The position numbers and the translations under genes are program-made. Shown here piece after piece: positions 1-64,000 of a DNA stretch of 64,000 nt. Source of the stretch: an uncultured Planctomycetales bacterium. Its GTDB lineage: Bacteria; Planctomycetota; SBBH01. The DNA is taken from the NCBI GenBank assembly GCA_964455625.1, contig CAYVXZ010000001.1:8150-72149 (forward strand), in the 5' to 3' direction. A model generated the notes under the pieces. The model saw nothing but the letters and a program-made list of their open reading frames with translations. It was not told where the DNA came from and did no database searches. How positions within the stretch are numbered: the first letter of the stretch is position 1; every line of letters begins with the position of its first letter.

Positions 1-55
1 GTCCGGGACCTGCCGCGCGCGGTGGCCGGCGCTCGCAAGGACGCGCCCCGCTGAC

Positions 56-2455
56 TCATTCCTTCCCGAGATGTTTCCGGAGCGCGGCCAGGCGCCCGGC
101 GCATGCTTTCTCGATCCGCTGCGACAGGAACTTCCTCCGGAGCGCGTTCTCGTATTCCCGGATCGCCTCATCTCCCTTGCCCGTCCTCTCGAGACAGATC
201 GCCCGGAGGAAAACGGGATCCCCCAGCTCCGGGGCCGCTCCCGTCGCGGCCGCGATGGCCGCGAGCGCCTCGTCGAACCGGCCCAGATTCGTCAGCGCCG
301 CCGCCCTGTTCAGCATCAGCTCGAGACTTTCCGGATGGAGGGCCAGTCCCCGCTCGGCGGCCTCCAGGCTCTCCTGATGCCTGTCCAGCCGCATGAGAAC
401 GTCCGACAGGTTGATGCGGGCGCCCGGCAGGGCCGGATCCAGCGCCAGGGCCTCGCTATAGGCGGCGACCGACGCTTCCCATCTCCGCAGATCACGCAGG
501 ATGTTCCCCTTCAGCAGGAATGCCTCCGCCGATGCCGGCCGGACCTCCAGCCGCTGCTCGCACGCGGCCAGGGCCTCCTGCAGGCGCGACAGCGTCACCA
601 GGGATCTGGCCCTTGCCAGGAGCGCTTCCGGATGGTGCGGATTGACCCGCAAGGCCACGTCGAAATCGTCGAGCGCCTCGGCATCCCGCTTCAGGGAAAC
701 CAGGACCTGCCCGCGGCGATATCGGGCGTCCACGTTCGCCGGCTCGGCGGCGAGGCACCGGTCGAAGGCGGCCAGCCCGCCTTCCCGATCCCCCGTCCTG
801 ATCAGGCAGACCCCGATTCCCAGATGGGCGTTCGGGTAGTCCGGCGTGATCTCGATCGCCCGCCGGAGGGACGCAAGGGCTTCGGGAAAGCGCCCCAGAT
901 CGATCAGGACCGCGCCCCTGATCTGGTGGGCCGGCGCGAAATCCGGATCGATCGCGATCGCCCGGTCGCACGCTTCAAGCGCGCGGTCCGGCTTCTTCTG
1001 CATGCGCAACGTTCGGGCGATGCCGGCACAGGCGTCCGGATAGCGCGGGTCGATCTCCAGGATCCTCCCGTATTCCGCCACGGCGTCCTCGAGACGCCCC
1101 CGCTCGACGAGGAGAAACGCCTTTTTCATGCGAACGATCAGCATTCCGGGATCCAGTGCCAGCGTCTCGTCGTACATCTCGAGCCTCGTGTCCGGATCGA
1201 CGACGCGCTCCGCGGCCCCGAACAGGGATTCCGCCCGGGCACGCTTCTCGCGGACTTCGAGTTCGGTCCGGAGGCGGTCGAGCGCGTCGACCGCCTTCTG
1301 CCGTTCCGCCCGGGCGTTCCGCGCCTCGGCGTCCGCGCGGCGCGCCTCGTCGACCGATCGACGGTTCTCCTCGTAAAGCCGCAGGAAGGCCCATCCCGCG
1401 AAGGCCACGATGATGACGAGCGCCGCGCCGACGCTCGCCGTCAGCTCCCGATGGCGCCGCGCCCACTTGCGCAGCCGGTATCCGCGCGTGTCCGGGTGCG
1501 CCTCGACGGGGCGTCCCGCGAGGAGCCGCCGCAGGTCCTCCGCCAGGGCGTGCGCCGTGAAGTAACGGCGGTCCTTTTCCTTCGCGATCGCCTTCAGGAT
1601 GACCGATTCCAGGTCCGCGGGGATCCGCGGCGCGTACGCCGAGGGGCGCGGCGGGTCCTTCTCGATGATCTCCTTCAGGAGGGCGTATGTCTCCCCGCCC
1701 GAGAAAGGGACGCGCCCCGTCACCAGCTCGTACAGGATCACGCCGAGCGCGTAGGTGTCGCTCCGCGTATCGATCTCCTTCACGCGCCCCTGCGCCTGCT
1801 CCGGGGCCATGTAGGACGGCGTCCCCATGATGACGCCGGAAACGGTCAGGAATCCCCCCGCCGGATCCGCCCGGGTGAGGCACGCGATCCCGAAGTCGAG
1901 AATGACCGGGCGCCCCGCGGCCGTGACCAGGATGTTCCCGGGCTTCAGGTCCCGGTGGATCACCCCCTTCATGTGCGCGTAATGGACCGCCTCGCACACT
2001 TCCGCGAAGAGGCGCACCAGGGCTGGCAGGGCAAGCCCCTTTTCCCGCACGAACCGGTCGAGGGGTTTTCCCTCGACGAGGTCCATCGTGTAATAGGGAA
2101 CACCGTCGACGATCCCCATGTCGTGGACCGGGACGATCCCCGGGTGCGACAGGTCCGCCATCAGGCGCGCCTCCCGCAGGAAGCGCTTCTGCTCCACGTC
2201 GCCCGACCAGGCGCCGCCGAGCATCATCTTCATGGCCACTTCGCGCCCCAGCCTGGGGTCCCTCACGCGATGGACCACTCCCATCCCCCCCTGCGCGATC
2301 GTGCCGAGAATCTCGTACGGGCCGACCGTCGGGGGGACCGGCGCGGCCGGCGCCGCACCGGTTCCGTCCGTGTTCAGGGTTCGCGTCTCGTCGGGAACCG
2401 GTGGAGTCGTGTCCGGGCCGCCTGTCGTCCGGTCCGGATCGTCCCGATGGGGCAT
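56..2455 (-). CDS. Ser/Thr protein kinase (Hanks-type) with C-terminal TPR-repeat domain
   Basis: Kinase motifs in the translation (GxGxxG-like 'AQGGMGVV', 'AMK', 'HRDLKPGNIL', 'DFG', 'APE'). A hydrophobic segment follows, then multiple TPR-like repeats. Stop at 56-58 (TGA on the minus strand). Confidence 0.85.
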   Translation of the reverse strand: MPHRDDPDRTTGGPDTTPPVPDETRTLNTDGTGAAPAAPVPPTVGPYEILGTIAQGGMGVVHRVRDPRLGREVAMKMMLGGAWSGDVEQKRFLREARLMADLSHPGIVPVHDMGIVDGVPYYTMDLVEGKPLDRFVREKGLALPALVRLFAEVCEAVHYAHMKGVIHRDLKPGNILVTAAGRPVILDFGIACLTRADPAGGFLTVSGVIMGTPSYMAPEQAQGRVKEIDTRSDTYALGVILYELVTGRVPFSGGETYALLKEIIEKDPPRPSAYAPRIPADLESVILKAIAKEKDRRYFTAHALAEDLRRLLAGRPVEAHPDTRGYRLRKWARRHRELTASVGAALVIIVAFAGWAFLRLYEENRRSVDEARRADAEARNARAERQKAVDALDRLRTELEVREKRARAESLFGAAERVVDPDTRLEMYDETLALDPGMLIVRMKKAFLLVERGRLEDAVAEYGRILEIDPRYPDACAGIARTLRMQKKPDRALEACDRAIAIDPDFAPAHQIRGAVLIDLGRFPEALASLRRAIEITPDYPNAHLGIGVCLIRTGDREGGLAAFDRCLAAEPANVDARYRRGQVLVSLKRDAEALDDFDVALRVNPHHPEALLARARSLVTLSRLQEALAACEQRLEVRPASAEAFLLKGNILRDLRRWEASVAAYSEALALDPALPGARINLSDVLMRLDRHQESLEAAERGLALHPESLELMLNRAAALTNLGRFDEALAAIAAATGAAPELGDPVFLRAICLERTGKGDEAIREYENALRRKFLSQRIEKACAGRLAALRKHLGKE

Positions 2456-2501
2456 CCCCTATCGATACCACACACCGGTGCGATGGCAACCACGGGAACC
2501 G

Positions 2502-2693
2502 CTAGATCCGGATCACGCCGAACCAGAACAGGCTCGCCAGGACGAGCATGAGGGCCGTCCCTGTCATGAACAACTTGCGGACCAGCGCCCGTTTCTCGAC
2601 CGGAACGCGCGGCTCGACCACGAAAAACCCCAGAAGCAGGTCCGCGACCCCCATCGCGGCCAGGACCAGGGCGAGAAGCTTGCCGGCCGACAT
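2502..2693 (-). CDS. small hydrophobic membrane protein (63 aa)
   Basis: The ORF encodes two predicted transmembrane helices. There is no detectable homology and the call rests on the ORF alone. Confidence 0.3.
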   Translation of the reverse strand: MSAGKLLALVLAAMGVADLLLGFFVVEPRVPVEKRALVRKLFMTGTALMLVLASLFWFGVIRI

Positions 2694-2904
2694 CGGTCCA
2701 TTCTAGCGGTTCCGGGAATCGGGTAAGGGGAATCGAGTCACACTCGGCGTCTCCCGACGCCTCGCGCGACCCCGGGTCGGCCGCCTCTCGGCGTCCTCCC
2801 GTTCGACTCCCATGCTCGCCGCCTCCCGGCGGCTTGACTCGTCGCGCGAAGCGTTGGCCAGGTGCAAGGCACGAGGCACGCCATGGTTCGGCAAGCTCAC
2901 CACG

Positions 2905-2975
2905 AGCGGGTGAGGGGAATCGAACCCCCATGGCCAGCTTGGAAGGCTGGAGCTCTGCCATTGAGCTACACCCGC
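2905..2975 (-). tRNA. tRNA-Gly (anticodon UCC)
   Basis: The reverse complement folds as a cloverleaf. The acceptor stem is GCGGGTG/CACCCGC. The D-arm is GCTCAATGGCAGAGC. The anticodon stem-loop is CCAGC-CTTCCAA-GCTGG. The T-arm is GGTTCGATTCC. The discriminator is U and CCA is not encoded. Confidence 0.9.
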
Positions 2976-2977
2976 GA
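2934..2977. repeat. 44-bp direct repeat, copy 1 (tRNA-Gly positions 1-42 plus 2 upstream nt); putative att site
   Basis: Identical 44-mer 'ccagcttggaaggctggagctctgccattgagctacacccgcga' also present at 24001-24044 in the same orientation. Confidence 0.85.
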
Positions 2978-3068
2978 CAAGGCGGGAATTGTATCTCTCC
3001 GAGGGGAAACGACCAATCCACGATGCAGCAGAGTGCAGCCCGGCGCACCCGGGGGCAGGGATTACCTG

Positions 3069-3086
3069 CAAGCCGGCCTACATGCC
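3069..3086. repeat. 18-bp direct repeat 'caagccggcctacatgcc', copy 1 (about 90 bp inside the left island end); candidate arm-type integrase site
   Basis: An identical 18-mer lies at 23915-23932, about 85 bp inside the right island end. Confidence 0.6.
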
Positions 3087-3849
3087 GGCGTACAGCAGTA
3101 TCATTGGAAATGTGGACATTGAAAAACACCGGCGTCAAAGGCTCCTGCAAGAAGCCGATAGTGCTTTTTGTCGGCAGCTGGACCAACTCTGTGGAGAGTA
3201 CTACCGATTGTGCAGGGCGATAAGAATGTGGGGTCCCATTTCCGAGCCCGAGATTGGTCAGGTGTTGGAAGCCGCCCGCGGTCTCCTGCCGGACTTCCTA
3301 AAAGTGATGTCGCAGGTGGAATTCAAGACGTGCCTCACGGAAATAAAATCGACCCCTTCGCATCCTGCCCACAAGCCACTTGCCGACCTGAAGCGGTTCA
3401 GCGAGAGGAAGCTGAAGCTGAGTGGTCACCCACGCGATTTTCTTGAAGCCATCCAGGGAGACATTCAGGCGGTCTACAAGGCAGTGCATGGTTCGCCGAG
3501 CCCTCTTCAGCGTGAGGCCAAGAAGCAAAAGAAGAGATCTCCTCGATCAATAAGCGCCAAAAAAGAAAAGATCTCCCATCAAGAATTCTCGCACTCACCC
3601 GACTACCGTTCTGTGAATCTACGTGGCAAACGGTTCACCTTTACAGCTTTTCAGGCAGAAGCTGTAAAGGAACTGCACAATGCATTCAAGAATGGGACTC
3701 CGGACCTCAGTCAAGCGACCATCCTGTCGAAAATCGCTGCGCAGTCAGCTCGGTTAAAAGACATTTTTCGGGGTTCCAATGCATGGGGTTCCGTGGTCGT
3801 AAGGTCCTCTAAAAGAGGCGCGTATCGCCTCGGTATCGAAATTTCCTAA
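3082..3849 (+). CDS. hypothetical protein (island cargo, low GC)
   Basis: The ORF track gives 2989-3849. The in-frame ATG at 3082 is chosen because the longer ORF overlaps the tRNA repeat. There are no recognisable motifs. Confidence 0.35.
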   Translation: MPAYSSIIGNVDIEKHRRQRLLQEADSAFCRQLDQLCGEYYRLCRAIRMWGPISEPEIGQVLEAARGLLPDFLKVMSQVEFKTCLTEIKSTPSHPAHKPLADLKRFSERKLKLSGHPRDFLEAIQGDIQAVYKAVHGSPSPLQREAKKQKKRSPRSISAKKEKISHQEFSHSPDYRSVNLRGKRFTFTAFQAEAVKELHNAFKNGTPDLSQATILSKIAAQSARLKDIFRGSNAWGSVVVRSSKRGAYRLGIEIS

Positions 3850-3944
3850 ATACGCCACTCCCTCCCCCCTTATTACCACCCACCCCCGGCTAGCTTCCGT
3901 GCACAGGGGCGGGACCGGCTCGCCCCAGATTTTGTGATTTCCAA

Positions 3945-4370
3945 GTGGGGGCCTGGCCGGATAGCGCCCGCCCCCGATGGGCTTCCGGAGGGACTATGAG
4001 AAAGGACGAAAATACGAAGAGGTATTTTCAGCTCGGTCTGAAGATGCCGTTGAATTCGCCTCGCAGGGCGGAGCTGGCGCTTGATGAGCATAAAGCGGCG
4101 ATCATCCGCGGTCTTCGCATCGCTGCGAAGTGCTCCGTGAAGCTAAGCGAGGTCACGCCGTTCACCGCATGGAATGTAGGCTCGGGTCGCCATCCCGCAG
4201 CCGCGATCAGCGCCGGCGTGGCCTCCGAGATCCTGGCGGCTTTCGATGAAGAGGATGGGTTTCCGCCTGCAAGAGATGAGCTTTCCCAAAGCTTTCGGAA
4301 AATGGTTCGCTATCTCCGTGCGAAATGGGCTGCCGAGGAGGGGAATCGCCAGAATGGTTGGGCGAAATGA
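3945..4370 (+). CDS. hypothetical protein
   Basis: An ORF of 141 aa with no recognisable motif. It overlaps the start of the primase gene. Confidence 0.3.
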   Translation: MGAWPDSARPRWASGGTMRKDENTKRYFQLGLKMPLNSPRRAELALDEHKAAIIRGLRIAAKCSVKLSEVTPFTAWNVGSGRHPAAAISAGVASEILAAFDEEDGFPPARDELSQSFRKMVRYLRAKWAAEEGNRQNGWAK

Positions 4371-6241
4371 GCGCTCATGCTCCACTTCTTGGAGCCGCAC
4401 TTGCGCTGTTGATGCGGGGCTTCTCCGTGATCCCCCTCCGGCCGGGCGACAAGCGCCCCCAGACCCGCTGGGAAGCGTTTCAGACCAACCTCCCGACGGA
4501 AGTTCAAGTGCAAGCAGCCTGGGCGCACTGTCCCGACGCCAACGTCGGGATCGTGACGGGACGGGTGTCGGGGATCATTGTCCTCGACGTGGACGGCGCC
4601 GCAGGGAGGGAAAGCATTAGAGGAAAACACCTCCCGCCGACCCCGACTTGCAAGACCCCCCGGGGCGGACACTACTACTACCGCCACCCGGGTGGGCATG
4701 TCCCCAACGCCGTCGGCCTCCTCCCAGGGATCGATCTGCGCGCGGATGGTGGCTACGTGGTTACTGCCCCCTCTGTAAACGCGGAAGGTGTTCGGTACGA
4801 GTGGTGCGAGGGGCTGAGATTGGACGAGGTCGATCTCGCCCCGCCTCCACAGTGGCTCCTGGATCTTCTCGCCAAAAAGGAGCCCGCTCCTGTCGCTGTT
4901 CCGGTTGCCCAGGGTGCCGACGTCCTTCAAGGCGTCCCCGAAGGGCAACGGAACAATACCGCCGCGCGGATCGCCGGTCGCGTGCTGAAAGCGGGGCTCA
5001 ACCCCCAAGAGACGGAGGAGTTCTTGCTGTTCTGGAACCGCAAGAACAAGCCGCCCCTTCCAGAAGAAGAGGTCCGGGCCGTCGCCCGTTCGATCTCCGC
5101 AAGGCATGTTCCCGCTGGCGCTCCTCCCGCGGCGATCCCGGCGAAGTTCGCCGTCCCGATTAGCGCCCTTATGTCCGAGCCCGATGTCGAGATCGATTAC
5201 TTGGTCGAGCCTTTGGTCGAAGCGGGGACCATCGGCTTCGACGGCGGCGAGCCGAAGCTCGCGAAGTCGTGGCTCGCCCTGGCGATCTCGCTCGGCATTG
5301 CGACCGGGACGCCGGTCATGGACACCTTCCGTGTCCCGTTGCGGCGGCGGGTCCTGTACATTCAGGAGGAGGACTCGGCTTCCCTCGTGCGCCGACGCAT
5401 TCACCTGCTCTGCAGGGGGCATGGGATTCCGCTCCCCGATGACCAGTACTTTAGGTGTGCCGTCAGGACGGGGTTCCAGATCGACGATCCCGTGTGGTTC
5501 GCCGCGCTCTGCAAGGAGGTCGAGGAGTTCCGGCCGTCCTTGGTCGTCGCCGATGTTCTGAACAAGCTGCATTCGCAAGACGAGAACGAGCAGTCTGGCA
5601 TGACCCTGGTGATGCGCCAATTCGAGGAAATCCGGCGAAAGTTCGGATGCGCCTTTTTGATCGTCCATCACTTCCGTAAAGGCGATGCCTCCCGGGGGAA
5701 TCAGCGGCTACGGGGGTCGAGCGTCCTGGGCGGATGGAGCGAGTGCTCGCTGTACCTGAGCCCGGGGGATAACGGAACCCTTCGCGTGGAACGCGAGTCG
5801 AAGGCGGCACAGACGGAGCCCTTTTCGTTTCGACTGGAGGACCTGAAGGACGCGGACGGTCACCTTGTCGGCGTCCGCCTGGTCCACTTGGGGGAGGCGG
5901 TCGTCACCCCCAAAGACTCCAAGGGCGACGCCTTCCTTCGGGCCGTCCTGGAAGCTCATGCTGAGGGAGGCGAAGCCGCCTGCACGGCGGATGCCCTCGC
6001 CGCCAGGGCCAAGGTATCCGCGAACACGATCCGGACCTGGATGCAGAAGCTTTCCGACAGGGTCCATACTCATCAGATCCGGAACGCCGACGGCCGGGAG
6101 GTCACCGTCTACACCCCGATCACCGTGTCCGGGTCGACGAACTCAACTCAAAACCCCGGGGGAGCTGAGCTTCTGAGCCGTCCCGAAGGGGTCAAGGAGA
6201 GGGTCCCTACTCCCCCCTTCCCAGGTCCGGAGGCGGCATGA
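4367..6241 (+). CDS. bifunctional DNA primase/polymerase (Prim-Pol N-terminal domain) fused to P4/RepA-like AAA helicase domain
   Basis: The N-terminus ('GFSVIPLRPGDKRP...GIVTGRVSGIIVLDVDG') resembles the bifunctional primase-polymerase domain. The C-terminal half has RecA/DnaB-like P4-type ATPase motifs ('LYIQEEDSAS', 'FLIVHHFRK'). ATG at 4367. Confidence 0.7.
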   Translation: MSAHAPLLGAALALLMRGFSVIPLRPGDKRPQTRWEAFQTNLPTEVQVQAAWAHCPDANVGIVTGRVSGIIVLDVDGAAGRESIRGKHLPPTPTCKTPRGGHYYYRHPGGHVPNAVGLLPGIDLRADGGYVVTAPSVNAEGVRYEWCEGLRLDEVDLAPPPQWLLDLLAKKEPAPVAVPVAQGADVLQGVPEGQRNNTAARIAGRVLKAGLNPQETEEFLLFWNRKNKPPLPEEEVRAVARSISARHVPAGAPPAAIPAKFAVPISALMSEPDVEIDYLVEPLVEAGTIGFDGGEPKLAKSWLALAISLGIATGTPVMDTFRVPLRRRVLYIQEEDSASLVRRRIHLLCRGHGIPLPDDQYFRCAVRTGFQIDDPVWFAALCKEVEEFRPSLVVADVLNKLHSQDENEQSGMTLVMRQFEEIRRKFGCAFLIVHHFRKGDASRGNQRLRGSSVLGGWSECSLYLSPGDNGTLRVERESKAAQTEPFSFRLEDLKDADGHLVGVRLVHLGEAVVTPKDSKGDAFLRAVLEAHAEGGEAACTADALAARAKVSANTIRTWMQKLSDRVHTHQIRNADGREVTVYTPITVSGSTNSTQNPGGAELLSRPEGVKERVPTPPFPGPEAA

Positions 6242-6492
6242 GGAGCCCGCCCCCTGAAAAAGGCACGTCCCTTGCGGGAAATGCCCCCCGTGCGCTGTTC
6301 CGAGTCGAAGATGTGGCCCTGCTCCTGGGGATATCCCGCCGCCAGGTCTTCGCCATGCTGGCGGCGGGGCGAATCCCCGTTGTCCGCGTCGGAAAGCGCG
6401 TCGTCCGCTTCATCCCAGGCGAGATCGACGCATGGGTCCGGGCCGGCTGTCCCGGCGTCACGGAGTTCCGCCGCGCGCATCCCGAAAATTGA
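6238..6492 (+). CDS. AlpA/excisionase-family helix-turn-helix DNA-binding protein
   Basis: The motif 'VEDVALLLGISRRQVFAMLAAGRIPVVRVGKRVVRFIPGEIDAWV' is typical of MerR-like excisionase/AlpA HTH. It lies immediately upstream of the integrase. Confidence 0.7.
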   Translation: MRSPPPEKGTSLAGNAPRALFRVEDVALLLGISRRQVFAMLAAGRIPVVRVGKRVVRFIPGEIDAWVRAGCPGVTEFRRAHPEN

Positions 6493-6535
6493 CATGGATA
6501 TGGGAGGCGTGTTTCGATTTTTCCGGTAAGACCAA

Positions 6536-7780
6536 ATGGCGAGCATCTTCCAACCCGTCTACGTGAAGAAGCTCGCTGACGGCCGGCGTGTGCGCCGGAA
6601 GAGCAAGGTGTGGCGGATCGAGTATTTCGACCCCGGCCTCGGCAGGCGGGTGAGGAAGAAGGGGTTCCGGGACAAGATGGCGACCGACATCCTGGCGGCG
6701 GACCTCGAAAGGCGCGCAGAGAGGCGCGTCGTCGGCGCCGTGGACGAGTTCGAAGAAGCGCGGGCGACACCGCTCGAACAGCACTTTTCCGATTATCAGG
6801 TTCATCTGGCGAACTCCGGGGTCTCGCAGAAGCATCTCGCGGAAACATCGAGGCGCATCAAGGAACTTATCAGTCATTCAAAAGTCGTCCGGCTCCATGA
6901 GATCCGGCCCGCCCACTGTGATGGTGCCTTGAAGGCCATCCGGACGCGGGGAGCCGGCCCCCGCACCCTCAACACCTACGGCGCCTCGTGGCGCGCATTC
7001 ATTCGCTGGGCTATACGGTCCAGGCGTCTTTCCGCCGACGCGGACCCGACGGTGACGATCGCCAAGCTGCGCGAGTCGGAAGACGTGCGCCGGCAACGGC
7101 GCGCCCTCGTGCCGAAAGAAATCGAGCGGCTTCTGACCGCTACCGCCTCCCGGCCGCTCGCCGAGGCCATCCGAAAGAACCCCGCCCTATCCATGGAATC
7201 GAGGCGTGCCTTGACCCTGGAGGGGATCGAGAGGGCCTTGATCTACAAAACCGCGATCCTGACGGGGCTCCGCCGAGGCGAGATTGAGGCGCTTCGCTGG
7301 AGCGACCTCCAACTGGATTCCAAGAGACCGAACGTCCATGTGCGGGGGTCAGTCGCCAAGAACGGCCGCGAGGAATACATGCCCCTCCGGGCGGATTTGG
7401 CGCATGAACTTTCGGAATGGCGCAAGATGCGGGTAACCCGTCCGGACGAACCGGTCTTCCAGGGACTCCGGAGAATCGTGGATCACCTGAAACTGGACCT
7501 TCAGTTCGCGGGGCTGAAGTACAGGGACGAATCCGGCCGCTTCTTCGATTTTCACGCATTCAGACACTGCACCGCAAGCTACCTCGCGCGGGGCGGTGTG
7601 GCCCCCCGCGTGGCGCAAAGCCTGATGCGACACGCTGACATCGGGCTCACGATGGGCGCCTATACCGACCCGATGCTTCTGGACAAGGTCTCCGCCCTTG
7701 ATGCCTTGCCGATCCTGCCGAGGGCGGTGCTTCCGGAAGGCCTTTTCGTGGTCGAGGAGCCGGTTACGAAGACAGCCTAA
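6536..7780 (+). CDS. tyrosine site-specific recombinase (phage-type integrase)
   Basis: The C-terminal catalytic region shows the R...HxxR...Y signature ('LRRGEIEALRWSDL', 'HAFRHCTASYLARGGV', 'LMRHADIGLTMGAYTD'). Confidence 0.85.
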   Translation: MASIFQPVYVKKLADGRRVRRKSKVWRIEYFDPGLGRRVRKKGFRDKMATDILAADLERRAERRVVGAVDEFEEARATPLEQHFSDYQVHLANSGVSQKHLAETSRRIKELISHSKVVRLHEIRPAHCDGALKAIRTRGAGPRTLNTYGASWRAFIRWAIRSRRLSADADPTVTIAKLRESEDVRRQRRALVPKEIERLLTATASRPLAEAIRKNPALSMESRRALTLEGIERALIYKTAILTGLRRGEIEALRWSDLQLDSKRPNVHVRGSVAKNGREEYMPLRADLAHELSEWRKMRVTRPDEPVFQGLRRIVDHLKLDLQFAGLKYRDESGRFFDFHAFRHCTASYLARGGVAPRVAQSLMRHADIGLTMGAYTDPMLLDKVSALDALPILPRAVLPEGLFVVEEPVTKTA

Positions 7781-7856
7781 GGCGGCACCGAGGGAATGAC
7801 CACTCGGGTCACAAGTAACGCCCTGTTTTGTCATATGACGTGCTCTGTCGGTTACT

Positions 7857-8456
7857 GTGGCTACGGGTCATGAAGGCCGGGCGGTGGAGCCCGGCGTATA
7901 CGACGAGGTGGGAAGAACTTTCCGCCGTGAGAAGATGAGTCTGACGATCCAAGGCTGGCCCTGCAAAATAAGATCACCCAACTTGCAGAAGGCGATTAGC
8001 CTCGTGCTACGTTCCGTCAGCAAGACCCATCCCGAGGATTATCAGAGGCTCATGAAGCGAGTGAGTGAATTCGGCCCCTTATCCATGCGCGATCGTAAAG
8101 ATGGAATCGTCGGTTGGTATGGCAAGCGGCGGCGCAGCGGGGAATATGACTTCGATTCTCCAGGGTCCATCCTCTTGCGCGAGGATGATTCGTTCTCCAT
8201 CGCAACTGTTGCTCACGAGCTTGGTCATGCATGCACGAGGGAGGATGATTTCTGGAAGCGCGATGGTTTAGATGCGGAGTGGGCGAGCGAGCTCTGCGCG
8301 GACATGTATGCGTACAAATGGGGTTTCGGCAGAGAGATTGCCCGAAGCCGCAAAGAGCGGGACTTCATGCATCACGGTCCACCGCCGGGAACTGTCGTCG
8401 AGTGCAATGGATCGAGGTTTCGGGTGACACGAGCTTTTTACATTAGACCTTTCTGA
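7857..8456 (+). CDS. hypothetical protein with HExxH motif (possible metallopeptidase-like)
   Basis: 'VAHELGHAC' matches HExxH. There is no other recognisable similarity. The gene is low-GC. Confidence 0.35.
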   Translation: MATGHEGRAVEPGVYDEVGRTFRREKMSLTIQGWPCKIRSPNLQKAISLVLRSVSKTHPEDYQRLMKRVSEFGPLSMRDRKDGIVGWYGKRRRSGEYDFDSPGSILLREDDSFSIATVAHELGHACTREDDFWKRDGLDAEWASELCADMYAYKWGFGREIARSRKERDFMHHGPPPGTVVECNGSRFRVTRAFYIRPF

Positions 8457-8571
8457 AATGCGCGACCGCTTCACCCTCGTAGCCACTCTTGATCAGAGCC
8501 TCACCCGATACAACCTGCCTTGTCATGGATGATGCCTCGTCTCGTCATGTGATGCGTTCGATCGGCACGAT

Positions 8572-8802
8572 GTGTTCGGGGCATCCATGCCAGCGAAACG
8601 TCCGCCCGTCTACGTCCTCAAGGTGACTCTTCAGGACAGCAAGCCGCCCATCTGGCGTCGGCTCGCCATCAAGCCGAACACCTCCCTCGCCAAGCTCTAT
8701 GCCCATGACCGAAGAGAATGTCCTGACCGGCATCGAGCTTGCCCTGAGCCGCCGCTAAGCTTTCCATCTCGGCATGATCGATCGTCCCATCGGGCATCCT
8801 GA
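8572..8802 (+). pseudogene. truncated fragment of plasmid pRiA4b ORF-3-like family protein
   Basis: The N-terminal 30 aa 'VYVLKVTLQDSKPPIWRRLAIKPNTSLAKLYAH' matches the conserved start of the PRiA4_ORF3 family. The reading frame then degenerates. Confidence 0.45.
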
Positions 8803-9090
8803 ATCCCGTGGAGCCGAGCCGTCTGGGCTTTCCAGAAATCAACCCGTAAATGGGGATGCAGCTATCCAGCGGCAGGACTTTTTTACGAATCGTTCATCCT
8901 GATGATTGCTGGGACACCGCCGGGTCTCCAGGGGCACCGTTCGCCTCGTAAAAACAGGCGTAGTCGCCCGGCGACCGGATTCCCGTGACGGCCGCGACCC
9001 CGATGAGACGCCGGGAATTCCGTTGATCGGAACGACCTCCGCGCTATTATGTGACGCATTAGTCCGTTATCTAAACGTCCAAGAGCCTCC

Positions 9091-9738
9091 TTGCCCGCGA
9101 CATCCCCGCCCCTTCCGAAACCCGGCCGGCCCCGCGATCCCACCCTGCCCGCCCGCCGCCGGGAGGAGATCCTCGAGGCCGCCCAGCGCGTCTTCGCCGA
9201 CCGCGGCTTCCACAAGACCGACGTCGGAGAGATCGCCGTGGATCTCGGTCTCGGCAAGGGGACCCTGTACCGGTACTTCCCGTCCAAGGAGGCGCTGTTC
9301 CTGGGCGCGGTGGACCGGGGCATGCGCCTCCTGAGGGAGGCGGTCGAGCGGGCGGAAGAGGGGGCGACGGATCCCCTCCAGCGCGTGTCCCGTGCGGCGC
9401 GCGCCTACCTGGCCTACTTCGACCGGAATCCCGCCCTGGTCGAACTCCTGCTCCAGGAGCGCTCGCATTTCAAGGCGCGCAAGAAGCCCACCTACTTTGC
9501 CCACCGCGACGCCAATCTCGGGCCCTGGCGGAAGACCTTCCGGAACCTCATCCGGGAGGGTCGGGTCCGGGACGTCCCCGTGGACCGCATCACCGACGTC
9601 ATCAGCGACCTCCTGTACGGAACGATCTTCACCAACTACTTCGCCGGACGCCGGAAGTCCTTCGAGGCCCAGGCACAGGACGTCCTCGACGTGCTCTTCC
9701 ACGGGATCCTGTCGCCGGGAGCAGGGCCGCCCGCATGA
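9091..9738 (+). CDS. TetR/AcrR family transcriptional regulator
   Basis: N-terminal TetR HTH ('ILEAAQRVFADRGFHKTDVGEIAVDLGLGKGTLYRYFPSKEALF'). It sits upstream of an efflux operon. Confidence 0.85.
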   Translation: MPATSPPLPKPGRPRDPTLPARRREEILEAAQRVFADRGFHKTDVGEIAVDLGLGKGTLYRYFPSKEALFLGAVDRGMRLLREAVERAEEGATDPLQRVSRAARAYLAYFDRNPALVELLLQERSHFKARKKPTYFAHRDANLGPWRKTFRNLIREGRVRDVPVDRITDVISDLLYGTIFTNYFAGRRKSFEAQAQDVLDVLFHGILSPGAGPPA

Positions 9739-11102
9739 CCCGGTTCCGTCGAGGCCTCCTTCTCGCGCTCCTATCCGCCTGTCCTGGCTGTGCGCCGCCC
9801 GGCGGAAACCCCGCCATCGTCCTTTCCCGTCCGGCCCCGGCGCCCTCCCCTCCTGCGGCCGCGGCGCCCGCCGCCCAGGGCCCGCTGACGCTGGAGGACT
9901 GCCTCCGCATGGCCGAGTCCCGCAGCCGCCTCATCGCCATCGCCGACCGGCGCGTCCTGATCGCCGACGACCGCCTGGGGGAGGACCTGGGCGCCGTGCT
10001 GCCCAAGCTGACGGCCGAGGGCCGGTACGACGGGCGCGACAACGACCGCGGGACGCGGCTCCCCACGGGAAGCTTCGTCGCGGGGGAACGGGAGACCACC
10101 TCCCTGCGGCTGGGGCTCGTGGTGCCGATCTACGATTTCGGACGTTCCTCCTCCCAACGCGACGCCGACCGCTTCCGGATCGACGCGGCACGCCATGACG
10201 CCAGGCACGTGCGCGGGGAGGTCGCCTTCGCGGTCAGCCAAGCCTATTTCCGCCTCCTGGAGGCACTGAAGATCCGGGACGTCGTCGAGGGGTCGATCCA
10301 GATCCTGGAGCGTCAGATCGAGACGGCCCGGGACTTCCTGAAGCAGGGTCTCGTGGCGCGCTCTGACGTGCTGACGGCCGAGGTGCAGATGGCCGAGCGC
10401 CGCCAGGACCTCGTCCGGTCGCGGAACAACATCGACCTCGCCCGGGCGACCTTGAACCGCCTCCTCGGGCTCGACGTCGAGCATCCGACCGAGGTGGTCG
10501 ACATTCTGGAAGCGCCCCCGTTCTCGGGAAGCTTCGGCCCCCTCCTGGAGCTCGCCCGGCAGCGGCGTTCCGACGTGGCGGCGTTGCGCGCCCAGCTCCA
10601 GGCCGTCCAGTTGGAGTACCGGTCCGTCAGCCGGGGCAACCTCCCCTCCCTCTTCGGCACGGCGGGCTACAACCGATCCTCGGACGACACTCTCCTCAAC
10701 CGGGACTGGAGCGACGCCGCCATCGTCATGCAGGTCCCCCTCTTCGACGGTTTCGTCAACCGCCACCGCACGGAGAGGACGGGCCGGGAGGCCGCCGAAG
10801 CGAAGGACCTCATCGAGAACCGCCTCGACGACCTTTCCCTGGAGGTGAAGCAGGCGTGCCTGCTGATCTCGGAGGCGGTGGAGCAGGTGCCTGTGGCGCG
10901 CAAAGGCGTCGCACTCGGCACCGAGAACCTCCGCGTGGTCCGCGACCAGTACGGGGAGGGGCTGGTGACGAGCGCCGACGTGCTGGCGGAGGAGGACCGG
11001 CTGAGCCGCGCTCGCACGAGCTACTTCCGCGCCCTCTATGAGAGCCACGTGGCCTACACGCGTCTGGTCCACGTGATCGCCGGTCCGCCGGCAGAAAGGT
11101 GA
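9735..11102 (+). CDS. TolC-family outer membrane efflux protein
   Basis: Lipoprotein-like signal ('LLSACPGC'). Two TolC-like repeats. The start overlaps the TetR stop. Confidence 0.75.
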   Translation: MTRFRRGLLLALLSACPGCAPPGGNPAIVLSRPAPAPSPPAAAAPAAQGPLTLEDCLRMAESRSRLIAIADRRVLIADDRLGEDLGAVLPKLTAEGRYDGRDNDRGTRLPTGSFVAGERETTSLRLGLVVPIYDFGRSSSQRDADRFRIDAARHDARHVRGEVAFAVSQAYFRLLEALKIRDVVEGSIQILERQIETARDFLKQGLVARSDVLTAEVQMAERRQDLVRSRNNIDLARATLNRLLGLDVEHPTEVVDILEAPPFSGSFGPLLELARQRRSDVAALRAQLQAVQLEYRSVSRGNLPSLFGTAGYNRSSDDTLLNRDWSDAAIVMQVPLFDGFVNRHRTERTGREAAEAKDLIENRLDDLSLEVKQACLLISEAVEQVPVARKGVALGTENLRVVRDQYGEGLVTSADVLAEEDRLSRARTSYFRALYESHVAYTRLVHVIAGPPAER

Positions 11103-12183
11103 GGCGACCCGTGGGGAAGCTATCGATCGTCCTTCTGTCGGCATTGCTGGCCGGGATCCTTGCCGCGGGAAAGGGGCCAGCCGCGGCGGAGGGGACCCCG
11201 GCCAATCCCGGGCCCGCGGCGGGCGGGACGGAGGCGCCGAAGGGCCGCTGGGCCGAGGCCCGACGGGACACGCTCCGCCGGTACGCCTCCGCCGTGGGCA
11301 ACTTCCAGGCCCGGCGGACCACCCAGGTCGGCTCGGGGGTATCCGGACGGGTCCTGGAGGTCCTCGTGGACGTGGGGGACGTCGTCCGGGCGGGCCAGGA
11401 GCTGGTGAAGCTCGAGCCGGCACTCTTCGAGATCGAGGTCGCCCAGCGCCGTGCGGACCTTGAGTCGGCCGGGGTCGTCCTGGCGGAGGCGGAACTCAAC
11501 CACACGCGCATGAAGAACCTCTGGGAGAAGCCCGACGGGACCGAGCCCTCCATTCCCCGGAAGCTCTACGACGACGCCCGTTCCCGCCGGGAGGGGGCCC
11601 AGTCCCGCCTTGCGCAATCGAAGGCGGCCCTGGACTGGGCGCTGGAGCGCCTCAAGGAGACCGTGGTGCGCGCGCCCTACGATTCGGTGGTCACCCGCCG
11701 CATGGTCGATCCCGGGGAGCCCGTGACCTCGCCCCCGCTCACGCACCTCCTGGAGATCCAGGAGGTGGGCATCCTCGAATTGGAGTACGCCCTGCCCCAG
11801 GAGATGCTGTCGCGCGTGCGGGAAGGAGCCCCCGTCACGTTCGAGGCGGAGGGGGCTTCCGGCGCGAAAGGCGAGGGAAAGGTCGACATCGTCTACCCGG
11901 TCGTGGACCCCGCCACGCGCTCCTTCCGGTGCCGCACCCTGGTGCAAAACGCCGATCGCTGCTTCCGTCCCGGCATGCTCGCCGCCGTGCGCATCCTGGA
12001 GCTGGAAGCGAAGGATGCGCTCCTGGTTCCCCGCTCTGCCCTGCGACAGGCCGCCTCGGGCTGGCAGGTGCAGGTCCTCTCCGGGAACGCGATCGCGGCG
12101 AGGACGGTCAAGGTGGGCCTGATGACGGACGACCAGGCCGAAGTCCTGGAAGGCCTGGCGCCCGGAGAGAAGGTGGTCCTGCC

Positions 12184-12187
<4 letters not shown>
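11099..12187 (+). CDS. RND efflux membrane fusion protein (HlyD/AcrA family)
   Basis: Signal/TM at the N-terminus. A coiled-coil hairpin plus barrel-sandwich motifs. It is translationally coupled to the flanking genes. Confidence 0.8.
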
Positions 12188-15285
<3,098 letters not shown>

Positions 15286-15784
15286 ACGACCGCTGAGATA
15301 TGCAAGCTTTCAGGTGGTACCAGACATCCTCTTCGCACATGGGAAGTTATTTACGCGTGCCCTGTGAGCGATATTAAATGGAAGAAATTCTATCCACAGT
15401 CCGAATTGCATGGAGGTGGTCCGCCAGAGCTAGTTAAGTTGGACAATACATGCGCCCCCTGATGCCATTCAGCGGCCCTTCCAGCGGTTCGCGTTTGTCG
15501 GGGGACACCAGCCCCTCTTGATTGACGTCCTGCGTCATATTCTGACGCGAACTGACTTTCTGTCGGTCTGACCTGCTCCTACGCTTTCGGAAGGTCTTCC
15601 TGCAAGACGATGCCCTTCCCTGTGTCTTTGGCCCCTCGGGTTGGCTTGATATAGCTGTCCCCTCCCCTCGGACCCCACGGAAATACCTCTCCGTGCAAAG
15701 AACGGGTATCTCGAAGGTACATCGACACCCGCCTGATCGGGTCTGACCGTTTCGGACCCCCTCTCACCCCTTCCAGAAGCAGGT

Positions 15785-16117
15785 ATGTCCCTTGCGGTAT
15801 TACCAGCCATGGCCAAGGTCCGCTCCCTTTTGGGACAGGGGTTCAGGAAGTCCTTTTCGCTGGGCAAGGTCCTGGCGACTCCTGGCGCTCTGCAAGCCCT
15901 GGAGGATTCCGGTCAGGCCGCCATCGAATTCTTACGCAGACATTTGTCTCGCGACTGGGGCGAGGTCGACCCGGAAGATGCGGCCGCCAATGACCGTGGC
16001 TTGATCGAAGGCGGTCGACTGCTGTCAGCCTACAAGACCGCGAAAGGCGTCCGACTATGGGTCATCACTGAAGCCGATCGGTCGGCGACGACCCTACTTC
16101 TACCGGAGGACTACTGA
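15785..16117 (+). CDS. hypothetical protein (110 aa)
   Basis: An ORF in the low-GC cargo segment with no assignable domain. Confidence 0.4.
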   Translation: MSLAVLPAMAKVRSLLGQGFRKSFSLGKVLATPGALQALEDSGQAAIEFLRRHLSRDWGEVDPEDAAANDRGLIEGGRLLSAYKTAKGVRLWVITEADRSATTLLLPEDY

Positions 16118-16269
16118 TGAAATCGGGCGATGCGACAGCGCTGAAAGCGCTCCACGAGATCCTGACCATCCTGGATTCCCATACCTGTCCTGGACCTGAC
16201 GAGGTCGACCAGATTGAGAAGCTCGTCCGGAAGGCGATCTGCTCCATCGATCAGGATGTGAAGTGGTGA
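16117..16269 (+). CDS. small hypothetical protein (50 aa)
   Basis: ATG at 16117 overlaps the preceding stop (TGATG). The ORF is not in the track because it is below 60 aa. Confidence 0.25.
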   Translation: MKSGDATALKALHEILTILDSHTCPGPDEVDQIEKLVRKAICSIDQDVKW

Positions 16270-16571
16270 AGTCATCAATCGAGATGGACAGGTCGGACCT
16301 GGCCACGTTCCTGGGAGCCCTTATTGCCAAACTCCATGCAGACAGCTGGGCTCTGACCGGCCTCGCCGAGTCCCACTTCCAATCAGGCCGGGACTACGAC
16401 GCCATGCACTCATTGGCCGGCTCCATGGGAAAGACGGCCGCCTTAGTGGCCGGGGTAAAGACCCACCTCTGTCGTGACTGCCAGCTCATGGGGATCTCCG
16501 AGCATGTCGTCCTGACCCCAAAAGAGACTGCCCCTCGAAAGCGCCCAAAACACAGGAAGGTCGCCAGATGA
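16263..16571 (+). CDS. hypothetical protein (102 aa)
   Basis: The ORF overlaps the previous stop and has no domain assignment. Confidence 0.35.
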   Translation: MVKSSIEMDRSDLATFLGALIAKLHADSWALTGLAESHFQSGRDYDAMHSLAGSMGKTAALVAGVKTHLCRDCQLMGISEHVVLTPKETAPRKRPKHRKVAR

Positions 16572-16582
16572 GGCTGGAAGGA

Positions 16583-16813
16583 CTACAGCCCTTCAAGGAG
16601 CTGTTTTGGCGGGCATCCCAAGGCCCGAGCCAGGGCAACAATCGTCTTGAGGGAAGGGTTTCGCTCAGCTCGTTCGATCATACCGATGAAGCGCGGATGA
16701 AGCCCTGCTCGATGGGCCAGTTCTTCCTGACTCCAATTTGCATTTTCGCGGTACTGGTAGATCGTCGCTCCGAACGCCTGGACAAGGGGGTCCTTCTTTT
16801 TCCGTGAAGGCAC
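16583..16813 (-). CDS. XRE-family (Cro/CI-type) helix-turn-helix transcriptional regulator
   Basis: 'QAFGATIYQYRENANWSQEELAHRAGLHPRFIGMIERAERNPSLKTIVALARALG' is a canonical HTH_XRE motif. Confidence 0.8.
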   Translation of the reverse strand: MPSRKKKDPLVQAFGATIYQYRENANWSQEELAHRAGLHPRFIGMIERAERNPSLKTIVALARALGCPPKQLLEGL

Positions 16814-16828
16814 ATATGAAAGCTAGAA

Positions 16829-17416
16829 ATGAAATACGATTGTAGACAGGTACAGTTGTATGTATTTACCATCCGGGTGGGAGGGAGAGCCGTTATGAGC
16901 CAGTGTCAGCCCGAACGCAACTTCGTCAGCACCTACCTCCGCCGATGCGAGGCGTACGACTTCATCGTCGAAGACCTCCCGCTCTTTCCGGAGCGCGGCC
17001 TGTGGGACACGATCGACCTGGCTGGATTCGACCTCATGAAGGGCCGCGGGGTCCTCTGCGAGGTCCTCCCCCTCCCACCGGGAAACGTCATCGGAGAACC
17101 TGATCGCCAAACCATCCAGAGGCTCGAAAAGAAGCTGGTCCATGCGTACAGGTTCGTGAGGGAGCGGATGGTGGTCCTGAAGCGGGGCATCCGCTTCCAG
17201 GTCTGGTCCCCCAGTCTTTCCGCTCCACTGAAGAGGGACCTCCAGAGGATTGCTAAGAAGGCTCATCTCCCCGTGGATGTGATCACGGACGAGGCGTATG
17301 CCGCTCGGGTCGATCAACTCCTCAAGAAAGCCAAGCAGGATAGGACGCTTTGGGGCGAGCCTTTCTATCGGCTGATGCGGATCGCTCAACACGCCGGCAA
17401 AAGCATGCGGAGGTGA
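16829..17416 (+). CDS. hypothetical protein
   Basis: An ORF of 195 aa (alternative start at the Met near 16895). It is divergent from the XRE regulator. No domain is recognised. Confidence 0.4.
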   Translation: MKYDCRQVQLYVFTIRVGGRAVMSQCQPERNFVSTYLRRCEAYDFIVEDLPLFPERGLWDTIDLAGFDLMKGRGVLCEVLPLPPGNVIGEPDRQTIQRLEKKLVHAYRFVRERMVVLKRGIRFQVWSPSLSAPLKRDLQRIAKKAHLPVDVITDEAYAARVDQLLKKAKQDRTLWGEPFYRLMRIAQHAGKSMRR

Positions 17417-17425
17417 CATGATCGG

Positions 17426-17758
17426 ATGGTCCTGGAAGGAGAGCACATGCAAAGCAGAATGATGGGGACGGTCTTACTGGCTTTCCTGACAGCAGGTTGC
17501 AACGAGCAGGAAAAGCTTCAGAAAGAAAACGCCTCTCTCGAAACACAAACCCAGAAGCTGGAATCGGAAATCGCGCAGCTCAAGGATATTCCGGGATGGC
17601 ACTTCTATATGGGAGTGGACGCCATGAATCGGAAAGACTGCCAAGTGGCTAAGAACGAATTCGATTGGGTGGTGTCGAAGACCAATGGTTTACTCAAGTC
17701 AGAAGCCAATGACCTCTGGTATGAGTTGGCAAGGCCGGAAGGGGGATCTCAACGATGA
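17426..17758 (+). CDS. lipoprotein with coiled-coil segment
   Basis: Lipobox 'LTAGC' after a hydrophobic signal. A heptad-rich region follows. Confidence 0.5.
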   Translation: MVLEGEHMQSRMMGTVLLAFLTAGCNEQEKLQKENASLETQTQKLESEIAQLKDIPGWHFYMGVDAMNRKDCQVAKNEFDWVVSKTNGLLKSEANDLWYELARPEGGSQR

Positions 17759-18513
17759 AATGCATAGTTGCGGGTGTGGCCCCCCTGATGATGGGGCTTC
17801 TGCTGGTCGGATGCGGTGATGAGAAAGAATTGGACCATCTCAAGGCTCGGAATTCCGAATTGGCAAGCAGGGTATCAGACCTCGAAAAAGAACTCTCAAA
17901 ACTGAAGGAAGCCGAAAGCTTTCAAGGCGCGCTTTTAGCACTCGATCGGCAAGACCATGACGTCGCGCTCATGTATCTCAAAAGTGTTGTCACTAATCAG
18001 AGAAGCCCGCTGGCACCATTCGCGAACCGGTATTTAAAACAAGTTGAATCCACCATTGAGGCAAGGCGTCAGGAGCAAGCGCGAAAAGAAAAGGAGAAAA
18101 AGCGGAGGACACAGGTCCTGGAAATCAATCGTCAATACGAGGCCGCCCTATTGTCCGGCGACAAACAGAAGATTTCCCTGCTGAGACCAAAATGGGAAGC
18201 GTTCCATCCGACTGCGAGAAAGGTCAGTGAAGATTTTGGGCGAGGCAAGGAGAAAGGACAGGCGTGTGCCAGATCCGGCACGGGAAGCCTTGGCCAGATC
18301 GGAGCTTTTCCAAACCACCTAGTGGATAACCTCGTCGACAAGATGTACGACCAAATGTCCGGTGGATTCGGATTTCGTGGAGAATCACAGGATTTTAGGC
18401 TTGGTTGGAAATGCGGTTTTATGGAAGCAAATGGTATCGGCGGTGAACCTTACAGGCGACTTCTGGAAAAGATTGCAGATCGAACCAGTGAAGCAATCAA
18501 GCAAGATGAATAA
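17755..18513 (+). CDS. lipoprotein with coiled-coil and K/E-rich region
   Basis: Signal plus lipobox 'LLLVGCG'. It overlaps the previous stop. Confidence 0.5.
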   Translation: MKCIVAGVAPLMMGLLLVGCGDEKELDHLKARNSELASRVSDLEKELSKLKEAESFQGALLALDRQDHDVALMYLKSVVTNQRSPLAPFANRYLKQVESTIEARRQEQARKEKEKKRRTQVLEINRQYEAALLSGDKQKISLLRPKWEAFHPTARKVSEDFGRGKEKGQACARSGTGSLGQIGAFPNHLVDNLVDKMYDQMSGGFGFRGESQDFRLGWKCGFMEANGIGGEPYRRLLEKIADRTSEAIKQDE

Positions 18514-18518
18514 GCCTG

Positions 18519-19220
18519 ATGCTGGCCGCTGCGTACGACCTGGTCATGATCCTGGACGGGCTGACCCCCGCTGAGAGGGACCTTGGTGGGATCTCCCGTT
18601 CCTTGGCCCGCTTCCTGTCCCAGCGGGGCGTCGACCAGGTATGGGCTCATGCCGGATCGGATGACCCGGAAGAGATCCGAAAGTCGCTACTCGACACTTT
18701 GGAAACCTGCCGGAGAAACGCCGTGGATGGGGAGAGATTTCCAGTCCATTTGGTCTGTCGGAGAAATCAGGAGGGAGTGATTTGCGGGAGTGGCCGTAGG
18801 GCAGGTCTCCTGACCTGGGATGAGCTATCGAAGCGGCTCGAAGTCATCAACCGGGCCATGAATGGCGCCCTCCTCGTCAACATCTCCTCCTGTCGTGGGA
18901 TGCAGGAAGTCGCCTCTTTCCGGCCTCCTCCTCTCAAGAGGCCGTCCTACGCCATGGTGGGGTTTCTGGAATCAGTTCCCGCCGGGGTCAACCGCAGAGC
19001 GAACGAACTCTTCTATGGACAGCTGATAGAGGGCTCGACGGTCCAGGGGGCAGTCAGGACCGTCAACCGGCAGATGGGCAGGAAGATCCTTTATTCGACT
19101 GTCCCGACAGACCGCCGAAAACTGTCCAGGGGCCTCTGGGACCGGCATCCGGGGCTCCGGGTTGCAGGGTCCTCCATATACCCATGCCCAATTTCCGGCC
19201 AGTCCCCGCACGAAAAATAA
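18519..19220 (+). CDS. hypothetical protein, possible caspase/CHAT-like (clan CD) fold
   Basis: A His-Gly segment ('VHLVCRRNQEGVICGSG') is followed by 'LLVNISSCRG', reminiscent of the caspase QACRG catalytic Cys motif. Weak; inference only. Confidence 0.35.
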   Translation: MLAAAYDLVMILDGLTPAERDLGGISRSLARFLSQRGVDQVWAHAGSDDPEEIRKSLLDTLETCRRNAVDGERFPVHLVCRRNQEGVICGSGRRAGLLTWDELSKRLEVINRAMNGALLVNISSCRGMQEVASFRPPPLKRPSYAMVGFLESVPAGVNRRANELFYGQLIEGSTVQGAVRTVNRQMGRKILYSTVPTDRRKLSRGLWDRHPGLRVAGSSIYPCPISGQSPHEK

Positions 19221-19831
19221 AAGATTCTTCTCGCCGCCTATCCAGGGGTAAGTCCCCATCCGATCAGAAATATCTTCCTCTCAAGGTACCCGACGTATTT
19301 CTGGCACCCATGTCTCCAATCGCATCAAATCTCGAATATCCCCTGCCAGTTATTCTGGAAAGTAAACGTGTGGGCATAGCCGCCAGCCGATCACGCAAGA
19401 TGAACTCCAGAACCCGATTCGGACCCATCGAGATCCCCCTCCGATCCATCCTATTGGTCGAGGCGTCAGACGATTCCACGACAGCATGGGTCAAGAATCT
19501 GGCGATCCGGGAAGCCACCAGAGGCAGACGGGTCGTCTGGGTCTCCCTCCGGGAATCCGCCGATGCCCTACAGCCGCTCGCGGAGAAGGGGGTGACCATC
19601 GTCGACATCGGCCGGATCGACGAGGCGACCTTCTTCCAGTTGATCCGGCTCAAAGGGAAGACTGACCGAATCCTCTTCGTAGACGGCCTGGACTTGGTCA
19701 GAGACAAAGGTCAGATAGACCCTGACCTGGCGGTAGAGACAGCCGTGGGGATTCTCATGAACCAGGCCAAGAGATACCCATTCACAGCCGTGGCCACCTA
19801 CCAGCAGGAACCAGCCCTCGATACTATCTGA
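19184..19831 (+). CDS. hypothetical protein, possibly degenerate RecA/KaiC-like fold
   Basis: 'RRVVWVSLRESADAL...ILFVDGLDLV' resembles RecA-superfamily strands without an intact Walker A. Inference. Confidence 0.3.
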   Translation: MPNFRPVPARKIKDSSRRLSRGKSPSDQKYLPLKVPDVFLAPMSPIASNLEYPLPVILESKRVGIAASRSRKMNSRTRFGPIEIPLRSILLVEASDDSTTAWVKNLAIREATRGRRVVWVSLRESADALQPLAEKGVTIVDIGRIDEATFFQLIRLKGKTDRILFVDGLDLVRDKGQIDPDLAVETAVGILMNQAKRYPFTAVATYQQEPALDTI

Positions 19832-19928
19832 CCGTCAAGCGGACCCCTCCCCCTCCGAAAGGGTATCGGGCAACTTCCGATAAGGTTGGTGCCTATCTTG
19901 AAAGAACTGTTATTTTGTCCTGCAGGAC

Positions 19929-21158
19929 TTGGGTGCTTGCAACGAGGAGATGGGTATGACTGAAGCCACGCGCTCATATGGCGACCGTGCGGACCAGGTC
20001 CACCAGTTCTTCGAGAAGAAGCGAGAGTGGTCCAAGATCAAGGACAGGATAGTTGGGTCCTACATTTCCTGTTACCTGAAGACGGTTCAGCATCGTGGTC
20101 GTCCCATCATCATTGTGGATGCCTTTTGCGGCCCTGGGCGTTTCGGCGACGGTAATGATGGATCGCCAGTGATCATTTGTGACACGATCGCCAAGATGAA
20201 CGCCGGCGTTGGCATTGGGTGCTTGTTCGCCGATTCACATCAAAAACATCGTGACGAGCTTGAAGCTTGCCTGGCTGAACACATGAAAACCGGAATTGCA
20301 GGGAAGCCTCTGTCGGATTTCTCAGAGGCTCTTTCACAAGCATTAACAGTAGGTAGAGGCTCAACCTTGTTCTTCTACCTGGACCCATATGGCATCAAAG
20401 ATTTGGATTTCGAGGTCGTGAAACAAATCTACGAGCGGGACACCGCCCAAAGCACTGAGGTTCTGATTAATTTCAATTTCAAAGCCTTCATGAGAATGAG
20501 CGGGAACTGGTCCTACGCTGATTCAGTCGACGAAGTGGCCCGGAAGGTGAAGGAATCGAAAATCGAAAAAGTTAACAGCGTCATGGGCGGCGACTACTGG
20601 TTGGCAATCGTCACCAACCCAGCTCTGAACAAGATTCAGCGAGAAGACGCGGTAGTGGACGCGTATATGGGGCAAGTCAGAAAATACTTCAAGTACACCT
20701 ACTCGATTCCTGTGAAGGAAATGGATGAGGGTGATCGGGACGTTCCGGCTGACGACCTAGCAAAGTATCACCTGATTTTCGGCACGCGCAGTCGCAGAGC
20801 AGTTCTGTACATGAACGATGTGGCCGGCAACGCGTTGGAGCCGTACTTCAAACAGTTCAAAGACGGTCTCCTTTTCGAGATGACTCCGGAAAGGTACGCA
20901 GCAGCCTCGAGGGAGGCAGTGAAGGCTGAAATCCTGAAGGTGCTTGCCAGTGGTCCTATGAAAAGGAAAGAAATCTACGAAGCCGTGGTCCCGGGTTTTT
21001 TTCTGCACTACCGCTCAAAACATTACCGAGCCATGATTGACGAAATGGTCTTCAGTGAGGGACAGCTATTTGCCGATCCAAAGACGATGAAGCGAAAAAA
21101 CCAGCTTAACGAAACGACGCGCCTCGCGACGAAACCTTGGCCAGCTGGCCAGCGCTAA
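19929..21158 (+). CDS. three-Cys-motif partner protein TcmP-like
   Basis: About 400 aa. It lies directly upstream of, and is translationally coupled (TAATG) to, a Gp37/Gp68 three-Cys protein, which is the characteristic TcmP arrangement. Assignment is by context and length. Confidence 0.5.
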   Translation: MGACNEEMGMTEATRSYGDRADQVHQFFEKKREWSKIKDRIVGSYISCYLKTVQHRGRPIIIVDAFCGPGRFGDGNDGSPVIICDTIAKMNAGVGIGCLFADSHQKHRDELEACLAEHMKTGIAGKPLSDFSEALSQALTVGRGSTLFFYLDPYGIKDLDFEVVKQIYERDTAQSTEVLINFNFKAFMRMSGNWSYADSVDEVARKVKESKIEKVNSVMGGDYWLAIVTNPALNKIQREDAVVDAYMGQVRKYFKYTYSIPVKEMDEGDRDVPADDLAKYHLIFGTRSRRAVLYMNDVAGNALEPYFKQFKDGLLFEMTPERYAAASREAVKAEILKVLASGPMKRKEIYEAVVPGFFLHYRSKHYRAMIDEMVFSEGQLFADPKTMKRKNQLNETTRLATKPWPAGQR

Positions 21159-21883
21159 TGAGCGCCACGTCAACCATAGAGTGGACCAACGCAACCTGGA
21201 ATCCGGTCACAGGTTGCACAAAGATCAGTCCTGGGTGCAAGCATTGCTACGCTGAAGTTTTTGCGGAGCGTTGGCGAGGGATCTCCGGGCATCATTTCGA
21301 GCAGGGATTTGACCTCCGGCTTTGGTTTAAGCGGCTAGAGCTCCCGCTTACCTGGAAAACGCCGCGAACCATTTTCGTGAACAGCATGAGCGACCTCCTT
21401 CATGAGAAGGTGCCCACTTCATTTATTCGGAGGGTATTCCAGACCATGGAGCAGGCATCGTGGCACACGTTCCAGGTTCTGACCAAGCGCTCGGAAAGGC
21501 TGGCAGAACTGGCACCAACCCTAGACTGGCCATCCAATGTGTGGATGGGGGTGTCCATTGAAAGCGCTGATTATCTGTGGCGAGCCGATCACCTTCGTGA
21601 AGTGCCTGCTGCGGTGAGATTCTTGTCCTTGGAGCCTTTGCTGGGACCTCTGGGAGTCATAGATCTGACAGACATTGATTGGGTCATCGTGGGCGGGGAG
21701 AGCGGTCCTGGTGCTAGACCTATGGAGGCCGACTGGGTTAGGGACATCAGCAAGCAGTGCCGGAGAGAAAATGTCTCATTCTTCTTTAAGCAGTGGGGCG
21801 GCGTACAAAAGAAGCGGACAGGAAGGACTCTCGATGGGCGTACGTGGGATGGCATGCCAAAGGGTCATCTTCTGGGAGTCTGA
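21158..21883 (+). CDS. phage Gp37/Gp68 family (DUF5131) three-Cys-motif protein
   Basis: N-terminal 'IEWTNATWNPVTGCTKISPGCKHCYAE' carries the C-x6-C-x2-C motif typical of the family. ATG at 21158 overlaps the upstream stop. Confidence 0.7.
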   Translation: MSATSTIEWTNATWNPVTGCTKISPGCKHCYAEVFAERWRGISGHHFEQGFDLRLWFKRLELPLTWKTPRTIFVNSMSDLLHEKVPTSFIRRVFQTMEQASWHTFQVLTKRSERLAELAPTLDWPSNVWMGVSIESADYLWRADHLREVPAAVRFLSLEPLLGPLGVIDLTDIDWVIVGGESGPGARPMEADWVRDISKQCRRENVSFFFKQWGGVQKKRTGRTLDGRTWDGMPKGHLLGV

Positions 21884-21973
21884 CCGGACCCCCCGGAACT
21901 AAACCATTCTTTTCGAAATCCAGCAAAACGTCTGAATGTCCACATCTCCCTTGGGAGCTGATATGGGGAACGT

Positions 21974-23116
21974 TTAAGGTTGCACAGCCAGTTTTAACAT
22001 TTCAGCCATCAACTCCTCTCGAACCAGAGGTTTCCCATTGAGGATTACTTGTCCGAAGGTGTCATTTTCAATTTCTCTCCCAGCACTATCGTAGGCATGG
22101 ACATGAATGCCAATTTCTTGTGGCCGATCCATAGTCCAAACGAATGCTGGGGTGGAAGCCCATATCTCATAGGTACACCCACGCAATTCATCTAAATTTA
22201 ACGATTTGTCGACAAGGATCACCTTCTTGTTTTGAGTGATCACATCGAAAACTCGTTTTAACGGATTACTAACGATGGCCTTCTTGCTCCAATTCGAATC
22301 TCTGCCACAACTAGCACAAAGATGTTTTCTGTGCGGAGCTGCGGCAAAGGCCCCAAGGTCCAAGTGTGGTTCGTTGCAATAGCTGCACATTAGGCAATCG
22401 AGTGGCAACTTCTTCTCCACAGCTTGAACAAATGACCACGCAGCCGGTGGTGTTGCGTTGATCCTCACGGTGGGCTCTTTAGAAAGAAAAAGTGACGGCT
22501 CCTTGAGCGATAACTGGATTGCCTTATAGGTCTTATCAATTATTTTTGTTCCGCCCGCCTTGATTCTTGCGTGCACATGAATTCCAACCTCGCAGCTTGG
22601 CTTCACACGGGTGCTGAGCGCTGTCGGGAGTGAAGCCCAGACGCCAACTCCTCCAGGATAGTCTGCTGGATCAATAATGACCGGGTCGATCACGTAGCTC
22701 AGCGGCATGGTGGCATTCGAGCAAACGATGCGCTGACCAGGTCTCTTTGGAGCTGTAGCTAGATCCGCCTGAGTACCCCAGTAGACTTGGTGTGTACGGC
22801 ACCACATCCGCTCTTTGCCATGTCTGTACTTTCCCGCTGGAATGATCTCGCATGGCAATACGGCATCTTCCCCGGATTTTTCTTTTGGAAAACTACCTAG
22901 TACGTCTTCGGAGTGAACTGCGATATTTCCTATTGTTCTGCCACGAGACCACACGATCGCTCTGCGATGTGCCAGCAAGTCGTCGTTTGGCGGCTGTTCT
23001 TTTCCAAGTATCTGAATGGGGCGAACCACGCCCTTTTTTTGGGCCTTGTCGTAATCCTCCTCAGCAAGCTCCAGGTAGGTACCGTCGAGATGTAGTACGC
23101 GTCTGATGAATGGCAT
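21974..23116 (-). CDS. hypothetical Cys-rich protein with internal duplication
   Basis: An ORF of 380 aa with repeated '(E)(V/I)GIHVHA' modules and a 'CSYC...CASC' cluster. No known domain. It is convergent with the TcmP pair. Confidence 0.45.
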   Translation of the reverse strand: MPFIRRVLHLDGTYLELAEEDYDKAQKKGVVRPIQILGKEQPPNDDLLAHRRAIVWSRGRTIGNIAVHSEDVLGSFPKEKSGEDAVLPCEIIPAGKYRHGKERMWCRTHQVYWGTQADLATAPKRPGQRIVCSNATMPLSYVIDPVIIDPADYPGGVGVWASLPTALSTRVKPSCEVGIHVHARIKAGGTKIIDKTYKAIQLSLKEPSLFLSKEPTVRINATPPAAWSFVQAVEKKLPLDCLMCSYCNEPHLDLGAFAAAPHRKHLCASCGRDSNWSKKAIVSNPLKRVFDVITQNKKVILVDKSLNLDELRGCTYEIWASTPAFVWTMDRPQEIGIHVHAYDSAGREIENDTFGQVILNGKPLVREELMAEMLKLAVQP

Positions 23117-23311
23117 CCAGAAATTCTCCTGGTAGCGTTAGAGCGTTGATTCCGGATTGCGGAAGTGCCTAAGCCCCAGATGGACTGTCATGGGATCATG
23201 CTAGTCGATTCTTAATCTGTTGCCCACCGAGCCGGACAGCGCTGTGTCAACCAGTACCAGAGGACGTCGGGGCCTGTTCCTCAAGGGCACGTGAAGCCCT
23301 CTTCAATTCCA

Positions 23312-23327
23312 GGTTGCACGGTTGCAC
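23312..23327. promoter_or_regulatory. tandem direct repeat GGTTGCAC-GGTTGCAC (candidate antitoxin operator)
   Basis: A perfect 8-bp tandem repeat about 80 bp upstream of the antitoxin start. Confidence 0.35.
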
Positions 23328-23370
23328 ACCGTCCCGTAGAGGTAGGCCCTCCCCCCTCCCCTGACGAAAA

Positions 23371-23399
23371 TTGGCTGGGGCGTTTCCCCATGATAGAAT
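23371..23399 (+). promoter_or_regulatory. sigma70-like promoter (-35 TTGGCT, 17-nt spacer, -10 TAGAAT) for the TA operon; likely leaderless transcript
   Basis: The -10 hexamer ends 7 nt before the ATG at 23406 and no Shine-Dalgarno sequence is visible. Confidence 0.4.
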
Positions 23400-23405
23400 C
23401 CTGCC

Positions 23406-23642
23406 ATGACTACTGCGACGATTGCCCAGGAGGCCGTGCGGCTCATCAAGCATCTGCCTCGTGAGAAGGCGCAGGCTCTTCTGGAATACGCCCGGTACTT
23501 GGTCGAAAGCACCGGCGAGGAGGTCTGGGAGCACAGGCTGAGTGACCCCAGGCATGCCAAGAAGCTGAAGGACTTGGGCGAAAAGGCGCGGAAAGAGTTC
23601 CGCGACGGGAAGACCCGGCCGCTCGACTCCGACAAGATGTGA
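23406..23642 (+). CDS. type II antitoxin (78 aa)
   Basis: A small acidic/basic protein whose stop overlaps the toxin start (ATGA). This is a typical TA pair organisation. Confidence 0.6.
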   Translation: MTTATIAQEAVRLIKHLPREKAQALLEYARYLVESTGEEVWEHRLSDPRHAKKLKDLGEKARKEFRDGKTRPLDSDKM

Positions 23643-23902
23643 TCTCACACGCCTCGGGTTCCTTCCGGAGGCAGCTCCAGACCCTCCAAAAAGATGTTCA
23701 GAAGAGGGCTCGATCAGCCTTCAGGTTGTTCAAGCGGAATCCCCATCACGCCTCCCTGAAGTTCAAGCGCCTCTCGGGCTTGACGGACTACTGGTCTGCC
23801 CGGATCGGCCCTCACTACCGCGCCGTAGCAGTCCGTGAAGGTTCGACCCTGATCTGGTTCTGGATCGGCAGCCACGCCGACTTCGACCGGGATTTCAGGT
23901 AG
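23639..23902 (+). CDS. RelE/ParE-family toxin (type II TA, mRNA interferase-like)
   Basis: 87 aa. 'LKFKRLSG...YWSARIGPHYRAVAV...LIWFWIGSHADF' matches the RelE/ParE plasmid-stabilisation toxin core. Confidence 0.7.
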   Translation: MISHASGSFRRQLQTLQKDVQKRARSAFRLFKRNPHHASLKFKRLSGLTDYWSARIGPHYRAVAVREGSTLIWFWIGSHADFDRDFR

Positions 23903-23914
23903 GGGGGTCGTCTA

Positions 23915-23932
23915 CAAGCCGGCCTACATGCC
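23915..23932. repeat. 18-bp direct repeat 'caagccggcctacatgcc', copy 2
   Basis: Identical to 3069-3086. Confidence 0.6.
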
Positions 23933-24000
23933 AGGCTTTCTGGAAGCTCCGGCAGGCTTTCTCTCCCTCGGGAAACGGCCGGTCTCGGGTCGGAACTGCA

Positions 24001-24044
24001 CCAGCTTGGAAGGCTGGAGCTCTGCCATTGAGCTACACCCGCGA
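24001..24044. repeat. 44-bp direct repeat, copy 2 (5' fragment of tRNA-Gly; putative att site)
   Basis: Perfect identity to 2934-2977. The flanks diverge. Confidence 0.85.
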
Positions 24045-24123
24045 AGACGGCGGGAAGTCTATCACGCCTGCCGCGGAACAGAATCCCCACGGACGCGGAA
24101 TCAGCCGATAGAATAAGGAACTG

Positions 24124-25551
24124 ATGGCACGGCTCCTCTTCCTCCAGAACCTCCAGTACGAGTACCTGGGCCCCATGTACATCGCGGCGAGCGTGCGCGC
24201 CCGGGGGCATGGATGCGAGCTCGCCTTCGGCCGGACCACGGAGGATTTCGCGCCGGTCATGGACCGGTTCCGGCCGGACGTGGTGGGCTTTTCGGTCATG
24301 ACGGGAAGCCACCGCTGGGCGGTGGGGGTCGCGCGCGACCTGAAGGCGCGCTACGGCGTCCGGACCCTCGTCGGCGGCGCGCATCCGACCTTCTTTCCCG
24401 ACTTCGTCAACGAGGAGGGGATCGACGGCCTCGTGCGCGGCGAGGGGGAGGAGGCATGCGTCGATCTTCTCGACCGCGTCGACCGGAACGCCGGCTGGGA
24501 AGGGATCGAGAACCTCGTCTGGAAGCGGGACGGCGCGGTCGAGCGGAACGACGTCCGGACGCTGCGGAAGGACCTTGACGATTACCCGTTTCCCGATCGC
24601 CGGCTCTACGATGCCCTCGAGGGACGCGTCGATCGCTCGGTCAGGACGCTCATCACCTCGCGCGGATGCCCCTTCCATTGCTCGTTCTGCTTCGAGGACG
24701 CGATGCGCGACCTCTACGCCGGCAAGGGAAAATACGTCCGGATCCGCCGGATCGAGCCGGTGATCGAGGAATGCCGGGAGCTCCGCGACCGGCACCATGT
24801 GAAAACGATCTACTTCGCTGACGACGTCTTCGGGATGAGCAAGCCGTGGCTCTACGAATTCATGGAGGTCTACCGGCGCGAGGTGGGGCTCCCCTTCATC
24901 TGCCTCGTCCGGGCGGATCTCGTGGCCTCCGACCCCGATTACGCCCGGAACCTGAAGGCAGGCGGATGCAAGTCGGTCTTCTTCGGCGTGGAGTCCGGAA
25001 ACGAGACCCTGCGGAACCGCGTCCTGGTGAAGCAGCTCACCGACGACCAGATCGTGCAGGGGGCGCGCTACCTCCACGAGGCGGGGATCCCGTTCCGGAC
25101 CTACAACATCGTGGGGCTACCGGACGAGACCATGAAGGACGCCTTCTCCACCGTGGAACTGAACATGCGGATCAAGGCGGACTACCCCTGGTGTTCGGTC
25201 TTCGCCCCCTATCCGGGGACGGCGCTCGCGCAGTACGCCCAGCAGCGCGGGTACCTCCCGCCGTCCTTCGACGTCGAGGAGATCGCCGGATCCTTCTTCA
25301 CCTCCTCCAACCTTGAAGGAGAGAACATCCGGGAAAAGCAGAACCTCCAGAAGTTCTTCCAGACCGCCGTCCGGTGGCCCTGGACCTGGCCGGTCATCAA
25401 GCGGCTGATCAGGCTTCCCTCCAACCGGCTTTTCGACGCCTGGTTCGGATGGGTCTATTTCCTCACGTACCTGAAAAGCGAGCAGAAATCGTTCTGGAAG
25501 ACGCTTCCGTTCGCCCTGCGGAACTGGCGCCACATCTTCGCCAAGGAGTGA
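24124..25551 (+). CDS. B12-binding domain-containing radical SAM protein (class B rSAM)
   Basis: The N-terminal Rossmann-like B12-binding region ('VVGFSVMTGSH...') is followed by the rSAM cluster motif 'CPFHCSFC'. Confidence 0.8.
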   Translation: MARLLFLQNLQYEYLGPMYIAASVRARGHGCELAFGRTTEDFAPVMDRFRPDVVGFSVMTGSHRWAVGVARDLKARYGVRTLVGGAHPTFFPDFVNEEGIDGLVRGEGEEACVDLLDRVDRNAGWEGIENLVWKRDGAVERNDVRTLRKDLDDYPFPDRRLYDALEGRVDRSVRTLITSRGCPFHCSFCFEDAMRDLYAGKGKYVRIRRIEPVIEECRELRDRHHVKTIYFADDVFGMSKPWLYEFMEVYRREVGLPFICLVRADLVASDPDYARNLKAGGCKSVFFGVESGNETLRNRVLVKQLTDDQIVQGARYLHEAGIPFRTYNIVGLPDETMKDAFSTVELNMRIKADYPWCSVFAPYPGTALAQYAQQRGYLPPSFDVEEIAGSFFTSSNLEGENIREKQNLQKFFQTAVRWPWTWPVIKRLIRLPSNRLFDAWFGWVYFLTYLKSEQKSFWKTLPFALRNWRHIFAKE

Positions 25552-26414
25552 GCGCCCCCGACCTGGATGCCGCCTGCCGCGCCTGCGGCGGCGGGTCGTT
25601 CCCCGTCCGGACGTTCGACCGCGACGGCGGCGTCCTCCTGCGGCGGTGCGCCGCCTGCCGCTCCGAATTCCTCCATCCCCAGCCGCCGGACGGGCGCCTC
25701 GCCGCCGAGTACGCCGACTACGGCGTGCGGCGGAAGGGAACCGCGCCCGGCGGGAAGACCCCGTACTTCAGGGATCTCCTCGCCGCGCTCGGCCTTCCGG
25801 CCGGCATCGGTTCGATCGCGGACCTCGGCGCCGCCGAGGGGGACGCCCTGCGCGCCGCGCGGGAGATCTGGCCCGGCGCACGACGCCTCGCCGTCGAGCC
25901 GCGCCCCGAAGGTCTCACGGGAACGGACTGCGAAACCGCCCGGACGTCCGTCGAGGAATGGCTCGCGGCGCCATCCGGCGAACGCTTCGACCTGGTCCTG
26001 GCCCTTGACGTCCTCGAGCACCTGCGGGACCCCGGCGAGGCCGTCACGCGTCTCGCGCGCGACCGGATCGCCCCGGGCGGGTTCCTCGTCGCCACCTTCC
26101 CGAACGGGACGTCGCTCTCCCGGCGCTGGATGGGACGTCTCTGGGTCCAGTGGCGGATCGAACACCTGCATTACCTCTCGGCCGCGGGCGTCCTGGCCCT
26201 GGCGCGGAACGCGTCGCTCGACACCGGTTTTCTCGCGCCCCACACGAAGCGGCTCCCGGTCTCCTATCTCCTGGCAGTGGGAAGCCGGTTCGGGCCGGCG
26301 CCGGTCCGTCCCCTGGTCCGCTTCCTCGCGCGGACGACGCCGGGACTCCTCGCCCGCCGCTCCGTCGGCCTTCCGCTCGGGGAATGGATCTGGGTCGCCC
26401 GGAGGCGCGCGTGA
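25546..26414 (+). CDS. class I SAM-dependent methyltransferase with N-terminal Cys4 zinc-ribbon
   Basis: GTG at 25546 overlaps the upstream stop. 'CRACGGG...CAACRS' is a zinc ribbon. 'IADLGAAEGD' is SAM-binding motif I. 'LVLALDVLEHLRDP' is motif II. Confidence 0.7.
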
Positions 26415-27079
26415 CCGGCGGGCGCCCCGAGTCGGCCGCCGCCTGGAGCGCCCTCTACGCGGCGGGGTACGAGGGCTCTCCCCTGCCAGCACTGCTCCTT
26501 GCCCTGCCCGTCCCTCCGGGCACGCGCGTCCTCGACATCGGATGCGGCCAGGGACGGCACATGACGCGCTGGGAGGGCCGCGCTGTCGGAATCGATTTCT
26601 CCATGACCGCGCTCGCAGATGCCGACGCGCGGGGACAGCGCGCCGCCTGCGCCCACGCCGGGCGGCTCCCGTTCCGCCCTGGCAGCTTCGGCCTTGCCTA
26701 CTCCCTGGGGGTGATCGAGCACCTGGCCGACACCGAGGGCGCGATCCGCGAATCCTTCACGGTCCTCGCCCCCGGCGGCTGGGCGTACCACTCGGTCCCC
26801 CACACGCGCTCCGTCTGGACCTGGTGCGTGCGCCCGCTCAAGAAAGCCCTCGGGAAGTTCCCGATCGGACGCGAGGCCTCCTTTTCCGTCCGGCGCATGC
26901 GGCGGATGTTCGAGGCGGCCGGCTTCACCGACATCGCGCACCGCGTGATGCCGTTCGCCGCCTACGACTGCCTCGGCGCGCGATGGCCCCTTCCGCTTCT
27001 CTACCGTGCCGAGGATTTCCTGAACGCCCGATTCGGGAACGTCGGCTTCTTCCTGCACATGTGGGGCCGGAAGCCTTAG
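26411..27079 (+). CDS. class I SAM-dependent methyltransferase (type 11-like)
   Basis: GTG at 26411 overlaps the upstream stop. 'RVLDIGCGQGRH' is motif I. 'GLAYSLGVIEHLAD' is motif II. Confidence 0.7.
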   Translation: MTGGRPESAAAWSALYAAGYEGSPLPALLLALPVPPGTRVLDIGCGQGRHMTRWEGRAVGIDFSMTALADADARGQRAACAHAGRLPFRPGSFGLAYSLGVIEHLADTEGAIRESFTVLAPGGWAYHSVPHTRSVWTWCVRPLKKALGKFPIGREASFSVRRMRRMFEAAGFTDIAHRVMPFAAYDCLGARWPLPLLYRAEDFLNARFGNVGFFLHMWGRKP

Positions 27080-28269
27080 CGGGGAGCCGTTGTCGATTCC
27101 GAAAGCATCTGCGATGCCGCCGAAAACGCCTCCTCCGGCCCGATCTCTTTCATGCAGATATTGTTCCCGTTGCAGGCGGCGATCTTCGCGCTGTAGGTGT
27201 TGAGGCACGGGCTGCAGAACACTCCCCTGTACAGGACACGGTGGCCAGGTTCCAGGGGACCGTACAGGGCCGGCGTCTCCGGGCCGAAGAGCGACAGCGT
27301 CCGTGCACCCGAGGCGATCGCGATCTGCAACGGACCGCTGTCGTTGGTGACCACGAGATCCATCCGGCGGAAGAGCCCCGTAAGCTCCTCGACCGTCAGG
27401 CGCCCCGCGGCGTCCACGGCGCGGACGGACGCCGGCAGCTCCCGCGCGAACGCCTCCACATAGTCCCGGTCGACACCGCCGCCAACCAGGAAAAACGTCC
27501 CGCCGCGCGCCGCCTGGAGCCGTTCCATGAGGACCCGGAAATGCGGGGCGGGCCAGCGCCGCTCCCAGGAAAGCTCGCTCACGTTGATGTTGACGGCGAT
27601 CCAGGGGCGCGGCCGGTCCGCGCCCGGCTCCCCGGCGAAACGCGCGGCCGCGGCATCCGCCGCGGCGCCGGGAACGAGCGCGCGGAGCGACAGGTCCGCG
27701 ACGATGATCCCCAGCGGGCGCAGGAGGTGTCCGTAGATCTCGCGGATGTGGCGCCGCGTGTTGTAGGGGACGGAGGCGGTCACCAGGCTCTCGAACCAGA
27801 AGGCCGGATGGAAGAATCCGATCCGCCGCGCCGCGCCGGAAAGGTACGCGATCACCACCGTGTAGCGGGCGTAGAACTCGAGATTCAGCACGGTGTCGAA
27901 CCGCTCGCGGCGGATGCGGATCAGGGCGCGCAGGGTCGAAAGGAGAAAGCGCCCGATTCCCCCGACGTCGATCCCGATCACGTCGTCGATCTCCGGGATC
28001 AGTCGGCAGACGGCGCGGTTGGCGGCGAAGGTAAGGAAGACGATCCGGACGCCGGGGCGTTCGCGCTTCAAGGCCAGGACCGCGGGGGTCGTGTTGACGA
28101 GGCTCCCCATCCCGAAGCACTTGATGAAGAGGACCCGCCGGACAGGCGGCGCCGCGCGCGCCGGCAGGAGCCGCGCGAGGAACGCGCGGGCCCTTTCCCA
28201 CAGGAAAAGCGCCACGCAGAACGGGGGGCCCAGGATCTTGTCGGCCCGCACCAGCGCGCGCGTTCTCAT
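27076..28269 (-). CDS. glycosyltransferase family 9 (ADP-heptose:LPS heptosyltransferase-like)
   Basis: 'RVLFIKCFGMGSLVNTTPAVLALK' at the N-terminus. 'GGGVDRDYVEAFA' and 'VVTNDSGPLQIAIASGARTLSLFGP' are GT9 signatures. Confidence 0.8.
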   Translation of the reverse strand: MRTRALVRADKILGPPFCVALFLWERARAFLARLLPARAAPPVRRVLFIKCFGMGSLVNTTPAVLALKRERPGVRIVFLTFAANRAVCRLIPEIDDVIGIDVGGIGRFLLSTLRALIRIRRERFDTVLNLEFYARYTVVIAYLSGAARRIGFFHPAFWFESLVTASVPYNTRRHIREIYGHLLRPLGIIVADLSLRALVPGAAADAAAARFAGEPGADRPRPWIAVNINVSELSWERRWPAPHFRVLMERLQAARGGTFFLVGGGVDRDYVEAFARELPASVRAVDAAGRLTVEELTGLFRRMDLVVTNDSGPLQIAIASGARTLSLFGPETPALYGPLEPGHRVLYRGVFCSPCLNTYSAKIAACNGNNICMKEIGPEEAFSAASQMLSESTTAPR

Positions 28270-28341
28270 GGATCGGCCACAGCATAGCAGCCCGCGCGAA
28301 ATTGTGGGGTGCGCGGGGCGCGGCTATGATCGCGTATCCCC

Positions 28342-30033
28342 ATGTCCAGGACGTCCATCCTTTCCCCGCGGCTCCTCGTGGCCGTCCTCATGCTCCTTTT
28401 CACGGGCGCCGGGCTCGTCGGAAGCGGCTGGGGGATCCCCGGACGCGACCGTGCGGAGATCGTGGGCGCGACGCCCGGCCCCTTTCTCGACAGCGTGAAG
28501 GCGCGCTGCGGAGAGGATCTCGAGACCCGCCGGGAAGGAGGGTTCGGCCGCGCGATCCCGGTCGCCCCGGACGACCACGCCGGGATCCTCGCCCGGATCT
28601 GCCGCCGCTTCCTCCTCTACACCCATCACCCGGACGAGGGGCGGGTCTTCTGGGCGTTCTCGAACATCCGGCCGTCGGACCTCGCGTTCAACCCGGGGAC
28701 CTTCGCCTACGGAGGGCTTTTCTTCTATTCCCTGGGAGCCTGGTACTGGATCGGGGCCAAGATCGGACTCTGCGCGCTCGTCCCGGACGCGGGGTTCTAT
28801 CTCGACCATCCAGAGGAGATGGGCCGTCTCGTCCAGCTGGGGCGGATCGGAATCATGCTGGCCGGGGCGCTCGCCATCCCGGTCCTCTTCCGGATCGGAA
28901 GCCTTCTCTGGGGCGCCCGGGGAGGAATGCTTCTCGCGCTCCTGTGGGCGGCCCATCCCCTGTGCGCCATCGGCGGGCGCGAGCTGAAGCCGTACCTTCC
29001 CGCCGCGTTCCTGGTGTCGCTTTCCCTCCTCCACGCCCTGCGCGCCGTGCGCGGGGGCGGCACCCGGAGCGCGCTCGCGGGTGCGGCCTTCGCGGGGCTC
29101 GCGGCCGGCGCCTCCCCGGCCAATTACCCGGTCGCGATCCTCCCGATCCTCGCGCTCTGGACGGCCCCCGCGCCCCGGACGAGGCGCGTCACCGGAACGG
29201 TCCTCGCCGGACTCGTCTCGGGTCTTGTCTTCCTCCTCTGCAACCCCTTTCTCCTCGTGTCGCTCGAGACGTTCCTCAAGGAGGCGGCCGCCATCGATGC
29301 CGTCTGCGGGACATTTCCCGCGGATCTGCCGTCCTATGGCGCGCTCCTCTTCCGGTCCATCCCGCTCGGGCTGCACCCTTTCCTTGTCCCGTTCCTCGCG
29401 CTCGGCGCATGGATGGCGTCCAGGCGGCCCGGAGGGCTCCTTTGCCCGGCGGCGCTCGGGTTCCTGCTTCTCCACTTCGCCGTCTTCACGGGAGAGCAGG
29501 TGCGCTACATGGCCATGGTCCGTTTCCTCTTTCCCTACCTGCCGATCGCGCTGGTGCTCGTCGTGGAAGGGATGTTCGCGGTCGGGCACCGGTTTCCCCG
29601 CGCGGGACGCGTCGCGACCGCGACGGCGGCCCTCGCTCTTGCCGCGACCGCGGCGACCCTCGTCGGACTCCACCGGGAAGACGCGGGCCCCTCCTCGACG
29701 CGTCTTGCGGCCGGTGCCTGGATCCGGGAGAACGTCCCGCCGGGAACGATCGAGGTCCCGACCGGCGTGGCCCCCTGGGACTTCCCGCCGCTCCCGTTTC
29801 CGGCCTACGCCGTCGGCGACATGACCTGGGGAACTCCGCATCACATCGCGACCACCGGCCGGGAATACCTCGTCCGCGTCGAAGCGAACGAGGCGTTCTC
29901 GCCGGTGGACCCCGCGTTCGAGCAGGTCCGGGAATGGGATGTCCGCTCCGGCCGGCTCCTCTCCCCCCTCCTCCCCCACCACCTGTTCTGGGCGCAATCA
30001 ACCGTGCGCCTCTACCGGCGGAAGGGCCCGTGA
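28342..30033 (+). CDS. polytopic membrane protein, GT-C fold (ArnT/PMT-like glycosyltransferase family 39/83)
   Basis: About 12 hydrophobic segments. An N-terminal loop with a D/E-rich motif. Glycosyltransferase gene neighbourhood. Confidence 0.55.
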   Translation: MSRTSILSPRLLVAVLMLLFTGAGLVGSGWGIPGRDRAEIVGATPGPFLDSVKARCGEDLETRREGGFGRAIPVAPDDHAGILARICRRFLLYTHHPDEGRVFWAFSNIRPSDLAFNPGTFAYGGLFFYSLGAWYWIGAKIGLCALVPDAGFYLDHPEEMGRLVQLGRIGIMLAGALAIPVLFRIGSLLWGARGGMLLALLWAAHPLCAIGGRELKPYLPAAFLVSLSLLHALRAVRGGGTRSALAGAAFAGLAAGASPANYPVAILPILALWTAPAPRTRRVTGTVLAGLVSGLVFLLCNPFLLVSLETFLKEAAAIDAVCGTFPADLPSYGALLFRSIPLGLHPFLVPFLALGAWMASRRPGGLLCPAALGFLLLHFAVFTGEQVRYMAMVRFLFPYLPIALVLVVEGMFAVGHRFPRAGRVATATAALALAATAATLVGLHREDAGPSSTRLAAGAWIRENVPPGTIEVPTGVAPWDFPPLPFPAYAVGDMTWGTPHHIATTGREYLVRVEANEAFSPVDPAFEQVREWDVRSGRLLSPLLPHHLFWAQSTVRLYRRKGP

Positions 30034-31172
30034 GCGCCCGTCCCCGGCTCCTCTTCCTGTCGCGCGCCGTGAACCCCCACGGCGGGATCCCGCGCGCGGC
30101 GTTCGAGACCCTGAAGGCGCTCGAGGGATCCGCGGATCTCGCCCTCGCGGCGATCGATTGCGACGCGGAGGCGGCGGGTTTCTCGTCCTGGATCCCCGTC
30201 CCGAAAGGGCGCGCGCGTTCGCATTTCGGGGAACTCGCGGGGTTTCTCCGCCGGACGCGCGCCGTCCCGCGGGACGGATTCGGCCTCTCGATCGGCGTCC
30301 TGGGAGAATGCCTCGATTCCGACGTCGCCTGGGCGCACTTCTGCTATCCGGCCTGGCGCGACGTGGCGCTCCCGGTCACCCCGTCCGGGCGCGCCCGCTG
30401 GGCGCGGCGCCTCAATCCCGCAGGGCTTCTCCAATGGCACGCGGAGCGCCGCCACGCGGCGCGCGCCCGCGCCGTCGTCGCCGTCTCGGAAGGGCTCCGG
30501 CAGGAACTGGTCCGGCATTACGGCCTGGCGCCCGGATCCGTCCGCGTGATCGAGAACGGCGTCGACGCGGGGGCGTTCACGCCCGCGGGGCGCGCGGTGG
30601 ACCGAGCGGCGCTCGCCCGGAAGTTCGGCCTGCCCGGGGACGCGCCCTGGATCCTTTTCGTCGCGAGCTATGACCTCGCCTGGAAGGGGCTCGCGCCCGC
30701 GATGGAAGGGCTTGCCCGGGCGGGCGGGACGGCGCGGCTTCTCGTCGCCGGCGGGCAGGACCCGCTCGGGCATTTCCGGCGCCTGGCGGAGACGCTCGGG
30801 ATCGCCGCGCGCGTTCATTGGCTGGGTCGCCAGGACGGCATGCAGGCGCTCTACCGGTCCTGCGACGTCTACCTGGCGCCTTCCGCCTGGGAGGCGATGT
30901 CGCTCGCGGCCCTCGAGGCGGCGGCGTCCGCCCTGCCGATCCTCGCAACACGCGTGAGCGGGATGACGGAGATCCTGGCGGACGGCGAGAACGGCTTTTT
31001 CGTGGCGCGCGACGCGGACGATATCGGGCGGCGCGTCGCGGAGCTGGCCGGGTCGCCGGAGCTGCGCGCCCGGATGGGGGCGGCGTCGCGGGAGCGCGCG
31101 GCGCGGTTCACCTGGAAGGCCGCCGCCGGGAAATGGCTCGCGCTCGCCGAAGAGCTTGCCGCGACCCGCTGA
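30030..31172 (+). CDS. glycosyltransferase family 4
   Basis: GTG at 30030 overlaps the upstream stop. The C-terminal GT4 motif is 'EAMSLAALEAAASALPILATRVSGMTEILADGENGF'. The track ORF 28302-31172 is a frame run-on. Confidence 0.75.
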   Translation: MSARPRLLFLSRAVNPHGGIPRAAFETLKALEGSADLALAAIDCDAEAAGFSSWIPVPKGRARSHFGELAGFLRRTRAVPRDGFGLSIGVLGECLDSDVAWAHFCYPAWRDVALPVTPSGRARWARRLNPAGLLQWHAERRHAARARAVVAVSEGLRQELVRHYGLAPGSVRVIENGVDAGAFTPAGRAVDRAALARKFGLPGDAPWILFVASYDLAWKGLAPAMEGLARAGGTARLLVAGGQDPLGHFRRLAETLGIAARVHWLGRQDGMQALYRSCDVYLAPSAWEAMSLAALEAAASALPILATRVSGMTEILADGENGFFVARDADDIGRRVAELAGSPELRARMGAASRERAARFTWKAAAGKWLALAEELAATR

Positions 31173-31176
31173 CCGT

Positions 31177-32319
31177 CTACTTGCCGGCCGCGAGGCGGAT
31201 GTCCCCGCTCGCCGTCCGGAGCGTCACCCGGGGACCGCCGCCGCCGACCGCGCCGGAAAGCCCCTGTCCGGAAACCCCTCCCGGCCCGACGGCGACGGAA
31301 AAGTCCGTCTCGATCCGGCCGAACCCGGTCGCCGCGTCGACCGTCAGGGCCGCGCCGGCCGGGAGCCCCAGCGTCACGTCGCCGAAGGAAGTGGCAAGCG
31401 CCCAGGGGACCTCGGGGGCCCGCGCGGCGACAACCCGGACCGATCCGGAGCCGGACCGGAGAGACAGCGTTCCGAACGCCCCTTCCGCCTCGATATCGCC
31501 GGAACCGGTCTCCCCCTCAAGACTTCCCGTGATCCCGCGCGCGACAAGACCCCCCGAGGCGAGCCGCACCGTCACGGCCCCGGAGACCTCCTTGAGGCCG
31601 CATTTTCCGGACCCGCCCGCCAGGTCGATGCGGGCGGCGGCGACCCCCTCGAGCGCGATCCGGCCCGACGCGGCGTTCGCCGAGACCCGCTCCGCCCTGA
31701 CCGAGACGATCCCGATCTCCCCGAAGGCGGTCGCGGCGGAAACCTCTTTCCCCTCGATGTTCCCGATCCGGACCTCCCCCGAACCGGACTGGAGCGAGAG
31801 ATCCCCGCGGATCCCGTCGCACCGGATGTCGCCGAAGCCGCTCCGGACCGCCACCGAGACGCCCGCGGGGACCCGGACCGTCCAGTCGATCCGCTCGCGG
31901 ACGTGATACGCCTTTCCCTTCTCCAGGGGGGCCGGGTATTCCGCCAGGATCCGGACCCCGTTCTCGCATCGTTCAACGACGACGCGCGTCGCGGACGCGC
32001 GGGCGTCCGCTTCCGCGCGGGTCTTCCCGGAAGCGGTGATCGCGGCGGAAAGCGAGGCTGTCCCGTCGGTCGAGGCCGCGACGACAATGTCGCCGGCGCG
32101 CCCCTCGAGAAACAGCGTCTCGCCGGCGGCGACCGTCACGGGGACTTCCTCGTTCCGGGACGCCTTCCGGAAGGATCCGGAGGCCTCCTCGTCCTCCCCG
32201 CCGCTCCCAGACTTCCACTCGAACGTCATCCCCCCCGCCTGGCACCCGGCCAGGACCGGAAGGAGAAGCACGACGCCGGAGATCCGTTTGACGCGCATGG
32301 TTTCCCCCTTACCGTTCAA
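31177..32319 (-). CDS. DUF4097-like beta-repeat lipoprotein (putative adhesin family)
   Basis: Signal plus lipobox 'VLAGCQ'. Repeated G/S/V-rich beta strands with 'GSG(D/E)(V/I)' repeats. Confidence 0.5.
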   Translation of the reverse strand: MNGKGETMRVKRISGVVLLLPVLAGCQAGGMTFEWKSGSGGEDEEASGSFRKASRNEEVPVTVAAGETLFLEGRAGDIVVAASTDGTASLSAAITASGKTRAEADARASATRVVVERCENGVRILAEYPAPLEKGKAYHVRERIDWTVRVPAGVSVAVRSGFGDIRCDGIRGDLSLQSGSGEVRIGNIEGKEVSAATAFGEIGIVSVRAERVSANAASGRIALEGVAAARIDLAGGSGKCGLKEVSGAVTVRLASGGLVARGITGSLEGETGSGDIEAEGAFGTLSLRSGSGSVRVVAARAPEVPWALATSFGDVTLGLPAGAALTVDAATGFGRIETDFSVAVGPGGVSGQGLSGAVGGGGPRVTLRTASGDIRLAAGK

Positions 32320-33490
32320 GCCGGCCGCGCCCGGACGCCGCCGCGGCCGCCACCTTGTGGTGGAACCAGTGTGGGCCGGCCTCGGCCTTCGGGGAGAACC
32401 GCCCCGGCGTCCCGCCGGAGGCGGCCATCCCCTGCAGGACCTGCGCCATCGCGTCCACGTCCTCGTCGTCCACCTGACGCGAGAGCCAGAGATCCTCGCG
32501 GCGCGCGTATTTCTGCGGATCGAGGACCCAGTGATACCACCGGAACAGGGTCCGCGCGGGATCCCCGGGGACCGGCTCGTAGACGTTCACCGAGAGCCCC
32601 CACGGGTAGAAATTCAGGGTCAGGTTCGGAAAGACGAACCACCAGAGGGCGAAGACGCGCCGCTCCGGATGCGCCGCGTCCCGGAAACGCGCCGGGAGGA
32701 TCTCCGGATCGAAGCCGTGCGCGGGATCCCGGGCGAACGCCCACTGGAGGGCGCAGTCCCCGAAAAGCTCCGTCCGGTAGGTCTCCATCAGAAGGGCGTC
32801 CGCGAGCCCTCCGGGTTTCCGGTGGATGTACGGGATGTGCAGGCTGTCCATGTAGTTCCAGGCGTGCTGCTTCCAGTTGCCGGAAAGGACCCGGCTTTCT
32901 CCTTCCACGGGGACGCGTTTCAGGCGGTCGAGGGGAAACCGTTCCAGGGAACCGGCCACCGGGGAAAACGCCTTCGCGAACGGCCGGTCCGGCTTTCCCG
33001 CGGCGGCGAAGAAAGAATCCCCCCACTCGGCGACCGGACAGGCCCGCAGGTGGTCCTCCGGCCCCGGAAAACCCGGAATCCCCTCGAACCCCGCCTGCGC
33101 GAGGAAGCGCCCGGCGCAGTCGAACTGCCGCCCGTGCTGGGGACAGGTGACGCGCCGGTCCCGCTCCGGTCCCCGCACGAGGGGGTGCCAGGCATGCGTG
33201 CAGGCGTTCGGAAAGAGGCGCAGCGTCCCGTCCCAGTCCCGCTGGAGGAAACAGGGGCGCCCCGCGAGCGTCACCGGGACGCGCGACCCGCGCCGCCGCA
33301 CCAGATCCGCCAGGCTCCGGGGGTCGGCGCGAAGCTCCGCCGCCTCCCGCTGGGGGACGAAAAGCCAAGACTTCGCGAAGACCGTCTCCAGCTCGCGCGC
33401 CAGGAACGCCGGATCGAGAAAGGCGGAAGGCGGAAGGATGCGCGCCCTCGCGATGTCGGTTCCCCTTCCTTTCCGCGACTTGGCCATCCC
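32309..33490 (-). CDS. Rieske [2Fe-2S] domain non-haem oxygenase alpha-subunit-like protein
   Basis: Rieske motif 'CTHAWHPL...CPQHGRQF' (CxH...CxxH). The C-terminal part resembles a ring-hydroxylating catalytic domain. Start Met taken at 'MAKSRKG'. Confidence 0.7.
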   Translation of the reverse strand, partial: GMAKSRKGRGTDIARARILPPSAFLDPAFLARELETVFAKSWLFVPQREAAELRADPRSLADLVRRRGSRVPVTLAGRPCFLQRDWDGTLRLFPNACTHAWHPLVRGPERDRRVTCPQHGRQFDCAGRFLAQAGFEGIPGFPGPEDHLRACPVAEWGDSFFAAAGKPDRPFAKAFSPVAGSLERFPLDRLKRVPVEGESRVLSGNWKQHAWNYMDSLHIPYIHRKPGGLADALLMETYRTELFGDCALQWAFARDPAHGFDPEILPARFRDAAHPERRVFALWWFVFPNLTLNFYPWGLSVNVYEPVPGDPARTLFRWYHWVLDPQKYARREDLWLSRQVDDEDVDAMAQVLQGMAASGGTPGRFSPKAEAGPHWFHHKVAAAAASGRGRLER

Positions 33491-33559
33491 GCCATCGTCC
33501 CCCAAGCGTCCTCCGCCATCAACCCCGGAAACGTTTGCGGAAGGCGGTCCTCGCCGGGA

Positions 33560-34532
33560 GGATGCCGGGATGGGACGCGCCGTCGCGCTGGATGTCGCGG
33601 GAATCGGGTCCATGGTCGTCGACCGGATCTTCAGGGCGCCGCGCCTCATCGGCCCCGAGGAAAAAATCCTGCTGGCGCGTCACACGGACGGCTCGGTCGT
33701 CCGGAAGCTCCACGGCGGCGTCACGCTGAACCATCTCGCCTGGGCGCGGGTGACGGGCGCCCGGACGGGCGTCTTCGGAAGCCTCCCGGACGACGCCGAC
33801 GGACGGTTCCTCCGGGCCGGCATGCGGTCGCTCGGTATCGCCGCGCACCTCTCGCCGAAAGGGTCCACCACCGCCGCCTCCCTTGTCTTCGTGGCCGACG
33901 ACGGCGCGCGGTGCATCTACATGGACCGGGGCGCGACGGGCGGGACCCGCCCGGCGGATATCCGCGCCCACCGGGCGTTCATCCGGCGCGCGCGTTTCGT
34001 CTCGACCGAGATCTCGCAGTTGCCTCTCGACACCGTCGCCGCGGTCCTCGCGCTCGCGCGCGAGGCCGCGGGAACGACGGTCCTTGATGTGGACATTCCT
34101 CCGCAGGATGCCGTCAGGACCCTGGGGAGCCGCCGGGATCTCGAACGCGCGCTCGCGCTTGCCGACATCCTGAAGCCGTCCCGGGCGGCGGCCCGGGAAC
34201 TCGCCGGCGGCGCCCCTCCCCTCCTGGCCGCGCGGCGGCTCCGCGCGCGATACGGATCCCGCGCCGTCGCCATCACGGACGGCGAACGGGGGTGCGCGAT
34301 CGACGCCGAGGGGTTTTCGGGGGCGCTCCCCGCCTTCCGCGTGAAGGCGGTCGATACCACCGGATGCGGGGATGCCTTTCTGGGGGGGCTTCTTGCGGCG
34401 CGCGCCCGGGGCCTCTCCTGGCCCGAGGCGGCGCGCCTCGCGAACGCCTGTGGCGCCGCCTGCGCCCTGCAGACGGGCGCCTTTCCCGCTCCCGGCACCC
34501 GCCGGACGGTCGAACGCCTCCTCGCGTACTGA
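33560..34532 (+). CDS. PfkB-family carbohydrate kinase
   Basis: 'DTTGCGDAFLGG' is the PfkB signature 2. N-terminal 'VAGIGSMVVD'. ATG at 33560. The upstream part of the track ORF 32877-34532 is antisense run-on. Confidence 0.8.
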
Positions 34533-34584
34533 CCCGCCTAGCGACCAGGCAAGGTTGCCGATATCATTCCCGCGCGCGCGTCGC

Positions 34585-34657
34585 GCTACCGTAGCTCAGC
34601 CGGCAGAGCACGTCCTTGGTAAGGACGAGGTCAAGGGTTCGAATCCCTTCGGTAGCT
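34585..34657 (+). tRNA. tRNA-Thr (anticodon GGU)
   Basis: Cloverleaf fold. Acceptor stem GCTACCG/CGGTAGC. Anticodon stem-loop CGTCC-TTGGTAA-GGACG. T-arm AAGGGTTCGAATCCCTT. Confidence 0.85.
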
Positions 34658-34747
34658 CCGTTTCGCATATCGGGGGCCGTCTTCGGGAGCGGCCATCAGC
34701 GCCACCAGCGCAACCGGGAAAAGCGTTATCCGTTATCGAAGAGGGCT

Positions 34748-35332
34748 TCAGTGCCCCTCGCCGGCGGGCGGGGGATGGTCCTTTTCCTTGTCCTTCTCTT
34801 CCTTGCCGTGGTCCTTCCCGTCCTTGTCCTTCTCTTTTTCCTTTTCCTTGTCCTTGCGCGCCTTCTCCTTGTCGGCCTTGGCCTTGGCGCGCGCGGCGGC
34901 GGCGTTCTCCTCGACCTGCTTGAGGAGCTTGCGGCGGTCGAGCCCCAGGAGCTGGTCGATCTTCGCGACCAGCGTCTCGCGCCGGTAGGGTTTCTGCAGC
35001 ACCTCGGCGATCCCGATCGACTTGGCCTCCTCCACCTCGCTCGGGCCGAACTTGGCGCTCATCATGAGGAAGATCGGCCGCCCCTCCTTGGGAGGCGCGG
35101 CCTTCCGGACCCACTCGATCCCGGTCATGCCGGGCATCGAAAGGTCGGTCATCACGAGATCGAAGGGGCCGTTCTGGGAAAGCTGCTGGAGCGCCTCCTC
35201 GCCGGAGCCGGCCTCCTCGACCTCGAAACCGGCCCCCTCGAGGACGATCCGGACCCCCTTGCGGAGCATCACGAGGTCGTCCACCACGAGGAGCCGCGCA
35301 AGCGCCTTCCCCATCTCCTGGCGGAGTCCCAT
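34748..35332 (-). CDS. single-domain response regulator (CheY-like receiver) with K/E/D-rich low-complexity C-terminal tail
   Basis: 'LLVVDD', phospho-acceptor 'LVMTDLSMPGMTG' and 'LMMSAKF'. The tail is 'KAKADKEKARKDKEKEKEKDKDGKDHGKEEKDKEKD', encoded by imperfect tccttg/tccttc repeats. Confidence 0.8.
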   Translation of the reverse strand: MGLRQEMGKALARLLVVDDLVMLRKGVRIVLEGAGFEVEEAGSGEEALQQLSQNGPFDLVMTDLSMPGMTGIEWVRKAAPPKEGRPIFLMMSAKFGPSEVEEAKSIGIAEVLQKPYRRETLVAKIDQLLGLDRRKLLKQVEENAAAARAKAKADKEKARKDKEKEKEKDKDGKDHGKEEKDKEKDHPPPAGEGH

Positions 35333-35402
35333 GCGGAGGATTGTCCGCCCGTGGCGGCAGGCCCCACAAGGGGAATCTGGACCTGACGCTCGCGAGCAGG
35401 AA

Positions 35403-35432
35403 AAAAAGAAGGGCCCGCCTTCCGGCGGGCCC
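35403..35432 (-). terminator. rho-independent terminator downstream of 5S rRNA
   Basis: Minus strand reads GGGCCCGCC-GGAA-GGCGGGCCC followed by UUCUUUUUUU. Confidence 0.7.
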
Positions 35433-35444
35433 TCTCGAGAATAT

Positions 35445-35556
35445 CCCCGGCGACGACCTACTTTCGCAGTTGACCCACTATCATCGGCCCGCAGGGCTTA
35501 ACGACCGTGTTCGGAATGGGAACGGGTGTGGCCCCTACGGTATGGTCGCCGGGAAA
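35445..35556 (-). rRNA. rrf: 5S ribosomal RNA (orphan copy, no adjacent 23S/16S)
   Basis: The reverse complement is 'UCCCGGCGACCAUACCGUAGGGGCCACACCCGUUCCCAUUCCGAACACGGUCGUUAAGCCCUGCGGGCCGAUGAUAGUGGGUCAACUGCGAAAGUAGGUCGUCGCCGGGG'. It aligns to bacterial 5S along its length (…CCCAU.CCGAAC…, …GCCGAUG.UAGUG…, …GCGA.AGUAGG…). The ends are complementary and form helix I. Confidence 0.85.
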
Positions 35557-35605
35557 CTTTGGGTTCCCTATGTGGCGGTGAGTATGTCAGGGGACCGCCC
35601 GGCTG

Positions 35606-35848
35606 TCAACGGTCTTCCCCGGGAGGCCTCGGGGGCGGGATCACCTCGACCTCGACCCCCTTGTGCGTGTAGCGGGGGGCGCCGCCCGGCCGGGAAGGGC
35701 GCGCGAACAGGCGTCTCACGCGCCAGGCCAGGTACAGGAAAACCGCGACGCCGAACCCCGCCGCCAGGGCCGCGAGCCCCAGAGCGGCGAGTCCCGCCAG
35801 CGCCAGGACGGCAAGCACCGCCCCCGCGAGGCGCGCGAGAAAATCCAT
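35606..35848 (-). CDS. small hydrophobic protein (80 aa), doubtful
   Basis: An Ala/Leu-rich TM-like ORF between the 5S and the STAS gene. It could be spurious. Confidence 0.2.
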   Translation of the reverse strand: MDFLARLAGAVLAVLALAGLAALGLAALAAGFGVAVFLYLAWRVRRLFARPSRPGGAPRYTHKGVEVEVIPPPRPPGEDR

Positions 35849-35879
35849 CCCGTCAGGGTATCACACGCCAGTCGGCGGG

Positions 35880-36893
35880 TCAGGCGGAGGGCTTTTCCGT
35901 CTCCAGGTGCGCGAAGAGCGCGGCCTGGCGGCGGATCTTCTCGTCGGCGGCCAGGAGATCCGCCCGGAGCGACCTGAAGAGGTTCGCCATCTCCGGGTCC
36001 ATCTTCACCATGGCCGACAGGATCAGGTGCGAGAGGGGCGGCTCGTCGGGGGACGTGCCCTCGGCAGGAAGCGAGACCCCGATCGTGAGGAACGCCTCCT
36101 CGACCCCGCGGCAGATGGTCGAGAGCGAGTCGGCATGGACCCGGGCCTGCTCCAGGGACGCCCGGATCCGCTTCTGGACCTCCCGCATCGGCGCCAGGGC
36201 GTCCTGCGTGCGCTGGCGGATCGTCTCCTGCTCGTCGGCGAGCTTCCGGTTCTCCTCGCGCATCGCCTCCACGCGGGCGCGCAGGTCGATGTAGAGCGAC
36301 TGCGCCTTTTCCCGGTCGCCGGCGGCCGACTGGGCGTCCTCCTTCGCGGCGGCGAGATCCGCCTCCATGAGCGCGAGGTCCCGCTTCAGGCGCTCCACCT
36401 CGCCGGCGAGGTCCGCCCCGCCCGACAGGGCCGCCGGGGAGGGGCGCGGCGGAGGCTCCCCGCCGGGGGCGGGCGTCTCCGGCGCCGCGGCTTCCGGGGC
36501 GGGGGCCGCCGGCGCCAGACGCGGCTTGGGGGGGGCCGCGGGAGGCTCCTCCCGGACCGCCTCGGCCGCGGGCCGGCCCGACAGGATCGAGTCGGGCTCC
36601 AGCCCCCCCCGCGAGAAGGTCGTCGCCACGGCGGAGCCGACGTTCACGAGGCGGAACGACCGCCCCTCCGCCTCGATGAACTCCCGCAGGCGCACCAGCG
36701 CCGCCACCGCCATGGGCGAGATGCGGGTCAGCTTCGTGCAATCCACCGTGACGTCGCGCGGGGAATCGGCGAATGCCTGCCGGATCAGGCGGAGCTTCTC
36801 GCCATAGACCGTCCGGTCGAGCTCCCCCTCGAGAACGGCGGAAATCGCGTCCATCGTGTCCCTGGAACCTTCCGTCTGTCGCGTGGCCTCCAT
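35880..36893 (-). CDS. STAS-domain (anti-sigma-factor-antagonist-like) protein with Pro-rich linker and C-terminal coiled coil
   Basis: The N-terminus ('...VTVDCTKLTRISPMAVAALVRLREFIEAEGRSFRLVNV') resembles SpoIIAA/STAS. The linker is Pro/Ala-rich. The C-terminal part is heptad-rich. Confidence 0.6.
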   Translation of the reverse strand: MEATRQTEGSRDTMDAISAVLEGELDRTVYGEKLRLIRQAFADSPRDVTVDCTKLTRISPMAVAALVRLREFIEAEGRSFRLVNVGSAVATTFSRGGLEPDSILSGRPAAEAVREEPPAAPPKPRLAPAAPAPEAAAPETPAPGGEPPPRPSPAALSGGADLAGEVERLKRDLALMEADLAAAKEDAQSAAGDREKAQSLYIDLRARVEAMREENRKLADEQETIRQRTQDALAPMREVQKRIRASLEQARVHADSLSTICRGVEEAFLTIGVSLPAEGTSPDEPPLSHLILSAMVKMDPEMANLFRSLRADLLAADEKIRRQAALFAHLETEKPSA

Positions 36894-37021
36894 CGACGCG
36901 TGTACCTTACCCCGCCCGCGGAGGCCCGCAACGCCGCGGCACGGCGCCCGCCGGAGCGGCCGGGCCCGGCGTGCACGAATTGCATGGTCTTCCGGGCGGC
37001 TCCGCGCCGGTAGAATCCGGC

Positions 37022-37609
37022 GTGCTCAACTGGCCCAACCGCATCACGATCGCGCGGATCCTGCTGACGCCGGTCCTCGTGATGCTCGCGATCCGCGCCG
37101 ACGACGGGCCGCAGTTCCGCGCCTGGACGCTCGCCCTCTTCGTGATCCTGGCCCTCACCGACGCCGTGGACGGGTTCCTCGCGCGCACGCTGAAGCAGAA
37201 GACGGAGCTCGGGACGTTCCTCGATCCGCTGGCGGACAAGGTGCTTCTCGTGACAGCGACGGTGCTTCTCGTCTGCCCGCTCTGGCCGGACGCGGCGGCG
37301 GGGGCCCGGACGCGCATCCTCCCGGCCTCGATCGCGGTCATCGTCATCAGCCGGGAGGTGCTCCTCGCGCTCGGGACGCTCCTCATTTTCGTCCTGGCGG
37401 GGAACGTCGTCATCCGCCCGTCGGTGCTGGGGAAGCTCACCACGCTCGTCCAGATCGCGATGATCGCCGGAACGCTCGCCGGGGTCCGCGAGCCGGTCCG
37501 GACCCCCCTTCTCTGGGGGACGGCCCTCATCACGATCGCCTCGTTCGTCGGCTACGCCTACGACGGATGCCGGCAGCTCGCGCGGATCGGCGACGACAAG
37601 AAGCCCTAG
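37022..37609 (+). CDS. pgsA: CDP-diacylglycerol--glycerol-3-phosphate 3-phosphatidyltransferase
   Basis: GTG at 37022. CDP-alcohol phosphatidyltransferase motif 'DAVDGFLAR...G..LDPLADK'. Confidence 0.8.
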   Translation: MLNWPNRITIARILLTPVLVMLAIRADDGPQFRAWTLALFVILALTDAVDGFLARTLKQKTELGTFLDPLADKVLLVTATVLLVCPLWPDAAAGARTRILPASIAVIVISREVLLALGTLLIFVLAGNVVIRPSVLGKLTTLVQIAMIAGTLAGVREPVRTPLLWGTALITIASFVGYAYDGCRQLARIGDDKKP

Positions 37610-37639
37610 GTATTTTTTCCATCCGGCGGGAGCGTTTGC

Positions 37640-37775
37640 GGGGGCCTGATGAAGCCGGGCCGGTCAGGAGGTGCGAGGCCCGGCGGAATCGGAGAGACCG
37701 AGCGGCACGGATGCCGCGAGGGAACGTCCCCCGCCAAATGCGACCGCCGAAAGGGCAAGCGAGCGAGCGTTTCGG
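37640..37775. repeat. ~135-nt structured repeat, copy A (about 85% identical to 54735-54870)
   Basis: It starts 'gggggcctgatgaagccgggccggtcagga' and contains the inverted repeat GCCGGGCC/GGCCCGGC. Confidence 0.7.
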
Positions 37776-37799
37776 GAGTCTGAACACAAGAAAAGAGGT

Positions 37800-39092
37800 T
37801 CATCGGGGTTCGACCACCGCCATCGCGGAAAGGTCCGCACGGAAATGGGCCGCCAGGCGCGCCGACACGTCCGCGGGAGTCATCCGCCCCAGGATCCGGT
37901 GCCACGCGAAGGGATCGACCCCCGCGAAATGGCAGGAGGCCGCCGACCGGGCGACCGCCGACGGGGAATGGAACGCCTTGAGGGCCGCCCCCATCGACTT
38001 CGCGCGGACCCGCTCGAAGTCCGCAGGCGCGATCCCCTCCAGCCGCGCGCGCGCGACCTCGTCCAGGACCGCCCGGCGCAGGCGCGCCGGGTCGCGCGTG
38101 CGCCCCCCGACGACGCTGTAGCCGAAGTCGTCACCGGCCTGGTGGCCGAACCCGAAATCGTCGTCGACGAGCCCCTCACCGAAGGCGCGCTCCCGGAAGC
38201 GCGAGGCCGGGCCGAAGAGGAGGTCCCCGGCGAGCGCCGTCGCGATCCGCTGGCGCACCAGCGCGTCCCCCGCGAGCCCCGTCTCCGTCTCCTTGAACGC
38301 CACGAGCGCCTTGGGCCGGGGGACGTCCATCCGGCGCCGCGAGAGCCGACCCGCCACGCGCGCGGGCTCGCGGACGGCACGCCGGACAGGGCACGTGCCG
38401 GGCGCGGGACGGTCGAACGCGGCGTCGACGGCGGCCAAGACCGCCTGCAGCGACACGTCCCCGGCCGCGGCCACGACCATGTTGTCCGGACGGTAGAAGG
38501 CCCGGTAGGCGGCGCGCAGGTCCTCCGCGCGCGTCGCCCGGACGCTCGCCACGGTCCCGGCGATGTCGTCCCGGACGGGATGCCGCGCGTAAAGGAGGCG
38601 CTGGAGGTCCTGGACGCAGGCGCTGTCCGGGTCGTCCTGGTACATCCGGATCTCCTGGGCGATGATCCCCTTCTCCTTCCGGACGGTCTCGTCGGTGAAC
38701 GCGGGGCGGCGGACGAACCCCAGGAGCTCGTCGAGGGCTTTCCCGAACCGGTCCACGCACGAGACGTGGTAGGCGGTCTCCCCGTAGTCGGTGTACGCGT
38801 TGGCGGAGGCACCCAACGCCGCGAAGCGCTCCATGGCGTTCACGGACTCCCCCTCGAACAGCTGGTGCTCCAGGAAATGCGCCGCCCCGGACGGGATGGG
38901 CCGCCACCGGTTCCCCTCCCGGAACGCCCGGTCCTTCGCCCCGAACCGGACGGCGACCAGGGCGAACTTCTGGACGGTCCCCGGCACCGGCGCGCACCGG
39001 ACCGCGGGCCGGCCGCTCCGGCGCGCGGCGAGGACCGCCTCCCCGGTCAGGGGGTCGCGCATCTCCCGGACGGTCCACCCGCGCCGCGTCAT
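37800..39092 (-). CDS. M16-family zinc peptidase (pitrilysin/insulinase-like), active-site type
   Basis: Inverzincin motif 'GAAHFLEHQLFEG' (HxxEH). ATG at 39092 overlaps the stop of the upstream M16 gene (ATGA). Confidence 0.8.
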   Translation of the reverse strand: MTRRGWTVREMRDPLTGEAVLAARRSGRPAVRCAPVPGTVQKFALVAVRFGAKDRAFREGNRWRPIPSGAAHFLEHQLFEGESVNAMERFAALGASANAYTDYGETAYHVSCVDRFGKALDELLGFVRRPAFTDETVRKEKGIIAQEIRMYQDDPDSACVQDLQRLLYARHPVRDDIAGTVASVRATRAEDLRAAYRAFYRPDNMVVAAAGDVSLQAVLAAVDAAFDRPAPGTCPVRRAVREPARVAGRLSRRRMDVPRPKALVAFKETETGLAGDALVRQRIATALAGDLLFGPASRFRERAFGEGLVDDDFGFGHQAGDDFGYSVVGGRTRDPARLRRAVLDEVARARLEGIAPADFERVRAKSMGAALKAFHSPSAVARSAASCHFAGVDPFAWHRILGRMTPADVSARLAAHFRADLSAMAVVEPR

Positions 39093-40393
39093 GCCGCTCC
39101 CCGGCCTGGCCCGGCGGTGAAGACCGCCTTGAGCGCGAGGCCCCGCGCCGCGCGGGCGACATCGGCGGGGCGCAGGACCGCGAGATCCGCGAGCGCCGCG
39201 TGCCGCGTGAAGGTCCGCCCCAGGAGCCCTTCCTCGTAGTGGGCGTCGATCTGCGCGGCGCGCAGGTCCGCGAGGCGCCGCAGCCCCTGGCGCAGGCAGG
39301 CGCGGGTCTTGGCGAACTCGTCCGCCGTGAAGCGCCCCCGGCGGACGTTGTCGATCTCCTCCCGGATGAGGTCGAGCGCCCGCCGCGTGTTCGCCGGCTC
39401 CACCCCCGCGTCGACGAAGACCCATCCCGTGGCGCGGTCGGCGAAGCACCCCACCGAGTAGGCGAGGCTCTTCTCCTCCCGCACCGTCCGGAAGAGCCGC
39501 GAGTGGGAGAATCCCCCCAGAAGCGCGGCCGCGAACCCCAGCGCGTCGGCGGCGCGGCCCGCGCCCGCCGGGTCGATGCCGCTCGCGAACCCCAGGCAGA
39601 GCCGGGCCTGTCGGGCGTCGAGCCGCTCCGCGGCGCGGCGGACGGCCCCCCCGGTCCGGAACCGCGTCGCGGAACGGCCGTCGGCGGCCTCGCGTCGCGG
39701 GAAGGCGAGAGCCGCGGCCGCCCGCGCGAGAACCGCGTCGGGCGGCACCGGCCCCATCGCGTAGAGGTCGAAGGACGACTCCGCGAGCCAGCGGCGCCAG
39801 CGCCGGAAGAGCCCCGCGGGCCGGATCCGCCGGATGCCGGCGGCCGAGCCGTACGGATGCCGCCCGGCCGGGTCCGCCCCGGCCAGCATCCGCCGGCATT
39901 TCTCGTAGGCGTAGCGCTCCTTCTGCTCGATCTGGGCGGCGAGCAGCATCGCGAGGTTTTCCTTCTCGCGCGCCACGACGTCGGCCCGGAACGCCGCGCC
40001 GTCGGTCAGGGGATCGGCCAGGATCTCGCGCAGGAGGAAAAACGCCTCCCCCAGGAAATCCCTCCTCAAGGAGGAGGGCAGGAACCGTTCGCAGGGGACC
40101 TCCATCTCCCAGGCCGCCACCTGGTGGCGGCCGAACCGGTGGACCTCGACGTCGAGCGTCGTCCCGCACAGTTCTTCGAGGCGCCGCCGGATCGCGCGCT
40201 CGGTGGGGAGACTCCGCGTCCCCTGCTTCAGGACGAACGGGATCAGGGCGGTCGGCGCGGGATCACTCCCCAGGGGAGACCGCAGGAAGGCCGAGATCCA
40301 GGTCGACTTGAACCGCGGCGCCTCCCGGACGAAAAGCCGCGTTCCGTTCGGCAGGACCGCGCGACGGAAATCGCCCGAGCGCTCCCACCTCAT
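39089..40393 (-). CDS. M16-family peptidase, non-catalytic-type subunit
   Basis: M16 fold similarity without HxxEH. It pairs with the downstream active subunit. Confidence 0.65.
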   Translation of the reverse strand: MRWERSGDFRRAVLPNGTRLFVREAPRFKSTWISAFLRSPLGSDPAPTALIPFVLKQGTRSLPTERAIRRRLEELCGTTLDVEVHRFGRHQVAAWEMEVPCERFLPSSLRRDFLGEAFFLLREILADPLTDGAAFRADVVAREKENLAMLLAAQIEQKERYAYEKCRRMLAGADPAGRHPYGSAAGIRRIRPAGLFRRWRRWLAESSFDLYAMGPVPPDAVLARAAAALAFPRREAADGRSATRFRTGGAVRRAAERLDARQARLCLGFASGIDPAGAGRAADALGFAAALLGGFSHSRLFRTVREEKSLAYSVGCFADRATGWVFVDAGVEPANTRRALDLIREEIDNVRRGRFTADEFAKTRACLRQGLRRLADLRAAQIDAHYEEGLLGRTFTRHAALADLAVLRPADVARAARGLALKAVFTAGPGRGAA

Positions 40394-42111
40394 CGGCGGA
40401 GGAAGCGCTTCTCGAGATCCTTGAGCGTGAGGGAGAACGACGTCGGCCGGCCGTGCTCGCAGCAGCCGGGAAACTCCGCCGTGACGCGCCGCGAGAGGAG
40501 GGAGCGCACCGCCTCCGCCGAGAGCGCGTCGCCGGCGCGCACCGCCGCCTGGCAGGCGACGATCCGCGTGATCTTCTCCCGCAGGTGCCCGGGGTCGCCG
40601 GCCTTTTCCTCCCCCCAGCGGTCAAGAAGCACCCGGAAGAACTCCCGCAGGCGCTTTCCGGCCAGGAGGGACGGCGTCGCGTGGACCGCGAGCGCCCCCT
40701 CGCCGAAGAGCCCCACGTCGAACCCCAGGGCCGCGAGAAGCGTCTTCGCCTCCAGGATCTGCGCCGCCTCGACCGGCGTGAACTCGAGGACCTCCGGAAT
40801 CAGGAGCTGCTGGCTTTCCACCGCCGCGCGCTCGCTCTTCGACTTCAGCTCGTCGTAGAGGATCCGTTCGTGGAGCGCGTGCTGGTCGTAGATCTCGATC
40901 CCGTGCGGCATCTCGACCACGAGGAACGTCCCGTGGACCTGCAGGAACCGGATCTCCGGCTCCGGCATGAGCGCGGGATCGACCTGGACCTGGCGCTCGA
41001 ACCGGGACGGGGACGTTTCCGGCGCCCCCTCGGCCGGGGGGACGGGTCGCTCCGCGCCGAACGCCGCGTGCGACTCGAACGCCCCGTGCCGCGCCGGTTC
41101 CGGCTCCGGGTAGGGGTCGCGCGCGGCGGACCCGGCGAGCGCGCGCTTCACCGCCGAGCGCACGAACGGATGCAGGCGCGACGCGTCCCGGAAGCGCACC
41201 TCGGTCTTCATCGGATGCACGTTCACGTCCACCGCGTCCGGCGGAACGGTCAGGAAGAGGAAGGCGGCCGGGTACTTCCCGCGCGGCACCAGCGTCTCGT
41301 ACGCCTGGCGGATCGCCGCCGAGACGACCCGGTCGCGCACGAAGCGGCCGTTCACGAACAGCATCTGGTGCCTCGCCGTCGCGTGGTGCACCGAGGGTTT
41401 CGAGACCGCCCCCGTCACGCCGAACGCCCCCTCGGCGTGGTCCACGGAAACAAGCTCGGAAGCGACCTGCGGGCCGAAAAGGAACCGGATCCGCTCGAGG
41501 ACGGACGCGGCCGGAAACGCGCGCACCGCCTGGTGGGCGTCCACCGAGAGGAAGAAGGCGACCTGGGGATAAGCCAAAGCAAAGCGATGGATCCACTCCT
41601 GGACGTGCGCCGCCTCGGTGGCGTTCGACTTCAGGAACTTCCGCCGCGCCGGCACGTTATGGAAGAGGTCCTTCACCTCGACGCGCGTCCCGGACGGGAC
41701 CCCCGCCGCGCGGACCTTCCCCGCCTCGCCGCCCGCCACCTCGATCAGGTGCCCCGCGCCGGAGGCCGGGGCGCTCGAAAGGGTCAGGTTCGAGACCGAT
41801 CCGATCGCCGCCAGGGCCTCCCCCCGGAACCCGAACGTCGAGACGCGAAAGAGGTCCTCGACGTCGGCGATCTTGCTCGTCGCGTGGCTCTGGACGGCCA
41901 TGGCGAGGTCCGCGGCGTCCATCCCGCGGCCGTCGTCGATGACGCGGATGGTCTTGCGGCCTCCCTCCTCGATTTCCACCGTGATTCGGCTGGCGCCCGC
42001 GTCGAGGGCGTTCTCCACGAGCTCCTTCACCACCGACGCCGGCCGCTCCACCACCTCGCCGGCCGCGATCTTTTCCACCGTGGTCCGGTCGAGCAGTCTG
42101 ATCTTCGGCAT
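40390..42111 (-). CDS. mutL: DNA mismatch repair protein MutL
   Basis: The N-terminus 'MPKIRLLDRTTVEKIAAGEVVERPASVVKELVENALDAGA' is the GHKL ATPase. The C-terminal dimerisation domain is present. Confidence 0.9.
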   Translation of the reverse strand: MPKIRLLDRTTVEKIAAGEVVERPASVVKELVENALDAGASRITVEIEEGGRKTIRVIDDGRGMDAADLAMAVQSHATSKIADVEDLFRVSTFGFRGEALAAIGSVSNLTLSSAPASGAGHLIEVAGGEAGKVRAAGVPSGTRVEVKDLFHNVPARRKFLKSNATEAAHVQEWIHRFALAYPQVAFFLSVDAHQAVRAFPAASVLERIRFLFGPQVASELVSVDHAEGAFGVTGAVSKPSVHHATARHQMLFVNGRFVRDRVVSAAIRQAYETLVPRGKYPAAFLFLTVPPDAVDVNVHPMKTEVRFRDASRLHPFVRSAVKRALAGSAARDPYPEPEPARHGAFESHAAFGAERPVPPAEGAPETSPSRFERQVQVDPALMPEPEIRFLQVHGTFLVVEMPHGIEIYDQHALHERILYDELKSKSERAAVESQQLLIPEVLEFTPVEAAQILEAKTLLAALGFDVGLFGEGALAVHATPSLLAGKRLREFFRVLLDRWGEEKAGDPGHLREKITRIVACQAAVRAGDALSAEAVRSLLSRRVTAEFPGCCEHGRPTSFSLTLKDLEKRFLRR

Positions 42112-42272
42112 GAAGGCGCCGATTGTAGCCGAAGAGCGCCACCCGGACGAATGGCGCCGGAGCTCCGCTCGCGCCCCTGTCGGCGGTTCGCCTGCTCCGC
42201 GGAACGCTCCACGACCTCGCTGGCCGCGATCTTCTCGATCGTGGTCCGGGACAGAAGGCGGATCTGGGACAT
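42112..42272 (-). repeat. partial tandem duplication of the mutL 5' end (pseudo N-terminus 'MSQIRLLSRTTIEKIAASEVVERS') plus shared leader motif
   Basis: 42206-42272 repeats mutL codons 1-24 at about 75% nt identity. 42140-42205 matches 50575-50640 (a roughly 65-nt dispersed motif). Confidence 0.6.
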
Positions 42273-42311
42273 CGCCGGCGAATTGCAGCCAGTAGCTATA
42301 CTGCCGACACG

Positions 42312-42524
42312 ATGAAGCAGAAACTTGCCCGGATCTGCCTCACCGTGGCAATCGTGTTATCCCTTCCGACACCATTTGTATTGGGGGATCCCACCGTCTT
42401 CTTCGTCCTGTCTGGCGCGTTCGCCGGAGTGGCAGTCATCTGTGGCGCCGGTTCCGTTCGAATTGTGAGCGTGATCCTCCTCGCAATGTCTATTGCGGCG
42501 GTCGGAGTGGCACGGCTTACCTGA
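42312..42524 (+). CDS. small membrane protein (70 aa, two TM helices)
   Basis: A hydrophobic ORF followed by a terminator. Confidence 0.35.
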   Translation: MKQKLARICLTVAIVLSLPTPFVLGDPTVFFVLSGAFAGVAVICGAGSVRIVSVILLAMSIAAVGVARLT

Positions 42525-42589
42525 TGGTGGTTTAGAGGACCCACCCCTTATAACAATTTTCCTGGCCCACCCACCCCCGACAGAACGCT

Positions 42590-42640
42590 TCGCCGGGCAA
42601 GTCCCCGGCGAAGCGGGGTTGTTTTAGTGAAAAGCAGTCA
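42590..42640 (+). terminator. rho-independent terminator
   Basis: CGCTTCGCCGGG-caagtc-CCCGGCGAAGCG followed by gggTTGTTTT. Confidence 0.6.
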
Positions 42641-42684
42641 CCCGGACCGTACGAACGCGACAGCGCGCGGCCAAGGGGCGGGGG

Positions 42685-43062
42685 TTACCCGCTGGCGATG
42701 AACTTCCCGAGCATTCGGGTCACATGGTCACAGGCATCCCAGAGGGCCCGGAAGCGTGGCTCCGCGAGGAGGCCCAGGCGATGCCCGACTTCGAGGCAGG
42801 CGGCGAGCTCGTGCGTCGAGCCGATCGCGATCTCGAAGAACCGCCGGCGCTCGGCCCGCGAGGGACGACCGAGCCCTTCGGCGATGTTGAGCGGGACCGA
42901 CCCGGCCGCCCGGCGGGCCTGATCGGCAAGCCAGCCGTAGCCGCGCGGCAGATTCCGGGTCCAGATCGCGGCCTCCGTCACCAAGTCCACCGATTTCCGA
43001 TATGCCCGACATCCGTGCAGATCCATTCGCGTCTCCTTTCTGGCGCCGAGGCGGCGCCTCAC
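42685..43062 (-). CDS. four-helix-bundle protein (23S rRNA intervening-sequence protein family)
   Basis: 'AIWTRNLPRGYGWLADQARRAAGSVPLNIAEGLGRPSRAERRRFFEIAIGS' is the hallmark of the family. It is a paralog of 54390-54743. Confidence 0.8.
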   Translation of the reverse strand: MRRRLGARKETRMDLHGCRAYRKSVDLVTEAAIWTRNLPRGYGWLADQARRAAGSVPLNIAEGLGRPSRAERRRFFEIAIGSTHELAACLEVGHRLGLLAEPRFRALWDACDHVTRMLGKFIASG

Positions 43063-43189
43063 CCGGCTGGGGCGTCGCCGAGGCGCTTTGCGGGAGACGC
43101 GAATCAGGTTTCAGATGTCGGGGTTCGGGTTACGGAGATCGGGACACGGGTTTCGGAAAGCGGGTTCCTGGTTTCGAAACCCGATCACC

Positions 43190-43225
43190 CCCACCCTCCC
43201 CTCCCCCATCAAGGGGGAGGGATTC
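43190..43225. repeat. C-rich hairpin motif CCCTCCCC(T)CCCCC-ATCNA-GGGGGAGGG, copy 1
   Basis: The same motif appears at 54920-54955. It is preceded (43100-43190) by degenerate GGGTTTCGG-like short tandem repeats. Confidence 0.55.
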
Positions 43226-43291
43226 AAATAGACGACTGGCCGGGGCTCCGGAGACGTGTTCCGGAGTCGGGATCCGGGTTTCGTCCGTGAG

Positions 43292-44167
43292 CTATTTGTC
43301 GATCAGAGACCGGAGGACCTTCAGATTCTCGACATCGTCCTTCAGGTCTTCTTCCTTCGGCGTCTCGAGGACCATGGGAAGCCCGGCAAAGCGGGGGTCG
43401 TTCAGGATCATGCGGAACGGTTCCAGGCCCAGGAACCCCTTGCCGATGTGCTCGTGGCGGTCGACGCGGGAACCGAGATCCTTCTTGGCGTCGTTCAGGT
43501 GGAAGCACCGGACGCGCGGGATCCCGACTTCCTTGTCCAGTTCGGCCACCATCGCCTCGTACCCGTCCTTCGTGCGGAGCTCGTACCCGGCCGCGAGCAG
43601 ATGACAGGTGTCGAGGCACAGGCCGATCCGGTCCGGGTCCTTCACGCGCTTCAAGATCTCCTTCATGTGAGCGAACTTGTACCCCACGTTCGAGCCTTGC
43701 CCCGCCGTCACCTCGAGGCAGAGCGTGGCGCGGAACCCTTTTCCCTTGGCTTGCACTTCGTCCAGGGCCCGGGCGATGTTGTCGAAAGCGACTTCCTCTC
43801 CCGCCCCGACGTGCGCCCCCGGGTGCATGACGACGTGGTCGAGCCCCAGCAGCTCGGCGCGCTCGAGCTCCCCCCAAAGGGCGGAAACGGAGCGCTTCCA
43901 GAGGACGGGGTTCGCGGACCCCACGTTGATGAGGTAGGAGTCGTGCGCGAAGGCGGCCTTCACGCCGTGAGCGGCAATTCCTTTTTTAAATGCCTCCGCC
44001 TCCTCGGGCGGGATCTTCCGGGCATGCCACTGGTTGGAGCTCGAGGTGAAGATCTGGAGCGCCTCCCCCCGGACCGCGGCGAGCCGCTCGACCGCCTTCT
44101 CGACGCCGCCGGCGATCGACATGTGGGCGCCGAGAAGCGGCGCGGCGGCGGCGTTTTTTTTCGGCAT
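43292..44167 (-). CDS. nfo: deoxyribonuclease IV (endonuclease IV, AP endonuclease family 2)
   Basis: Nfo motifs 'GAHMSIAGG', 'HDSYLINV', 'HPGAH', 'LCLDTCHL' and 'HLNDAKK'. Confidence 0.9.
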   Translation of the reverse strand: MPKKNAAAAPLLGAHMSIAGGVEKAVERLAAVRGEALQIFTSSSNQWHARKIPPEEAEAFKKGIAAHGVKAAFAHDSYLINVGSANPVLWKRSVSALWGELERAELLGLDHVVMHPGAHVGAGEEVAFDNIARALDEVQAKGKGFRATLCLEVTAGQGSNVGYKFAHMKEILKRVKDPDRIGLCLDTCHLLAAGYELRTKDGYEAMVAELDKEVGIPRVRCFHLNDAKKDLGSRVDRHEHIGKGFLGLEPFRMILNDPRFAGLPMVLETPKEEDLKDDVENLKVLRSLIDK

Positions 44168-44174
44168 CGCGCGG

Positions 44175-44642
44175 CTAGAAATAGCGGATCAGGTCCTGGA
44201 ATCCCTCGAGCTGGTCGTCGACCTTCTTCAGGCGGTCGCTCATCTTGCGCACCAGCCCCTGCAGGACCTTGTTGGCGAGCGGGAGGTCGTTGGCGAAGAG
44301 CTTGTCGAGCGTCGCCCGGTCGGCCACGAACAGGGTCGCCCGCACGGCGGCGACGGCGTTGGCGGAGCGGGGGCGCTCGTCGAGGTACGACATTTCACCC
44401 AGGATCTCACCCTGCGAGAGGCGCGCGAGGACCACCGCGCCCCCCTTCGGCTGGTCGCGCGTGATGTGGACGACACCGGCGCGGATCAGGTAGACGGTCC
44501 CGCCCGGGTCTCCCATCGAGAAGACGCGGGTCCCCTTCTCGAAGGTGCGCTCCGTGAGGACGGCGTCGACCCGCGCGAGCTCCGCGTCGTCGAGCCGGCT
44601 GAAGATGTCGACCTTCCGGAGGAACTCGACGCGCTCGGACAT
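44175..44642 (-). CDS. cyclic-nucleotide-binding domain protein (no DNA-binding domain)
   Basis: cNMP-binding beta-barrel motifs ('GDPGGTVYLIRAGVVHI', 'GEILGEMSYL'). Confidence 0.7.
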   Translation of the reverse strand: MSERVEFLRKVDIFSRLDDAELARVDAVLTERTFEKGTRVFSMGDPGGTVYLIRAGVVHITRDQPKGGAVVLARLSQGEILGEMSYLDERPRSANAVAAVRATLFVADRATLDKLFANDLPLANKVLQGLVRKMSDRLKKVDDQLEGFQDLIRYF

Positions 44643-44648
44643 GGGGGA

Positions 44649-46922
44649 CTAGCCGGAACTCTTGGCGGCCTCGAGGGTGCGGGCCACCTTCTGGATCTCG
44701 TAGACGTCGATGATGTCGCCGGGCTTCACGTCGTCGAAGTTGGCGATCCGGACGCCGCACTCCATCCCCTCCTTCACCTCGCGGACGTCGTCCTTGAAGT
44801 GCCGGAGCGACTCGAGCTTCCCCTCGTGGACGACAGTGCCGTCCCGGACGACGCGGACAAGGGCGTTCCGGCGGATGACGCCGCTCGTCACGCGGCATCC
44901 CGCGATGGCGCCGACCTTGGAGGCGTGGAAGATCTGGCGGATCTCGACGCGGCCCAGCTGCGCCTCGCGGCTTTCGGGCTCGAGCATCCCCTCCATCATC
45001 TTCTGCACGTCCTCGGTCATCTTGTAGATGATCTGGTAGGTGCGGATCTCCACCCCGTTGCCGGAGGACAGGGCCCGCGCCTTGTCCTCGGGAACGACGT
45101 GGAACCCGACGACGAGAGCCTTCGAGGCGTGCGCGAGAAGCACGTCCGACTCGCTCACGGCGCCCACCCCCTGGTGGAGCACCCGCACCTTCACCTCGTC
45201 GGTGGAAAGGTCGGCCAGGGCCTGCGCCACCACCTCGACCGACCCCTTGACGTCGGCCTTCACGATGACATTGATCTCCTTCGCCTTCTTCTGCTCGATG
45301 TGGCTGAAGAGGTTCTCGAGGGTCACGTTCTGCTTGCGGGCGATCTCCGCCTCGCGCAGCTTGTGGGCCTTCTCCCCGGCGATCTCGCGCGCCTTGTCGA
45401 TGTTGTCGACCACGAACATCCGCGCGCCCGCCTCGGGGACGTCGGAAAGCCCCGTGAGCTGGACCGGCGTCGAGGGGGGCGCGACGGAAAGGCTCTTCCC
45501 GGTGTCCGTCATCATCGCGCGCACCTTGCCGTACGCCTGCCCGCAGACGATCGTGTCGCCGACCTTGAGGGTCCCGTCCTGGACGAGGACCGTCGCCACG
45601 ATCCCGCGCGCTTCCGAGATCGACGCCTCGATCACCGTCCCGCGCGCCGGGGCCTTCGGGTTCGCCTTGAGGTCGAGAACCTCGGCCTCGAGGTGGATCC
45701 GCTCGAGGAGATCCGGGACCCCCTTCCCGGTGAGACCCGAGATCTCGATGAAGGCGACCTTGCCTCCCCACGACTCGGCCTGGACGCCGATCCGGGAGAG
45801 CTGCTCGGTGACCTTGCGGGCGTCGGCGCCGGGCTTGTCCATCTTGTTCACGGCGACGATGACCGGGACCTCCGCGGCCTTGGCGTGGTTCACCGCCTCC
45901 TCGGTCTGGGGCATCATGCCGTCGTCGCCGGCCACCACGAGGACGACGATGTCCGTCACGTTCGCCCCGCGCGAGCGCATCCGCGTGAAGGCGGCGTGGC
46001 CCGGCGTGTCCATGAAGGTGATCGGCCCCTGGGGGGTCTCGACCATGTAGGCGCCGATATGCTGGGTGATCCCCCCCACCTCGCCGGCGGCGACCTCGGT
46101 CTTCCGCAGGCGGTCGAGAAGCGTGGTCTTGCCGTGGTCGACGTGCCCCATCACCGTCACGACCGGCGGGCGGGGCTTCAGGTCCTTGGGGTTCGCCTTC
46201 TTGTCCGTCCCCGACAGGGCCTCTTCCTCGAGGGTCTGGCTCTCGGTGACGTCGATCGTGATCCCGAGCTTCTCCGCGATGAGACCCACCGAATAGGCGT
46301 CCAGGACCTGGTTGATGGTCGCCATGACGCCCAGGTCCATGAGCCCCTTCAGGAGGTCGCCCGTCTTGACGCCGATCACGGCCGAGAGGTTCTTGAGCGA
46401 GACCGGCGTCTGGACGGAGAAGGTCTTTCCCTTCGCGGCCTCGAGGACCCCGTCGGCCGGTTTCGCCCCCCCGCCGAAGGGACCGTGCCCGGGCGTCCGG
46501 TGGGCCGCGGCGCCGGACCCGCCCATCCCCATCCCGGGGCCGGGGGGGCTGCCGGGGCGGCGCGGCCCGCCGGGGCCGCGCTTGATGACGCGCTCAAGCT
46601 TGACGTGCTTCACCGATTGCCCGAAGTCGGGCTTTTCCTCGATGACCTTGACGGTGAAGGGGTTCTTCGCCTCCTGCGATCCGGGCGCGGCGGGGTCGGC
46701 GGGCTTCCCGTCCGCGGGCTTGGCGGCAGGGGCGCCGGCCGCCGGGATCTTGTGCCCCCGGGCCCGCAGCGAGATCTTGATCCGCTCGATCTCGACGGGG
46801 TCCAGGACCGAGGCGTGCGACTTCACCGGGATCCCGATCTGCTGGCAGATCCCGATCAGGATCTTGTTCTCGAGCCCCAGCTCCTTCGAGAGCTCGTGGA
46901 GGCGGCGCTTCATGCCGCCCAA
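44649..46922 (-). CDS. infB: translation initiation factor IF-2
   Basis: GTPase G1 '[12 protein letters not shown]', 'DTPGH', 'NKMD'. The Gly/Pro-rich N-domain and the C-terminal beta-barrels are present. Confidence 0.95.
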
Positions 46923-46923
46923 G

Positions 46924-48123
46924 CTACTTCACGGTCAACTGTTTTTCAAAGAGTTTCACCGCCGCGTCGAATCGGGCCGCGTCGATCCCGCCGACGCAGG
47001 CGAGAACCGCGTTCCCCGTGCGGCGCGCGTGGCACGGGGCCCCTACCGGGGCCCGTCGGGCGAAGGCGGCGGCCAGCGCCTCCTCGAACTCGGCGGCGTC
47101 CTTTTCGGTGTCCCAGACGGACCCCCACGCGAGGACCGCCCCGCCCTGGCCGTCCTCGTACAGGGCGAACCGGTCCCCTCCCCAGCCGGCGCCGGCCCGG
47201 GCCCCCCTCACGGCGTCCTCCGTGAGGATCCGCACGGCGACGGTGACCATCCACTCGCCGAAGGTGTCTTCCTCCGTCTTCTTCCAGCCCGCGCCCAGGA
47301 CCGCCGCGAGGTCGGGAAGGGCCACCGCCCGGGGCGGGTCGTCCCCGGCGAAGAATTTCTCCGGGTGCAGGATCTGCTCGCTCGACTCCGGCGGGCGGTC
47401 GAGGAGCGCGTTCACCGCCTCCCATCCCCCCCTGGCCCGGACGCGCTCGACGAACCGCTGTCCCTGGATGTACGGCATCGTCATCGGCTCGCTCAAGATG
47501 GCGGGGTATTCCGCCATCCCGAAGGAACCGACGAACTGCTGGCCCAGTTCCTCCGGGGAGAGTTTCGCCGACCCGGGATTGCGCTTCGCGTACTCCGCCA
47601 TCACCGCCATCGCGTCCCCCTCCAGGATCGCGTGGTACGCGAGAACACGGTCGCTGTCGGCCGCGCGCGCGCCGTCCCGCTCGGTGATGGGCCAATGCTG
47701 GTCCTGCAGGGCGTGCTGGATCTCGTGGGCAAGGATCGGGCCGGCCATCCCGGCGAGGTCCGAGAGATGCCAGAGCCCTCCGCGGCGCGGGATGTAGATC
47801 CCGCCCACCCCCAGCGTCAGCACCTCGCGCAGCGACCGGCGCATATCGAACCCCTCGGGGACCAGGCCCAGGAGGGCGTAGACCCGGGTGGTCGCCTTCT
47901 CCTTGGCGGACGGAAGCTCGTGGTCGATCTCCTCGGCGAGGATCTTCCCCAACCCCTCCCGGTCGATCGCGCTCGCGGTGAAGTCGCGCTTGAAGGCGAG
48001 CCCGCGGATCGCGGAGACGTCGCGCCGCAGCTCCGCGATGTCGGGGGCCCCTTCAACCGTCGGGGAAAACGCCAGGAACCCGCCGGCAAGCACCCAAACG
48101 GACAGGCGGGACGGCCGCGTCAT
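46924..48123 (-). CDS. secreted/lipoprotein with HExxH motif (putative zinc metallopeptidase)
   Basis: Signal peptide. 'LAHEIQHALQD' matches HExxH. The gene is inserted between nusA and infB. Confidence 0.5.
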   Translation of the reverse strand: MTRPSRLSVWVLAGGFLAFSPTVEGAPDIAELRRDVSAIRGLAFKRDFTASAIDREGLGKILAEEIDHELPSAKEKATTRVYALLGLVPEGFDMRRSLREVLTLGVGGIYIPRRGGLWHLSDLAGMAGPILAHEIQHALQDQHWPITERDGARAADSDRVLAYHAILEGDAMAVMAEYAKRNPGSAKLSPEELGQQFVGSFGMAEYPAILSEPMTMPYIQGQRFVERVRARGGWEAVNALLDRPPESSEQILHPEKFFAGDDPPRAVALPDLAAVLGAGWKKTEEDTFGEWMVTVAVRILTEDAVRGARAGAGWGGDRFALYEDGQGGAVLAWGSVWDTEKDAAEFEEALAAAFARRAPVGAPCHARRTGNAVLACVGGIDAARFDAAVKLFEKQLTVK

Positions 48124-50519
48124 TCGCCCACCGGGACGAACGGCCCGGGCGGACGCCCGGTTCCGCCGTCCTCCTTCAGGTAGTTCGCGACGCCGTCCTT
48201 CCAGGAGAAGCTCCCCTTCGCCTGATACAGGGCGCCGTCCGTCGCGCCGATGAAAACACGGCTTCCCGTCTTGCCGGGATCAACGGGGACCGCCAGGACG
48301 TACGCGGTCTTCTCGGGGTCTTTCCCCGCACGCATGGAAAAGCGGTACCCCTTCCAGACGCCATCGGTCTCGCAAAACGGAAGGAGGAAATTCCCGCCCG
48401 CATCGACGAACCCCTGCCACCCCTTCCCGTCGAGCGACGGATACTCGCCGGTCCCGTCGCCGTCGGCGTCGAAGAGGACCAGTTTCTTCCCGACGGCCGC
48501 CGCCTCCAGCGTCGCCCGGACCCCTTTCATGACCGCCATCTCGCCGGCGGAAAGCCGCGCGTCGTCCGCCGCTCCCTCGCGCTCGAAGGCGCCGGCAAGC
48601 GGGTCGTCCGCCGCTATCCCCTCCTCCTCTGCCCGTCCCCTGGCCCTGGCGATGGCCGGCAGGACCAGGGCGGCCCCGACCCCGAGAACTCCGATATCCG
48701 TCGTCAGGTTCACCGGCAGGACGCCGAACGACTCGAGGTAGACGCCATCGGCGTCCGCCCCCATCGCTTGGGCCGATCCGAAGAGGTGCCGGGCGATCGT
48801 GTCGGCCATCGGGAGTGTCGCGGGATCCGGGAACGGGACGTCCCCCATCGCCTGCTCGAGCGCCATCTGGACCATCGGCAGGGCGCTGACAATCTGGTTG
48901 TACTGCTTGCGGAAGGAATCGGGTCCCTCCTCGTACGCCATGAACGAAGCAGGTCTCGCGACGCGTGAAAAGGCCGCCTTGAAATCGGCGGTCGCCGCGA
49001 TCCCCTTCGCCGGATCGGGCGAGTCGATCCGGCGGCAGGCGGCCTTCACCGCGGTCTGCGTCATCCCCGCCACCAGCCACCCCTTGTGGATCGCGAAGGC
49101 GGGGAGGATCGGGACGTCCGGGAACGTGACCGTCGTCACGGCGGGGCCCGTCCCCATGGCGGGAAGGGTCTGGACCTTGAACCCCTTCTCTTCCGCGCCC
49201 CGCGCGAGGAGGTCCCCGACGAGGCGGCGCGCGGCTTCCTCGTCGGCGAGCTCGACGAAGAGGACGATCTCCGGGATCGGCATGACGCCGATCTGCTGCT
49301 TCAGGGCGAGACCGATCTCCCCTCCCAGGGCCGCGGGGAGGTCCCGCAGGACACCGGGCGGCAGGTCCTCGGCCATCTTCTCCCGCATCGAAAACAGGCC
49401 TGCCTCCCCCGCGCCCGCCCGGACGGCGTCCTGGACCGACCGCCAGACCTGCTTCGGATCGATCCGGCCGGCGAAAACGCTGTGCGTCCCGGCCGGGATG
49501 AACGCGAGGCTCCTGAACTCCCGCTTCGGGTTTCCGGCCATCGCGGTCAAGAGTCCCTTCTTCTCGCCGGGAGCCAGGAGCACGGTCGAACGGAGGAATC
49601 CCTTGTCCTTCACGACAAGCGACATCCCCATCGCACGGGCATTCGAGAACCCCAACCCGTCAATCATGGCGGGAGCGACGGTGCGCACCACCGGATCCGG
49701 CAGGGACTCCAGGATTTTTTCCCGGGTCCGGGCGGTGTTCAGGTAACCGTGCGCTATCGCCGCGCCCGAACGGTCGCAGCGGGCCTGCGCAGCCCGGTAG
49801 TCGGCATTCTGGACAAGGGTGGCTCCCGCCCCCCCTTTCTCGAGTCGGTCCGACCATGCCTCCAGCGCCCCTTTCGGTCCGCGGGCGAAGACAAAACGGT
49901 CGCCGTGGCGAGCCCAGCCGCTCTCTGTTGCGTCAGCGGTCTTTTCCGTCGCTCGAATCCCCTTCCAGTTCCCATGCTGGAACTCCTCGAAATTCTCCTT
50001 GCCGCTCGGTTCCGAAAGCTGGCACAACTTCCGCAGCATCGCCTCCCACCGCGGGGCGTTTCTGCACGGACCCCACGTGGCGACGGCGACAGGCCCTGTC
50101 TTGTCCGCGCCAAAAAGGGCCAGGGACACTTCCCCATCAATGCCACACAGAAGCCCAGGGAGCTCCGTCATGTTCCGCATGCAATAGGCCTCTGCGATGT
50201 CGGACGAGGTTCCTCCGGAGAGCACCTCGCGACCTATCCCGTCACCCGTCCTGGCCCACAAGGTCCGCACCATGGGCGTCAAGGTCCCCTGGAAAAAGTT
50301 CCGCACCTCCGGCTCGCGCCAGATGTCGGCGAGGGCCGTGGTCGCGAGCGCGTCCCGGGCGCGCGCGGCGTCCGGGATCGAGACGTAGAGGAGCGTGTCG
50401 GCCGGGACGATCTCGTCAAGCCGTCGCGGGGCCGGCGGCGCCCCTCTCTCCGGGGCGGCCACGCCCGCACCAAGAGCCGTCCAGAGCAACGCGACCGTCG
50501 GAAGCGTATTCAGTTTCAT
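48120..50519 (-). CDS. large secreted hypothetical protein (~800 aa)
   Basis: Start at the Met of 'MKLNTLPTVALLWTALGAGVAAPE' (signal peptide). The track ORF extends upstream to 50672. No domain is recognised. Confidence 0.5.
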   Translation of the reverse strand: MKLNTLPTVALLWTALGAGVAAPERGAPPAPRRLDEIVPADTLLYVSIPDAARARDALATTALADIWREPEVRNFFQGTLTPMVRTLWARTGDGIGREVLSGGTSSDIAEAYCMRNMTELPGLLCGIDGEVSLALFGADKTGPVAVATWGPCRNAPRWEAMLRKLCQLSEPSGKENFEEFQHGNWKGIRATEKTADATESGWARHGDRFVFARGPKGALEAWSDRLEKGGAGATLVQNADYRAAQARCDRSGAAIAHGYLNTARTREKILESLPDPVVRTVAPAMIDGLGFSNARAMGMSLVVKDKGFLRSTVLLAPGEKKGLLTAMAGNPKREFRSLAFIPAGTHSVFAGRIDPKQVWRSVQDAVRAGAGEAGLFSMREKMAEDLPPGVLRDLPAALGGEIGLALKQQIGVMPIPEIVLFVELADEEAARRLVGDLLARGAEEKGFKVQTLPAMGTGPAVTTVTFPDVPILPAFAIHKGWLVAGMTQTAVKAACRRIDSPDPAKGIAATADFKAAFSRVARPASFMAYEEGPDSFRKQYNQIVSALPMVQMALEQAMGDVPFPDPATLPMADTIARHLFGSAQAMGADADGVYLESFGVLPVNLTTDIGVLGVGAALVLPAIARARGRAEEEGIAADDPLAGAFEREGAADDARLSAGEMAVMKGVRATLEAAAVGKKLVLFDADGDGTGEYPSLDGKGWQGFVDAGGNFLLPFCETDGVWKGYRFSMRAGKDPEKTAYVLAVPVDPGKTGSRVFIGATDGALYQAKGSFSWKDGVANYLKEDGGTGRPPGPFVPVGE

Positions 50520-50945
50520 GCGGCGAGTGTACCAATCGTGATAGCGGGAAACGACCGCTGGAGGCCTCTGGGCACTTACGGCGCCGTTGTCCGGCTTCAG
50601 CGCCCCTTTTGGCGGTTCGCCTGTTCCGCGGGACGTTCGGCGCGCAGCAGACCCGCCGGACGCGCGCCTCACTGCGAACCGGCGGCGGCGAGGCGGAGCC
50701 TGCGAGGGCTTCTCCGGAGACGCCAGACCGCGCCTCGCCTTGCCGGTTCAGCCCCGCGGCCAGGCTCCCGCCACGGGGCGCGCGCCGCCTGGCGCCGGAC
50801 TCTCCATGCCGGCCCCCCGTTTTTTATTAGTTTGGTCTGCCCCCCCACCCCCGGCGGAATCGCCTTCGGCCTCCCGGCCTTGGCTCTTTCCCCCAGGCCC
50901 CCGCCTTCCCTGTTGCTGTTGGAGGCAGGGGGCCGGTGGAAAAAA

Positions 50946-50975
50946 GACGGCCCGAAGGGCCGGCACTCCGCTTGG
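50946..50975 (-). terminator. rho-independent terminator inside the long noncoding region
   Basis: Minus strand reads GCCGGCCC-UUC-GGGCCGUC followed by UUUUUU. Confidence 0.45.
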
Positions 50976-51242
50976 GGGTGGGCGGGGAATGAGTGTTTTC
51001 TTGTCTCGTGCGGCGGCCGGAGATCCGGCTAAGGGGCCGCAGGCGGGCTTGCGAGAGGGCCTCATGCGCAGGCCGGTGGCAGGACACCACGCGCTTCCCG
51101 TCCGCCTTGCGGACGGAAGCGAAGGCCGTCGCGCATGGGAGGGAGGAGCGGACCGGATGTCCGCGACGACCGTCCCGCGAGCAAGCCTGCCGAGAGGCCC
51201 CTGCAGTCCGCCGCGGTCACCTGCGTGAGAATCCTGACAGGC

Positions 51243-51275
51243 CAAAAACAGCGGGGGGCCCTTTCGGGCCCCCCG
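51243..51275 (-). terminator. rho-independent terminator downstream of nusA
   Basis: Minus strand reads GGGGGGCCC-GAAA-GGGCCCCCC followed by GCUGUUUUUGG, starting 32 nt after the nusA stop. Confidence 0.75.
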
Positions 51276-51306
51276 TCGCCGGATACCGCTCCGTTACGGA
51301 AAAATC

Positions 51307-52635
<1,329 letters not shown>

Positions 52636-52685
52636 GATTCCTCCCGGTTTTTAAACACCCCGCGTCAGCGGCTTTTACGGGGGAG

Positions 52686-52716
52686 AAAAAAAGAAGGCGG
52701 GGCACCTGCCCCACCT
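52686..52716 (-). promoter_or_regulatory. hairpin + U-tract in the nusA 5' leader (possible attenuator)
   Basis: Minus strand reads GGUGGGGCAGGUGCCCCGCC followed by UUCUUUUUUU, 50-80 nt upstream of the nusA start. Confidence 0.4.
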
Positions 52717-52777
52717 GCAAGGGGAATCCTAGGAGAGCGCTGGCGCGGCGTCAACCGTTTTTGATAGGCTCTGCCTG

Positions 52778-53707
52778 ATGGCGATGACAAGGGTCCTCGT
52801 GTGCGACGCGCTCCCCGCGGCGGCGGTCGAGAAACTCAAGAATGCAGGCCTCGAGGCCGACGTCCGGACCGGCCTCGCCCCGGAGGCCCTGGTCGCCGCG
52901 ATCGGGCCCTACCACGGCGTGATCGTCCGGAGCGCCACGAAGATCACGAAGGATGTCATCGTCGCCGGGAAGAACCTGAAGGTGATCGGCCGGGCCGGCG
53001 TGGGACTCGACAACGTCGATGCGGCGGCGGCCAAGGAACGGGGGATCATGGTCGTGAACACCCCGTCGGCGACGGCGATCTCGGTCGCGGAGCTCGCGAT
53101 CGGGCTCATGCTCGCCCTCGCCCGGAAGATCCCGGCCGCCCACGCGAAGACCGCGACCGGCGTCTGGGACAAGAAGAGCTTCGAGGGGATCGAGCTCGCC
53201 GGGAAGACCCTGGGCCTGGTGGGCCTAGGCTCGATCGCCAAGGAGACCGCCAAGCGCGCCCGGGCCCTCGGGATGCAGGTGATCTGCCACCGGAAGGACC
53301 CGAAGAAAGTGGACCCCGAAGCCCGCCTCTGGGAGATCGAGGTGGTGGCACTCGATGCGCTTCTCGCGCGCGCCGATTTCGTGAGCCTCCATATCCCGCT
53401 GACGGCGGACACGAAGAACCTGATCGGTGCGGCCCAGCTCGCGAAGATGAAAAAGGGGGCGTTCCTCGTCAACTGCGCCCGGGGCGGCGTCGTGGACGAG
53501 CAGGCCCTGGCCGAGGCCCTGAAGTCGGGACGCCTCGCGGGAGCCGCCGTGGATGTCTTCTCGAAGGAGCCCGTCGAGGCCGCGAATCCCCTCCTTGCGG
53601 CCCCGAACGTGATCCTGACCCCTCACGTGGGGGCCTCCACCGCCGAGGGACAGCTGCGGGCCGGGACCGAGATCGCGGACCTGGTGATCCAGCATCTCGC
53701 GAAATAA
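52778..53707 (+). CDS. D-isomer-specific 2-hydroxyacid dehydrogenase (D-3-phosphoglycerate dehydrogenase-like, no ACT domain)
   Basis: NAD-binding motif 'GLVGLGSIAKETAKRA' and the catalytic 'CARGGVVDEQAL...H' region. Confidence 0.8.
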   Translation: MAMTRVLVCDALPAAAVEKLKNAGLEADVRTGLAPEALVAAIGPYHGVIVRSATKITKDVIVAGKNLKVIGRAGVGLDNVDAAAAKERGIMVVNTPSATAISVAELAIGLMLALARKIPAAHAKTATGVWDKKSFEGIELAGKTLGLVGLGSIAKETAKRARALGMQVICHRKDPKKVDPEARLWEIEVVALDALLARADFVSLHIPLTADTKNLIGAAQLAKMKKGAFLVNCARGGVVDEQALAEALKSGRLAGAAVDVFSKEPVEAANPLLAAPNVILTPHVGASTAEGQLRAGTEIADLVIQHLAK

Positions 53708-53750
53708 CCCGCATCGGCCGCGCGGCCCGCCGATGCAGGACCCGTGACCT

Positions 53751-54221
53751 ATGACCGAGGAATCCCCGAACATCCTGATCGCCAAGAATCCCAAGGCGTT
53801 CCACGACTACCACATCACCGCCAAGGTCGAGGCGGGACTGGTCCTGAAGGGAAGCGAGGTGAAGAGCCTCCGCAACAAGAAAGCCTCCATCGCCGAGGCG
53901 TTCGCGCGCGTCGAAAAAGGGGAAGCGTTCCTGCACCACATGACGATCCCGACCTATGAGCCGGCCGGGATCATGAACCACGAGCCGGGCCGGAAGCGCA
54001 AGCTCCTCCTCAACGCCCGCGAGATCAGGGAACTCGAGATCCACATCTCCCGCAAGGGGTTCACGATCGTCCCGCTCTCCCTCTACTTCCGGAACGGCTT
54101 CGCCAAGGTCGAGCTGGGGCTCGCCAAGGGAAAGACCCACGCCGACAAGCGCCAGTCGATCAAGAAGAAGGAAGTCGAACGGGAGATGCGCCAGAGGACC
54201 GGGGCCAGAAGACGGTTTTGA
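53751..54221 (+). CDS. smpB: SsrA-binding protein SmpB
   Basis: 'IAKNPKAFHDYHI...GLVLKGSEVKSLR' is the canonical SmpB sequence. Confidence 0.9.
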   Translation: MTEESPNILIAKNPKAFHDYHITAKVEAGLVLKGSEVKSLRNKKASIAEAFARVEKGEAFLHHMTIPTYEPAGIMNHEPGRKRKLLLNAREIRELEIHISRKGFTIVPLSLYFRNGFAKVELGLAKGKTHADKRQSIKKKEVEREMRQRTGARRRF

Positions 54222-54389
54222 CGACATAAAGGCCGAACCCCGCGGCCCGATTCCCGATCCTAGGACCCCGCGCTCCGTCACCCGATCTCCGGTACCCGCC
54301 TCCCGATCTCCGGCATTGGCCTCTTTCGCGCCACCGCAGCGCCCCCTCCGGGCGAGGCGCCGCGGTGGCGCCCAATTAAGGAGGCGCAA

Positions 54390-54743
54390 ATGGATCTTCA
54401 AAAATGGCGGGTGTATCAGGAATCGATCGGACTCGTGTCGGAAGCAGCGGTTTGGACCCGGGAGCTTCCCCGTGGCTACGGCTGGCTCGCTGATCAGGCC
54501 CGACGGGCGACCGGATCGGTCCCGCTCAATATCGCCGAGGGGCTTGGCCGTCCCTCGCGGGCCGAGCGTCGGCGTTTCTTCGAGATCGCCATCGGCTCGG
54601 CGCACGAACTCGCCGCCAGCCTCGAAGTGGGCCATCGCCTCGGTATTCTTTCCGAGACCCGGTTCCGGGCCCTCTGGGATGTCTGCGATCACGTCACCCG
54701 GATGCTGGGCAAGCTCGTGGCGGGAGCCTTTTCGGGGGCCTGA
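54390..54743 (+). CDS. four-helix-bundle protein (paralog of 42685-43062)
   Basis: About 80% aa identity to the other copy across the 'PRGYGWLADQARRA.GSVPLNIAEGLGRPSRAERRRFFEIAIGS' core. Confidence 0.8.
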   Translation: MDLQKWRVYQESIGLVSEAAVWTRELPRGYGWLADQARRATGSVPLNIAEGLGRPSRAERRRFFEIAIGSAHELAASLEVGHRLGILSETRFRALWDVCDHVTRMLGKLVAGAFSGA

Positions 54744-54870
54744 TGAAGCCGGGCCGGTCAGGACGTGAAAGGCCCGGCGACATCGGAGCGACGAGGCGGC
54801 ACGGATGCCGACGAGAAGCGTCCCCCGATAAACGCGAACCGCCGATAGGGGCGCATAAGCGAAGCTTCAT
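54735..54870. repeat. ~135-nt structured repeat, copy B
   Basis: Aligns to 37640-37775. It begins within the last codons of the four-helix-bundle gene. Confidence 0.7.
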
Positions 54871-54919
54871 CACTATCCGCGGCGAGAGGCCCCCGGCGGC
54901 CGCCGAGTATCCACCCCCA

Positions 54920-54955
54920 CCCCAACCCTCCCCCATCCAGGGGGAGGGAGACGTT
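54920..54955. repeat. C-rich hairpin motif CCCTCCCCC-ATCCA-GGGGGAGGG, copy 2
   Basis: Same motif as 43190-43225. Confidence 0.55.
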
Positions 54956-54970
54956 CAGCTATACTGCGCC

Positions 54971-55990
54971 ATGGCCATCGGAATCGCCGTCATCGGCGCG
55001 GGGCAGTGGGGCGCGAACCACATCCGGAACCTCGCGGCGCTTCCGGGGGCGCGTCTGGCCTGGATCTGCGACCCCGACGCCGCGCGCCTGGCGGAGATCG
55101 CCGAGCGCTTCCCGGGGCCCCGGACCGCAGCCTCGATCGACCCCCTCCTGGCGGACGCGGACACGTCCGCCGTGGTGATCGCCACACCCGCCGGGACGCA
55201 TGCCGAGACGGCCCGAAAGTGCCTCGCGGCGGGCAAGCATGTCCTCATCGAAAAACCGTTCGCGCGCTCCGTCGCCGAGGCGCGGGAACTCCTCGCGCTC
55301 GCGGCGTCAAAAAAACAGGTTCTCATGGCGGGGCACACCTTCCTCTACAACGCCGCCGTGCGCTGGGCGCACGATGCCATCGCCCGCGGCGAACTGGGGG
55401 ACATCCTCCACGTCTACGCGAAACGCTTGAGCCTGGGGCAGGTCCGGAGCGACGTCGACGTCCTCTGGAACCTCGCGCCGCACGACTTTTCCATCCTCGA
55501 CTACCTGCTGGGGGCGGCGCCGGTGCGCGTTGCGGCCCATTGCCATTCCTTCTTCCAGAAGGGGATTTCAGACGTCGCGTTCGTCCACCTGGAGTACCCC
55601 GGCGGGCGCGGGGCGCATGTCCATGTCTCGTGGTGCGACCCCCAGAAGGTGCGCGAGATGGTCGTGGTGGGAACGCGAAAGATGCTCGTCTACGACGACG
55701 TCGCGGCCGACAAGATCCGGGTCCACGACAAGGGGATCGACCGCGCCGTCCCCCCCTACAGGGACTTCCGGGAGTTCCAGCTGATCCTGCGTCGGGGAGA
55801 GGTCGCGACGCCGAAGATCGATTTTCCCGAGCCCCTCTCGACGGAGCTTTCCCACTTCCTCGCCTGCATCGCGAGCGGCGAATCCCCCCTCACCGGCGGG
55901 GACCACATCCTGCGGGTCCTTTCCGTCCTGGAGGCGGTCGATCGCTCACGCGCGGCGGGCGGCGCGCCCGTTCCGGTCGAGGCCGTATAA
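54971..55990 (+). CDS. Gfo/Idh/MocA-family NAD(P)-dependent oxidoreductase (sugar dehydrogenase-like)
   Basis: 'IGIAVIGAGQWGANHI' Rossmann start, and 'KHVLIEKP' motif. Confidence 0.8.
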   Translation: MAIGIAVIGAGQWGANHIRNLAALPGARLAWICDPDAARLAEIAERFPGPRTAASIDPLLADADTSAVVIATPAGTHAETARKCLAAGKHVLIEKPFARSVAEARELLALAASKKQVLMAGHTFLYNAAVRWAHDAIARGELGDILHVYAKRLSLGQVRSDVDVLWNLAPHDFSILDYLLGAAPVRVAAHCHSFFQKGISDVAFVHLEYPGGRGAHVHVSWCDPQKVREMVVVGTRKMLVYDDVAADKIRVHDKGIDRAVPPYRDFREFQLILRRGEVATPKIDFPEPLSTELSHFLACIASGESPLTGGDHILRVLSVLEAVDRSRAAGGAPVPVEAV

Positions 55991-55998
55991 TCCCGGCC

Positions 55999-56955
55999 GT
56001 GACCGTCCTTCCTCGCGTTTCCGTCATCCTCCCGGCCGCGAACGAGGAAGGGAACCTCGGCGCGGTCCTCGACCGGTGCGCGGAGGCGTTCCGGAAGACC
56101 GGGCACCCTTACGAGCTCGTGGTGGTGGACGACGGCTCGACCGACGAGACGGCGCGGATCGCGCGGGAGCGGGCCGCGGCCGGCGGGAGCGTCCGGATCG
56201 TCTCCCACGGCGTGCGGCGCGGGATCACGCAGGCGCTCCTTTCAGGGACGCGCGCCGCGACGGGCGACGTCCTCGTCTTCATGTGCGCAGACATGCAATC
56301 GGATCCGGCCGAGGACATCCCGAAACTGCTCGCGCCCCTCGCGGGAGACGCGGACGTCGTCCTGGGGTACCGCGAGAACCGCACCGACGGCAAGGAGCTC
56401 GTCTCCGGCATCTACCACGCCCTCACGCGCTTCCTCTTCGGGACGTCGTTCCGCGACATGAACTGGATCAAGGCGTTCCGGCGCGAGGTGGTGTCGGAGA
56501 TGCACCTGCGGTCCGACTGGCACCGCTACATCGCGATCCTGGCGCACACGGCCGGCTACCGGATCGTGGAGGTCCCGACCCGATGCCTCCCCCGGACCTG
56601 GGGGGTCTCGAAGTTCCGTGCGGGGCGCGTGGTCCCGGGGTTCCTGGACCTCCTCGTCGTGAAGTTCCACGCGTCGTTCCTGGATCGTCCCATGTTCTTC
56701 TTCGGGTCGATCGGCCTCTCGCTCGTGGGCGGGGCCGGGCTGATCGCGGCGTACGCCCTGGCCCGCTACGTCGCCGAGCGGTGGATCTGGCCCGTCCCGG
56801 ACGGGTACAAGCCGCTGGGGATCGTCTACATGGCGTTCCTCTCCTGCCTCCTGGGGGGCCTGCTCCTCTTCTGCTTCGGCTTCCTCGCCGAGTTCCTCGC
56901 CACGATCCGGGACGAGATCCGCGCCGCGCGCGGGCGGCCCGACAAGGACGCGTGA
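55999..56955 (+). CDS. glycosyltransferase family 2 (polyprenyl-phosphate sugar synthase, ArnC/DPM1-like)
   Basis: 'VSVILPAANEE', 'VVVDDGSTDET', 'FMCADMQSDP' (DxD region), and two C-terminal TM helices. Confidence 0.75.
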   Translation: MTVLPRVSVILPAANEEGNLGAVLDRCAEAFRKTGHPYELVVVDDGSTDETARIARERAAAGGSVRIVSHGVRRGITQALLSGTRAATGDVLVFMCADMQSDPAEDIPKLLAPLAGDADVVLGYRENRTDGKELVSGIYHALTRFLFGTSFRDMNWIKAFRREVVSEMHLRSDWHRYIAILAHTAGYRIVEVPTRCLPRTWGVSKFRAGRVVPGFLDLLVVKFHASFLDRPMFFFGSIGLSLVGGAGLIAAYALARYVAERWIWPVPDGYKPLGIVYMAFLSCLLGGLLLFCFGFLAEFLATIRDEIRAARGRPDKDA

Positions 56956-58571
56956 AGCACCGTTTCCTCTTCTCCCTTCTCGTCCTCCTGCACGCCTGGC
57001 TCCTCGTGCACGACCTGACGGCGGACCCCCCCGCCGGCCTCGACGACAGCCTCGGGATCTGGACCGACGAAGGGTGGAAGACCTACGCCGCGCGCAACAA
57101 GGCGCTCTTCGGCGACTGGCAGCCGCGGGAAGGGCTCTCGCGCGGCTGGATCGACGGGTCGCCCGTGCCTACGTGGATCTGGTATGGCGCGTTCGAGGCG
57201 TTCGGCGTCTCGCGCGCGGCGGCGCGCTTTCCGAACCTCGTCTTCTCGATCGGGACCCTCTTCCTCCTCTACGCCCTCGCGCGCCGGGCCTGGGGGGAGC
57301 GCGCGGCGTTCCTGGCCGCCGCGCTCTGGGTCCTCGATTGGAACGTCCTCATGTTCGCGCGCCTCGCGCTCCAGGAGACGCAGGTCGCCTTCTGGCTGGC
57401 GGCGGGGCTTTACGGCTGGTGCCGGGCGGGGGAAGGAAACCCCGTCCGGTGGGGATGCGCGGCGGGCTTATGTCTCGCGGCGGCGTTCCTGTCGAAGGCG
57501 AGCGCGGCGGGCCCGATCGCGGGACTCGCGGCCGCCTTCCTGGCGGACGCCGCAGGCCCCGGCCGGAAAAAGGCGCTTCTCGCGGCGGCCGTCACGCTTG
57601 CCGCCGGCACCGGCGGCTTCTGCGCCCTCTCGCCGGCATCGATCCTCGACGCCTCGGGCGTCCACATGGCCGGACGCCTCGCTCCGATGGGCGACCGGAC
57701 CGCCCCGCTCTCCGCCGCGATCGTCCTCGAGAACGGCTACATGACGCGGACCCTCCCCGTGTTCCTGGCGGCGCTCGGAGGGGCACTCCTGACCCTCGCG
57801 CGTTTCCGCCATGCGCACGCCGCGGAGCGCGCATCGGTGCTGTGGCTCGCCGCGACCCTCGCCATGTTCGCGGTCGTGAATTACCGCCCCGCACGCTACT
57901 TCCCGGTCCTGGCGCCCCCCCTCGCGATCCTCGCGGGATCGTTCGCGTTCCACGGCCTCGGGGCCCTGCGCGCCTCCTTCCGGGCCGCGCCGGCCCGGAC
58001 GCGCGCGCTTCTCGTCCCGGCCACGCTCGCGGCGGCCTTCCTGGGGTCTTACGCGCTCCTGAAGCTCGCTCCGCCGGCGCACGGATTCCTGGCGGCGGCC
58101 GTGGCGGGAGGCCTCCTGGGGGGAGGCGGGCTCCTCTGGTTCGCGGCCCGGAGCCCCGCACATCGCTTGCAAGGGTCTCTTTGGGGGGTGATACTCGCCG
58201 GCGCGATGGGTTTCTTCGCGATTCCTTGTCTCCAGTGGGCGCGCGCGAAGGAGCACCGGCTCGCCGAATGCGGCCGGACGCTCGCGGCGGCGGTCCCCGC
58301 GAACGCCACCCTGGGCGGATACCAGGCGATCATGCTCTCCCTGGAGACCGGCGCCTACGTGGGAGACGTCGACAATCCGCCGGGCGGGACATACTCCCTG
58401 GCCGAAAAGCTCCGCCGCGTCCGGCCGGACCACCTGGCGACGACGCGGGAGGAGTTCGACGCGCTCCCGGAGGCGGTCCGGGCGTCGGCCGTCCACCTGG
58501 CCGACCTCCCGCTCATGCCCCCGTTCGCCGCCAGCGCCCTCTGGCGCGTCGACCCGGAGGCGTTCCGGTGA
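56952..58571 (+). CDS. GT-C-fold membrane glycosyltransferase (ArnT / family 39/83-like)
   Basis: Polytopic. N-terminal loop 'DDSLGIWTDEGWKTYAARN' resembles the ArnT/PMT periplasmic motif. Confidence 0.65.
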   Translation: MKHRFLFSLLVLLHAWLLVHDLTADPPAGLDDSLGIWTDEGWKTYAARNKALFGDWQPREGLSRGWIDGSPVPTWIWYGAFEAFGVSRAAARFPNLVFSIGTLFLLYALARRAWGERAAFLAAALWVLDWNVLMFARLALQETQVAFWLAAGLYGWCRAGEGNPVRWGCAAGLCLAAAFLSKASAAGPIAGLAAAFLADAAGPGRKKALLAAAVTLAAGTGGFCALSPASILDASGVHMAGRLAPMGDRTAPLSAAIVLENGYMTRTLPVFLAALGGALLTLARFRHAHAAERASVLWLAATLAMFAVVNYRPARYFPVLAPPLAILAGSFAFHGLGALRASFRAAPARTRALLVPATLAAAFLGSYALLKLAPPAHGFLAAAVAGGLLGGGGLLWFAARSPAHRLQGSLWGVILAGAMGFFAIPCLQWARAKEHRLAECGRTLAAAVPANATLGGYQAIMLSLETGAYVGDVDNPPGGTYSLAEKLRRVRPDHLATTREEFDALPEAVRASAVHLADLPLMPPFAASALWRVDPEAFR

Positions 58572-59695
58572 ACATCCCCGCCGCGAAGATCATCTTCTCG
58601 GACGAGGACCGGAAGAAAATCCTTTCCGCGATCGACGAGACCCTGAAGACGGGCCAGCTCACGCTCGGCCCCCGGACGAAGGAGTTCGAGGAGAAATTCG
58701 CCCGGCTGGTGGACGTCCCCCACGCGGTCGCCGTCTCGAGCGGCACGTCGGCCCTGGAGATCATCCTGCGCGCCTACGGCGTCGCCGGGAAGGAGGTCGT
58801 GGTTCCCGCCGACACCTTCTTCGCCACGGCCGCGGCGGTCGTCCACGCCGGCGCGCGGCCGCGCTTCGTCGACATCGAGCCGGAGACGCTCGGGATCGAC
58901 CCGGCGCGGCTCGAAAACGCCATCCGCCCCGGGACCGCCGGCGTCATCCTCGTCCATATCGGCGGCTGGATCTCGAAGCATGTCGACCGGATCCGCGAGA
59001 TCTGCCGCGCCCGGAACCTCTTCCTCGTCGAGGACGCGGCCCACGCCCACGGAAGCCGGGCCGCCGCGGGGATGGCGGGCTCGCTCGGGGACGCCGCCGC
59101 CTTCTCCTTCTATCCCACCAAGGTGATCACGAGCGGCGAGGGAGGGATGATCACGACGCGCGACCCCCGGATCGACGCGGAGGCCCGGCGCTACCGCGAC
59201 CAGGGGAAGGAGTCGTTCAACTCGAACTTCCACACGCACCTCGGGAACAACTGGCGCCTCTCGGAGCTCCATGCCGCGGTCGGCGTGACCCACCTGGCGC
59301 GCCTCGCCGAATGGATCGACGACCGGATCCGCGTGGCCCGGATCTACGACACGCTTCTCGCCGGAGACGCGCGGCTCGTTCCGCTTCCGTTCCCGGAAAA
59401 GGGGCGGACCAACTACTACAAGTACATCGTGAGGCTCGCCAACACCCCGCCCGGGTTCGACCGCAAGACCTTCAAGAAGGCCGTCCGGGAGCGCTTCTCG
59501 GTGGGCCTCGCGGGGGAGGTGTACGAGGTCCCCTGCCACCAGCAGCCGGTCTTCGCGGCCTGGCGCGAGGGGGCCTGCCCCGTCGCCGAGCGGTTCTGCG
59601 CCGAACACCTGTGCCTCCCGATCTATCCCGGCATGACCGAGGCGGAGGTGACGCATGTCGTCAGGGCCCTCCAGCAGACGCTCCAGCAGCCATGA
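58568..59695 (+). CDS. DegT/DnrJ/EryC1/StrS-family PLP-dependent sugar aminotransferase (ArnB-like)
   Basis: 'GQLTLGPRTKEFEEKFA', 'AVSSGTSALE', and the PLP-lysine region 'SFYPTKVITSGEGGM'. Confidence 0.85.
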   Translation: MNIPAAKIIFSDEDRKKILSAIDETLKTGQLTLGPRTKEFEEKFARLVDVPHAVAVSSGTSALEIILRAYGVAGKEVVVPADTFFATAAAVVHAGARPRFVDIEPETLGIDPARLENAIRPGTAGVILVHIGGWISKHVDRIREICRARNLFLVEDAAHAHGSRAAAGMAGSLGDAAAFSFYPTKVITSGEGGMITTRDPRIDAEARRYRDQGKESFNSNFHTHLGNNWRLSELHAAVGVTHLARLAEWIDDRIRVARIYDTLLAGDARLVPLPFPEKGRTNYYKYIVRLANTPPGFDRKTFKKAVRERFSVGLAGEVYEVPCHQQPVFAAWREGACPVAERFCAEHLCLPIYPGMTEAEVTHVVRALQQTLQQP

Positions 59696-60624
59696 AGATC
59701 GCGGTCACCGGCGGGTCGGGATTCATCGGCTCCCATGTCGTCGACCATTGCCGCGCCGTCGGCCATGACGTCGTGGTGATCGACCACCGCGTCCGCCCCC
59801 ACCGGGAGGACGTGGAGTTCCGCGATGTCGACCTCCTGCATTTCGAGTCGGTCCTCGACGCCACGAAGGGGTGCCAGGCCGTGTTCCACCTTGCCGCCGT
59901 CTCGAACGTCAATATCGCCTTCGAGCAGCCGGTCTACACGATGGAGCTCAACACCCTCGGGACCGCGCGCATCCTCGAGGCCGCCCGCAAGAACGGCATC
60001 GGCCGCGTGGTTTTCGCCAGCACCGTCTGGGTCTACTCGGGATGCACCGGCGAGAAGGTGGACGAGAGCGTCCCCTTCCATCTTTCCGGGGCCGGCCACA
60101 TCTACACCTCCAGCAAGATCGCCGCCGAGATGGTCTGCCACGACTACGCGAAGCTCTACAGGCAGGGTTTCACGATCCTCCGCTACGGGATCCCGTACGG
60201 CCCCCGGATGCGCGACGAGCTCCTGATCCCGATCTTCATCCGGAAGGCCCTGAAGGGGGAACCGCTCACCATCTCGGGCGACGGATCGCAGTACCGGAAC
60301 TTCATCTACATCGACGACCTGGCCCGGGCGAACCTCCTGGCGCTCGGACCCGCCGCCGCCGGAAAGACCTACAACCTCGAGGGGACGACGCGGATCACCG
60401 TGAAGCAGGTGGCCGAGGCGGTCCGGAAGATCCTCGGTGAATCCGGGATCAGTGTCCGGATCGAGAGCGTCCCGGCGCGGCCCGGCGACTACGGCGGCAA
60501 GGAAGTGGATGCGTCGCTTGCCGCGCGCGAACTCGGCTGGAAACCTTCCGTCCCCTTCGAGGAAGGGATGCGCCGCACCATCGCGTGGTACCGGCAGAAG
60601 CTCGCGGCCGCCCCGAAAGGCTGA
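59692..60624 (+). CDS. NAD-dependent nucleotide-sugar epimerase/dehydratase (SDR family)
   Basis: 'MKIAVTGGSGFIGSH' and the catalytic 'YTSSKIAAE' (YxxxK). Confidence 0.85.
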   Translation: MKIAVTGGSGFIGSHVVDHCRAVGHDVVVIDHRVRPHREDVEFRDVDLLHFESVLDATKGCQAVFHLAAVSNVNIAFEQPVYTMELNTLGTARILEAARKNGIGRVVFASTVWVYSGCTGEKVDESVPFHLSGAGHIYTSSKIAAEMVCHDYAKLYRQGFTILRYGIPYGPRMRDELLIPIFIRKALKGEPLTISGDGSQYRNFIYIDDLARANLLALGPAAAGKTYNLEGTTRITVKQVAEAVRKILGESGISVRIESVPARPGDYGGKEVDASLAARELGWKPSVPFEEGMRRTIAWYRQKLAAAPKG

Positions 60625-60633
60625 CCCCCGCTC

Positions 60634-61806
60634 ATGAAAATCTGCATCCTGGCGCACGTCTTCCCGGCGCGGCCGGGAGACATCCCCGGGATCTTCGTCC
60701 GGGAACTCGCGAGAAACCTCGCCGCGAGGGGGCATGCCGTCCATGTCGTGACGCCCCGGGTCGAAGGGGCCCCGGACGGGGAGTCGGCGGACGGCATCCA
60801 CGTCCACCGGTTCCGGCACCGGGGGCGGTTTCCGTCGCGCCTCGGGGCGCTGAAGCGGATCCCCTGGGGGACGTTTGCCTCCTTCCTCGCCTCGTGGACG
60901 CGGGAGACCGTCCGCGTCGTCCGTGCCCACGAGATCGACATCCTCCACGCCTACTGGGTCGCCCCGGCGGGGTTCGTGGGGGTCCTCGCGGGCCTCGCGA
61001 CGGGTCGCCCGACCGTCGCGACCGCGGCCGGCTCCGACATCAACGTCCTCCCGGAGAGCCCCCCCTACCGCCCCGTGATCCGCTGGACCCTCTCGCGTCT
61101 CGACGGCCTGATCGCGCTGGGATCCGCGATGCGCGCGCGGACGGTGATGCTCGGGATGTCCGGAAACCGCACGCACATGATCCCCGAGGACGCCGGGATC
61201 GACCCGGCCTTCCGCGTGGCGTCCCGGCCGTCTGTCGACCGGGTCCGGCTCCTCTTCGTGGGGCGCCTCGCGGCGCCCAAGCGGCTCGACACGGTCATCG
61301 CGGCCATGCCGGCGATCCTCGCGCGCCGGCCCGACGCGCGGCTCCGGATCGTGGGGGACGGCGAGGACCGGCCGTCCCTCGAGGCGCGGGTCCGCGGCCT
61401 CGGGATCGGCCATGCCGTCGAGTTCGCCGGCGCGTGCGCGCACGAGGACCTGCCGCGCCATTTCGCCGAGGGTGACCTCTTCGTCTACCCCACTGAAAAC
61501 GAAGGACTCCCCACGGCGATCGCCGAGGCGATGACATCGGGGCTCCCCGTGATCGCGAGCCCCGTCGGCGGGATCCCCGATCAGATCCGGAACGGCATCA
61601 CCGGGCTCTGGGCCCCGTTCGACGATCCGGACGCCTGGAGCGCGGCGATCCTCCGGCTCATCGGGAATCCCGCCGAACGGACGCGTCTCGGCGCGAACGC
61701 CCAGGCGTTCGCCGGGCGGGAATTCTCCACGGACCGGATCGCGGAGCGCGTCGAGGCGGCCTACCGGGCGGCCTTCGAACGGTCGACCTCCGCCCGACGG
61801 ACCTGA
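60634..61806 (+). CDS. glycosyltransferase family 4
   Basis: GT4 C-terminal motif 'ENEGLPTAIAEAMTSGLPVIASPVGGIPDQIRNGITG'. Confidence 0.8.
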   Translation: MKICILAHVFPARPGDIPGIFVRELARNLAARGHAVHVVTPRVEGAPDGESADGIHVHRFRHRGRFPSRLGALKRIPWGTFASFLASWTRETVRVVRAHEIDILHAYWVAPAGFVGVLAGLATGRPTVATAAGSDINVLPESPPYRPVIRWTLSRLDGLIALGSAMRARTVMLGMSGNRTHMIPEDAGIDPAFRVASRPSVDRVRLLFVGRLAAPKRLDTVIAAMPAILARRPDARLRIVGDGEDRPSLEARVRGLGIGHAVEFAGACAHEDLPRHFAEGDLFVYPTENEGLPTAIAEAMTSGLPVIASPVGGIPDQIRNGITGLWAPFDDPDAWSAAILRLIGNPAERTRLGANAQAFAGREFSTDRIAERVEAAYRAAFERSTSARRT

Positions 61807-62138
61807 TCCTCGAGAAGCGCCACCTTCTGCGCGAGGTTCTTCACCTGGACGGTCAGGACCGAGATCCGGACGGCGTACTGCAGGCAGATCAGCACGAGAA
61901 ACAGGACCCCGAAAAAGAAAAGGGTCGGCGGCGGGTTCGTGGAGCCGATGAGCCCGGAAAGCCCGGCCAGGAGCTCGTCCCAGACCGAAAGCACCAGGAC
62001 CGCGAGTCCCGTCAGCATCCAGAGCCAGGAATATTCCTCGCGGAGCTTCCGGCGGCGGATCAGCTCGAAGATGAGCGCCACCAGCCCCAGGGCCAGCGCC
62101 ACCGCGACCGCCTTCTGGCGCACCGTGAGGCCGTTCAC
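61761..62138 (-). CDS. DUF2304-like small membrane protein (GT2 partner)
   Basis: 125 aa with TM helices and a C-terminal amphipathic helix. It lies immediately downstream of, and overlaps, a GT2 gene, which is the typical pairing. Confidence 0.55.
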   Translation of the reverse strand: MNGLTVRQKAVAVALALGLVALIFELIRRRKLREEYSWLWMLTGLAVLVLSVWDELLAGLSGLIGSTNPPPTLFFFGVLFLVLICLQYAVRISVLTVQVKNLAQKVALLEDQVRRAEVDRSKAAR

Positions 62139-62953
62139 CGGGAGGCCTCGCGGAACGGGCTTCCGGACTCCGGGTTTCGGGCCCCTGACTCCGGGCCCCG
62201 GGCGCCGGGATTCCGGAACGGATCCGGCTCCCCCAGATGCGCGTGGCTCTCCCGGAAGACCGTCGCCAGGATCGAGACGCACACCTTGAAGACGTAATAG
62301 ATCCGGTGGCCGATGCCGGCGTGCATGGAGCGGCCCGTGCGGCGGGGGTGCATCCGGACGGGGCGTTCCACGATCCTGAAGCGCGCCTTCTGGAGCGTGA
62401 TCATCATGTCGGTGTCCGGGTAGTCGTGCGGGAAGACATCCCGCGCGCAGAAGGCGACCGCCGCGCGGGCGAGACACTTGTACCCGGAGGTGGGGTCCGT
62501 GATGACGCGCCGCGTCAGGACCCGGTACACACCCCGGAAGAAAAGGATCCCGGCGCGCCGCAGGGGATCGATGGCGAAGGCGGGGTCCGCAAGGAACCGC
62601 GATCCGACACTGATGTCCGCGGCGCCTTCCGTCACCGCCGAGACCAGGACCGGAATATCCCGCGCGTCGTGCTGGCCGTCGGCGTCGATCGTGACGACCC
62701 AGTCGTATCCGTGCGCGAGGGCGAACTTGAATCCCGTCTGGAGCGCCGCCCCGTAGCCGAGCCAGAAGGGGTGCGTGAGGACGCGCGCCCCGGCCGCCGC
62801 CGCGGCCAGGCCTGTCCCGTCGGTCGACCCGTCGTCGACGACGACGACGTCAAGACCCGGAACGGCCGCGTCGATCCGGGCCAGGGTCTCCGGGATCGAC
62901 GACGCCTCGTTCCGGGCCGGGACCACCGCCACCCCCCGCCCTGGCGCGTTCAC
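62135..62953 (-). CDS. glycosyltransferase family 2 (polyprenyl-phosphate glycosyltransferase-like)
   Basis: GTG at 62953. 'VAVVPARNEASS', 'VVVDDGSTDGT', 'TIDADGQHD'. Confidence 0.75.
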   Translation of the reverse strand: MNAPGRGVAVVPARNEASSIPETLARIDAAVPGLDVVVVDDGSTDGTGLAAAAAGARVLTHPFWLGYGAALQTGFKFALAHGYDWVVTIDADGQHDARDIPVLVSAVTEGAADISVGSRFLADPAFAIDPLRRAGILFFRGVYRVLTRRVITDPTSGYKCLARAAVAFCARDVFPHDYPDTDMMITLQKARFRIVERPVRMHPRRTGRSMHAGIGHRIYYVFKVCVSILATVFRESHAHLGEPDPFRNPGARGPESGARNPESGSPFREASR

Positions 62954-62975
62954 CCCCCCAGTATACTCCTCACCG

Positions 62976-64000
62976 ATGACGGACCCCGACCGGACCTTTC
63001 CGGGGACCTGGCGGATCCCGGCAGGCGTCCTGCTTGCCCTGGGTCTCGCCCTGCGGATCCACACCCTCGACGCCGGTTTCTGGCACGACGAGCTCGTCAC
63101 CTTCTCGATGCATGCCCGGGTTCCCTTCAGCGCGATCCCCGTCCTGAACGTGGACGGCGGGGACCACATGCTGACGCATCTCCTGTACCACGTCTCCCGA
63201 TCGGTCTTCGGACCCCATGAATGGGCCGCCCGCCTTCCCGACCTGGCGGCCGGCATGCTTTTCCTGTTCCTGATCGGCCGTTTCGCCTGGCGGATTTCCG
63301 AAAACCGCCTTGTCGCCCTCGCGGCCCTGGCGATCGCGGCGACCTCTCCCGTCCACGTGCAGCATTCCCAGTTCGCCAGGGGTTACGGCCTCCAGGTCCT
63401 GCTGGCGCTGTGGCTCCTCTGGATCGTATGGAGATCCCTGGAGGAACCGTCGTGGCGGCGGGGCTGGGCCGAGGGTGCGGCCGGGATCCTCGCGTTCTGC
63501 GGGACCTACAACAATCTCACGTGGGCGCTCTATGTCGCGGGCCTTGCAGTCTCCGCGGGGGCTTTCGGTCTCGTCCCCGCGGGGGCAGGACCGCCTCTCC
63601 TGCGGACCCGCGCCCGCCGGATCTGCACGGCCCTGGGCACGGGAGGAGCCCTGGCATTCGCCGCCTCGCTGCCAGTCCTCGCGCAGACCGTGCAGACGGC
63701 AGCCGCGGTGCAGGGGGAGGCAGACCGCTGGGAACGGCTCGTTTCCACCTACAGCGACTTCGGGGAGGTCGCCATGATGGGATTTCCCCCCTGGGCCCTT
63801 GCCGCCCTCCTGCCGGCCCTGGTTTTCCTCCGGAGAGAGCGTCCCCGGCTTCTCGTCCTGCTGGCGGGCCCGGTCCTCGTGCCGCCTCTTGCCCTCGCGG
63901 CCCTGGGAATGGGCGGGTCGGGCCGTCATCTCCTGTTCCTCTATCCGCCCCTGGTCGTCCTCCTGGCGCGAAGCCTCTTCTGGCTGGCCTGCCGGGCGGC
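62976..64000 (+). CDS. polytopic membrane protein, probable GT-C glycosyltransferase (partial; runs off the window end)
   Basis: ATG at 62976. The frame stays open to position 64000. There are multiple hydrophobic helices. It is not in the track because no stop falls inside the window. Confidence 0.5.
   Translation, partial: MTDPDRTFPGTWRIPAGVLLALGLALRIHTLDAGFWHDELVTFSMHARVPFSAIPVLNVDGGDHMLTHLLYHVSRSVFGPHEWAARLPDLAAGMLFLFLIGRFAWRISENRLVALAALAIAATSPVHVQHSQFARGYGLQVLLALWLLWIVWRSLEEPSWRRGWAEGAAGILAFCGTYNNLTWALYVAGLAVSAGAFGLVPAGAGPPLLRTRARRICTALGTGGALAFAASLPVLAQTVQTAAAVQGEADRWERLVSTYSDFGEVAMMGFPPWALAALLPALVFLRRERPRLLVLLAGPVLVPPLALAALGMGGSGRHLLFLYPPLVVLLARSLFWLACRA

Follow-up and report, generated by a model that had tools for sequence, protein, structure and literature searches.

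An island upstream of a planctomycetal tRNA-Gly(TCC) gene with an attachment site that appears to carry the tRNA 5′ part

We analyzed a stretch of 64,000 nucleotides (the window) from an uncultured Planctomycetales bacterium, in which two exact copies of the 5′ part of a tRNA-Gly(TCC) gene bracket a region of about 21 kb. We conclude, with a probability of roughly 70%, that this region is a site-specific island whose own integrase, of the arm-binding lambda type, inserted it by crossing over within the anticodon loop of the tRNA gene, and that the island's attP carries the 5′ part of the tRNA. The assignment as a tRNA-integrated island is supported by the intact tDNA, the cognate fragment, an integrase that retains every catalytic residue, an AlpA-type gene and the atypical base composition. 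The 5′-side arrangement is rare but already documented.

Results

A repeat of the tRNA 5′ part at both ends

2904-2975, minus strand: intact tRNA-Gly(TCC) gene (ARAGORN; Rfam RF00005, 68.9 bits)
2934-2977: left copy of an exact 44-bp direct repeat, tRNA positions -2 to 42 (repeat search and direct reading)
2934-2950, second copy at 24001-24017: anticodon stem-loop, putative core site
24001-24044: right copy of the 44-bp repeat, read as the displaced native tRNA-Gly 5′ fragment (attR), behind the native upstream region

The gene is read on the minus strand, which places tRNA position 1 at 2975 and position 42 at 2934. The repeat comprises 2 nt of upstream sequence, the 5′ strand of the acceptor stem, the D arm and the complete anticodon stem-loop (CCAGC CTTCCAA GCTGG). 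The identity of 44/44 extends to the final base of the anticodon stem, on its 3′ edge, and no further: beyond this point it is 6/30. The starts of the left and right copies are 21,067 bp apart. The 5′ fragment lies upstream of the intact tRNA-Gly, read in the tRNA's own orientation, and the intact gene is on the downstream side of the element. The original prediction of a perfect 44-bp direct repeat that corresponds to the 5′ portion of the tRNA (positions 1-42) instead of its 3′ end, with the island upstream of the intact gene, is thereby confirmed.

No tRNA remnants or att-like sequences were found in a sequence search of the island interior (2978-24000). Outside the island, positions 2720-2736, which lie 170 bp past the tRNA, match the tRNA-Gly 3′ part at 16 of 17 nucleotides. 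The Islander-type definition (PMC4383910) asks for an intact tDNA, a cognate fragment oriented like it and an integrase gene in the interval, which is the arrangement found here; a 5′ fragment upstream of the tDNA is an allowed configuration under this rule.

Gene content and composition

2989-3849, plus strand: ORF, function not assigned; no family hit; called as 221 or 286 aa in loci L001 and L002
3996-4370, plus strand: small ORF, called in L002; no Pfam hit
4325-6241, plus strand: primase/helicase with Prim-Pol, PriCT_1 and AAA_25 (domain search); start probably 4358
6238-6492, plus strand: AlpA/HTH_17 protein (domain search)
6536-7780, plus strand: tyrosine integrase, 414 aa (PF00589)
7857-8456, plus strand: ORF, no family assignment
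8587-8700, plus strand: truncated N-terminus of a PRiA4_ORF3-type gene (30.2 bits, profile positions 2-32 of 173)
9091-15285, plus strand: TetR-RND efflux operon (cargo), with the next four genes
9091-9738, plus strand: TetR regulator
9735-11102, plus strand: outer-membrane factor (OEP)
11111-12187, plus strand: membrane-fusion protein (MFP)
12184-15285, plus strand: RND pump
15500-23200: low-GC cargo (GC 0.50-0.58), mostly genes without assigned function
19929-21158: TcmP, in the low-GC cargo
21137-21883: DUF5131/Gp37-Gp68, in the low-GC cargo
23406-23642, plus strand: putative antitoxin, no significant family hit
23639-23902, plus strand: ParE-like toxin

Domain searches agree with the gene content first proposed from the sequence (integrase, AlpA, Prim-Pol/helicase, efflux operon, low-GC genes and ParE). 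The listed TTG start of the ORF at 2989-3849 overlaps the candidate arm sites described below, and therefore its true start is probably further downstream. Homologues of the AlpA/HTH_17 protein are found upstream of the integrase gene in many relatives of the integrase, and the protein is likely an excisionase or directionality factor. The PRiA4_ORF3 remnant, which separates the integrase module from the cargo, is the scar of a rearrangement.

A GC profile shows atypical values, with a GC content of 0.50-0.65 for most of the island versus 0.68-0.74 for the flanks. The exception is the efflux operon (~0.70), which resembles the flanks, and part of the 21 kb may therefore be captured chromosomal DNA. 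A mosaic variant with an identical left junction was found in a second sample (L001). The stretch from the integrase to the RND pump is 99.5% identical in a second sample despite a different left module, which indicates that the operon travels with the integrase.

The integrase and its relatives

The gene at 6536-7780 is the only one of its integrase family in the window. PF00589 is the sole Pfam match of the protein (E = 4.6e-17), Xer-like models match it weakly, and residues R246, K275, H340, R343, H366 and Y376 are invariant across 39 homologues. In the AF2 model (pLDDT 91), an N-terminal beta-sheet domain (residues 3-42) is followed by a helix, and full-length lambda Int is the top Foldseek/PDB match (1z1b, 1z1g; ~370-395 aligned columns). 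The integrase is predicted from this model to have, at the level of the fold, the three-domain build of lambda Int.

Homologues of the integrase (31-47% identity over 85-97% of the query; E-values down to 1e-84) come nearly all from Planctomycetota, and form a tRNA integrase family centred on this phylum (alignment A1, loci L004-L083); a scan of IMG/VR returned only more distant relatives. In ~65 of the 80 genomic relatives, a minus-strand tRNA gene is located ~200-300 bp downstream of the integrase gene, with the usual polarity. The closest genomic relatives (L004, L006 and L007, 40-45% identity) use tRNA-Gly(TCC), whose loop is identical to that in the window, as are four of the five stem pairs. 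Wherever a junction could be read in a relative, it contained the 3′ part of the tRNA. In the seven complete and best-resolved relatives, the repeat begins at tRNA position 25-31, on the 5′ side of the anticodon stem, and continues to the tRNA 3′ end; an eighth complete relative (L080) has a shorter exact run (tRNA positions 49-75), and the att remnant of L007 stops inside the anticodon loop. The complete relatives are 7.8-11.4 kb in size.

The repeat in the window is the mirror image of those in the relatives, and the anticodon stem-loop is the sole overlap between them. The original prediction had offered two alternatives, a core at the 5′ half or anticodon stem and a different integration history. 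The evidence speaks for the former, with the core placed at the anticodon stem-loop; the whole 5′ half is not the core but the segment that restores the gene. The family comparison also bears out the att polarity as unusual, and 5′-side recombination has been described as considerably less frequent (PMC6563490; PMC8371274).

The integrase gene adjoins attP in most relatives and does not do so in the window, where the junctions, both with the tRNA 5′ part, lie 3.5 kb upstream and 16 kb downstream of it; we counted this distance against our main reading. Neither tRNA-like sequence nor arm sites were found downstream of the integrase gene at 7780-9100, the place of attP in the relatives.

Candidate arm-type sites

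3063-3098, minus strand: left-arm candidate integrase sites, three units with a 12-bp period (CTGCTGTACGCC, GGCATGTAGGCC, GGCTTGCAGGTA)
23909-23932, minus strand: right-arm candidate integrase sites, two units with a 12-bp period (GGCATGTAGGCC, GGCTTGTAGACG)

An 18-bp repeat inside both ends had been proposed as a candidate for arm-type sites. The repeat is real, and slightly longer than proposed, at 21 nt (20/21 identical, 3066-3086 and 23912-23932); exact copies of the 18-mer are confined to 3069-3086 and 23915-23932, with 0.05 matches expected at three or fewer mismatches. Approximately 45-50 relatives have tandem sites with a 12-bp period ~150-215 bp from the tRNA 3′ end (modal distance 172), and matching sites in the other arm. 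The family consensus is G(C/T)TTG(C/T)ACC or GCATGTACGCC, a motif present in two copies in L005, and the window units that fit it are GGCATGTAGGCC, GGCTTGCAGG and GGCTTGTAGA. When a position weight matrix built from the relatives only, with the window excluded, was used in a tandem scan of ~128,000 positions, 23931(-) ranked second and 3085(-) third, both within ~110 bp of the copies of the 44-bp repeat. These sequence comparisons support the proposal, in that the 18-mer would belong to the tandem, 12-bp-period arm-type sites typical of the integrase family.

Compared with the canonical relatives, the window has its candidate arm sites on the opposite strand and at other distances from the core (~78-90 and 131-155 bp, versus ~62-74 and 180-211 bp in the relatives). 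These differences indicate that attP has been rearranged, and the function of the sites is not guaranteed. L241, a non-canonical relative, has arm sites oriented as in the window, yet its junction is of the 3′ type. We therefore do not claim the flipped arms as the cause of the reversed polarity, and have dropped the notion that a clean mirror-image attP explains it.

Sequences upstream of the two tRNA copies

2978-3020, minus strand: element-borne sequence upstream of the tRNA (alignment to the native upstream region, 24045-24087)

The element-borne upstream DNA contains a -10-like TACAAT (2993->2988), 12 nt before tRNA position 1, and the native upstream region (24045-24087) has a -10-like TAGACT (24061->24056). 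The two regions are more alike than either is to the upstream regions of 114 other tRNA-Gly(TCC) genes: their alignment score is 12, versus a mean of 2.6-3.2 and a maximum of 9 for the others, and their local alignment score of 13 was reached by 5 of 1000 shuffles. The element-side sequence is a diverged homologue of the native region and not a copy of it. This likeness suggests that the element captured the 5′ part of the tRNA together with its promoter region. Because the front half of the tRNA is duplicated by the island, the working tRNA-Gly is now probably transcribed from island-supplied DNA. A consensus scan detected no full sigma-70 promoter upstream of either tRNA copy; for the reconstituted tRNA, this was likewise counted against the main reading.

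Search for an empty site

The comparison with an empty site that the original prediction had called for gave none, either among metagenome loci or in contigs with homologues of the flanking radical-SAM and kinase genes. Nor was an attP circle or a product of excision seen, and we counted these negatives against the main reading. The 42-nt tRNA 5′ part retrieved 120 metagenome loci (117 full tRNAs and three cut at a contig edge), of which none was syntenic and none contained a further tRNA-Gly 5′ fragment. A syntenic kinase-tRNA-radical-SAM locus was found neither in the contigs with the radical-SAM gene (the exact gene and an 87% relative) nor via the kinase (exact, cluster mate, and homologues of 47-48% identity). 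L084 is the only close relative of the flank (radical-SAM protein 87% identical) and is not syntenic on the tRNA side. It has a 20-nt exact tRNA-Gly 3′ fragment in the opposite orientation beside the radical-SAM gene, which hints at a more complicated local history. The organism is present in runs SRR8109493, SRR8109492 and SRR6202010. Every one of its Logan contigs ends 30 nt into the 44-bp repeat, as an assembly with k = 31 would do, and occupied, empty and circular forms are therefore indistinguishable in them.

Discussion

Proposed integration

We propose that the crossover took place in the anticodon loop of tRNA-Gly(TCC), where the anticodon stem would provide inverted core-type sites and the 7-nt loop the overlap region, flanked by the positions of cleavage. 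The integrase encoded at 6536-7780 would have made the 44-bp junction. The attP would carry tRNA positions 1-42 plus ~25-45 bp of promoter-proximal sequence from upstream of the tRNA, whereas related elements carry the 3′ part. With the 5′ part in attP, integration leaves the intact gene at the primase/integrase end. The tRNA at 2904-2975 (attL) would then be a chimera, with positions 43-72 native and positions 1-42 (or part of them) and the upstream DNA from the island, and at the far end the native promoter region would precede only a dead 5′ fragment of 42 nt. The reconstructed attB would consist of 2904-2977 followed by 24045 onward (...CCCCCATGG-[44 bp]-AGACGGCGGGAAGTC...), and the reconstructed attP of 23960-24000, the repeat, and 2978 onward (...GGTCGGAACTGCA-[44 bp]-CAAGGCGGGAATTG...). 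We speculate that one way to such an attP was the aberrant excision of an ancestor that took along the 5′ part of a host tRNA-Gly with its promoter region. The anatomy of the island and the comparison with its family point to mobility, current or past, and the island may still be able to excise, with AlpA as directionality factor.

Alternative explanations

The original prediction had itself raised the possibility that the copy at 24001-24044 belongs to a decayed second tRNA-Gly gene, which would have arisen by tandem or dispersed duplication unrelated to recombination, with the mobile genes lying between the copies by chance. The Rfam tRNA model indeed gives a full-length match at 23974-24042(-), with 32.8 bits versus a gathering score of 29. 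However, this score comes from the 42 identical nucleotides and a chance acceptor-like complement, which ~45% of random 40-mers from the window give as well, and the match is without a T arm; ARAGORN makes no tRNA call here. The adjoining segment 23971-24000 was considered as a decayed tRNA 3′ part and rejected, since its likeness to 44 distinct tRNA-Gly(TCC) 3′ parts is not significant, being matched by 29% of random segments. Decay would scatter mismatches, whereas the identity is complete (44/44) up to the boundary of the anticodon stem and 6/30 past it, and arm sites of the family type flank both copies. We find a decayed second gene hardly credible.

It is unlikely that the arrangement is secondary, a fixed fossil left by one or more elements of usual polarity at tRNA-Gly after later inversion, deletion or att recombination, without a 5′-bearing attP ever having integrated. 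The element has clearly been rearranged, as seen in the PRiA4 scar at 8587, the integrase gene far from the junctions and the arm sites on the other strand; other tRNA-Gly debris is present at the locus (2720-2736), and the L084 fragment and the L241 junction would also fit such a history. However, starting from [3′ fragment]-element-[full tRNA], we found no simple inversion or deletion that yields [full tRNA]-element-[5′ fragment] and preserves a stem-bounded, exact 44-bp direct repeat. The island interior is free of tRNA remnants, and the diverged upstream sequence on the element side fits a segment captured in attP. A mobile unit smaller than 21 kb, with part of the region (in particular the TetR-RND operon of host-like GC) being chromosomal DNA that was captured or became trapped between att sites, or with two elements forming a composite, seems quite improbable: the scar between the integrase module and the operon and the small size of complete relatives would accord with it, but the island has no internal att-like sequence, the window has a single integrase, and the operon is shared with the integrase gene at 99.5% identity across different left modules. 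This last alternative concerns the history of the cargo and is compatible with integration from a 5′-bearing attP, which remains our preferred explanation.

Implications

It is nearly always the 3′ part of the tRNA that an integrating element restores, and thus the host promoter stays in charge. Very few exceptions have been described (PMC8371274). We tentatively suggest, at somewhat less than an even chance, that the island represents a natural polarity switch within an integrase family of uniform 3′ polarity, in which the same core was kept, the 5′ part and promoter were captured, and tRNA-Gly(TCC) came to be expressed from mobile-element DNA. If so, the family would be a tractable system for studying how tRNA-targeting elements change the side that they restore, and whether an element can take over control of a host tRNA. 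The comparison set is unusually good, with dozens of homologous integrases that act on the same kind of core with the usual polarity. The closest genomic relatives, moreover, use the same tRNA-Gly(TCC) stem-loop. This comparison set would make three points testable: whether the symmetric anticodon stem-loop alone fixes the crossover, how attP is rebuilt around it, and what becomes of a tRNA under element-borne transcription signals. Island finders that expect a 3′ fragment beside the integrase gene would mis-call or miss the island described here.

Comparison with known systems

The island shares with P4 and CP4-57 a module of AlpA, Prim-Pol/helicase and integrase in a tRNA gene, but its integrase gene is not adjacent to the tRNA and its polarity is reversed. 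The integrase differs from the P4 family in matching PF00589 only and in not being encoded next to a tRNA 3′ end; as it has no further Pfam match, it would lack the P4-type N-terminal arm-binding domain (Pfam DUF4102). The similarities to phage lambda are the predicted three-domain fold, which best matches full-length lambda Int, the repeated candidate arm-type sites in both arms (~80-155 bp from the core) and the small HTH gene beside the integrase gene. In contrast to lambda, the target is a tRNA gene and the predicted arm sites are tandem pairs of 12-bp period with another consensus; structure-based identity between the integrases is ~17%.

As outlined in PMC8371274, tRNA-targeting tyrosine integrases include an anticodon-loop class (Williams 2002 scheme; SSV1 Int and 'classical bacterial' cases). 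The window resembles this class in a 7-nt loop that would serve as overlap, a stem that would provide symmetric core sites and an identity block bounded by the stem, and differs from it in that the block extends to the 5′ end of the tRNA instead of the 3′ end. A Mesorhizobium loti element, from a different host phylum, is cited in PMC6563490 as a bacterial precedent for 5′-distal recombination. The pTN3-like integrases of Thermococcales (Cossu et al. [quoted passage not shown] According to that account these integrases are archaeal, reside on plasmid- or virus-like elements and target the 5′ side as a group, whereas the island described here is one exception within a family of 3′ polarity.

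Junctions and gene content of the island

The island is bracketed by an exact direct repeat of 44 bp (2934-2977 and 24001-24044), recovered by the repeat finder and read directly in the sequence, as the original prediction had it. ARAGORN calls two tRNA genes in the window, and the left-hand copy overlaps one of them, tRNA-Gly(TCC). Because this gene is on the minus strand, its position 1 corresponds to 2975 and its position 42 to 2934, so that the repeat covers positions -2 to 42, comprising two upstream bases, the acceptor 5′ strand, the D arm and the complete anticodon stem-loop (CCAGC CTTCCAA GCTGG). The last base of the anticodon stem is the end of the repeat, past which the copies are identical at 6 of 30 bases. 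The repeat is thus the 5′ portion of the tRNA and not its 3′ end, in line with what had been proposed. A further direct repeat inside each end, first described as 18 bp long, is a 21-nt repeat with 20/21 identical bases (3066-3086 and 23912-23932); the exact 18-mer has no additional copy in the window at up to three mismatches (0.05 matches expected).

Features of the island and its flanks, from left to right
56-2455, minus strand: flank gene, Ser/Thr kinase with TPR repeats
2904-2975, minus strand: tRNA-Gly(TCC) (ARAGORN; Rfam 68.9 bits)
First right of the intact tRNA: two ORFs without a family match
4325-6241: Prim-Pol + PriCT_1 + AAA_25 protein
6238-6492: AlpA/HTH_17 protein
6536-7780: tyrosine integrase, 414 aa
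Directly right of the integrase: ORF without assigned function
8587-8700: PRiA4_ORF3-type N-terminal stump, 32 residues (30 bits, profile positions 2-32 of 173)
9091-15285: TetR regulator, outer-membrane factor, membrane-fusion protein and RND pump
Right of the efflux operon: low-GC genes, ~8 kb, including a TcmP/DUF5131 pair
Right end of the island: ParE-like toxin, with a small ORF upstream of it
24124-25551: flank gene, B12-binding radical-SAM enzyme

The predicted integrase, AlpA-like protein, Prim-Pol/helicase, efflux operon and ~8 kb of low-GC genes were all located, and of the supposed RelE/ParE pair the ParE-like toxin is present, preceded by a small ORF. The GC content is 0.50-0.65 across most of the island versus 0.68-0.74 in the flanks, with the efflux operon (~0.70) as the exception. 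The PRiA4_ORF3 stump separates the integrase module from the TetR-RND operon and marks a junction where the island was rearranged internally. In the low-GC cargo, the TcmP (TIGR04474, 116 bits) and DUF5131/Gp37-Gp68 gene pair at 19929-21883 matches the PADLOC candidate defence systems PDC-M30/PDC-M41 (B component E = 2e-114). A mosaic variant of the island occurs in a second sample (L001, of which positions 1-1350 were compared with window 2949-4420). It is 99.5% identical over window 4420-15086, through the integrase and the efflux operon, and 86% identical over 2949-3517, while the module at 3517-4420 is unrelated; its left junction is the same as that of the window, and its left arm is nearly so, with a few substitutions.

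The right-hand copy of the repeat might instead be a decayed tRNA gene, and Rfam indeed reports a full-length tRNA match at 23974-24042 on the minus strand (32.8 bits against a gathering score of 29). However, this alignment consists of 42 identical bases and an acceptor-like complement, with the T arm absent, and a complement of such quality is present in ~45% of random 40-mers from the window. The similarity of the 30 bases adjoining the repeat to 44 distinct tRNA-Gly(TCC) 3′ parts is matched by 29% of random segments, and ARAGORN makes no tRNA call at this copy. Recombination, unlike decay, gives such a drop from 44/44 to 6/30 right at a structural edge of the tRNA. With this sharp edge, the missing T arm and the chance-level 3′ similarity, we reject the decayed-gene reading, which the original prediction had named as a refuting result.

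The integrase family and its att polarity

The complete set of catalytic residues is present in the integrase: R246, K275, H340, R343, H366 and Y376 are invariant among 39 homologues. Its AlphaFold model is of high confidence (pLDDT 91) and shows a sheet of five strands at the N-terminus, then a long helix and the core-binding and catalytic domains; in the PDB it is structurally closest to full-length lambda integrase. There is no other member of the family in the window. The homologues, 31-47% identical, come nearly all from Planctomycetota genomes and metagenomes, and predicted proviruses hold more distant relatives.

We fetched 80 genomic loci and oriented them with the integrase gene (int) on the plus strand. 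A minus-strand tRNA, of highly varied species, lies ~200-300 bp downstream of the int stop codon in ~65 of them, which is the usual arrangement, with the element 3′ of the tRNA and int beside the intact tRNA gene; two further loci are truncated by contig ends. In the closest genomic relatives (L004, L006 and L007; 40-45% identity) the target is tRNA-Gly(TCC); its anticodon loop is that of the window, and four of the five stem pairs are identical.

For eight relatives the retrieved DNA contains the entire element (7.8-11.4 kb). The direct repeat of seven begins at tRNA position 25-31, in the 5′ strand of the anticodon stem, and extends to the 3′ end or beyond; the eighth, L080, has a shorter exact run (positions 49-75). 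L007 has an extra tRNA 3′ part (~11540-11625) just before the intact tRNA-Gly(TCC), then 26 nt of unrelated DNA. This copy matches the tRNA exactly from the 3′ end as far as the third base of the anticodon loop, beyond which it diverges; it is what remains of a junction from a tandem element since lost. Together with the repeat boundaries, it leads us to place the probable family crossover, as judged from these sequences, inside the anticodon loop. Classically, the 7-nt loop forms the overlap and the stem provides the symmetric core sites (PMC8371274). The repeat in the window (-2 to 42) has only the anticodon stem-loop in common with those of the relatives, of which it is the mirror image.

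Putative arm-type sites and the orientation of attP

In the element att site (attP) reconstructed for the complete relatives, motifs of ~10 nt stand as a tandem pair in each of the two arms, spaced with a 12-bp period and directly oriented on both sides. Around 45-50 of the family loci (L004-L083) have such a pair ~150-215 bp from the tRNA 3′ end (modal distance 172), with the consensus G(C/T)TTG(C/T)ACCA; the motif is GCATGTACGCC twice in L005, and GCTTGGCG twice in L004, L006 and L007. This tandem-arm architecture is common to the Planctomycetota-wide family, at a fairly constant distance from many tRNA species, and no description of it was found in the literature searched. A position weight matrix was built from the relatives only and scanned for tandem hits over both strands of the whole window, where ranks 2 and 3 of ~128,000 positions fall on two sites.

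Putative arm-type sites from the tandem scan with the position weight matrix
3085, minus strand: putative left-arm site, rank 3, GCATGTAGGCC GGCTTGCAGGTA
23931, minus strand: putative right-arm site, rank 2, GCATGTAGGCC GGCTTGTAGACG

A weaker third unit, CTGCTGTACGCC, stands ahead of the left-arm pair. The two sites are the 18-mer on the opposite strand, and its proposed role as a candidate arm-type site gains support from these independent family data; being mutual copies, the sites count as one observation that recurs where it should. Canonical relatives have the arm motif on the strand of int, antiparallel to the tRNA; in the window it is on the opposite strand, parallel to the tRNA.

A mirror-image attP as the cause of the polarity was dropped in view of the non-canonical relative L241, the locus of homologue P0004 (Logan SRR13206479), which is among the closest (43% identity). 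Within L241 1-250, the contig begins in the 3′ part and anticodon stem-loop of a minus-strand tRNA-Gly(CCC), and the tRNA homology reaches no further than the 5′ edge of the anticodon stem; after the junction come minus-strand motifs of the GCATG(T/A) type, and then int on the plus strand. L241 resembles the window in having attP upstream of the int operon and arm sites that run parallel to the tRNA; its junction, however, is a 3′-type one. We therefore assign the window to a subclade in which attP is rearranged and regard the reversal of polarity as a separate change; in this family, the position and orientation of attP have varied independently of polarity. Set against L241, the window shows essentially a single difference: it has the tRNA 5′ part and upstream sequence between the core and the arm sites, and lacks the 3′ part on the other side.

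The 45 bases past the repeat on the element side (from 2978) were compared with those on the native side (from 24045). Their alignment score is 12, versus a mean of 2.6-3.2 and a maximum of 9 for either one against the upstream regions of 114 other tRNA-Gly(TCC) genes with the same 5′ part; local alignment gives 13, a score reached by 5 of 1000 shuffles. Each has a -10-like hexamer, TACAAT for the element and TAGACT for the native sequence, equally far from the tRNA, and a consensus promoter scan reported nothing in either upstream region. On the simplest reading of these sequences, the element would carry a diverged tRNA-Gly 5′ part and promoter-proximal region captured from some host; the reconstituted tRNA would be transcribed from element-borne DNA.

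History of the locus and precedents

We consider it fairly probable (about 0.7) that the lambda-type integrase of the island integrated it site-specifically at the anticodon loop, using an attP that would carry the tRNA 5′ part and its upstream region. What doubt remains comes mainly from a possible history of secondary rearrangement at the locus, which holds other tRNA-Gly debris. In the only close relative of the right flank, L084 (Logan SRR27828366; radical-SAM protein 87% identical, ~75% DNA identity), the tRNA side holds a truncated Asp/Glu racemase gene. Just upstream of its radical-SAM gene (~530-552, plus strand) is an exact 20-nt tRNA-Gly 3′ fragment, TCGATTCCCCTCACCCGCTC, in the orientation opposite to that of the fragment at the equivalent place in the window, which suggests that tRNA-Gly-linked events have recurred at this locus. 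A metagenome scan with the 42-nt tRNA part found no empty site among 120 loci, all of them complete tRNAs or clipped at a contig edge and none syntenic; kinase homologues are at most 48% identical and none is syntenic. Same-organism contigs from three sequencing runs stop 30 nt inside the repeat, where an assembly with 31-mers would be expected to break, and thus do not distinguish the junctions. From its anatomy, we infer that the island is mobile.

Left of the tRNA, 2720-2736 matches the tRNA-Gly 3′ part (acceptor 3′ strand and T arm) at 16 of 17 bases (E = 0.05 in the window), in the orientation of the tRNA gene and 170 bp beyond its 3′ end. Between this match and the tRNA lies a single strong family-type arm motif, CCTTGCACC (2869, minus strand). 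The match may be a remnant of an older insertion of usual polarity. Same-organism Logan contigs from two runs (L207 and L208) end at 2789, 115 bp short of the tRNA; no repeat was found at this end, which could be due to strain-level variation or to a break of the assembly in 2737-2903.

The overall interpretation, a tRNA-associated island of unusual polarity, is supported, and the observation behind it confirmed. [quoted passage not shown] The window is accordingly a new instance of an arrangement that is known but uncommon. Its contribution lies in the context, a single 5′-polarity element in a well-sampled integrase family whose other members show 3′ polarity at a core site of the same type.

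Follow-up and report, generated by a model that had tools for sequence, protein, structure and literature searches.

Nine low-GC genes in a putative tRNA-Gly island of an uncultured planctomycete are probably mosaic cargo rather than one defence operon

Our analysis of the window, a 64,000-nucleotide stretch of DNA from an uncultured Planctomycetales bacterium, indicates that the nine genes at 15785-19831 are probably mosaic cargo of a ~21-kb island integrated at tRNA-Gly, and not one defence operon. With comparable, moderate confidence, we place the block in the left part of the island's low-GC cargo arm (~15.3-24.0 kb). A previous sequence-only reading had described the nine ORFs as a low-GC, tightly packed and partly overlapping unit with the flavour of a defence or abortive-infection operon. 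Its observations stood as regards the ORFs, the low GC, the XRE regulator, the lipoproteins and an SSCRG motif, and failed as regards the gene starts, a catalytic dyad and the single unit. Of its interpretation, two fold guesses were borne out and the single nine-gene operon or system was not. The features of the island outside the block are as follows.

2934-2977, minus strand: left copy of a 44-nt direct repeat, putative att site, 100% identical to the right copy
4325-6241, plus strand: Prim-Pol + PriCT_1 + AAA_25 replication protein (Pfam E 2.3e-34, 4.5e-14 and 1.1e-29)
6536-7780, plus strand: tyrosine recombinase, phage integrase family (PF00589, E 4.6e-17)
19929-21158, plus strand: TcmP (TIGR04474, E 1.9e-33)
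21137-21883, plus strand: DUF5131 protein (PF07505, E 5.7e-101)
23406-23902, plus strand: putative toxin-antitoxin pair at the island's right end, a 78-aa ORF and, downstream of it, a ParE-like toxin (23639-23902; PF24732, E 1.2e-13; gene calls in L001)
24001-24044, minus strand: right copy of the repeat, a truncated tRNA-Gly(TCC) (Rfam tRNA, 32.8 bits)

The left repeat copy consists of the 5′ 42 nt of an intact tRNA-Gly(TCC) gene (2904-2975, called by ARAGORN and Rfam) plus 2 nt. In the right copy the same 42 nt are identical and the T-arm is replaced; the window holds a single copy of the tRNA's 3′ half. The two perfect copies are spaced 21,067 bp apart, where chance predicts none. GC content in the block is 54-60% versus ~70% in the flanks, with values per kb of 0.545-0.597 across 15-20 kb, 0.67-0.71 across 9-15 kb and 0.66-0.74 past 24 kb. 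Because an RND efflux operon of 70% GC sits within the repeat-bounded segment, the 21-kb segment may be composite, or the tRNA-Gly copies may be paralogues of which the right one alone is disrupted. Neither an empty site nor an excision product of the island was seen.

The features of the block are listed below; L010, which served for comparison, is an element encoding a large serine recombinase.

15534-15784, plus strand: conserved non-coding leader upstream of gene 1 (blastn to L010)
15809-16117, plus strand: gene 1 (ORF 15785-16117), small protein, start from the NCBI 102-aa call
16117-16269, plus strand: gene 2, 50 aa, start overlapping the gene-1 stop, conserved beside gene 1 in L010
16263-16571, plus strand: gene 3, 102 aa, from a family of ~100-aa proteins
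16583-16813, minus strand: gene 4, XRE-family HTH regulator, tail to tail with gene 3 and head to head with gene 5
16895-17416, plus strand: gene 5 (ORF 16829-17416), 173 aa, restriction-endonuclease-like (PD-(D/E)xK-type) topology, start behind GGAGGGAG
17449-17758, plus strand: gene 6 (ORF 17426-17758), lipoprotein with lipobox LTAGC and a short coiled coil, start behind GGAAGGAG
17755-18513, plus strand: gene 7, 252-aa lipoprotein with lipobox LLVGC, a coiled coil and a C-terminal domain, read from its sequence
18519-19220, plus strand: gene 8, 233 aa, compact caspase/CHAT-fold (clan CD-like) protein (AF2, Foldseek, family profile)
19165-19228, plus strand: conserved 65-nt element between genes 8 and 9, 80% identical to L010 6857-6921
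19397-19831, plus strand: gene 9 (ORF 19184-19831, true start ~19370-19397), DnaB/RecA/KaiC-type fold, three relatives of 115-146 aa

All nine ORFs exist at the coordinates first given, several of them with starts that are probably too far upstream. Since the true start of gene 9 lies further downstream, genes 8 and 9 probably overlap by 37 nt only as an artefact of choosing the longest ORF. Rather than one unit, the block is at least three transcription units, namely genes 1-3, the XRE gene on the other strand, and genes 5-8 with or without gene 9. GC3 differs from 0.51 to 0.75 between the genes, which points to mixed origins.

The order of the nine genes, whose absence elsewhere the sequence-only reading had itself named as evidence against it, was not conserved at other loci. 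This comparison covered ~90 loci, many of them short, using HMMs of modest depth. None of genes 2, 3, 5, 8 and 9 accompanied gene-1 relatives at 80 loci, and the 12 loci with gene-8 relatives contained no member of the gene-3, -5 or -9 families. L010 carries, in the same order, relatives of gene 1 (77%) and gene 2 (65%), an opposite-strand XRE gene and a gene-9 relative (34%). In place of genes 3 and 5-8 it has genes for ClpP, an AAA protein, a Sel1 protein and an HTH_17 protein, the last with a weak, sub-threshold MazG-type match. At the nucleotide level, only the leader with gene 1, a portion of gene 2 and the 65-nt element are homologous to L010, where that element precedes a different gene.

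The leader falls within a blastn match of 587 nt (15534-16118 versus L010 632-1195) that is 73% identical; read by eye, the alignment shows a leader core conserved above that figure. The leader is probably a promoter or operator region, and its RNA fold was not significant (z -1.08). The L010 homologue of gene 1 starts at the position matching 15809 and is followed directly by that of gene 2 (65% identical over 46 aa, E 1e-16). The gene-1 family is very common in plasmids, ICEs and phages (181 plasmid and 6 phage records by tblastn). Of 600 candidate stretches from metagenomes, at least 581 were confirmed, and a DUF6094 protein has the same domain at its C-terminal end. The gene-3 segment was matched by 25 proteins in a full-HMMER search; its family, in which an LCxxC motif is invariant and the tail basic (alignment A7), was found neither in L010 nor at the gene-1 loci, and gene 3 had no Pfam match.

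Gene 4 matched XRE/HTH_3 (E 8.8e-18), as the previous reading had proposed. The 81-nt divergent gap between it and gene 5 holds a promoter-like site (16843-16872), a kind of match no commoner than chance. Genes 5-8 are tightly packed behind this one regulator (gaps of 32, -4 and 5 nt) and could work together in the present element. The gene-5 segment was matched by 23 proteins (full-HMMER search), and the AF2 model shows a helix, three strands, a helix and a strand (pLDDT >90). In the family (alignment A3) E56 is invariant and D41 near-invariant, and gene 5 keeps both. Its relatives gave weak UPF0102 and NERD matches, and hhalign aligned the family with YraN on a GEIDxI...EV motif (E 0.12). 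Genes 6 and 7 do encode signal sequences followed by a heptad segment, as expected of the two coiled-coil lipoproteins first proposed, and have weak Lpp/OprI-type NCBIfam matches (E 0.006). No relatives of gene 6 were found by plasmid or phage tblastn, and the C-terminal half of gene 7 returned itself alone in the full-HMMER search.

The caspase/CHAT-like fold proposed for gene 8 is backed by its AF2 model (45-sequence alignment, pLDDT 83, pTM 0.79), by Foldseek and by the family profile. Foldseek against the PDB placed the SAVED-CHAT filament 8tl0 first (E 1.4e-4, TMq up to 0.57), followed by caspase-7, -3, -4, -11 and -1, and the profile searched against PDB sequences put CHAT and caspases first. 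The segment was matched by 69 proteins (full-HMMER search), an unnamed family of ~205 aa with weak clan-CD Pfam matches. The SSCRG motif is present, and its cysteine, Cys125, is kept. The H...G first pointed out is not part of a catalytic dyad; Arg81-Arg82 occupy the canonical His-Gly position, although the catalytic His is found in 44 of 44 aligned relatives (43 His-Gly, one His-Ala; alignment A1). The gene-8 sequence is identical in independent assemblies. Given this Arg-Arg, the product probably has no protease activity and would be a relic or a pseudo-enzyme. A missing catalytic His does not prove lost function.

Relatives of gene 8 adjoin Mrr, GIY-YIG, FRG, HNH and AAA_15/21 proteins and a HigB/Gp49 + XRE pair. 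In a P2-like prophage, one is flanked by the tail-fibre assembly gene and FI; it occupies the fun(Z) slot, which has been named as a defence locus (PMC13586616). Judged by these neighbourhoods, the family may be a single-gene defence. Its intact members, with a His-Gly...Cys dyad and standing alone in variable, defence-rich places, are most likely single-gene anti-phage protease effectors.

We consider it quite improbable that the block, or at least the XRE gene and genes 5-9, is one new multi-gene defence or abortive-infection system, in which a sensor/regulator would control a nuclease-like protein, envelope lipoproteins and a caspase-like effector. The close spacing of genes 5-8 behind a divergent XRE gene, the nuclease-like and caspase-like folds and the defence-rich places of gene-8 relatives speak for such a system, as does the island setting. 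There, the TcmP/DUF5131 pair (19929-21883, plus strand) matches both components of the PADLOC candidate defence system PDC-M30/M41 (PDC-M30A, E 2.4e-18; PDC-M41B, E 2.3e-114; PDC-M30B, E 6.6e-110), and the ParE-like toxin is close by. The defence flavour stems from this neighbourhood and from the sites of gene-8 relatives elsewhere, not from a nine-gene unit. Against one system, the families are combined at none of the other loci compared, the would-be effector lacks its catalytic His, gene 5 lacks H60, the near-invariant His of its family (alignment A3), and neighbouring genes differ strongly in GC3. Tested against PADLOC models, the block products other than those of genes 2 and 4 gave no match beyond coiled-coil noise with gene 7. 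Further, in L002, a variant contig otherwise 100% identical, an in-frame 558-bp deletion fuses genes 5 and 6, with gene 6 partly lost.

The same deletion, together with a rearranged junction in L104, would fit decaying, functionless cargo, that is, a remnant of a larger L010-type element with genes drifting to pseudogenes. The Arg-Arg of gene 8, the deviations of gene 5 at near-invariant positions and the lack of a recombinase in the low-GC arm itself are in keeping with this, as is the end of gene 8, where the ORF reads through the conserved 65-nt element and the last ~34 residues are disordered. Nevertheless, we regard decay as unlikely. Reading frames are open in nine of nine genes, ribosome-binding sites are plausible and stop and start codons coupled; genes 1, 2, 3 and 9 retain the conserved residues of their families; and the L104 junction may be a chimera. 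P0007, which is 51% identical to gene 5 over the aligned stretch, has the same substitutions at near-invariant positions, suggesting a divergent lineage and not random decay.

For gene 9, the proposal of a RecA/KaiC-like fold without Walker A held, with DnaB, T7 gp4, KaiC and RecA as the best Foldseek matches and DnaB-like helicases among viral models. The fold comes from an AF2 model of an artificial fusion of genes 5 and 9, and the Foldseek output gave no aligned residues. The P-loop is absent, and the protein cannot bind NTP in the canonical way. This fold bears on the least probable of the readings we weighed, a phage-type or satellite-type early region with the XRE protein as immunity repressor, the lipoproteins as superinfection-exclusion or spanin-like proteins and gene 9 as an accessory factor of the island replicase. 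The divergent XRE layout, the occurrence of gene-1 relatives and DUF5131 in phages, and the likeness of gene 9 to a DnaB-type helicase ATPase domain in an island encoding a Prim-Pol/AAA_25 protein would suit it, as would weak PHROG matches of gene 7 (Rz-like spanin, E 0.061) and gene 9 (phrog_6910, E 4e-4). These PHROG matches are, however, at noise level; no structural or lysis gene, holin or endolysin was seen, a search of viral contigs returned no member of the gene-9 family, and the AAA_25 domain of the island is unrelated in sequence to gene 9.

Taken together, we favour an island with its own tyrosine integrase and Prim-Pol/AAA_25 replicase, bracketed by the perfect tRNA-Gly(TCC) 5′ repeat, whose block would have been assembled from genes circulating independently among mobile elements. 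Genes 1 and 2, perhaps with gene 3, would form a first unit behind the conserved leader, encoding small proteins of the early- or leading-region type seen in plasmids, ICEs and phages. In a second, the XRE protein would act as repressor of a divergent operon for the nuclease-fold protein, the two lipoproteins (possibly with a role in surface or entry exclusion) and the compact caspase/CHAT-fold protein. Gene 9 would be the third, behind the 65-nt element.

Comparison with known systems shows both likeness and difference in each part. Gene 8 shares the alpha/beta fold of SAVED-CHAT and caspases (Foldseek E 1.4e-4 to 1e-3, TMq 0.45-0.57), and the CHAT 'LHFIGHG' strand and Cys strand have their match in the family motif hLHFxxHG...NMxSCxG. 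In contrast to those effectors, the family has no sensor domain (no SAVED, TPR or NACHT), and gene 8 falls below Pfam thresholds, has Arg-Arg for the catalytic His-Gly and showed no conserved partner gene. Gene 5 has the order of helices and strands of UPF0102/YraN and NERD, which have the PD-(D/E)xK fold, and the GGEIDLI...FVEV of YraN matches the family's GEIDVIG...LCEV. The sequence matches are weak (E 0.003-0.12), the motif Lys is replaced in the family (EVxTH), with gene 5 itself also lacking the His, and gene 5 has an additional helical region at its C-terminus, where a PFFRxLQIL motif is conserved. Gene 9 has the ATPase core fold of DnaB, T7 gp4, KaiC and RecA, with a Walker-B-like hydrophobic strand ending in an invariant DGL, but is only ~140 aa long, matches no Pfam model and belongs to a family in which no member has the P-loop (Walker A). 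Both components of PDC-M30/M41 are matched by the two genes directly downstream of the block, not among the nine, and a link to the block was found at no other locus; DUF5131 adjoins a gene-1 relative once, in L028. Finally, the island resembles tRNA-integrated islands with a tyrosine integrase in its tRNA-derived direct repeat, integrase, replication gene, lower GC and cargo of toxin-antitoxin and defence candidates. It differs from the usual form in that its repeat derives from the 5′ and not the 3′ part of the tRNA, its integrase lies ~3.5 kb inside, and a host-like efflux operon of 70% GC sits mid-island.

Our analysis indicates that the block at 15785-19831 is probably mosaic cargo carried by an integrated island, not one nine-gene system. 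All nine ORFs named in an earlier sequence-only reading (genes 1 to 9, numbered from the left) are present in the window; however, several of their starts had probably been placed too early. Gene 1 probably begins at 15809, which is the start of the 102-aa NCBI call and also that of its homologue in the contig L010. Gene 5 is likely to start at 16895, preceded by GGAGGGAG, and gene 6 at 17449, after GGAAGGAG, yielding MQSRMMGTVLLAFLTAGC. The probable start of gene 9 was placed near 19370-19397 because its relatives measure 115-146 aa, and with this revision the "overlap" of genes 8 and 9 turns into a gap of about 150-180 nt. An 18-nt inverted repeat (16872-16889 and 17066-17083, 89% complementary) was also observed, with its left arm spanning the ribosome-binding site of gene 5 and its right arm within the gene. 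It could mask translation or could be due to chance.

The GC content of the block is 0.545-0.597 per kb, compared with 0.67-0.71 in the RND efflux operon on the left and 0.66-0.74 beyond 24 kb. The low-GC stretch extends past the nine genes, from about 15.3 to 24.0 kb, and GC3 inside the block ranges from 0.51 (gene 7) to 0.75 (gene 5). In single-protein searches against Pfam, the only curated-family match in the block was the XRE regulator encoded by gene 4 (16583-16813, reverse strand), which was recognized as such from the sequence and is confirmed as HTH_3 (E 8.8e-18, 64.5 bits against a Pfam cut-off of 23). The other products tested had no significant match in NCBIfam, PADLOC, PHROGs or PDB sequences. 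With PADLOC v2, the eight products tested (all except genes 2 and 4) were without a match, gene 7 giving only coiled-coil noise.

The low-GC stretch lies within a larger segment bounded by tRNA-Gly sequence, with the following features.

Features of the tRNA-Gly segment around the block
2904-2975, reverse strand: intact tRNA-Gly(TCC)
between the repeats: Prim-Pol/PriCT/AAA_25 protein and tyrosine integrase
between the repeats: TetR/OEP/HlyD/AcrB (RND) efflux operon
19929-21883: TcmP (TIGR04474) and DUF5131 pair, directly downstream of the block, matching PADLOC candidates PDC-M30 and PDC-M41
21974-23116, reverse strand: Cys-rich orphan of 380 aa, in the low-GC arm
23406-23902: 78-aa ORF and ParE-like toxin (PF24732), at the right island edge, about 100 nt from the truncated tRNA
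23974-24042, reverse strand: weak tRNA, found by Rfam and missed by ARAGORN

The repeats are a perfect 44-nt direct repeat (2934-2977 and 24001-24044) whose copies lie 21,067 bp apart; none is expected by chance. The right copy belongs to a truncated tRNA (about 23998-24042), the first 42 nt of which are identical to the intact tRNA-Gly(TCC) before the T-arm is replaced. In a search for an unoccupied site, contigs of the same samples were found to end within the repeat, and those retrieved through the right-flank radical-SAM protein also stop there. The segment has the features of an integrative island, namely direct repeats flanking it at a tRNA gene and a recombinase, and a composite tRNA-Gly island of about 21 kb is the simplest reading. 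Because the GC of the efflux operon is host-like, the 21-kb segment may instead have a different history. No att-type repeats were found at the edges of the low-GC arm alone, and an Rfam scan of the island returned only the tRNA fragment.

Unusually, it is the 5′ half of the tRNA that is duplicated and not its 3′ half, and the similarity of the two copies also covers their upstream sequence; the 3′ half has no second copy in the window. The 380-aa orphan carries IGIHVHA twice, in a duplication-like manner, as well as a CxxC...CxxC cluster, and matched nothing in any library tried. A DUF5131 gene also adjoins a gene 1 relative in a metagenome locus (L028). Elsewhere in the window, a 5S rRNA lies at 35445-35553 (reverse strand) with a tRNA-Thr close by at 34585-34659 (forward strand), and 23S and 16S rRNA gave no match.

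If the nine genes formed a conserved operon, as had been proposed, their order should recur. It does not: among the loci compared, the sole partial match was L010, a 15-kb contig ending in a large serine recombinase, which has genes 1 and 2 together and gene 9 at a distance. In the same order as the block, L010 carries gene 1 (77%), gene 2 (65%), an opposite-strand XRE gene and a gene 9 relative (34%), and it holds genes for ClpP, an AAA protein, a Sel1 protein and an HTH_17 protein with a weak MazG-type match in place of genes 3 and 5-8. At the nucleotide level, only the leader with gene 1 (15534-16118, 73%), a portion of gene 2 and a 65-nt element are homologous. None of the 80 loci with gene 1 relatives contained genes 2, 3, 5, 8 or 9. 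Similarly, no member of the gene 3, 5 or 9 families was found at 12 loci with gene 8 relatives, drawn from metagenomes, from genomes labelled Ignavibacteria, Deltaproteobacteria, Algoriphagus, Winogradskyella and Prochlorococcaceae, and from one viral contig. The neighbours of the gene 8 relatives vary by locus and include a HigB/Gp49 and XRE pair, Mrr, GIY-YIG, DUF3276, clostripain, FRG, HNH and AAA_15/21. Since non-recurrence of the order had been named in the sequence-only reading itself as a sign of assorted cargo, the block is taken to be such an assortment.

Variation was also seen between samples. The contig L002, assembled from a different sample (SRR6202010), shows 100% identity except for an in-frame 558-bp deletion (window 17121-17678). 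The deletion creates a fused gene with its N-terminus from gene 5 and its C-terminus from gene 6, and the junction has 3 nt of microhomology. In L104, a 991-bp contig (Logan SRR11866713), the first 161 codons of gene 8 (to 18997) are joined to inverted 19346-19223 with 4 nt of microhomology (GCAG); this junction reflects either a true inversion or an artefact of chimeric reads.

Two non-coding stretches shared with L010 were also examined. The leader upstream of gene 1 (15534-15784) matches L010 632-885; its core is visibly more similar than the overall 73% and contains a fully conserved CACGGA...TCCGTG hairpin. The leader probably serves as promoter or operator; a structured RNA was considered and dropped (RNA fold z -1.08). 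The 65-nt element (19165-19228; L010 6857-6921) is 80% identical in the two elements. The genes that follow it differ: gene 9 in the window and one for an M41-like peptidase in L010. In the window, the last part of the gene 8 ORF reads through this element.

Homologues of the individual products were sought in several ways. A full-HMMER search of 1.84 billion representative proteins, with genes 3 and 5, the C-terminal half of gene 7 and genes 8 and 9 joined as one query, gave 122 hits, and the families were separated by sorting on query segment. Counting the window's own proteins and fragments, there were 25 hits for gene 3, 23 for gene 5, 69 for gene 8 (partial sequences included) and four for gene 9, three of them relatives; the gene 7 half matched only itself. 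A word-indexed search returned only a self-fragment for gene 8 and nothing for joined genes 2, 3, 5 and 9, where the candidate list was probably saturated. The same search with a profile of A1, our alignment of gene 8 and 44 relatives, found five proteins only. Gene 1 matched 181 plasmid records and 6 phage records by tblastn, at least 581 of 600 metagenome candidate stretches were confirmed, and in one record the domain forms the C-terminal part of a DUF6094 protein. Genes 6 and 7 encode predicted coiled-coil lipoproteins, as had been read from the sequence, in which lipoboxes (L-x-[AG]-C, read straight from sequence as LTAGC and LLVGC) are followed by heptad segments. The idea that the two are paralogues was dropped, as BLASTP showed no similarity between them.

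Genes 5 and 9 were modelled as an artificial fusion from a cleaned joint alignment, and both halves reached a pLDDT of about 90. Strands and helices alternate in the gene 9 half of this fusion, and its top 50 Foldseek matches in the PDB comprise DnaB, T7 gp4, KaiC, RecA, Twinkle and helicases. In BFVD, nearly every named match was a replicative helicase, DnaB-like or other, or a primase-helicase. Walker A (GxxxxGK[ST]) is present in none of the four family members (the window protein and three relatives), and a Walker-B-like strand, ILFVDGLD, has invariant D96, G97 and L98. The matches and the missing motif support the suggestion of a RecA/KaiC-like fold lacking Walker A, and a RecA-like core is the predicted fold of gene 9. 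The idea that gene 9 is a fragment derived from the AAA_25 helicase domain encoded by the island was dropped at an hhalign E of 0.4. The profiles of both families gave no informative match to PDB sequences.

In the AlphaFold2 model of gene 5, DSSP assigned H6-17, E23-31, E36-46, E51-57, H71-91 and E98-104. This order of helix, three strands, helix and strand is that of restriction-endonuclease-like proteins with a PD-(D/E)xK core. The family motifs are GEIDVIG and LCEVxTH, with D41 and E56 conserved and the motif Lys absent. Among the relatives, 2 of 21 matched UPF0102/YraN weakly (best E 0.003) and 2 of 21 matched NERD; hhalign to E. coli YraN aligned the same GEIDVIG/LCEV motif with an E of only 0.12. 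A near-invariant family His is missing from the window copy and its closest relative. Taken together, the model and motifs suggest, without proving, a nuclease-like fold.

For gene 8 (18519-19220), D13, W100, C125 and G127 are invariant in A1, and the family motif reads hLHFxxHG...NMxSCxG. The family profile matched the CHAT-domain protein 8tl0 first among PDB sequences (E 0.014), followed by caspases, and these alignments pair the HG strands. An AlphaFold2 model built with A1 (pLDDT 83, pTM 0.79; residues 200-233 disordered) matched the SAVED-CHAT filament 8tl0 in Foldseek (E 1.4e-4, TMq up to 0.57) and caspases 7, 3, 4, 11 and 1. The caspase/CHAT-like fold suspected for this gene therefore finds support in the model, and the predicted fold is the caspase-haemoglobinase alpha/beta fold of clan CD type. 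The window protein had no above-threshold Pfam match to CHAT, Peptidase_C14, C13 or C25; sub-threshold matches in A1 were exclusively to clan-CD families (C13 in 9/45, C25 in 1/45, CHAT in 1/45), and the 45 members gave only noise against PADLOC. The last part of the disordered tail is encoded within the 65-nt element, which is non-coding in L010.

The catalytic dyad that had been proposed, H...G with SSCRG, stands only in part. Cys125 is kept at the catalytic Cys position, after the next hydrophobic strand, but the His-Gly position is Arg81-Arg82, where all 44 aligned relatives have His (43 HG and one HA). The His noted earlier is H77, the less conserved first His of "LHF". The Arg81-Arg82 sequence is identical in independent assemblies and, judged from the alignment, the window copy has lost the catalytic His. 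A gene 8 relative in an Ignavibacteriales genome (L013 7971-8597) is split by a stop codon into 7971-8441 and 8445-8597 and is probably a pseudogene; the helicase-like genes adjoining it also look fragmented. With no recurrence of gene order among the loci compared, no PADLOC match among the products tested and a caspase-like copy without its catalytic His, the block does not stand as a new nine-gene defence operon and should not be pursued as one.

In conclusion, the block is a clean example of an island cargo arm built from interchangeable modules around short conserved non-coding elements, which is of modest value. It touches four uncharacterised families: a compact caspase/CHAT fold, a nuclease-like fold, a RecA fold without a P-loop, and the LCxxC small protein encoded by gene 3. 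The modest value that remains lies mainly in the first of these, a family of about 205 aa ("mini-CHAT") that is not represented in Pfam or PADLOC. We consider it possible, although unlikely, that this family is a new stand-alone caspase-like anti-phage defence gene and the His-less window copy a naturally inactivated or repurposed variant, such as a decoy or regulator. Since the window copy lacks the catalytic His, an intact allele would be preferred for experiments. The genome loci of the family are labelled Ignavibacteria, Deltaproteobacteria, Bacteroidota genera and Cyanobacteria, and one member resides in a P2-like enterobacterial prophage (L105 5956-6597, IMGVR_UViG_3300010259_000015). 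There it has the tail-fibre assembly gene on one side and the FI sheath gene on the other, and the flanks share about 93% identity with Escherichia phage P2_AC1 and related phages. The corresponding position in phage P2 is occupied by fun(Z), which is non-essential and blocks T5, and the Z/fun locus has been named as a site where antiviral defences were found (PMC13586616). It is this member's position in the Z/fun defence slot that makes the compact caspase-like family the one worth testing. Considered along with the remaining neighbourhoods, the slot also makes it plausible that intact members act as single-gene defences.

Follow-up and report, generated by a model that had tools for sequence, protein, structure and literature searches.

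[quoted passage not shown] The 380-aa protein and its family are here called C380, and the window is the whole stretch of 64,000 nucleotides that was analysed. We favour, with a probability of roughly 60%, the reading that two separate things sit side by side in a decayed island abutting a truncated tRNA-Gly: a TcmP–DUF5131 module and a separate C380. The main features are as follows.

15300..23970, no strand: low-GC genomic island (GC 0.55) holding the TcmP, DUF5131 and C380 genes
16583-16813, minus strand: XRE HTH ORF, the one family match among the other island ORFs
19956..21158, plus strand: TcmP, 400 aa; the mechanical ORF opens at TTG 19929
21158..21883, plus strand: DUF5131 protein, 241 aa
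21974..23116, minus strand: C380, 380 aa, from a widespread family without annotation, converging on the DUF5131 gene with 90 bp between them
23406..23902, plus strand: type II toxin–antitoxin (TA)-like pair, divergent from C380, made up of a 78-aa ORF (23406-23642) and a ParE-like toxin (23639-23902)
23974..24042, minus strand: tRNA-Gly(TCC), a truncated copy lying at the island's right edge (Rfam RF00005, 32.8 bits)

The TcmP, DUF5131 and C380 ORFs lie where the preliminary description had placed them. It had spoken of low-GC island cargo beside a TA pair, and both elements were recovered. The GC content of 0.55 within the island compares with 0.66 and 0.70 in its flanks, and the TcmP, DUF5131 and C380 genes have values of 0.51, 0.55 and 0.50. 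The toxin matches PF24732 (ParE_like) with 51.2 bits (threshold 24.4). The 78-aa ORF upstream of it, the putative antitoxin, shares 4 nt with the toxin gene and matches no family; with a toxin family match and a small overlapping upstream ORF, the two are classed as a predicted ParE/RelE-type type II TA pair. The initial ∼44 nt of the truncated tRNA-Gly are the same, letter for letter, as in the tRNA-Gly at 2904-2975, with divergence thereafter, and ARAGORN called no tRNA at 23974-24042. No integrase was found in the island, nor did searches for flanking direct repeats, att sites or repeats of the 3′ part of the tRNA reveal any island boundaries. The remaining island ORFs have no family match in Pfam, NCBIfam, PADLOC or PHROGs, and other island genes, including the 215-aa and 233-aa ORFs, do not travel with the TcmP–DUF5131 pair elsewhere.

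The missing integrase and att repeats, the abutting truncated tRNA and the fact that most other island ORFs have homologues only in the same organism's own assemblies would all be expected if the module were inert cargo of a decaying island, its genes being intact by chance or through recent arrival and having no functional link or benefit to the host. We consider this very improbable, since all three proteins are full length for their families and keep every invariant residue, the coupling of the first two genes through a TAATG overlap is preserved, and three independent assemblies carry this locus without any difference.

The identity of the first gene, proposed earlier as TcmP, was confirmed by TIGR04474, which the ORF at 19929-21158 matches with 116.5 bits (cutoff 53) over profile positions 1-259 of 263. 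The start is likely the ATG at 19956, giving 400 aa, because this codon lies 6 nt past a GAGGAG, the homologues have 396-402 aa and the gene call on Logan assembly contigs with the identical locus is also 400 aa. Two motifs are relevant to its fold.

20118..20138, plus strand: TcmP motif I, DAFCGPG, the SAM-binding glycine loop (invariant residues; aligned to RlmJ by hhalign)
20376..20393, plus strand: TcmP motif IV-like YLDPYG (RlmJ counterpart IDPPYE, compared by eye)

Among 29 aligned homologues, D55, F57, G59, P60 and G61 of the first motif and Y141, L142, D143, P144 and G146 of the second are invariant. TcmP has a class I SAM-methyltransferase fold (Rossmann-like) of the RlmJ type, to which a C-terminal helical domain is added. 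Similarity to RlmJ, the Escherichia coli 23S rRNA m6A2030 methyltransferase, and to its relative LPL1258 (PDB 2oo3) is insignificant by sequence: when the TcmP profile was aligned with E. coli RlmJ by hhalign, motif I alone was paired, with DTHAGAG, at a non-significant probability of 2%, the GSP[LV]I and DP(P)Y motifs agree on visual comparison, and an HMM search of the PDB with TcmP gave no match. Motif IV of TcmP, LDPYG, is a variant of the DP-aromatic kind: RlmJ has DPPY where TcmP has DPYG, one residue shorter, so that the catalytic competence of TcmP as an amino-methyltransferase is uncertain. The helical insertion of RlmJ is missing from TcmP, which has an extra C-terminal domain of ∼100 aa of its own and, unlike RlmJ, always occurs with a radical-SAM-type partner.

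That partner, the DUF5131 protein, had been assigned to the Gp37/Gp68 family from its cysteine motif. The assignment proved sound: PF07505 is matched with 337.5 bits against a gathering score of 28.9, over profile positions 2-243 of 243, and phrog_2045 with 324 bits. Its conserved motifs are the following.

21215..21247, plus strand: three-Cys motif CTKISPGCKHC (Cx6Cx2C), presumed [4Fe-4S] ligands
21692..21706, plus strand: GGESG motif

In an alignment of 10 sequences the cysteines of the C-x6-C-x2-C motif (C20, C27 and C30) are invariant, as are G179-G183. The GGESG is presumably a GGE-type motif as in the SAM-binding sites of radical SAM enzymes. The spacing Cx6Cx2C departs from the canonical CX3CX2C of the superfamily. 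With the superfamily, and in particular with TIGR04471 ('radical SAM mobile pair protein A') and with spore photoproduct lyase, DUF5131 has in common a cluster motif of three cysteines close to the N terminus, a motif of the GGE type and its occurrence in mobile gene pairs. With 82 bits against a TIGR04471 cutoff of 355, the DUF5131 protein is a relative of that family and not a member. RadicalSAM.org places DUF5131 in the radical SAM superfamily, in Megacluster-5-2, and spore photoproduct lyase in Megacluster-5-3 of the same megacluster (PMC9477430). The protein encoded here is predicted to belong to this superfamily.

TcmP and DUF5131 are adjacent on the same strand, and the TAATG described earlier is a stop/start overlap at 21156-21160 through which they are predicted to be translationally coupled. 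In 80 metagenomic loci with a DUF5131 protein 57-81% identical to that of the window, TcmP is present in 55-62, and in 42 of the 80 it lies upstream on the same strand, as here. The window copy agrees with known TIGR04474/PF07505 pairs in passing the curated cutoffs, in being adjacent, co-directional and coupled and in its Cx6Cx2C motif, and has no feature that distinguishes it from them. The two-gene A/B systems PDC-M30 and PDC-M41 of PADLOC, which in the literature searched are computational predictions only, share this layout. DUF5131 matches their B proteins almost end to end (PDC-M41B, 379 bits; PDC-M30B, 364 bits), whereas TcmP is divergent from PDC-M30A, matching over its N-terminal half only (64 bits; profile 8-210 of 372), and reaches 26 bits with PDC-M41A. 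These matches agree with the earlier description of the pair as a defence candidate. A scan of IMG/VR viral contigs for the window's TcmP subfamily found nothing.

The company kept by the pair in other genomes is also of the defence type. Restriction–modification (RM) genes lie within 8 kb of it in 7 of 35 loci (counting only loci of at least 8 kb). Three loci (L121, L139 and L151) have co-directional Res-...-TcmP-DUF5131-Mod operons, in a fourth (L153) the pair is directly upstream of Mod, with no Res on the contig, in a fifth (L174) it lies between HsdS and HsdR, and RM-type neighbours also occur in L086 and L090. Accessory genes such as PrrC are placed in the hsd operons of type I RM systems. 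TcmP–DUF5131 lies likewise between RM subunit genes, with tight spacing; the likeness to PrrC is one of genomic placement only, as PrrC has no sequence or fold relation to the pair. The window has no RM genes, beside the pair or elsewhere, so that the link to RM is drawn from other loci. In the temperate Gordonia phage Angelique, the gene directly after the annotated immunity repressor (gp44) is TcmP (gp43), and DUF5131 (gp42) converges on gp43. In Sinorhizobium meliloti the neighbourhood is that of hna: a list of genes up-regulated in nolR+ S. meliloti, ordered by gene number, has TcmP together with Hna (PMC12445080).

It might instead be supposed that mobile elements carry the pair for repair or maintenance: by radical SAM chemistry akin to that of spore photoproduct lyase it would, for example, mend photoproducts or further DNA lesions, TcmP being the partner that binds DNA and handles SAM. 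The megacluster common to DUF5131 and spore photoproduct lyase, the LexA genes near the pair in 3 of the 80 loci, the carriage of the family by phages (phrog_2045) and a weak match of one orthologue (L022) to the UV damage endonuclease UvsE (E 8e-5, 21.7 bits) would be consistent with this. However, the UvsE match is far under its cutoff of 456, insertion into RM operons and adjacency to a temperate-phage immunity repressor are typical of conflict genes and not of repair genes, and a methyltransferase-fold partner is unexpected for a lyase; we therefore regard a repair role as improbable.

TcmP/DUF5131 is a common but unexplained pair, named by annotation pipelines and found in phages, prophages and defence islands. 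The new observations are the RlmJ-like methyltransferase fold of TcmP, the repeated insertion of the pair into RM operons of type I and of a type III-like kind, and its position beside an annotated immunity repressor in a Gordonia phage. The fold and the genomic placement lead to a testable hypothesis of SAM-dependent nucleic-acid base chemistry in defence. For substrate, chemistry and antiviral role we infer that TcmP and DUF5131 would act jointly on a nucleic-acid base, combining a methyltransferase-type substrate pocket with radical chemistry, and that the pair may serve genetic conflict, either by labelling DNA or RNA as self or by forming a second, RM-linked line of defence. The preliminary description had held that the biochemistry of the pair is not established, and a full-text literature search (DUF5131, PF07505, Gp37Gp68, TcmP, PDC-M30/M41 and Nmad2/DUF6378) bore this out, with no functional study found; nor did the literature searched contain an experiment or paper establishing an activity of the TcmP, DUF5131 or C380 families.

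C380 is the more novel item: a well-conserved family with no annotation and no recognisable fold in predicted models, about 490 clusters at 50% identity from cyanobacteria to proteobacteria. As the earlier reading had it, the protein matches nothing, here in Pfam, NCBIfam, PADLOC, PHROGs and the PDB. Searches of PDB chains with all three proteins, as single sequences and as profiles, gave nothing usable, and whole-chain searches of solved structures with predicted models of C380 found no fold match. The repeated GIHVHA and the CxxC...CxxC cluster reported earlier are present (residues 178 and 336; Cys 241, 244, 247, 267 and 270). Three parts can be distinguished.

22982..23116, minus strand: C380 N-terminal beta-meander domain, residues 1-45
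22451..22876, minus strand: C380 module 1, residues 81-222, with C89, C106, H109 and C132, then W160..P164..IH180VH182
21977..22450, minus strand: C380 module 2, residues 223-380, with C244xxC247..H251..H262xxH265xC267xxC270, then W..STPA..IH338VH340

The residues named for the two modules are invariant in 28 C380 sequences. Comparison of the N and C halves of this alignment by hhalign gave a probability of 96.9% over 83 columns, and an E value of 1.9e-10 means that the internal duplication is not due to chance. The family would thus be built from an N-terminal beta domain (strands 2-9, 12-23 and 28-40 in the model) and two duplicated modules, each probably consisting of a zinc-ribbon-like Cys/His cluster and, after it, a beta domain with an I-H-V-H strand at its end. 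Some variants have a third copy of the zinc module; shorter ones lack the N-terminal domain and match profile positions 89-374 only. The nearest descriptor is the generic CxxC zinc ribbon, to which C380 corresponds in having two CxxC pairs with histidines between them. HNH-like and deaminase-like readings of the cluster were discarded by eye, as spacing and predicted secondary structure do not fit. Our impression is that the N terminus resembles those of IS1634-type transposases.

The preliminary description had joined the three genes into one module. What stands is that some association recurs: by TIGR04474 and HMMs built here, 6 of 80 species-level C380 loci have the pair no more than 5 kb away, so that both a TcmP HMM match and some conserved association are present. 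What does not stand is its regularity, as C380 occurs in 0 of the 80 DUF5131 loci and the locus of its closest relative is without the pair. C380 is not a regular third component of the pair, and the association is facultative.

A closer tie would be implied if TcmP, DUF5131 and C380 formed one functional system, in which the pair made or read a nucleic-acid modification and C380 was the effector, sensor or specificity factor. The six loci exceed a rough chance expectation of ∼0.03-0.6 (our estimate, presuming at most ∼0.3 DUF5131 genes per genome). They fall in at least six places on a neighbour-joining tree of C380 and differ in C380 clade, gene order and TcmP length (305-420 aa), the usual signature of functional coupling and not of shared descent. 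Three of them (L044, L055 and L071) are co-directional DUF5131-TcmP-C380 operons with gaps of 8, 27 and 121 bp, L022 repeats the convergent layout of the window with a 9-bp gap, and in L033 a DUF5131 fragment is kept 1.1 kb from C380. Against this, C380 is not only absent from the DUF5131 loci but also from those of three close TcmP homologues, the nearest C380 relative (L091, 59% identity) has no pair, 74 of the 80 C380 loci lack it, many standing alone in core genome regions, and in the window C380 and DUF5131 are convergent and hence not co-transcribed. We find a single system doubtful, and return to two separate entities: the adjacency in the window is probably a lineage-specific juxtaposition and not an inherited three-gene unit.

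Considered separately, C380 would be an accessory or cargo gene that floats among conflict islands, found sometimes with TcmP/DUF5131 and more often behind HTH-ImmA/IrrE switches and nucleotide-related genes (DUF6378, Nmad2, NMP kinases). HTH-ImmA/IrrE precedes C380 by 0-170 bp in L028 and L065 and is separated from it by a single NMP-kinase-like or PIN-like ORF in L033 and L078; NMP-kinase-like genes are direct neighbours of C380 in L033 and L049. Four loci share a co-directional Nmad2-like/ImmA/PIN-like/DUF6378/C380 array. Two of the neighbour labels are weak, PIN-like and Nmad2, the latter with a 17-bit match below cutoff at L074. These recurring neighbours, with TcmP/DUF5131, give a first handle on function. 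The role that we consider most likely is metal-dependent nucleic-acid or nucleotide binding. More tentatively, C380 may be a new family, without a solved-structure match, of metal-dependent (Zn/His) enzymes or sensors acting on modified nucleotides or nucleic acids, and an output module that several nucleotide-centred conflict systems can exchange, including a previously unrecognised three-gene DUF5131-TcmP-C380 system and others gated by ImmA/IrrE switches with DUF6378, Nmad2 or NMP-kinase genes. If either this hypothesis or that for the pair is true, the locus would represent a new enzymatic theme in bacterial immunity or nucleic-acid modification; if neither is, it is ordinary island cargo.

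C380 as a phage or plasmid gene was dropped: scanned IMG/VR viral contigs yielded nothing, and the family occurs in none of 50,697 phage records and in only 1 of 72,556 plasmids. It stands alone in cyanobacteria, and in Nostocaceae is vertically inherited among housekeeping genes, which speaks against a role confined to conflict or toxicity. The closest relative (L091) adjoins a PemK TA pair and an ordinary class I methyltransferase. In Azospirillum a true Nmad2 match follows a C380 variant, and one C380 protein carries a fused MUG113/T5orf172 domain.

TcmP (three-Cys-motif partner protein, TIGR04474) and DUF5131 (phage Gp37/Gp68 family, a radical SAM superfamily member) would, at a probability of roughly 60%, form a SAM-dependent two-enzyme module that modifies a nucleic-acid base. 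The modification would serve genetic conflict, and C380, the convergent 380-aa Cys/His-rich protein, would be an unrelated metal-binding accessory protein alongside; the substrate and chemistry of the pair are what we infer here. The most original result is the C380 family, followed by two contextual ones, the RlmJ-like fold of TcmP and the pair's placement within restriction-modification (RM) operons. The features in the window are:

16583-16813, opposite strand to the island ORFs: XRE-type HTH gene
19956-21158 (+): TcmP, 400 aa from the likely ATG at 19956, 6 nt past GAGGAG
21158-21883 (+): DUF5131, its ATG at 21158 overlapping the TcmP stop codon in TAATG
21215-21247 (+): CTKISPGCKHC (Cx6Cx2C), the DUF5131 three-Cys motif
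21974-23116 (-): C380; GIHVHA at residues 178 and 336, Cys at 241, 244, 247, 267 and 270
23406-23642 / 23639-23902: TA pair, the second gene a ParE-like toxin (PF24732, 51 bits)

The mechanical ORF list gave 19929-21158 (+), 21137-21883 (+) and 21974-23116 (-). What the preliminary description observed is confirmed as real: TcmP and DUF5131 are the genes it named, the latter matching Pfam PF07505 at 337.5 bits over the entire domain, and the Cx6Cx2C motif and the TAATG coupling are where they were said to be. The TcmP gene likewise stands, whereas its proposed length of 409 aa gives way to 400 aa from the likely start, a call that agrees with the one on Logan assembly contigs bearing the identical locus and is in line with homologue lengths of 396-402 aa. 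The three cysteines of the motif and a GGESG motif are invariant across ten aligned DUF5131 proteins that share 43-81% identity with the window copy. The low-GC island beside a TA pair was also recovered: GC content is 0.50-0.55 within the three genes, 0.55 over 15300-23970 as a whole, and 0.66 and 0.70 in the flanking DNA.

The TcmP-DUF5131 pair is itself modelled in PADLOC-DB, under the label 'phage defence candidates'. Against these models DUF5131 scores 379 bits (PDC-M41B) and 364 bits (PDC-M30B); TcmP scores 64 bits against PDC-M30A, a match confined to its N-terminal half. In the literature searched, the only mentions of PDC-M30 are computational predictions from surveys of Pseudomonas aeruginosa strains, and the search found no functional paper on DUF5131, PF07505 or TcmP. 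RadicalSAM.org places DUF5131 as a radical SAM superfamily subgroup in Megacluster-5-2, and spore photoproduct lyase in Megacluster-5-3 (PMC9477430). The protein also matches phrog_2045, a phage family of unknown function, at 324 bits. Its 82 bits for TIGR04471, 'radical SAM mobile pair protein A', fall short of the cutoff (355), making it a relative of that family and not a member. The pair in the window adds a new member to a kind that has a name and an existing entry among defence candidates but is uncharacterised.

The AlphaFold2 model of TcmP, built from 29 homologues, has a mean pLDDT of 85.5. Its relationship to RlmJ was invisible to sequence searches, and hhalign of TcmP against RlmJ aligned motif I alone, without significance. 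Placed side by side, the RlmJ and TcmP motifs read DTHAGAGRY / DAFCGPGRF, GSPLI / GSPVI and IDPPYE / LDPYGI, and the TcmP residues in these shared motifs are invariant across the TcmP family. On this evidence TcmP has a methyltransferase fold, its SAM loop intact and its motif IV shortened. The C terminus carries an additional helical domain of ~100 residues. Distant phage homologues are already annotated 'methyltransferase' by SEA-PHAGES.

The survey of the pair's genomic company covered 80 metagenomic loci, with DUF5131 identities to the window copy of 57-81%. TcmP was detectable in 55/80 loci by tblastn and 62/80 by clustering, and lay upstream on the same strand in 42/80; none of the window's other island genes accompanied the pair elsewhere. 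The recurrent neighbours were RM genes (HsdM, HsdS, HsdR, a type III-like Res helicase and a large N6_N4 methyltransferase, all Pfam-confirmed), present within 8 kb of the pair in 7 of the 35 loci that span 8 kb or more. The arrangements, in the coordinates of each locus, were:

L121 1107-8740, L139 1875-11409 and L151 1420-11520: pair within co-directional Res-...-TcmP-DUF5131-Mod arrays
L153 1336-5617: TcmP-DUF5131-Mod, the pair directly 5' of Mod, Res absent from the contig
L174 1789-11624: HsdS-TcmP-DUF5131-x-HsdR
L176 (Gordonia phage Angelique, MH651167.1) 2020-5299: TcmP/DUF5131 between integrase and repressor

Gene boundaries are tight or overlapping in the five RM arrangements (L121, L139, L151, L153 and L174). 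N6_N4_Mtase genes adjoin two of the three close TcmP homologues on long contigs, with AIPR and ResIII genes present as well at one of them (L086). In phage Angelique, gp43 is TcmP (125 bits; annotated 'methyltransferase') and directly follows gp44, the annotated immunity repressor, overlapping its end; gp42, convergent with gp43, is DUF5131 (342 bits; annotated 'hypothetical protein'). Thirteen phage records matched, 12 from Gordonia phages (some of them duplicates of one phage) and one an unannotated faecal phage contig. Among genes up-regulated in nolR+ Sinorhizobium meliloti, the TcmP gene SMa2243 is listed right after the Hna defence gene SMa2245 (PMC12445080). From the RM operons, the phage repressor region and the Hna neighbourhood, we read the company of the pair as that of a conflict gene.

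C380 belongs to a real and strongly conserved family: a word-indexed search gave >930 homologues and an exhaustive one 490 clusters (50% identity), and most members are ~377 aa long. A 28-sequence alignment from cyanobacteria and proteobacteria has a mean column identity of 58%, with invariant cysteines C89, C106, C132, C244, C247, C267 and C270 and invariant histidines H109, H180, H182, H251, H262, H265, H338 and H340. The two repeated modules first noticed in the sequence are borne out as a genuine duplication, since hhalign matches one half of the protein to the other (probability 96.9%, E 1.9e-10). In shorter variants the first ~88 residues are missing and a third zinc-ribbon-like unit is added, and one member bears a C-terminal MUG113/T5orf172 domain. 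The AlphaFold2 model is confident (pLDDT 85.4, pTM 0.83). That the protein resembles nothing recognised holds for Pfam, NCBIfam, PADLOC, PHROGs and PDB sequences, none of which gave a match. No copy was found in IMG/VR or 50,697 phage records, and one was found among 72,556 plasmids.

The proposal that all three genes form one module fared less evenly. Across 80 species-level C380 loci, DUF5131 and TcmP lie within 5 kb of C380 in six, as confirmed by TIGR04474 (132-216 bits) and purpose-built HMMs, which by a rough estimate is far above the chance expectation of ~0.03-0.6 loci, assuming at most ~0.3 DUF5131 genes per genome. Three of these loci (L044, L055 and L071) are co-directional, DUF5131-TcmP-C380, and have gaps of 8, 27 and 121 bp, L071 being Pseudomonas sp. 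MWU13-2105, where the locus adjoins tRNA-Pro; L022 is convergent as the window is, with a gap of 9 bp, and L048 and L049 have other arrangements. The TcmP partners are 305-420 aa long, and the six C380 proteins occupy at least six separate positions on a neighbour-joining tree. A seventh locus, L033, retains a 75-aa DUF5131 fragment 1.1 kb downstream of C380. The pair is next to C380 about as often as integrases are (7 loci). Against an obligate link, C380 occurs in 0/80 of the DUF5131 loci, is absent from the loci of the three close TcmP homologues, and lacks the pair in its nearest relative (59% identity; L091, 197-3026), which is flanked by a PemK TA pair on one side and a class I methyltransferase (Methyltransf_11/25) on the other, with an integrase near. 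In Nostocaceae the C380 gene is vertically inherited, positioned after asd-dapA-rnj. The three-gene module is at best a facultative variant, and a functional link of C380 with the pair is unlikely. We conclude that C380 floats among conflict islands, where its partners vary and TcmP/DUF5131 is one option; in the window their adjacency is a local juxtaposition, not an inherited unit. The L091 layout mirrors the window, with a divergent PemK pair in place of ParE and a convergent SAM-dependent methyltransferase where the window has DUF5131 and TcmP.

Other neighbours of C380 also recur. L028 and L065 have an HTH-ImmA/IrrE regulator 0-170 bp upstream of C380; in L033 and L078 one gene intervenes between the two. 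A co-directional array is conserved in several Alphaproteobacteria, and a variant of C380 has similar company on a plasmid:

L046 7216-10969, L057 7214-10969, L068 7341-11026 and L074 7296-10963: Nmad2-like / HTH-ImmA/IrrE (Peptidase_M78) / PIN-like, 166 aa / DUF6378 / C380
L175 (Azospirillum plasmid p3) 7968-11297: C380 variant, then a true Nmad2-domain protein and ImmA/IrrE

P-loop NMP-kinase-like genes adjoin C380 in L033 and L049 (11050-11628); one is guanylate-kinase-like (80 bits) and one adenylate-kinase-like (56 bits), both below cutoffs. With the DUF5131 fragment included, the L033 features lie at 9402-9995 and 12217-12438. In L048 (13212-16122; Sphingobium sp. D43FB) a single DUF5131 is followed by tandem TcmP paralogues of 420 and 346 aa, each above the TIGR04474 cutoff.

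At the right edge of the island, 23974-24042 (-) matches the Rfam tRNA family (32.8 bits) and is uncalled by ARAGORN. Its first ~44 nt, through the anticodon arm, equal tRNA-Gly(TCC) at 2904-2975 (-) and the remainder is unrelated; it is a truncated tRNA-Gly(TCC) copy. Island DNA starts directly 3' of it, and no integrase or att-like repeat was found. Three independent SRA assemblies carry the locus in identical form. Nine co-directional ORFs lie 5' of TcmP at 15785-19831 (110, 50, 102, 195, 110, 252, 233 and 215 aa among them), with no match in any family library and homologues solely in assemblies of the source organism. Two of these ORFs, 17426-17758 and 17755-18513, resemble coiled-coil lipoproteins. 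The 1109-aa ORF at 11893-15222 (-), antisense to an RND-type transporter gene at 11929-15285 (+), is not a gene and reflects 70% GC, as do long overlapping ORFs at 25455-28287. Judged from translation only, the first gene of the high-GC flank, 24124-25551 (+), reads like a B12-binding radical SAM enzyme with CPFHCSFC, and heads a cluster that apparently includes methyltransferase-like and glycosyltransferase-like ORFs.

Follow-up and report, generated by a model that had tools for sequence, protein, structure and literature searches.

The six genes at positions 24124-31172 of a 64,000-nt stretch of DNA from an uncultured Planctomycetales bacterium (the window) raise the question of whether a radical SAM (rSAM) enzyme, two methyltransferases and three glycosyltransferases act together, and on what product. 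The first-pass annotation described them as something other than a textbook cluster, and we agree: the rSAM, GT9 and GT-C proteins reach no NCBIfam cutoff, and our literature search for the combination of rSAM, GT9, methyltransferase and GT-C found nothing. All six genes are real, each with its predicted domains; their coordinates match independent gene calls on an identical Logan contig, and their GC3 of 0.87-0.89 is the same as that of host genes.

Gene order and transcription units

The class-B rSAM gene (24124-25551, plus strand; 475 aa; Pfam B12-binding and Radical_SAM) is followed on the same strand by genes for two class-I SAM methyltransferases, as annotated: MT1 (25548-26414; 288 aa; Methyltransf_23), which has an N-terminal Cys4 zinc ribbon, and MT2 (26411-27079; 222 aa; Methyltransf_11). 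The gene for a GT9-family (heptosyltransferase-like) GT-B glycosyltransferase (27076-28269; 397 aa; Pfam Glyco_transf_9) is on the minus strand; it shares 4 nt (27076-27079) with the convergent MT2 gene, and 72 bp (28270-28341) separate it from the divergent gene for a GT-C-fold polytopic membrane glycosyltransferase (28342-30033, plus strand; 563 aa; Foldseek fold matches). Last comes a GT4-family GT-B glycosyltransferase gene (30030-31172, plus strand; 380 aa; Glycos_transf_1 and Glyco_transf_4). The GTGA overlap reported between MT1 and MT2 at 26411 is correct (26411-26414), that between rSAM and MT1 lies at 25548-25551 rather than at 25546, and a third joins the GT-C stop to the GT4 start (30030-30033). 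GT9, GT-C and GT4 do come after the methyltransferases, but the opposite strand of GT9 had gone unnoticed: because it is convergent with MT2 and divergent from GT-C, the genes form three transcription units rather than one chain. GT9 is thus transcribed separately in the window, judging by gene orientation. The 72-bp gap between GT9 and GT-C is presumably a shared promoter region; no sigma-70 consensus was found in it.

Recurrence of the gene set across phyla

Our synteny set comprised 30 loci from other phyla (80 loci overall), each with an rSAM at least 53% identical to that of the window and with flanks of at least 4 kb. A GT9 gene lies no more than 10 kb from the rSAM gene in 27 of the 30, where we would expect about 1-2% by chance, assuming a few GT9 genes per genome. 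SAM methyltransferases are present in 24 loci, GT-C genes (GT87 or PMT_2) in 21, and GT9, methyltransferase and GT-C together in 19; the full set, rSAM included, recurs in at least eight phyla. Across all loci the nearest GT9 is on the rSAM strand in 49 of 51 cases, at a median distance of about 1 kb, with 16 gaps shorter than 100 bp. Several Planctomycetota loci have, in place of GT-C, YfhO and DUF2079 proteins, which we take to be GT-C-like. Close relatives keep the order rSAM-MT-MT-GT9(-) and GT9(-)|GT-C-GT4, and gene order is identical in relatives 60-87% identical to the window, one of which lacks the island that neighbours the genes here.

The methyltransferases belong to this set. The zinc ribbon attributed to MT1 is genuine (C10-x2-C13...C34-x2-C37; the four cysteines are kept in 14 of 15 family members), and the MT1 family adjoins rSAM/GT9 in Planctomycetota, Elusimicrobiota, Omnitrophota and others. 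Three proteins (P0327, P0357 and P0379) consist of a full-length GT9 fused to a zinc-ribbon methyltransferase of the MT1 family. At one locus (L089) a GT9-methyltransferase fusion diverges from a polytopic membrane protein gene. Since such fusions also exist with no class-B rSAM gene nearby, the rSAM may be an optional tailoring step. MT2 is retained in the 87%-identical relative (L087) and has a 47%-identical homologue in a glycan cluster (L083); its only named NCBIfam match is a weak one to the DVU_1556 family (56.6 bits, cutoff 155).

In six Flavobacteriaceae loci, immediately upstream of GT9-rSAM2-GT87-rSAM are genes for GmhB, an HldD-like epimerase, HldE and GmhA, and the presence of the full ADP-heptose pathway inside these clusters supports a heptose-type sugar. 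No ADP-heptose genes adjoin the window cluster, and the PfkB kinase at 33570-34532 of the window scores as ribokinase-like rather than as HldE. Related loci also carry a second rSAM family and accessory genes suited to glycan tailoring: a NodU-like carbamoyltransferase, GT2s, SPASM rSAMs and a multi-pass membrane protein, unannotated, which could be a flippase. All bacterial carriers of the rSAM are in diderm phyla; distant relatives occur in archaea, beside GT2, epimerase and SPASM rSAM genes.

The grouping of the six genes is more than chance. Indeed, the recurrence across at least eight phyla, the GT9-methyltransferase fusions and the Flavobacteriaceae ADP-heptose genes bear out the earlier suggestion that the set is a functional unit for a modified glycan or glycolipid. 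We propose, with a probability of roughly 0.5, that the six genes are one instance of a widespread but uncharacterised module that makes and tailors an envelope glycoconjugate by the steps given below. The core of the module is a Ser-variant GT9, a class-I SAM methyltransferase (here the zinc-ribbon MT1), a class-B rSAM and a GT-C-fold transferase; its best reading is a membrane-associated pathway that installs and tailors a heptose-type sugar on the glycoconjugate. GT9 would transfer a heptose-type sugar from an ADP-sugar donor to a membrane-bound acceptor on the cytoplasmic side of the inner membrane, and the rSAM would modify that sugar, or its activated precursor, by radical chemistry, most likely C-methylation of an unactivated carbon. 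MT1 and MT2 would add O- or N-methyl groups, GT4 would add one further sugar, and GT-C would, after export, complete transfer or extension on the periplasmic side. The data establish what the genes encode, their folds, their conserved co-localisation, the GT9-methyltransferase fusion, the tie to ADP-heptose genes in Flavobacteriaceae and the missing canonical GT9 catalytic Asp; we infer the donor sugar in the source organism, the acceptor, the order of the steps and the rSAM chemistry.

Chemistry of the radical SAM enzyme

The annotation as a class-B rSAM is sound: both Pfam domains are above cutoff (B12-binding PF02310, 65 bits, cutoff 32.1; Radical_SAM, 79.4 bits, cutoff 29.5). The CxxxCxxC motif (C182/C186/C189) is invariant in 21 sequences, and S57-x-M59...G84-G85 and GGAHPTFF are invariant in an alignment of homologues. 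The best structural matches of the AlphaFold2 model (pLDDT 85.8) are class-B rSAM structures, with a partial TIM barrel matched, and by profile the N-terminal domain aligns to the N-terminal domains of B12-binding MgmA, OxsB and TokK. The CxxxCxxC barrel and N-terminal B12-binding domain identify the enzyme as class-B, and cobalamin binding is predicted; AprD4 has a related fold able to work without B12. The order of a B12-binding Rossmann domain followed by an rSAM barrel is shared with the sugar C-methylating enzymes of aminoglycoside pathways (GenK, GenD1) and with other class-B methylases (MgmA, TokK, CysS, PhpK), but the genomic context differs from theirs, being envelope-glycan rather than an antibiotic or cofactor pathway, with methyl transfer putative.

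The family is large (at least 1193 homologues), with a relative in 517 of 185,579 species genomes, and its orthologues form a tight group, with a median identity across phyla of 63% versus 24% for the partner GT9. None of the 18 NCBIfam matches reaches its cutoff (24-98 bits, cutoffs 251-775), so the enzyme attains the cutoff of none of the named class-B families PhpK, BchE, TsrM, ladderane rSAM, BzaD, MgmA, KedN5 and RiPP C-methylases. The best partial match is to HpnJ (97.6 bits); PhpK scores 95.3 bits, and BchE and AprD4 are also matched. MgmA is the best fold match (E 1.2e-19, TM 0.65-0.73); identity to the solved structures in the fold search is only 14-22% (16-22% for class-B enzymes). 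The sugar 1,2-diol dehydratase AprD4 is the top PDB sequence match (76.6 bits) and the second-best fold match; TsrM scores 20.6 bits. The enzyme is equally distant from methylases (PhpK, MgmA, TokK, CysS) and from non-methylases (HpnJ, BchE, AprD4, OxsB), and neither sequence nor fold assigns it to methylating or to non-methylating class-B enzymes. The idea that it methylates an unactivated carbon is thus retained as one possibility only; C-methylation is plausible but unproven.

We therefore considered the same module with an rSAM that is not a methylase, catalysing a radical rearrangement, dehydration, epimerisation, or ring contraction or cyclisation of the sugar, with all methyl groups coming from MT1 and MT2. 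Class-B enzymes of this kind have precedents, proposed for HpnJ and shown for OxsB and AprD4. The rank of HpnJ among the partial matches of the window rSAM, together with the matches to BchE and AprD4, favours this alternative, as do the sequence and fold matches to AprD4 and the second rSAM family of related loci, which also scores best to HpnJ (130.8 bits). Moreover, because dedicated SAM methyltransferases accompany the rSAM in 24 of the 30 loci, the rSAM is unnecessary to explain methylation. However, all of these scores are far under cutoffs and no better than those for the methylases PhpK and, by fold, MgmA; the AprD4 alignment covers only the core (residues 150-389) and not the B12-like domain; and most characterised class-B enzymes are methyltransferases. 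We consider a non-methylating rSAM possible, but less likely than C-methylation within the proposed module.

The hopanoid connection drawn in the first-pass annotation finds no support. Against a cutoff of 577.6 the rSAM scores 97.6 bits for HpnJ, against a cutoff of 650 it scores 64.5 for HpnR, and HpnP gives no match; it reaches no curated family cutoff, that of TsrM included. No hopanoid genes (shc, hpn) are found in the window, nor do any recur around the rSAM in the 80 loci, and carriers such as Flavobacteriia are not known to make hopanoids. A likeness to hopanoid side-chain tailoring by HpnI-HpnK-HpnJ, in which a B12-type rSAM acts on a lipid-linked sugar, exists nonetheless: both pair a glycosyltransferase with a class-B-like rSAM whose presumed role is to remodel a sugar bound to the membrane, and HpnJ is the top partial match for both rSAM families; their scores of 97.6 and 130.8 bits are nevertheless well under the cutoff, and the shc/hpn genes are absent here.

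The glycosyltransferases and their acceptor

The window GT9 matches Glyco_transf_9 (PF01075) at 73.1 bits (cutoff 22) and is below all NCBIfam Hep cutoffs (HepIII, 79.3 against 170.2; HepII, 65 against 134.6; HepI, 54.5 against 185.3). It shares with WaaC, WaaF and WaaQ the GT-B fold, the Glyco_transf_9 domain, an equivalent of WaaC Lys7 (K50, conserved) and a donor-site Asp: the N-D-S-G-P donor site is kept, and D310, aligned with WaaC D261, is present in 49 of 49 sequences. A further likeness, in Flavobacteriaceae loci, is the association with genes for ADP-heptose synthesis. Apart from its sub-cutoff scores, it differs in an additional N-terminal segment, shared by its subfamily, of some 45 residues that contains a hydrophobic helix and a conserved Asp10; in its partners, which are rSAM, methyltransferase (sometimes fused to it) and GT-C rather than waa genes; and in Ser56, which aligns with WaaC Asp13 and with the Asp of the GD motif of 3TOV. 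The mutagenesis-implicated catalytic base of WaaC, Asp13 is described as strictly conserved (bioRxiv 10.1101/2021.06.16.448588). By contrast, this column reads S46/T2/N1 in the local GT9 subfamily (n=49) and S133/T7/N5 (145 of 150) in the top 150 representatives of the GT9 subfamily, which numbers 779 representatives at E<=1e-30. The window GT9 also has Gln where 48 of 49 subfamily members have His; a C-terminal Cys4 motif is a further feature of the subfamily. Without the catalytic Asp, and with Gln for His, its activity and acceptor may differ from those of LPS heptosyltransferases.

The GT-C protein scores just under the PMT_2 cutoff (24.7 bits against 26.1), and all 40 of the 40 best Foldseek PDB matches to its AlphaFold2 model are GT-C enzymes (STT3/AglB/PglB, ArnT, AftA, ALG9/12, Emb, PMT). 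D98-E99, an acidic motif in the first periplasmic loop, is invariant among homologues. The family is rare, with only nine homologues found, among them 28%-identical ones near the rSAM in Elusimicrobia (L038, L043, L032). GT4 exceeds both Pfam cutoffs (Glycos_transf_1, 95.1 bits; Glyco_transf_4, 53.3 bits) and reaches no NCBIfam equivalog cutoff. One relative (L084) keeps the GT-C-GT4 pair and the divergent GT9|GT-C arrangement; most other loci carry GT-C families that are not orthologous to the window GT-C and GT4.

An LPS-core acceptor, as first suggested, is doubtful, given that GT9 lacks the WaaC Asp13 and that waaA and lpx genes, like kds genes, are not recurrent near rSAM loci. Both points, and the archaeal rSAM relatives, which belong to organisms without LPS, suit a glycan on a non-LPS acceptor (protein O- or N-glycosylation, capsule or exopolysaccharide, or a wall polymer), with GT-C serving as the oligosaccharyl- or glycosyltransferase that modifies it. 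By fold, GT-C matches oligosaccharyltransferases (STT3, AglB) best and then ArnT and PMT, and a 38%-identical homologue is clustered with Wzy_C, DegT aminotransferases, an acyltransferase, a sulfotransferase and three PMT_2 genes. On the other hand, characterised GT9 enzymes use LPS inner cores as acceptors, all bacterial carriers are diderm, and the GT-C fold scores, at TM 0.37-0.47, are modest and fail to tell GT-C subfamilies apart. We consider a product of this kind possible, though less likely than not.

Two further readings are very improbable. One holds that unrelated housekeeping or envelope genes are packed by accident beside a mobile island: the strand of GT9, the three transcription units and the atypical GT-C and GT4 would fit, but for rSAM, MT1 and GT9 incidental adjacency is effectively refuted by co-localisation across phyla, the GT9-methyltransferase fusions and the conserved gene order, which is identical even in a relative without the island, and three start/stop overlaps couple genes translationally. 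The other is a secondary-metabolite cluster, for a heptose small molecule (septacidin- or hygromycin B-like) or for a glycoside of the aminoglycoside type that a GenK-like enzyme methylates. Class-B rSAMs do methylate sugar carbons in aminoglycoside pathways. ADP-heptose reportedly feeds septacidin biosynthesis (PMC9978623); however, neither the window nor the related loci contain NRPS, PKS, aminocyclitol or nucleoside-tailoring genes, the GT-C transferases, and membrane proteins that may be flippase-like, argue for the envelope, and the genes are distributed phylum-wide through MAG lineages from which no such metabolites are known.

The envelope module that we propose has a functional parallel in ArnC-ArnD-ArnT, GtrA-GtrB-GtrV and CsbB-YfhO, where a cytoplasmic glycosyltransferase, tailoring and a GT-C protein (PMT_2, GT87, YfhO, DUF2079) are likewise encoded together; in the Arn pathway, tailoring takes place on a lipid-linked sugar. 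Here, however, the cytoplasmic enzyme is a GT-B GT9 rather than a GT2, the tailoring enzyme is a radical SAM, and neither a GtrA nor an ArnE/F flippase was found. The window cluster has no GT2 (the nearest, at 62135-63256, lies beside a different PMT_2 gene), and 11 of the 21 related loci with GT-C show no GT2-like ORF, so the resemblance is functional only. A bolder version, which we regard as a long shot, is that GT9 is a new kind of polyprenyl-phosphate glycosyltransferase and no LPS-core heptosyltransferase. It would load heptose from ADP-heptose onto undecaprenyl phosphate, an acceptor that needs no general base, which would explain the change from Asp to Ser. The rSAM and the (sometimes fused) methyltransferase would then remodel a single, invariant lipid-linked monosaccharide, which would explain why the rSAM is so much better conserved across phyla than its partner GT9, and a lineage-variable GT-C would deliver the C-branched or rearranged heptose to lineage-specific envelope acceptors. 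If true, a GT-B enzyme and radical chemistry would together form an Arn-like pathway.

Gene layout and genomic setting

The locus comprises six genes. The class-B (B12-binding domain) radical SAM gene, rSAM (24124-25551, + strand; 475 aa; Pfam B12-binding, 65 bits, and Radical_SAM, 79 bits), is followed by a Zn-ribbon methyltransferase, MT1 (25548-26414, +; 288 aa; Methyltransf_23), a second SAM methyltransferase, MT2 (26411-27079, +; 222 aa; Methyltransf_11), a heptosyltransferase-like GT-B enzyme, GT9 (27076-28269, -; 397 aa; Glyco_transf_9, 73 bits), a polytopic membrane glycosyltransferase, GT-C (28342-30033, +; 563 aa; PMT_2, 24.7 bits, slightly below the 26.1 cutoff), and a further GT-B glycosyltransferase, GT4 (30030-31172, +; 380 aa; Glycos_transf_1, 95 bits; also the Pfam 'GT4-conflict' model, 42 bits). 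Genes called independently on an identical Logan contig have the same coordinates, which, together with the Pfam domain support, confirms the gene cluster described in the first-pass annotation. GTGA start/stop overlaps are found at 25548, 26411 and 30030; the first had been placed two bases off, at 25546. GT9 and MT2 are convergent with a 4-nt overlap, and 72 bp separate the divergent GT9 and GT-C genes. From strands and overlaps, the order is therefore [rSAM>MT1>MT2>][<GT9][GT-C>GT4>].

In MT1, the zinc-ribbon cysteines C10, C13, C34 and C37 are kept in 14 of 15 relatives. For the 563-aa membrane protein, a PDB sequence search gave no useful match; its predicted structure (pLDDT 75.9) confirmed the GT-C assignment at the level of modelled fold, with GT-C enzymes accounting for all of the best 40 PDB fold matches, and the residue pair D98-E99 is invariant among homologues. 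Comparisons by HMM and hhalign with the GT87 and PMT_2 families of other loci were non-significant, so we rejected orthology of the window GT-C with these. Downstream of GT4, on the opposite strand (31177-33505, -), lie genes for a DUF4097/LiaG-like protein and a Rieske/Ring_hydroxyl_A oxygenase. Both are syntenic in L084, a locus whose GT-C is 60% identical, and both were left out of the module discussed below because neither recurs beside rSAM in other phyla.

The cluster starts 82 nt past a displaced copy of the 5' half of tRNA-Gly. This copy (23974-24042, -; Rfam tRNA score, 32.8 bits) and the intact tRNA-Gly(TCC) (2904-2975, -) form a 44-nt perfect repeat on either side of ~21 kb, and the copy marks the end of this mobile region, which has an integrase (6536-7780), a primase-polymerase/AAA_25 gene (4325-6241) and a low-GC phage-like block (15.7-23.9 kb; 52-56% GC; DUF5131 at 21137-21883). 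The same region includes a TetR-OEP-AcrB efflux operon (9091-15285) of 70% GC, and this mixed GC suggests a composite or tandem island. Island integration usually duplicates the 3' end of a tRNA gene; duplication of the 5' half is uncommon. The cluster itself is native to the host genome. Acquisition together with the island is ruled out by the host-like GC3 of each of the six genes (0.87-0.89, in a window of ~70% GC), and by an 87%-identical relative in which these genes follow the same order, rSAM-MT-MT-GT9(-), a racemase gene lies upstream and the island is absent. The relative at L084 likewise retains GT9(-)|GT-C-GT4|DUF4097(-)-Rieske(-).

By NusA, the named relatives (50-56% identity) belong to Planctomycetota/Phycisphaerae, so that the source is probably a lineage near Planctomycetota that has been poorly sampled. 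Elsewhere in the 64-kb window we found neither a cobalamin riboswitch nor cobalamin genes. A 5S rRNA gene (35445-35553, -; 83 bits) adjoining tRNA-Thr (34585-34659, +) stands alone, with no 16S or 23S match within the 64 kb, which suggests that the rRNA genes are unlinked. A second envelope-glycan block (54743-63256) encodes a GFO/IDH/MocA oxidoreductase, an 831-aa PMT/PMT_2 GT-C enzyme (56076-58571), an NAD-dependent epimerase/dehydratase (59311-60624), a GT4 (60634-61806) and a GT2 (62135-63256, -). Its GT2 and GT-C pair looks like an Arn/Gtr-type system distinct from the rSAM cluster.

A recurrent gene neighbourhood across phyla

We fetched 80 loci with 10-kb flanks, clustered their ORFs, annotated the clusters and rescanned all six frames with the cluster HMMs. 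Neighbours within 10 kb were counted in the 30 loci with an rSAM at least 53% identical and flanks of at least 4 kb. GT9 is present in 27 of these 30 loci, a SAM methyltransferase in 24, and a GT87 or PMT_2 GT-C enzyme in 21; all three occur together in 19. This recurrence supports the proposal, made from the sequence alone, that the genes form a glycan or glycolipid tailoring unit. At least one additional rSAM lies within 10 kb in 24 of the 30 loci, by ORF-cluster assignment. Across all loci, rSAM and its nearest GT9 share a strand in 49 of 51 cases and lie less than 100 bp apart in 16; the exceptions, with a convergent GT9, are L040, L081 and the window. A 40%-identity sister group (L056, L060, L062, L065 and L066) also keeps rSAM, the Zn-ribbon methyltransferase and GT9 together. 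In several Planctomycetota loci the adjoining large membrane protein is YfhO or DUF2079, which we take to be GT-C-like.

Six Flavobacteriaceae loci share the order GmhB, HldD-like epimerase, HldE, GmhA, GT9, rSAM2, (PMT_2, GT2), GT87, rSAM. The ADP-heptose genes directly precede GT9, and the ADP-heptose pathway is thus wired to that GT9. Flavobacterial clusters (L005-L052, e.g. L017:1-21428) are far larger than that of the window, with 3-6 class-B-like rSAM paralogues, a SPASM rSAM and two or three methyltransferases. Bacteroidota loci as a whole carry 2-6 rSAM genes, whereas the window has a single rSAM and no further paralogues. Flavobacterial clusters also encode a multi-pass membrane protein, possibly a flippase, without a Pfam or NCBIfam match, and in some cases a NodU-like carbamoyltransferase or a PRK07208-type FAD oxidoreductase. 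Two further conserved proteins of Bacteroidota loci, of ~380 aa (cluster 11) and ~300 aa (cluster 12), match neither Pfam nor NCBIfam; the latter has a motif that is nucleotidyltransferase-like in appearance. Literature searches found no publication that describes the radical SAM/heptosyltransferase module.

The radical SAM and GT9 families

The database holds more than 1193 relatives of rSAM, and 517 of 185,579 species-representative genomes carry one. Homologues of 55-65% identity occur in Bacteroidota (Flavobacteriales, Cytophagales), Ignavibacteria, Calditrichota, Elusimicrobiota, Planctomycetota, Armatimonadota, Syntrophia-type Desulfobacterota and one Pseudomonadota MAG. Cultured carriers include Tenacibaculum xiamenense, Aurantibacter aestuarii, Spongiimicrobium salis and Aquimarina algiphila. 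Identity values form three peaks, 55-65% for orthologues, 35-45% for the sister group and 15-30% for paralogues. Longer entries (P0072, P0076) that might have been fusions proved to be mis-called upstream starts only. No NCBIfam model reaches its cutoff for rSAM, GT9 or GT-C; the best scores for rSAM, against the respective cutoffs, are HpnJ 97.6/577.6, PhpK 95.3/600, ApyD 94.6/750, BchE 86.7/481 and HpnR 64.5/650. With HpnJ and HpnR so far below cutoff, and no hpn or shc genes in the window or the loci, the hopanoid link suggested earlier did not hold.

The best PDB sequence match of rSAM is 76.6 bits, with no close solved structure; AprD4, MgmA, OxsB, TokK, CysS and TsrM are remote solved relatives by sequence, and the same six are its fold matches (TM ~0.6-0.7). 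The AprD4 alignment is confined to the barrel, and B12-binding enzymes cover the N-terminal domain too. This N-terminal alignment, with the invariant motifs SxM...GG and GGAHPTFF, supports predicted cobalamin binding. The C-terminal helices (residues 402-472), checked for membrane anchoring, have moderate hydrophobic-moment values.

A search of 1.84 billion representative proteins with GT9 returned 779 relatives at E<=1e-30. In HMMER alignments, Ser56 of the window GT9 stands opposite Asp13 of E. coli WaaC and the G-D motif Asp of the GT9 structure 3TOV. Asp13 of WaaC is implicated as the catalytic base by mutagenesis and was described as strictly conserved (bioRxiv 10.1101/2021.06.16.448588). 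The equivalent column reads S46/T2/N1 in 49 rSAM-linked GT9s and S133/T7/N5 in the best 150 of the 779 representatives, among which the sole canonical G-D protein is a GT4-GT9-GT9 fusion. The Lys7 equivalent (K50) and the donor-site Asp (D310) are retained in all 49 rSAM-linked proteins. The Asp-less subfamily implies that either the acceptor or the mechanism differs. Its further features are E131, R237, a C-x-P-C...C...C motif and an N-terminal extension of ~45 residues, which includes a hydrophobic helix and an Asp conserved in 48/49 (D10). At position 315, within the donor-site motif N-D-S-G-P-x-H, the window GT9 carries Gln and 48 of 49 members carry His, a change that could alter or weaken activity in this lineage.

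Three of the best 150 of the 779 relatives (P0327, P0357 and P0379) are complete fusions of GT9 with the Zn-ribbon methyltransferase, scoring 320-357 bits with the GT9 model and 244-315 bits with the methyltransferase model. P0379 and the gene for a 459-aa polytopic membrane protein are divergent, and no rSAM lies in the vicinity; P0327 adjoins a different rSAM. P0357 adjoins a HerA-like ATPase; its region is phage/defence-like and has neither an rSAM nor a membrane protein. At L093:6433-10250 it lies immediately 3' of this ATPase (DUF87/HerA_C), and its surroundings (SMC/AAA_15 ATPase, phage portal-like genes) are conflict/defence-like rather than a glycan cluster. From the fusion contexts, GT9 and the methyltransferase therefore look like the core, which a membrane transferase often accompanies; the class-B rSAM looks like a frequent add-on.

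A putative sugar-tailoring pathway

The locus works like a cluster for glycan assembly and tailoring, and the conserved gene set fits a pathway in which a heptose-type sugar is installed, tailored and finished. GT9, as a cytoplasmic GT-B enzyme using an ADP-sugar, would attach the sugar to a carrier or acceptor bound to the membrane; one or two SAM methyltransferases and the class-B rSAM would tailor it; and the periplasm-facing GT-C would complete the pathway at the outer face of the membrane. Median pairwise identity is 63% for rSAM orthologues from at least eight phyla; the corresponding values are 24% (GT9) and 31% (methyltransferase). This difference suggests that the substrate of rSAM is small and invariant, for instance a monosaccharide linked to a nucleotide or lipid, and not a lineage-specific glycan.

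C-methylation, as first proposed for rSAM, is the commonest class-B chemistry. Non-methylating chemistry of the HpnJ, OxsB or AprD4 kind is a possible alternative, and neither sequence nor fold discriminates between the two. C-methylation is thus unproven, as is an LPS-core acceptor: no LPS core or lipid A genes are recurrent among the 112 unclassified neighbours of rSAM loci. We also considered an Arn-like route, in which GT9 glycosylates polyprenyl phosphate and GT-C takes the tailored product as donor. This reading arises because GT9 has lost its general base and a local GT2 is often absent (11 of 21 loci carrying a GT-C), and we regard it as improbable. The locus resembles Arn/Gtr/CsbB-YfhO three-component systems in parts but failed tests of membership, and the same is true for the waa heptosyltransferases, the HpnI/K/J hopanoid sugar remodelling enzymes and the aminoglycoside sugar C-methylases.

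Heptosyltransferases are targets for antibiotic adjuvants, and our alignments expose a large subfamily of GT9 (779 representatives) without the catalytic Asp that was described as strictly conserved in them. Class-B radical SAM enzymes catalyse some of the hardest reactions in biology and, for most of their families, no substrate is known. The rSAM family described here is unusually well defined, with 517 genomes, ~63% identity over at least eight phyla and a consistent link to GT9, methyltransferase and GT-C genes, and could be a route to a new sugar modification of bacterial envelopes.
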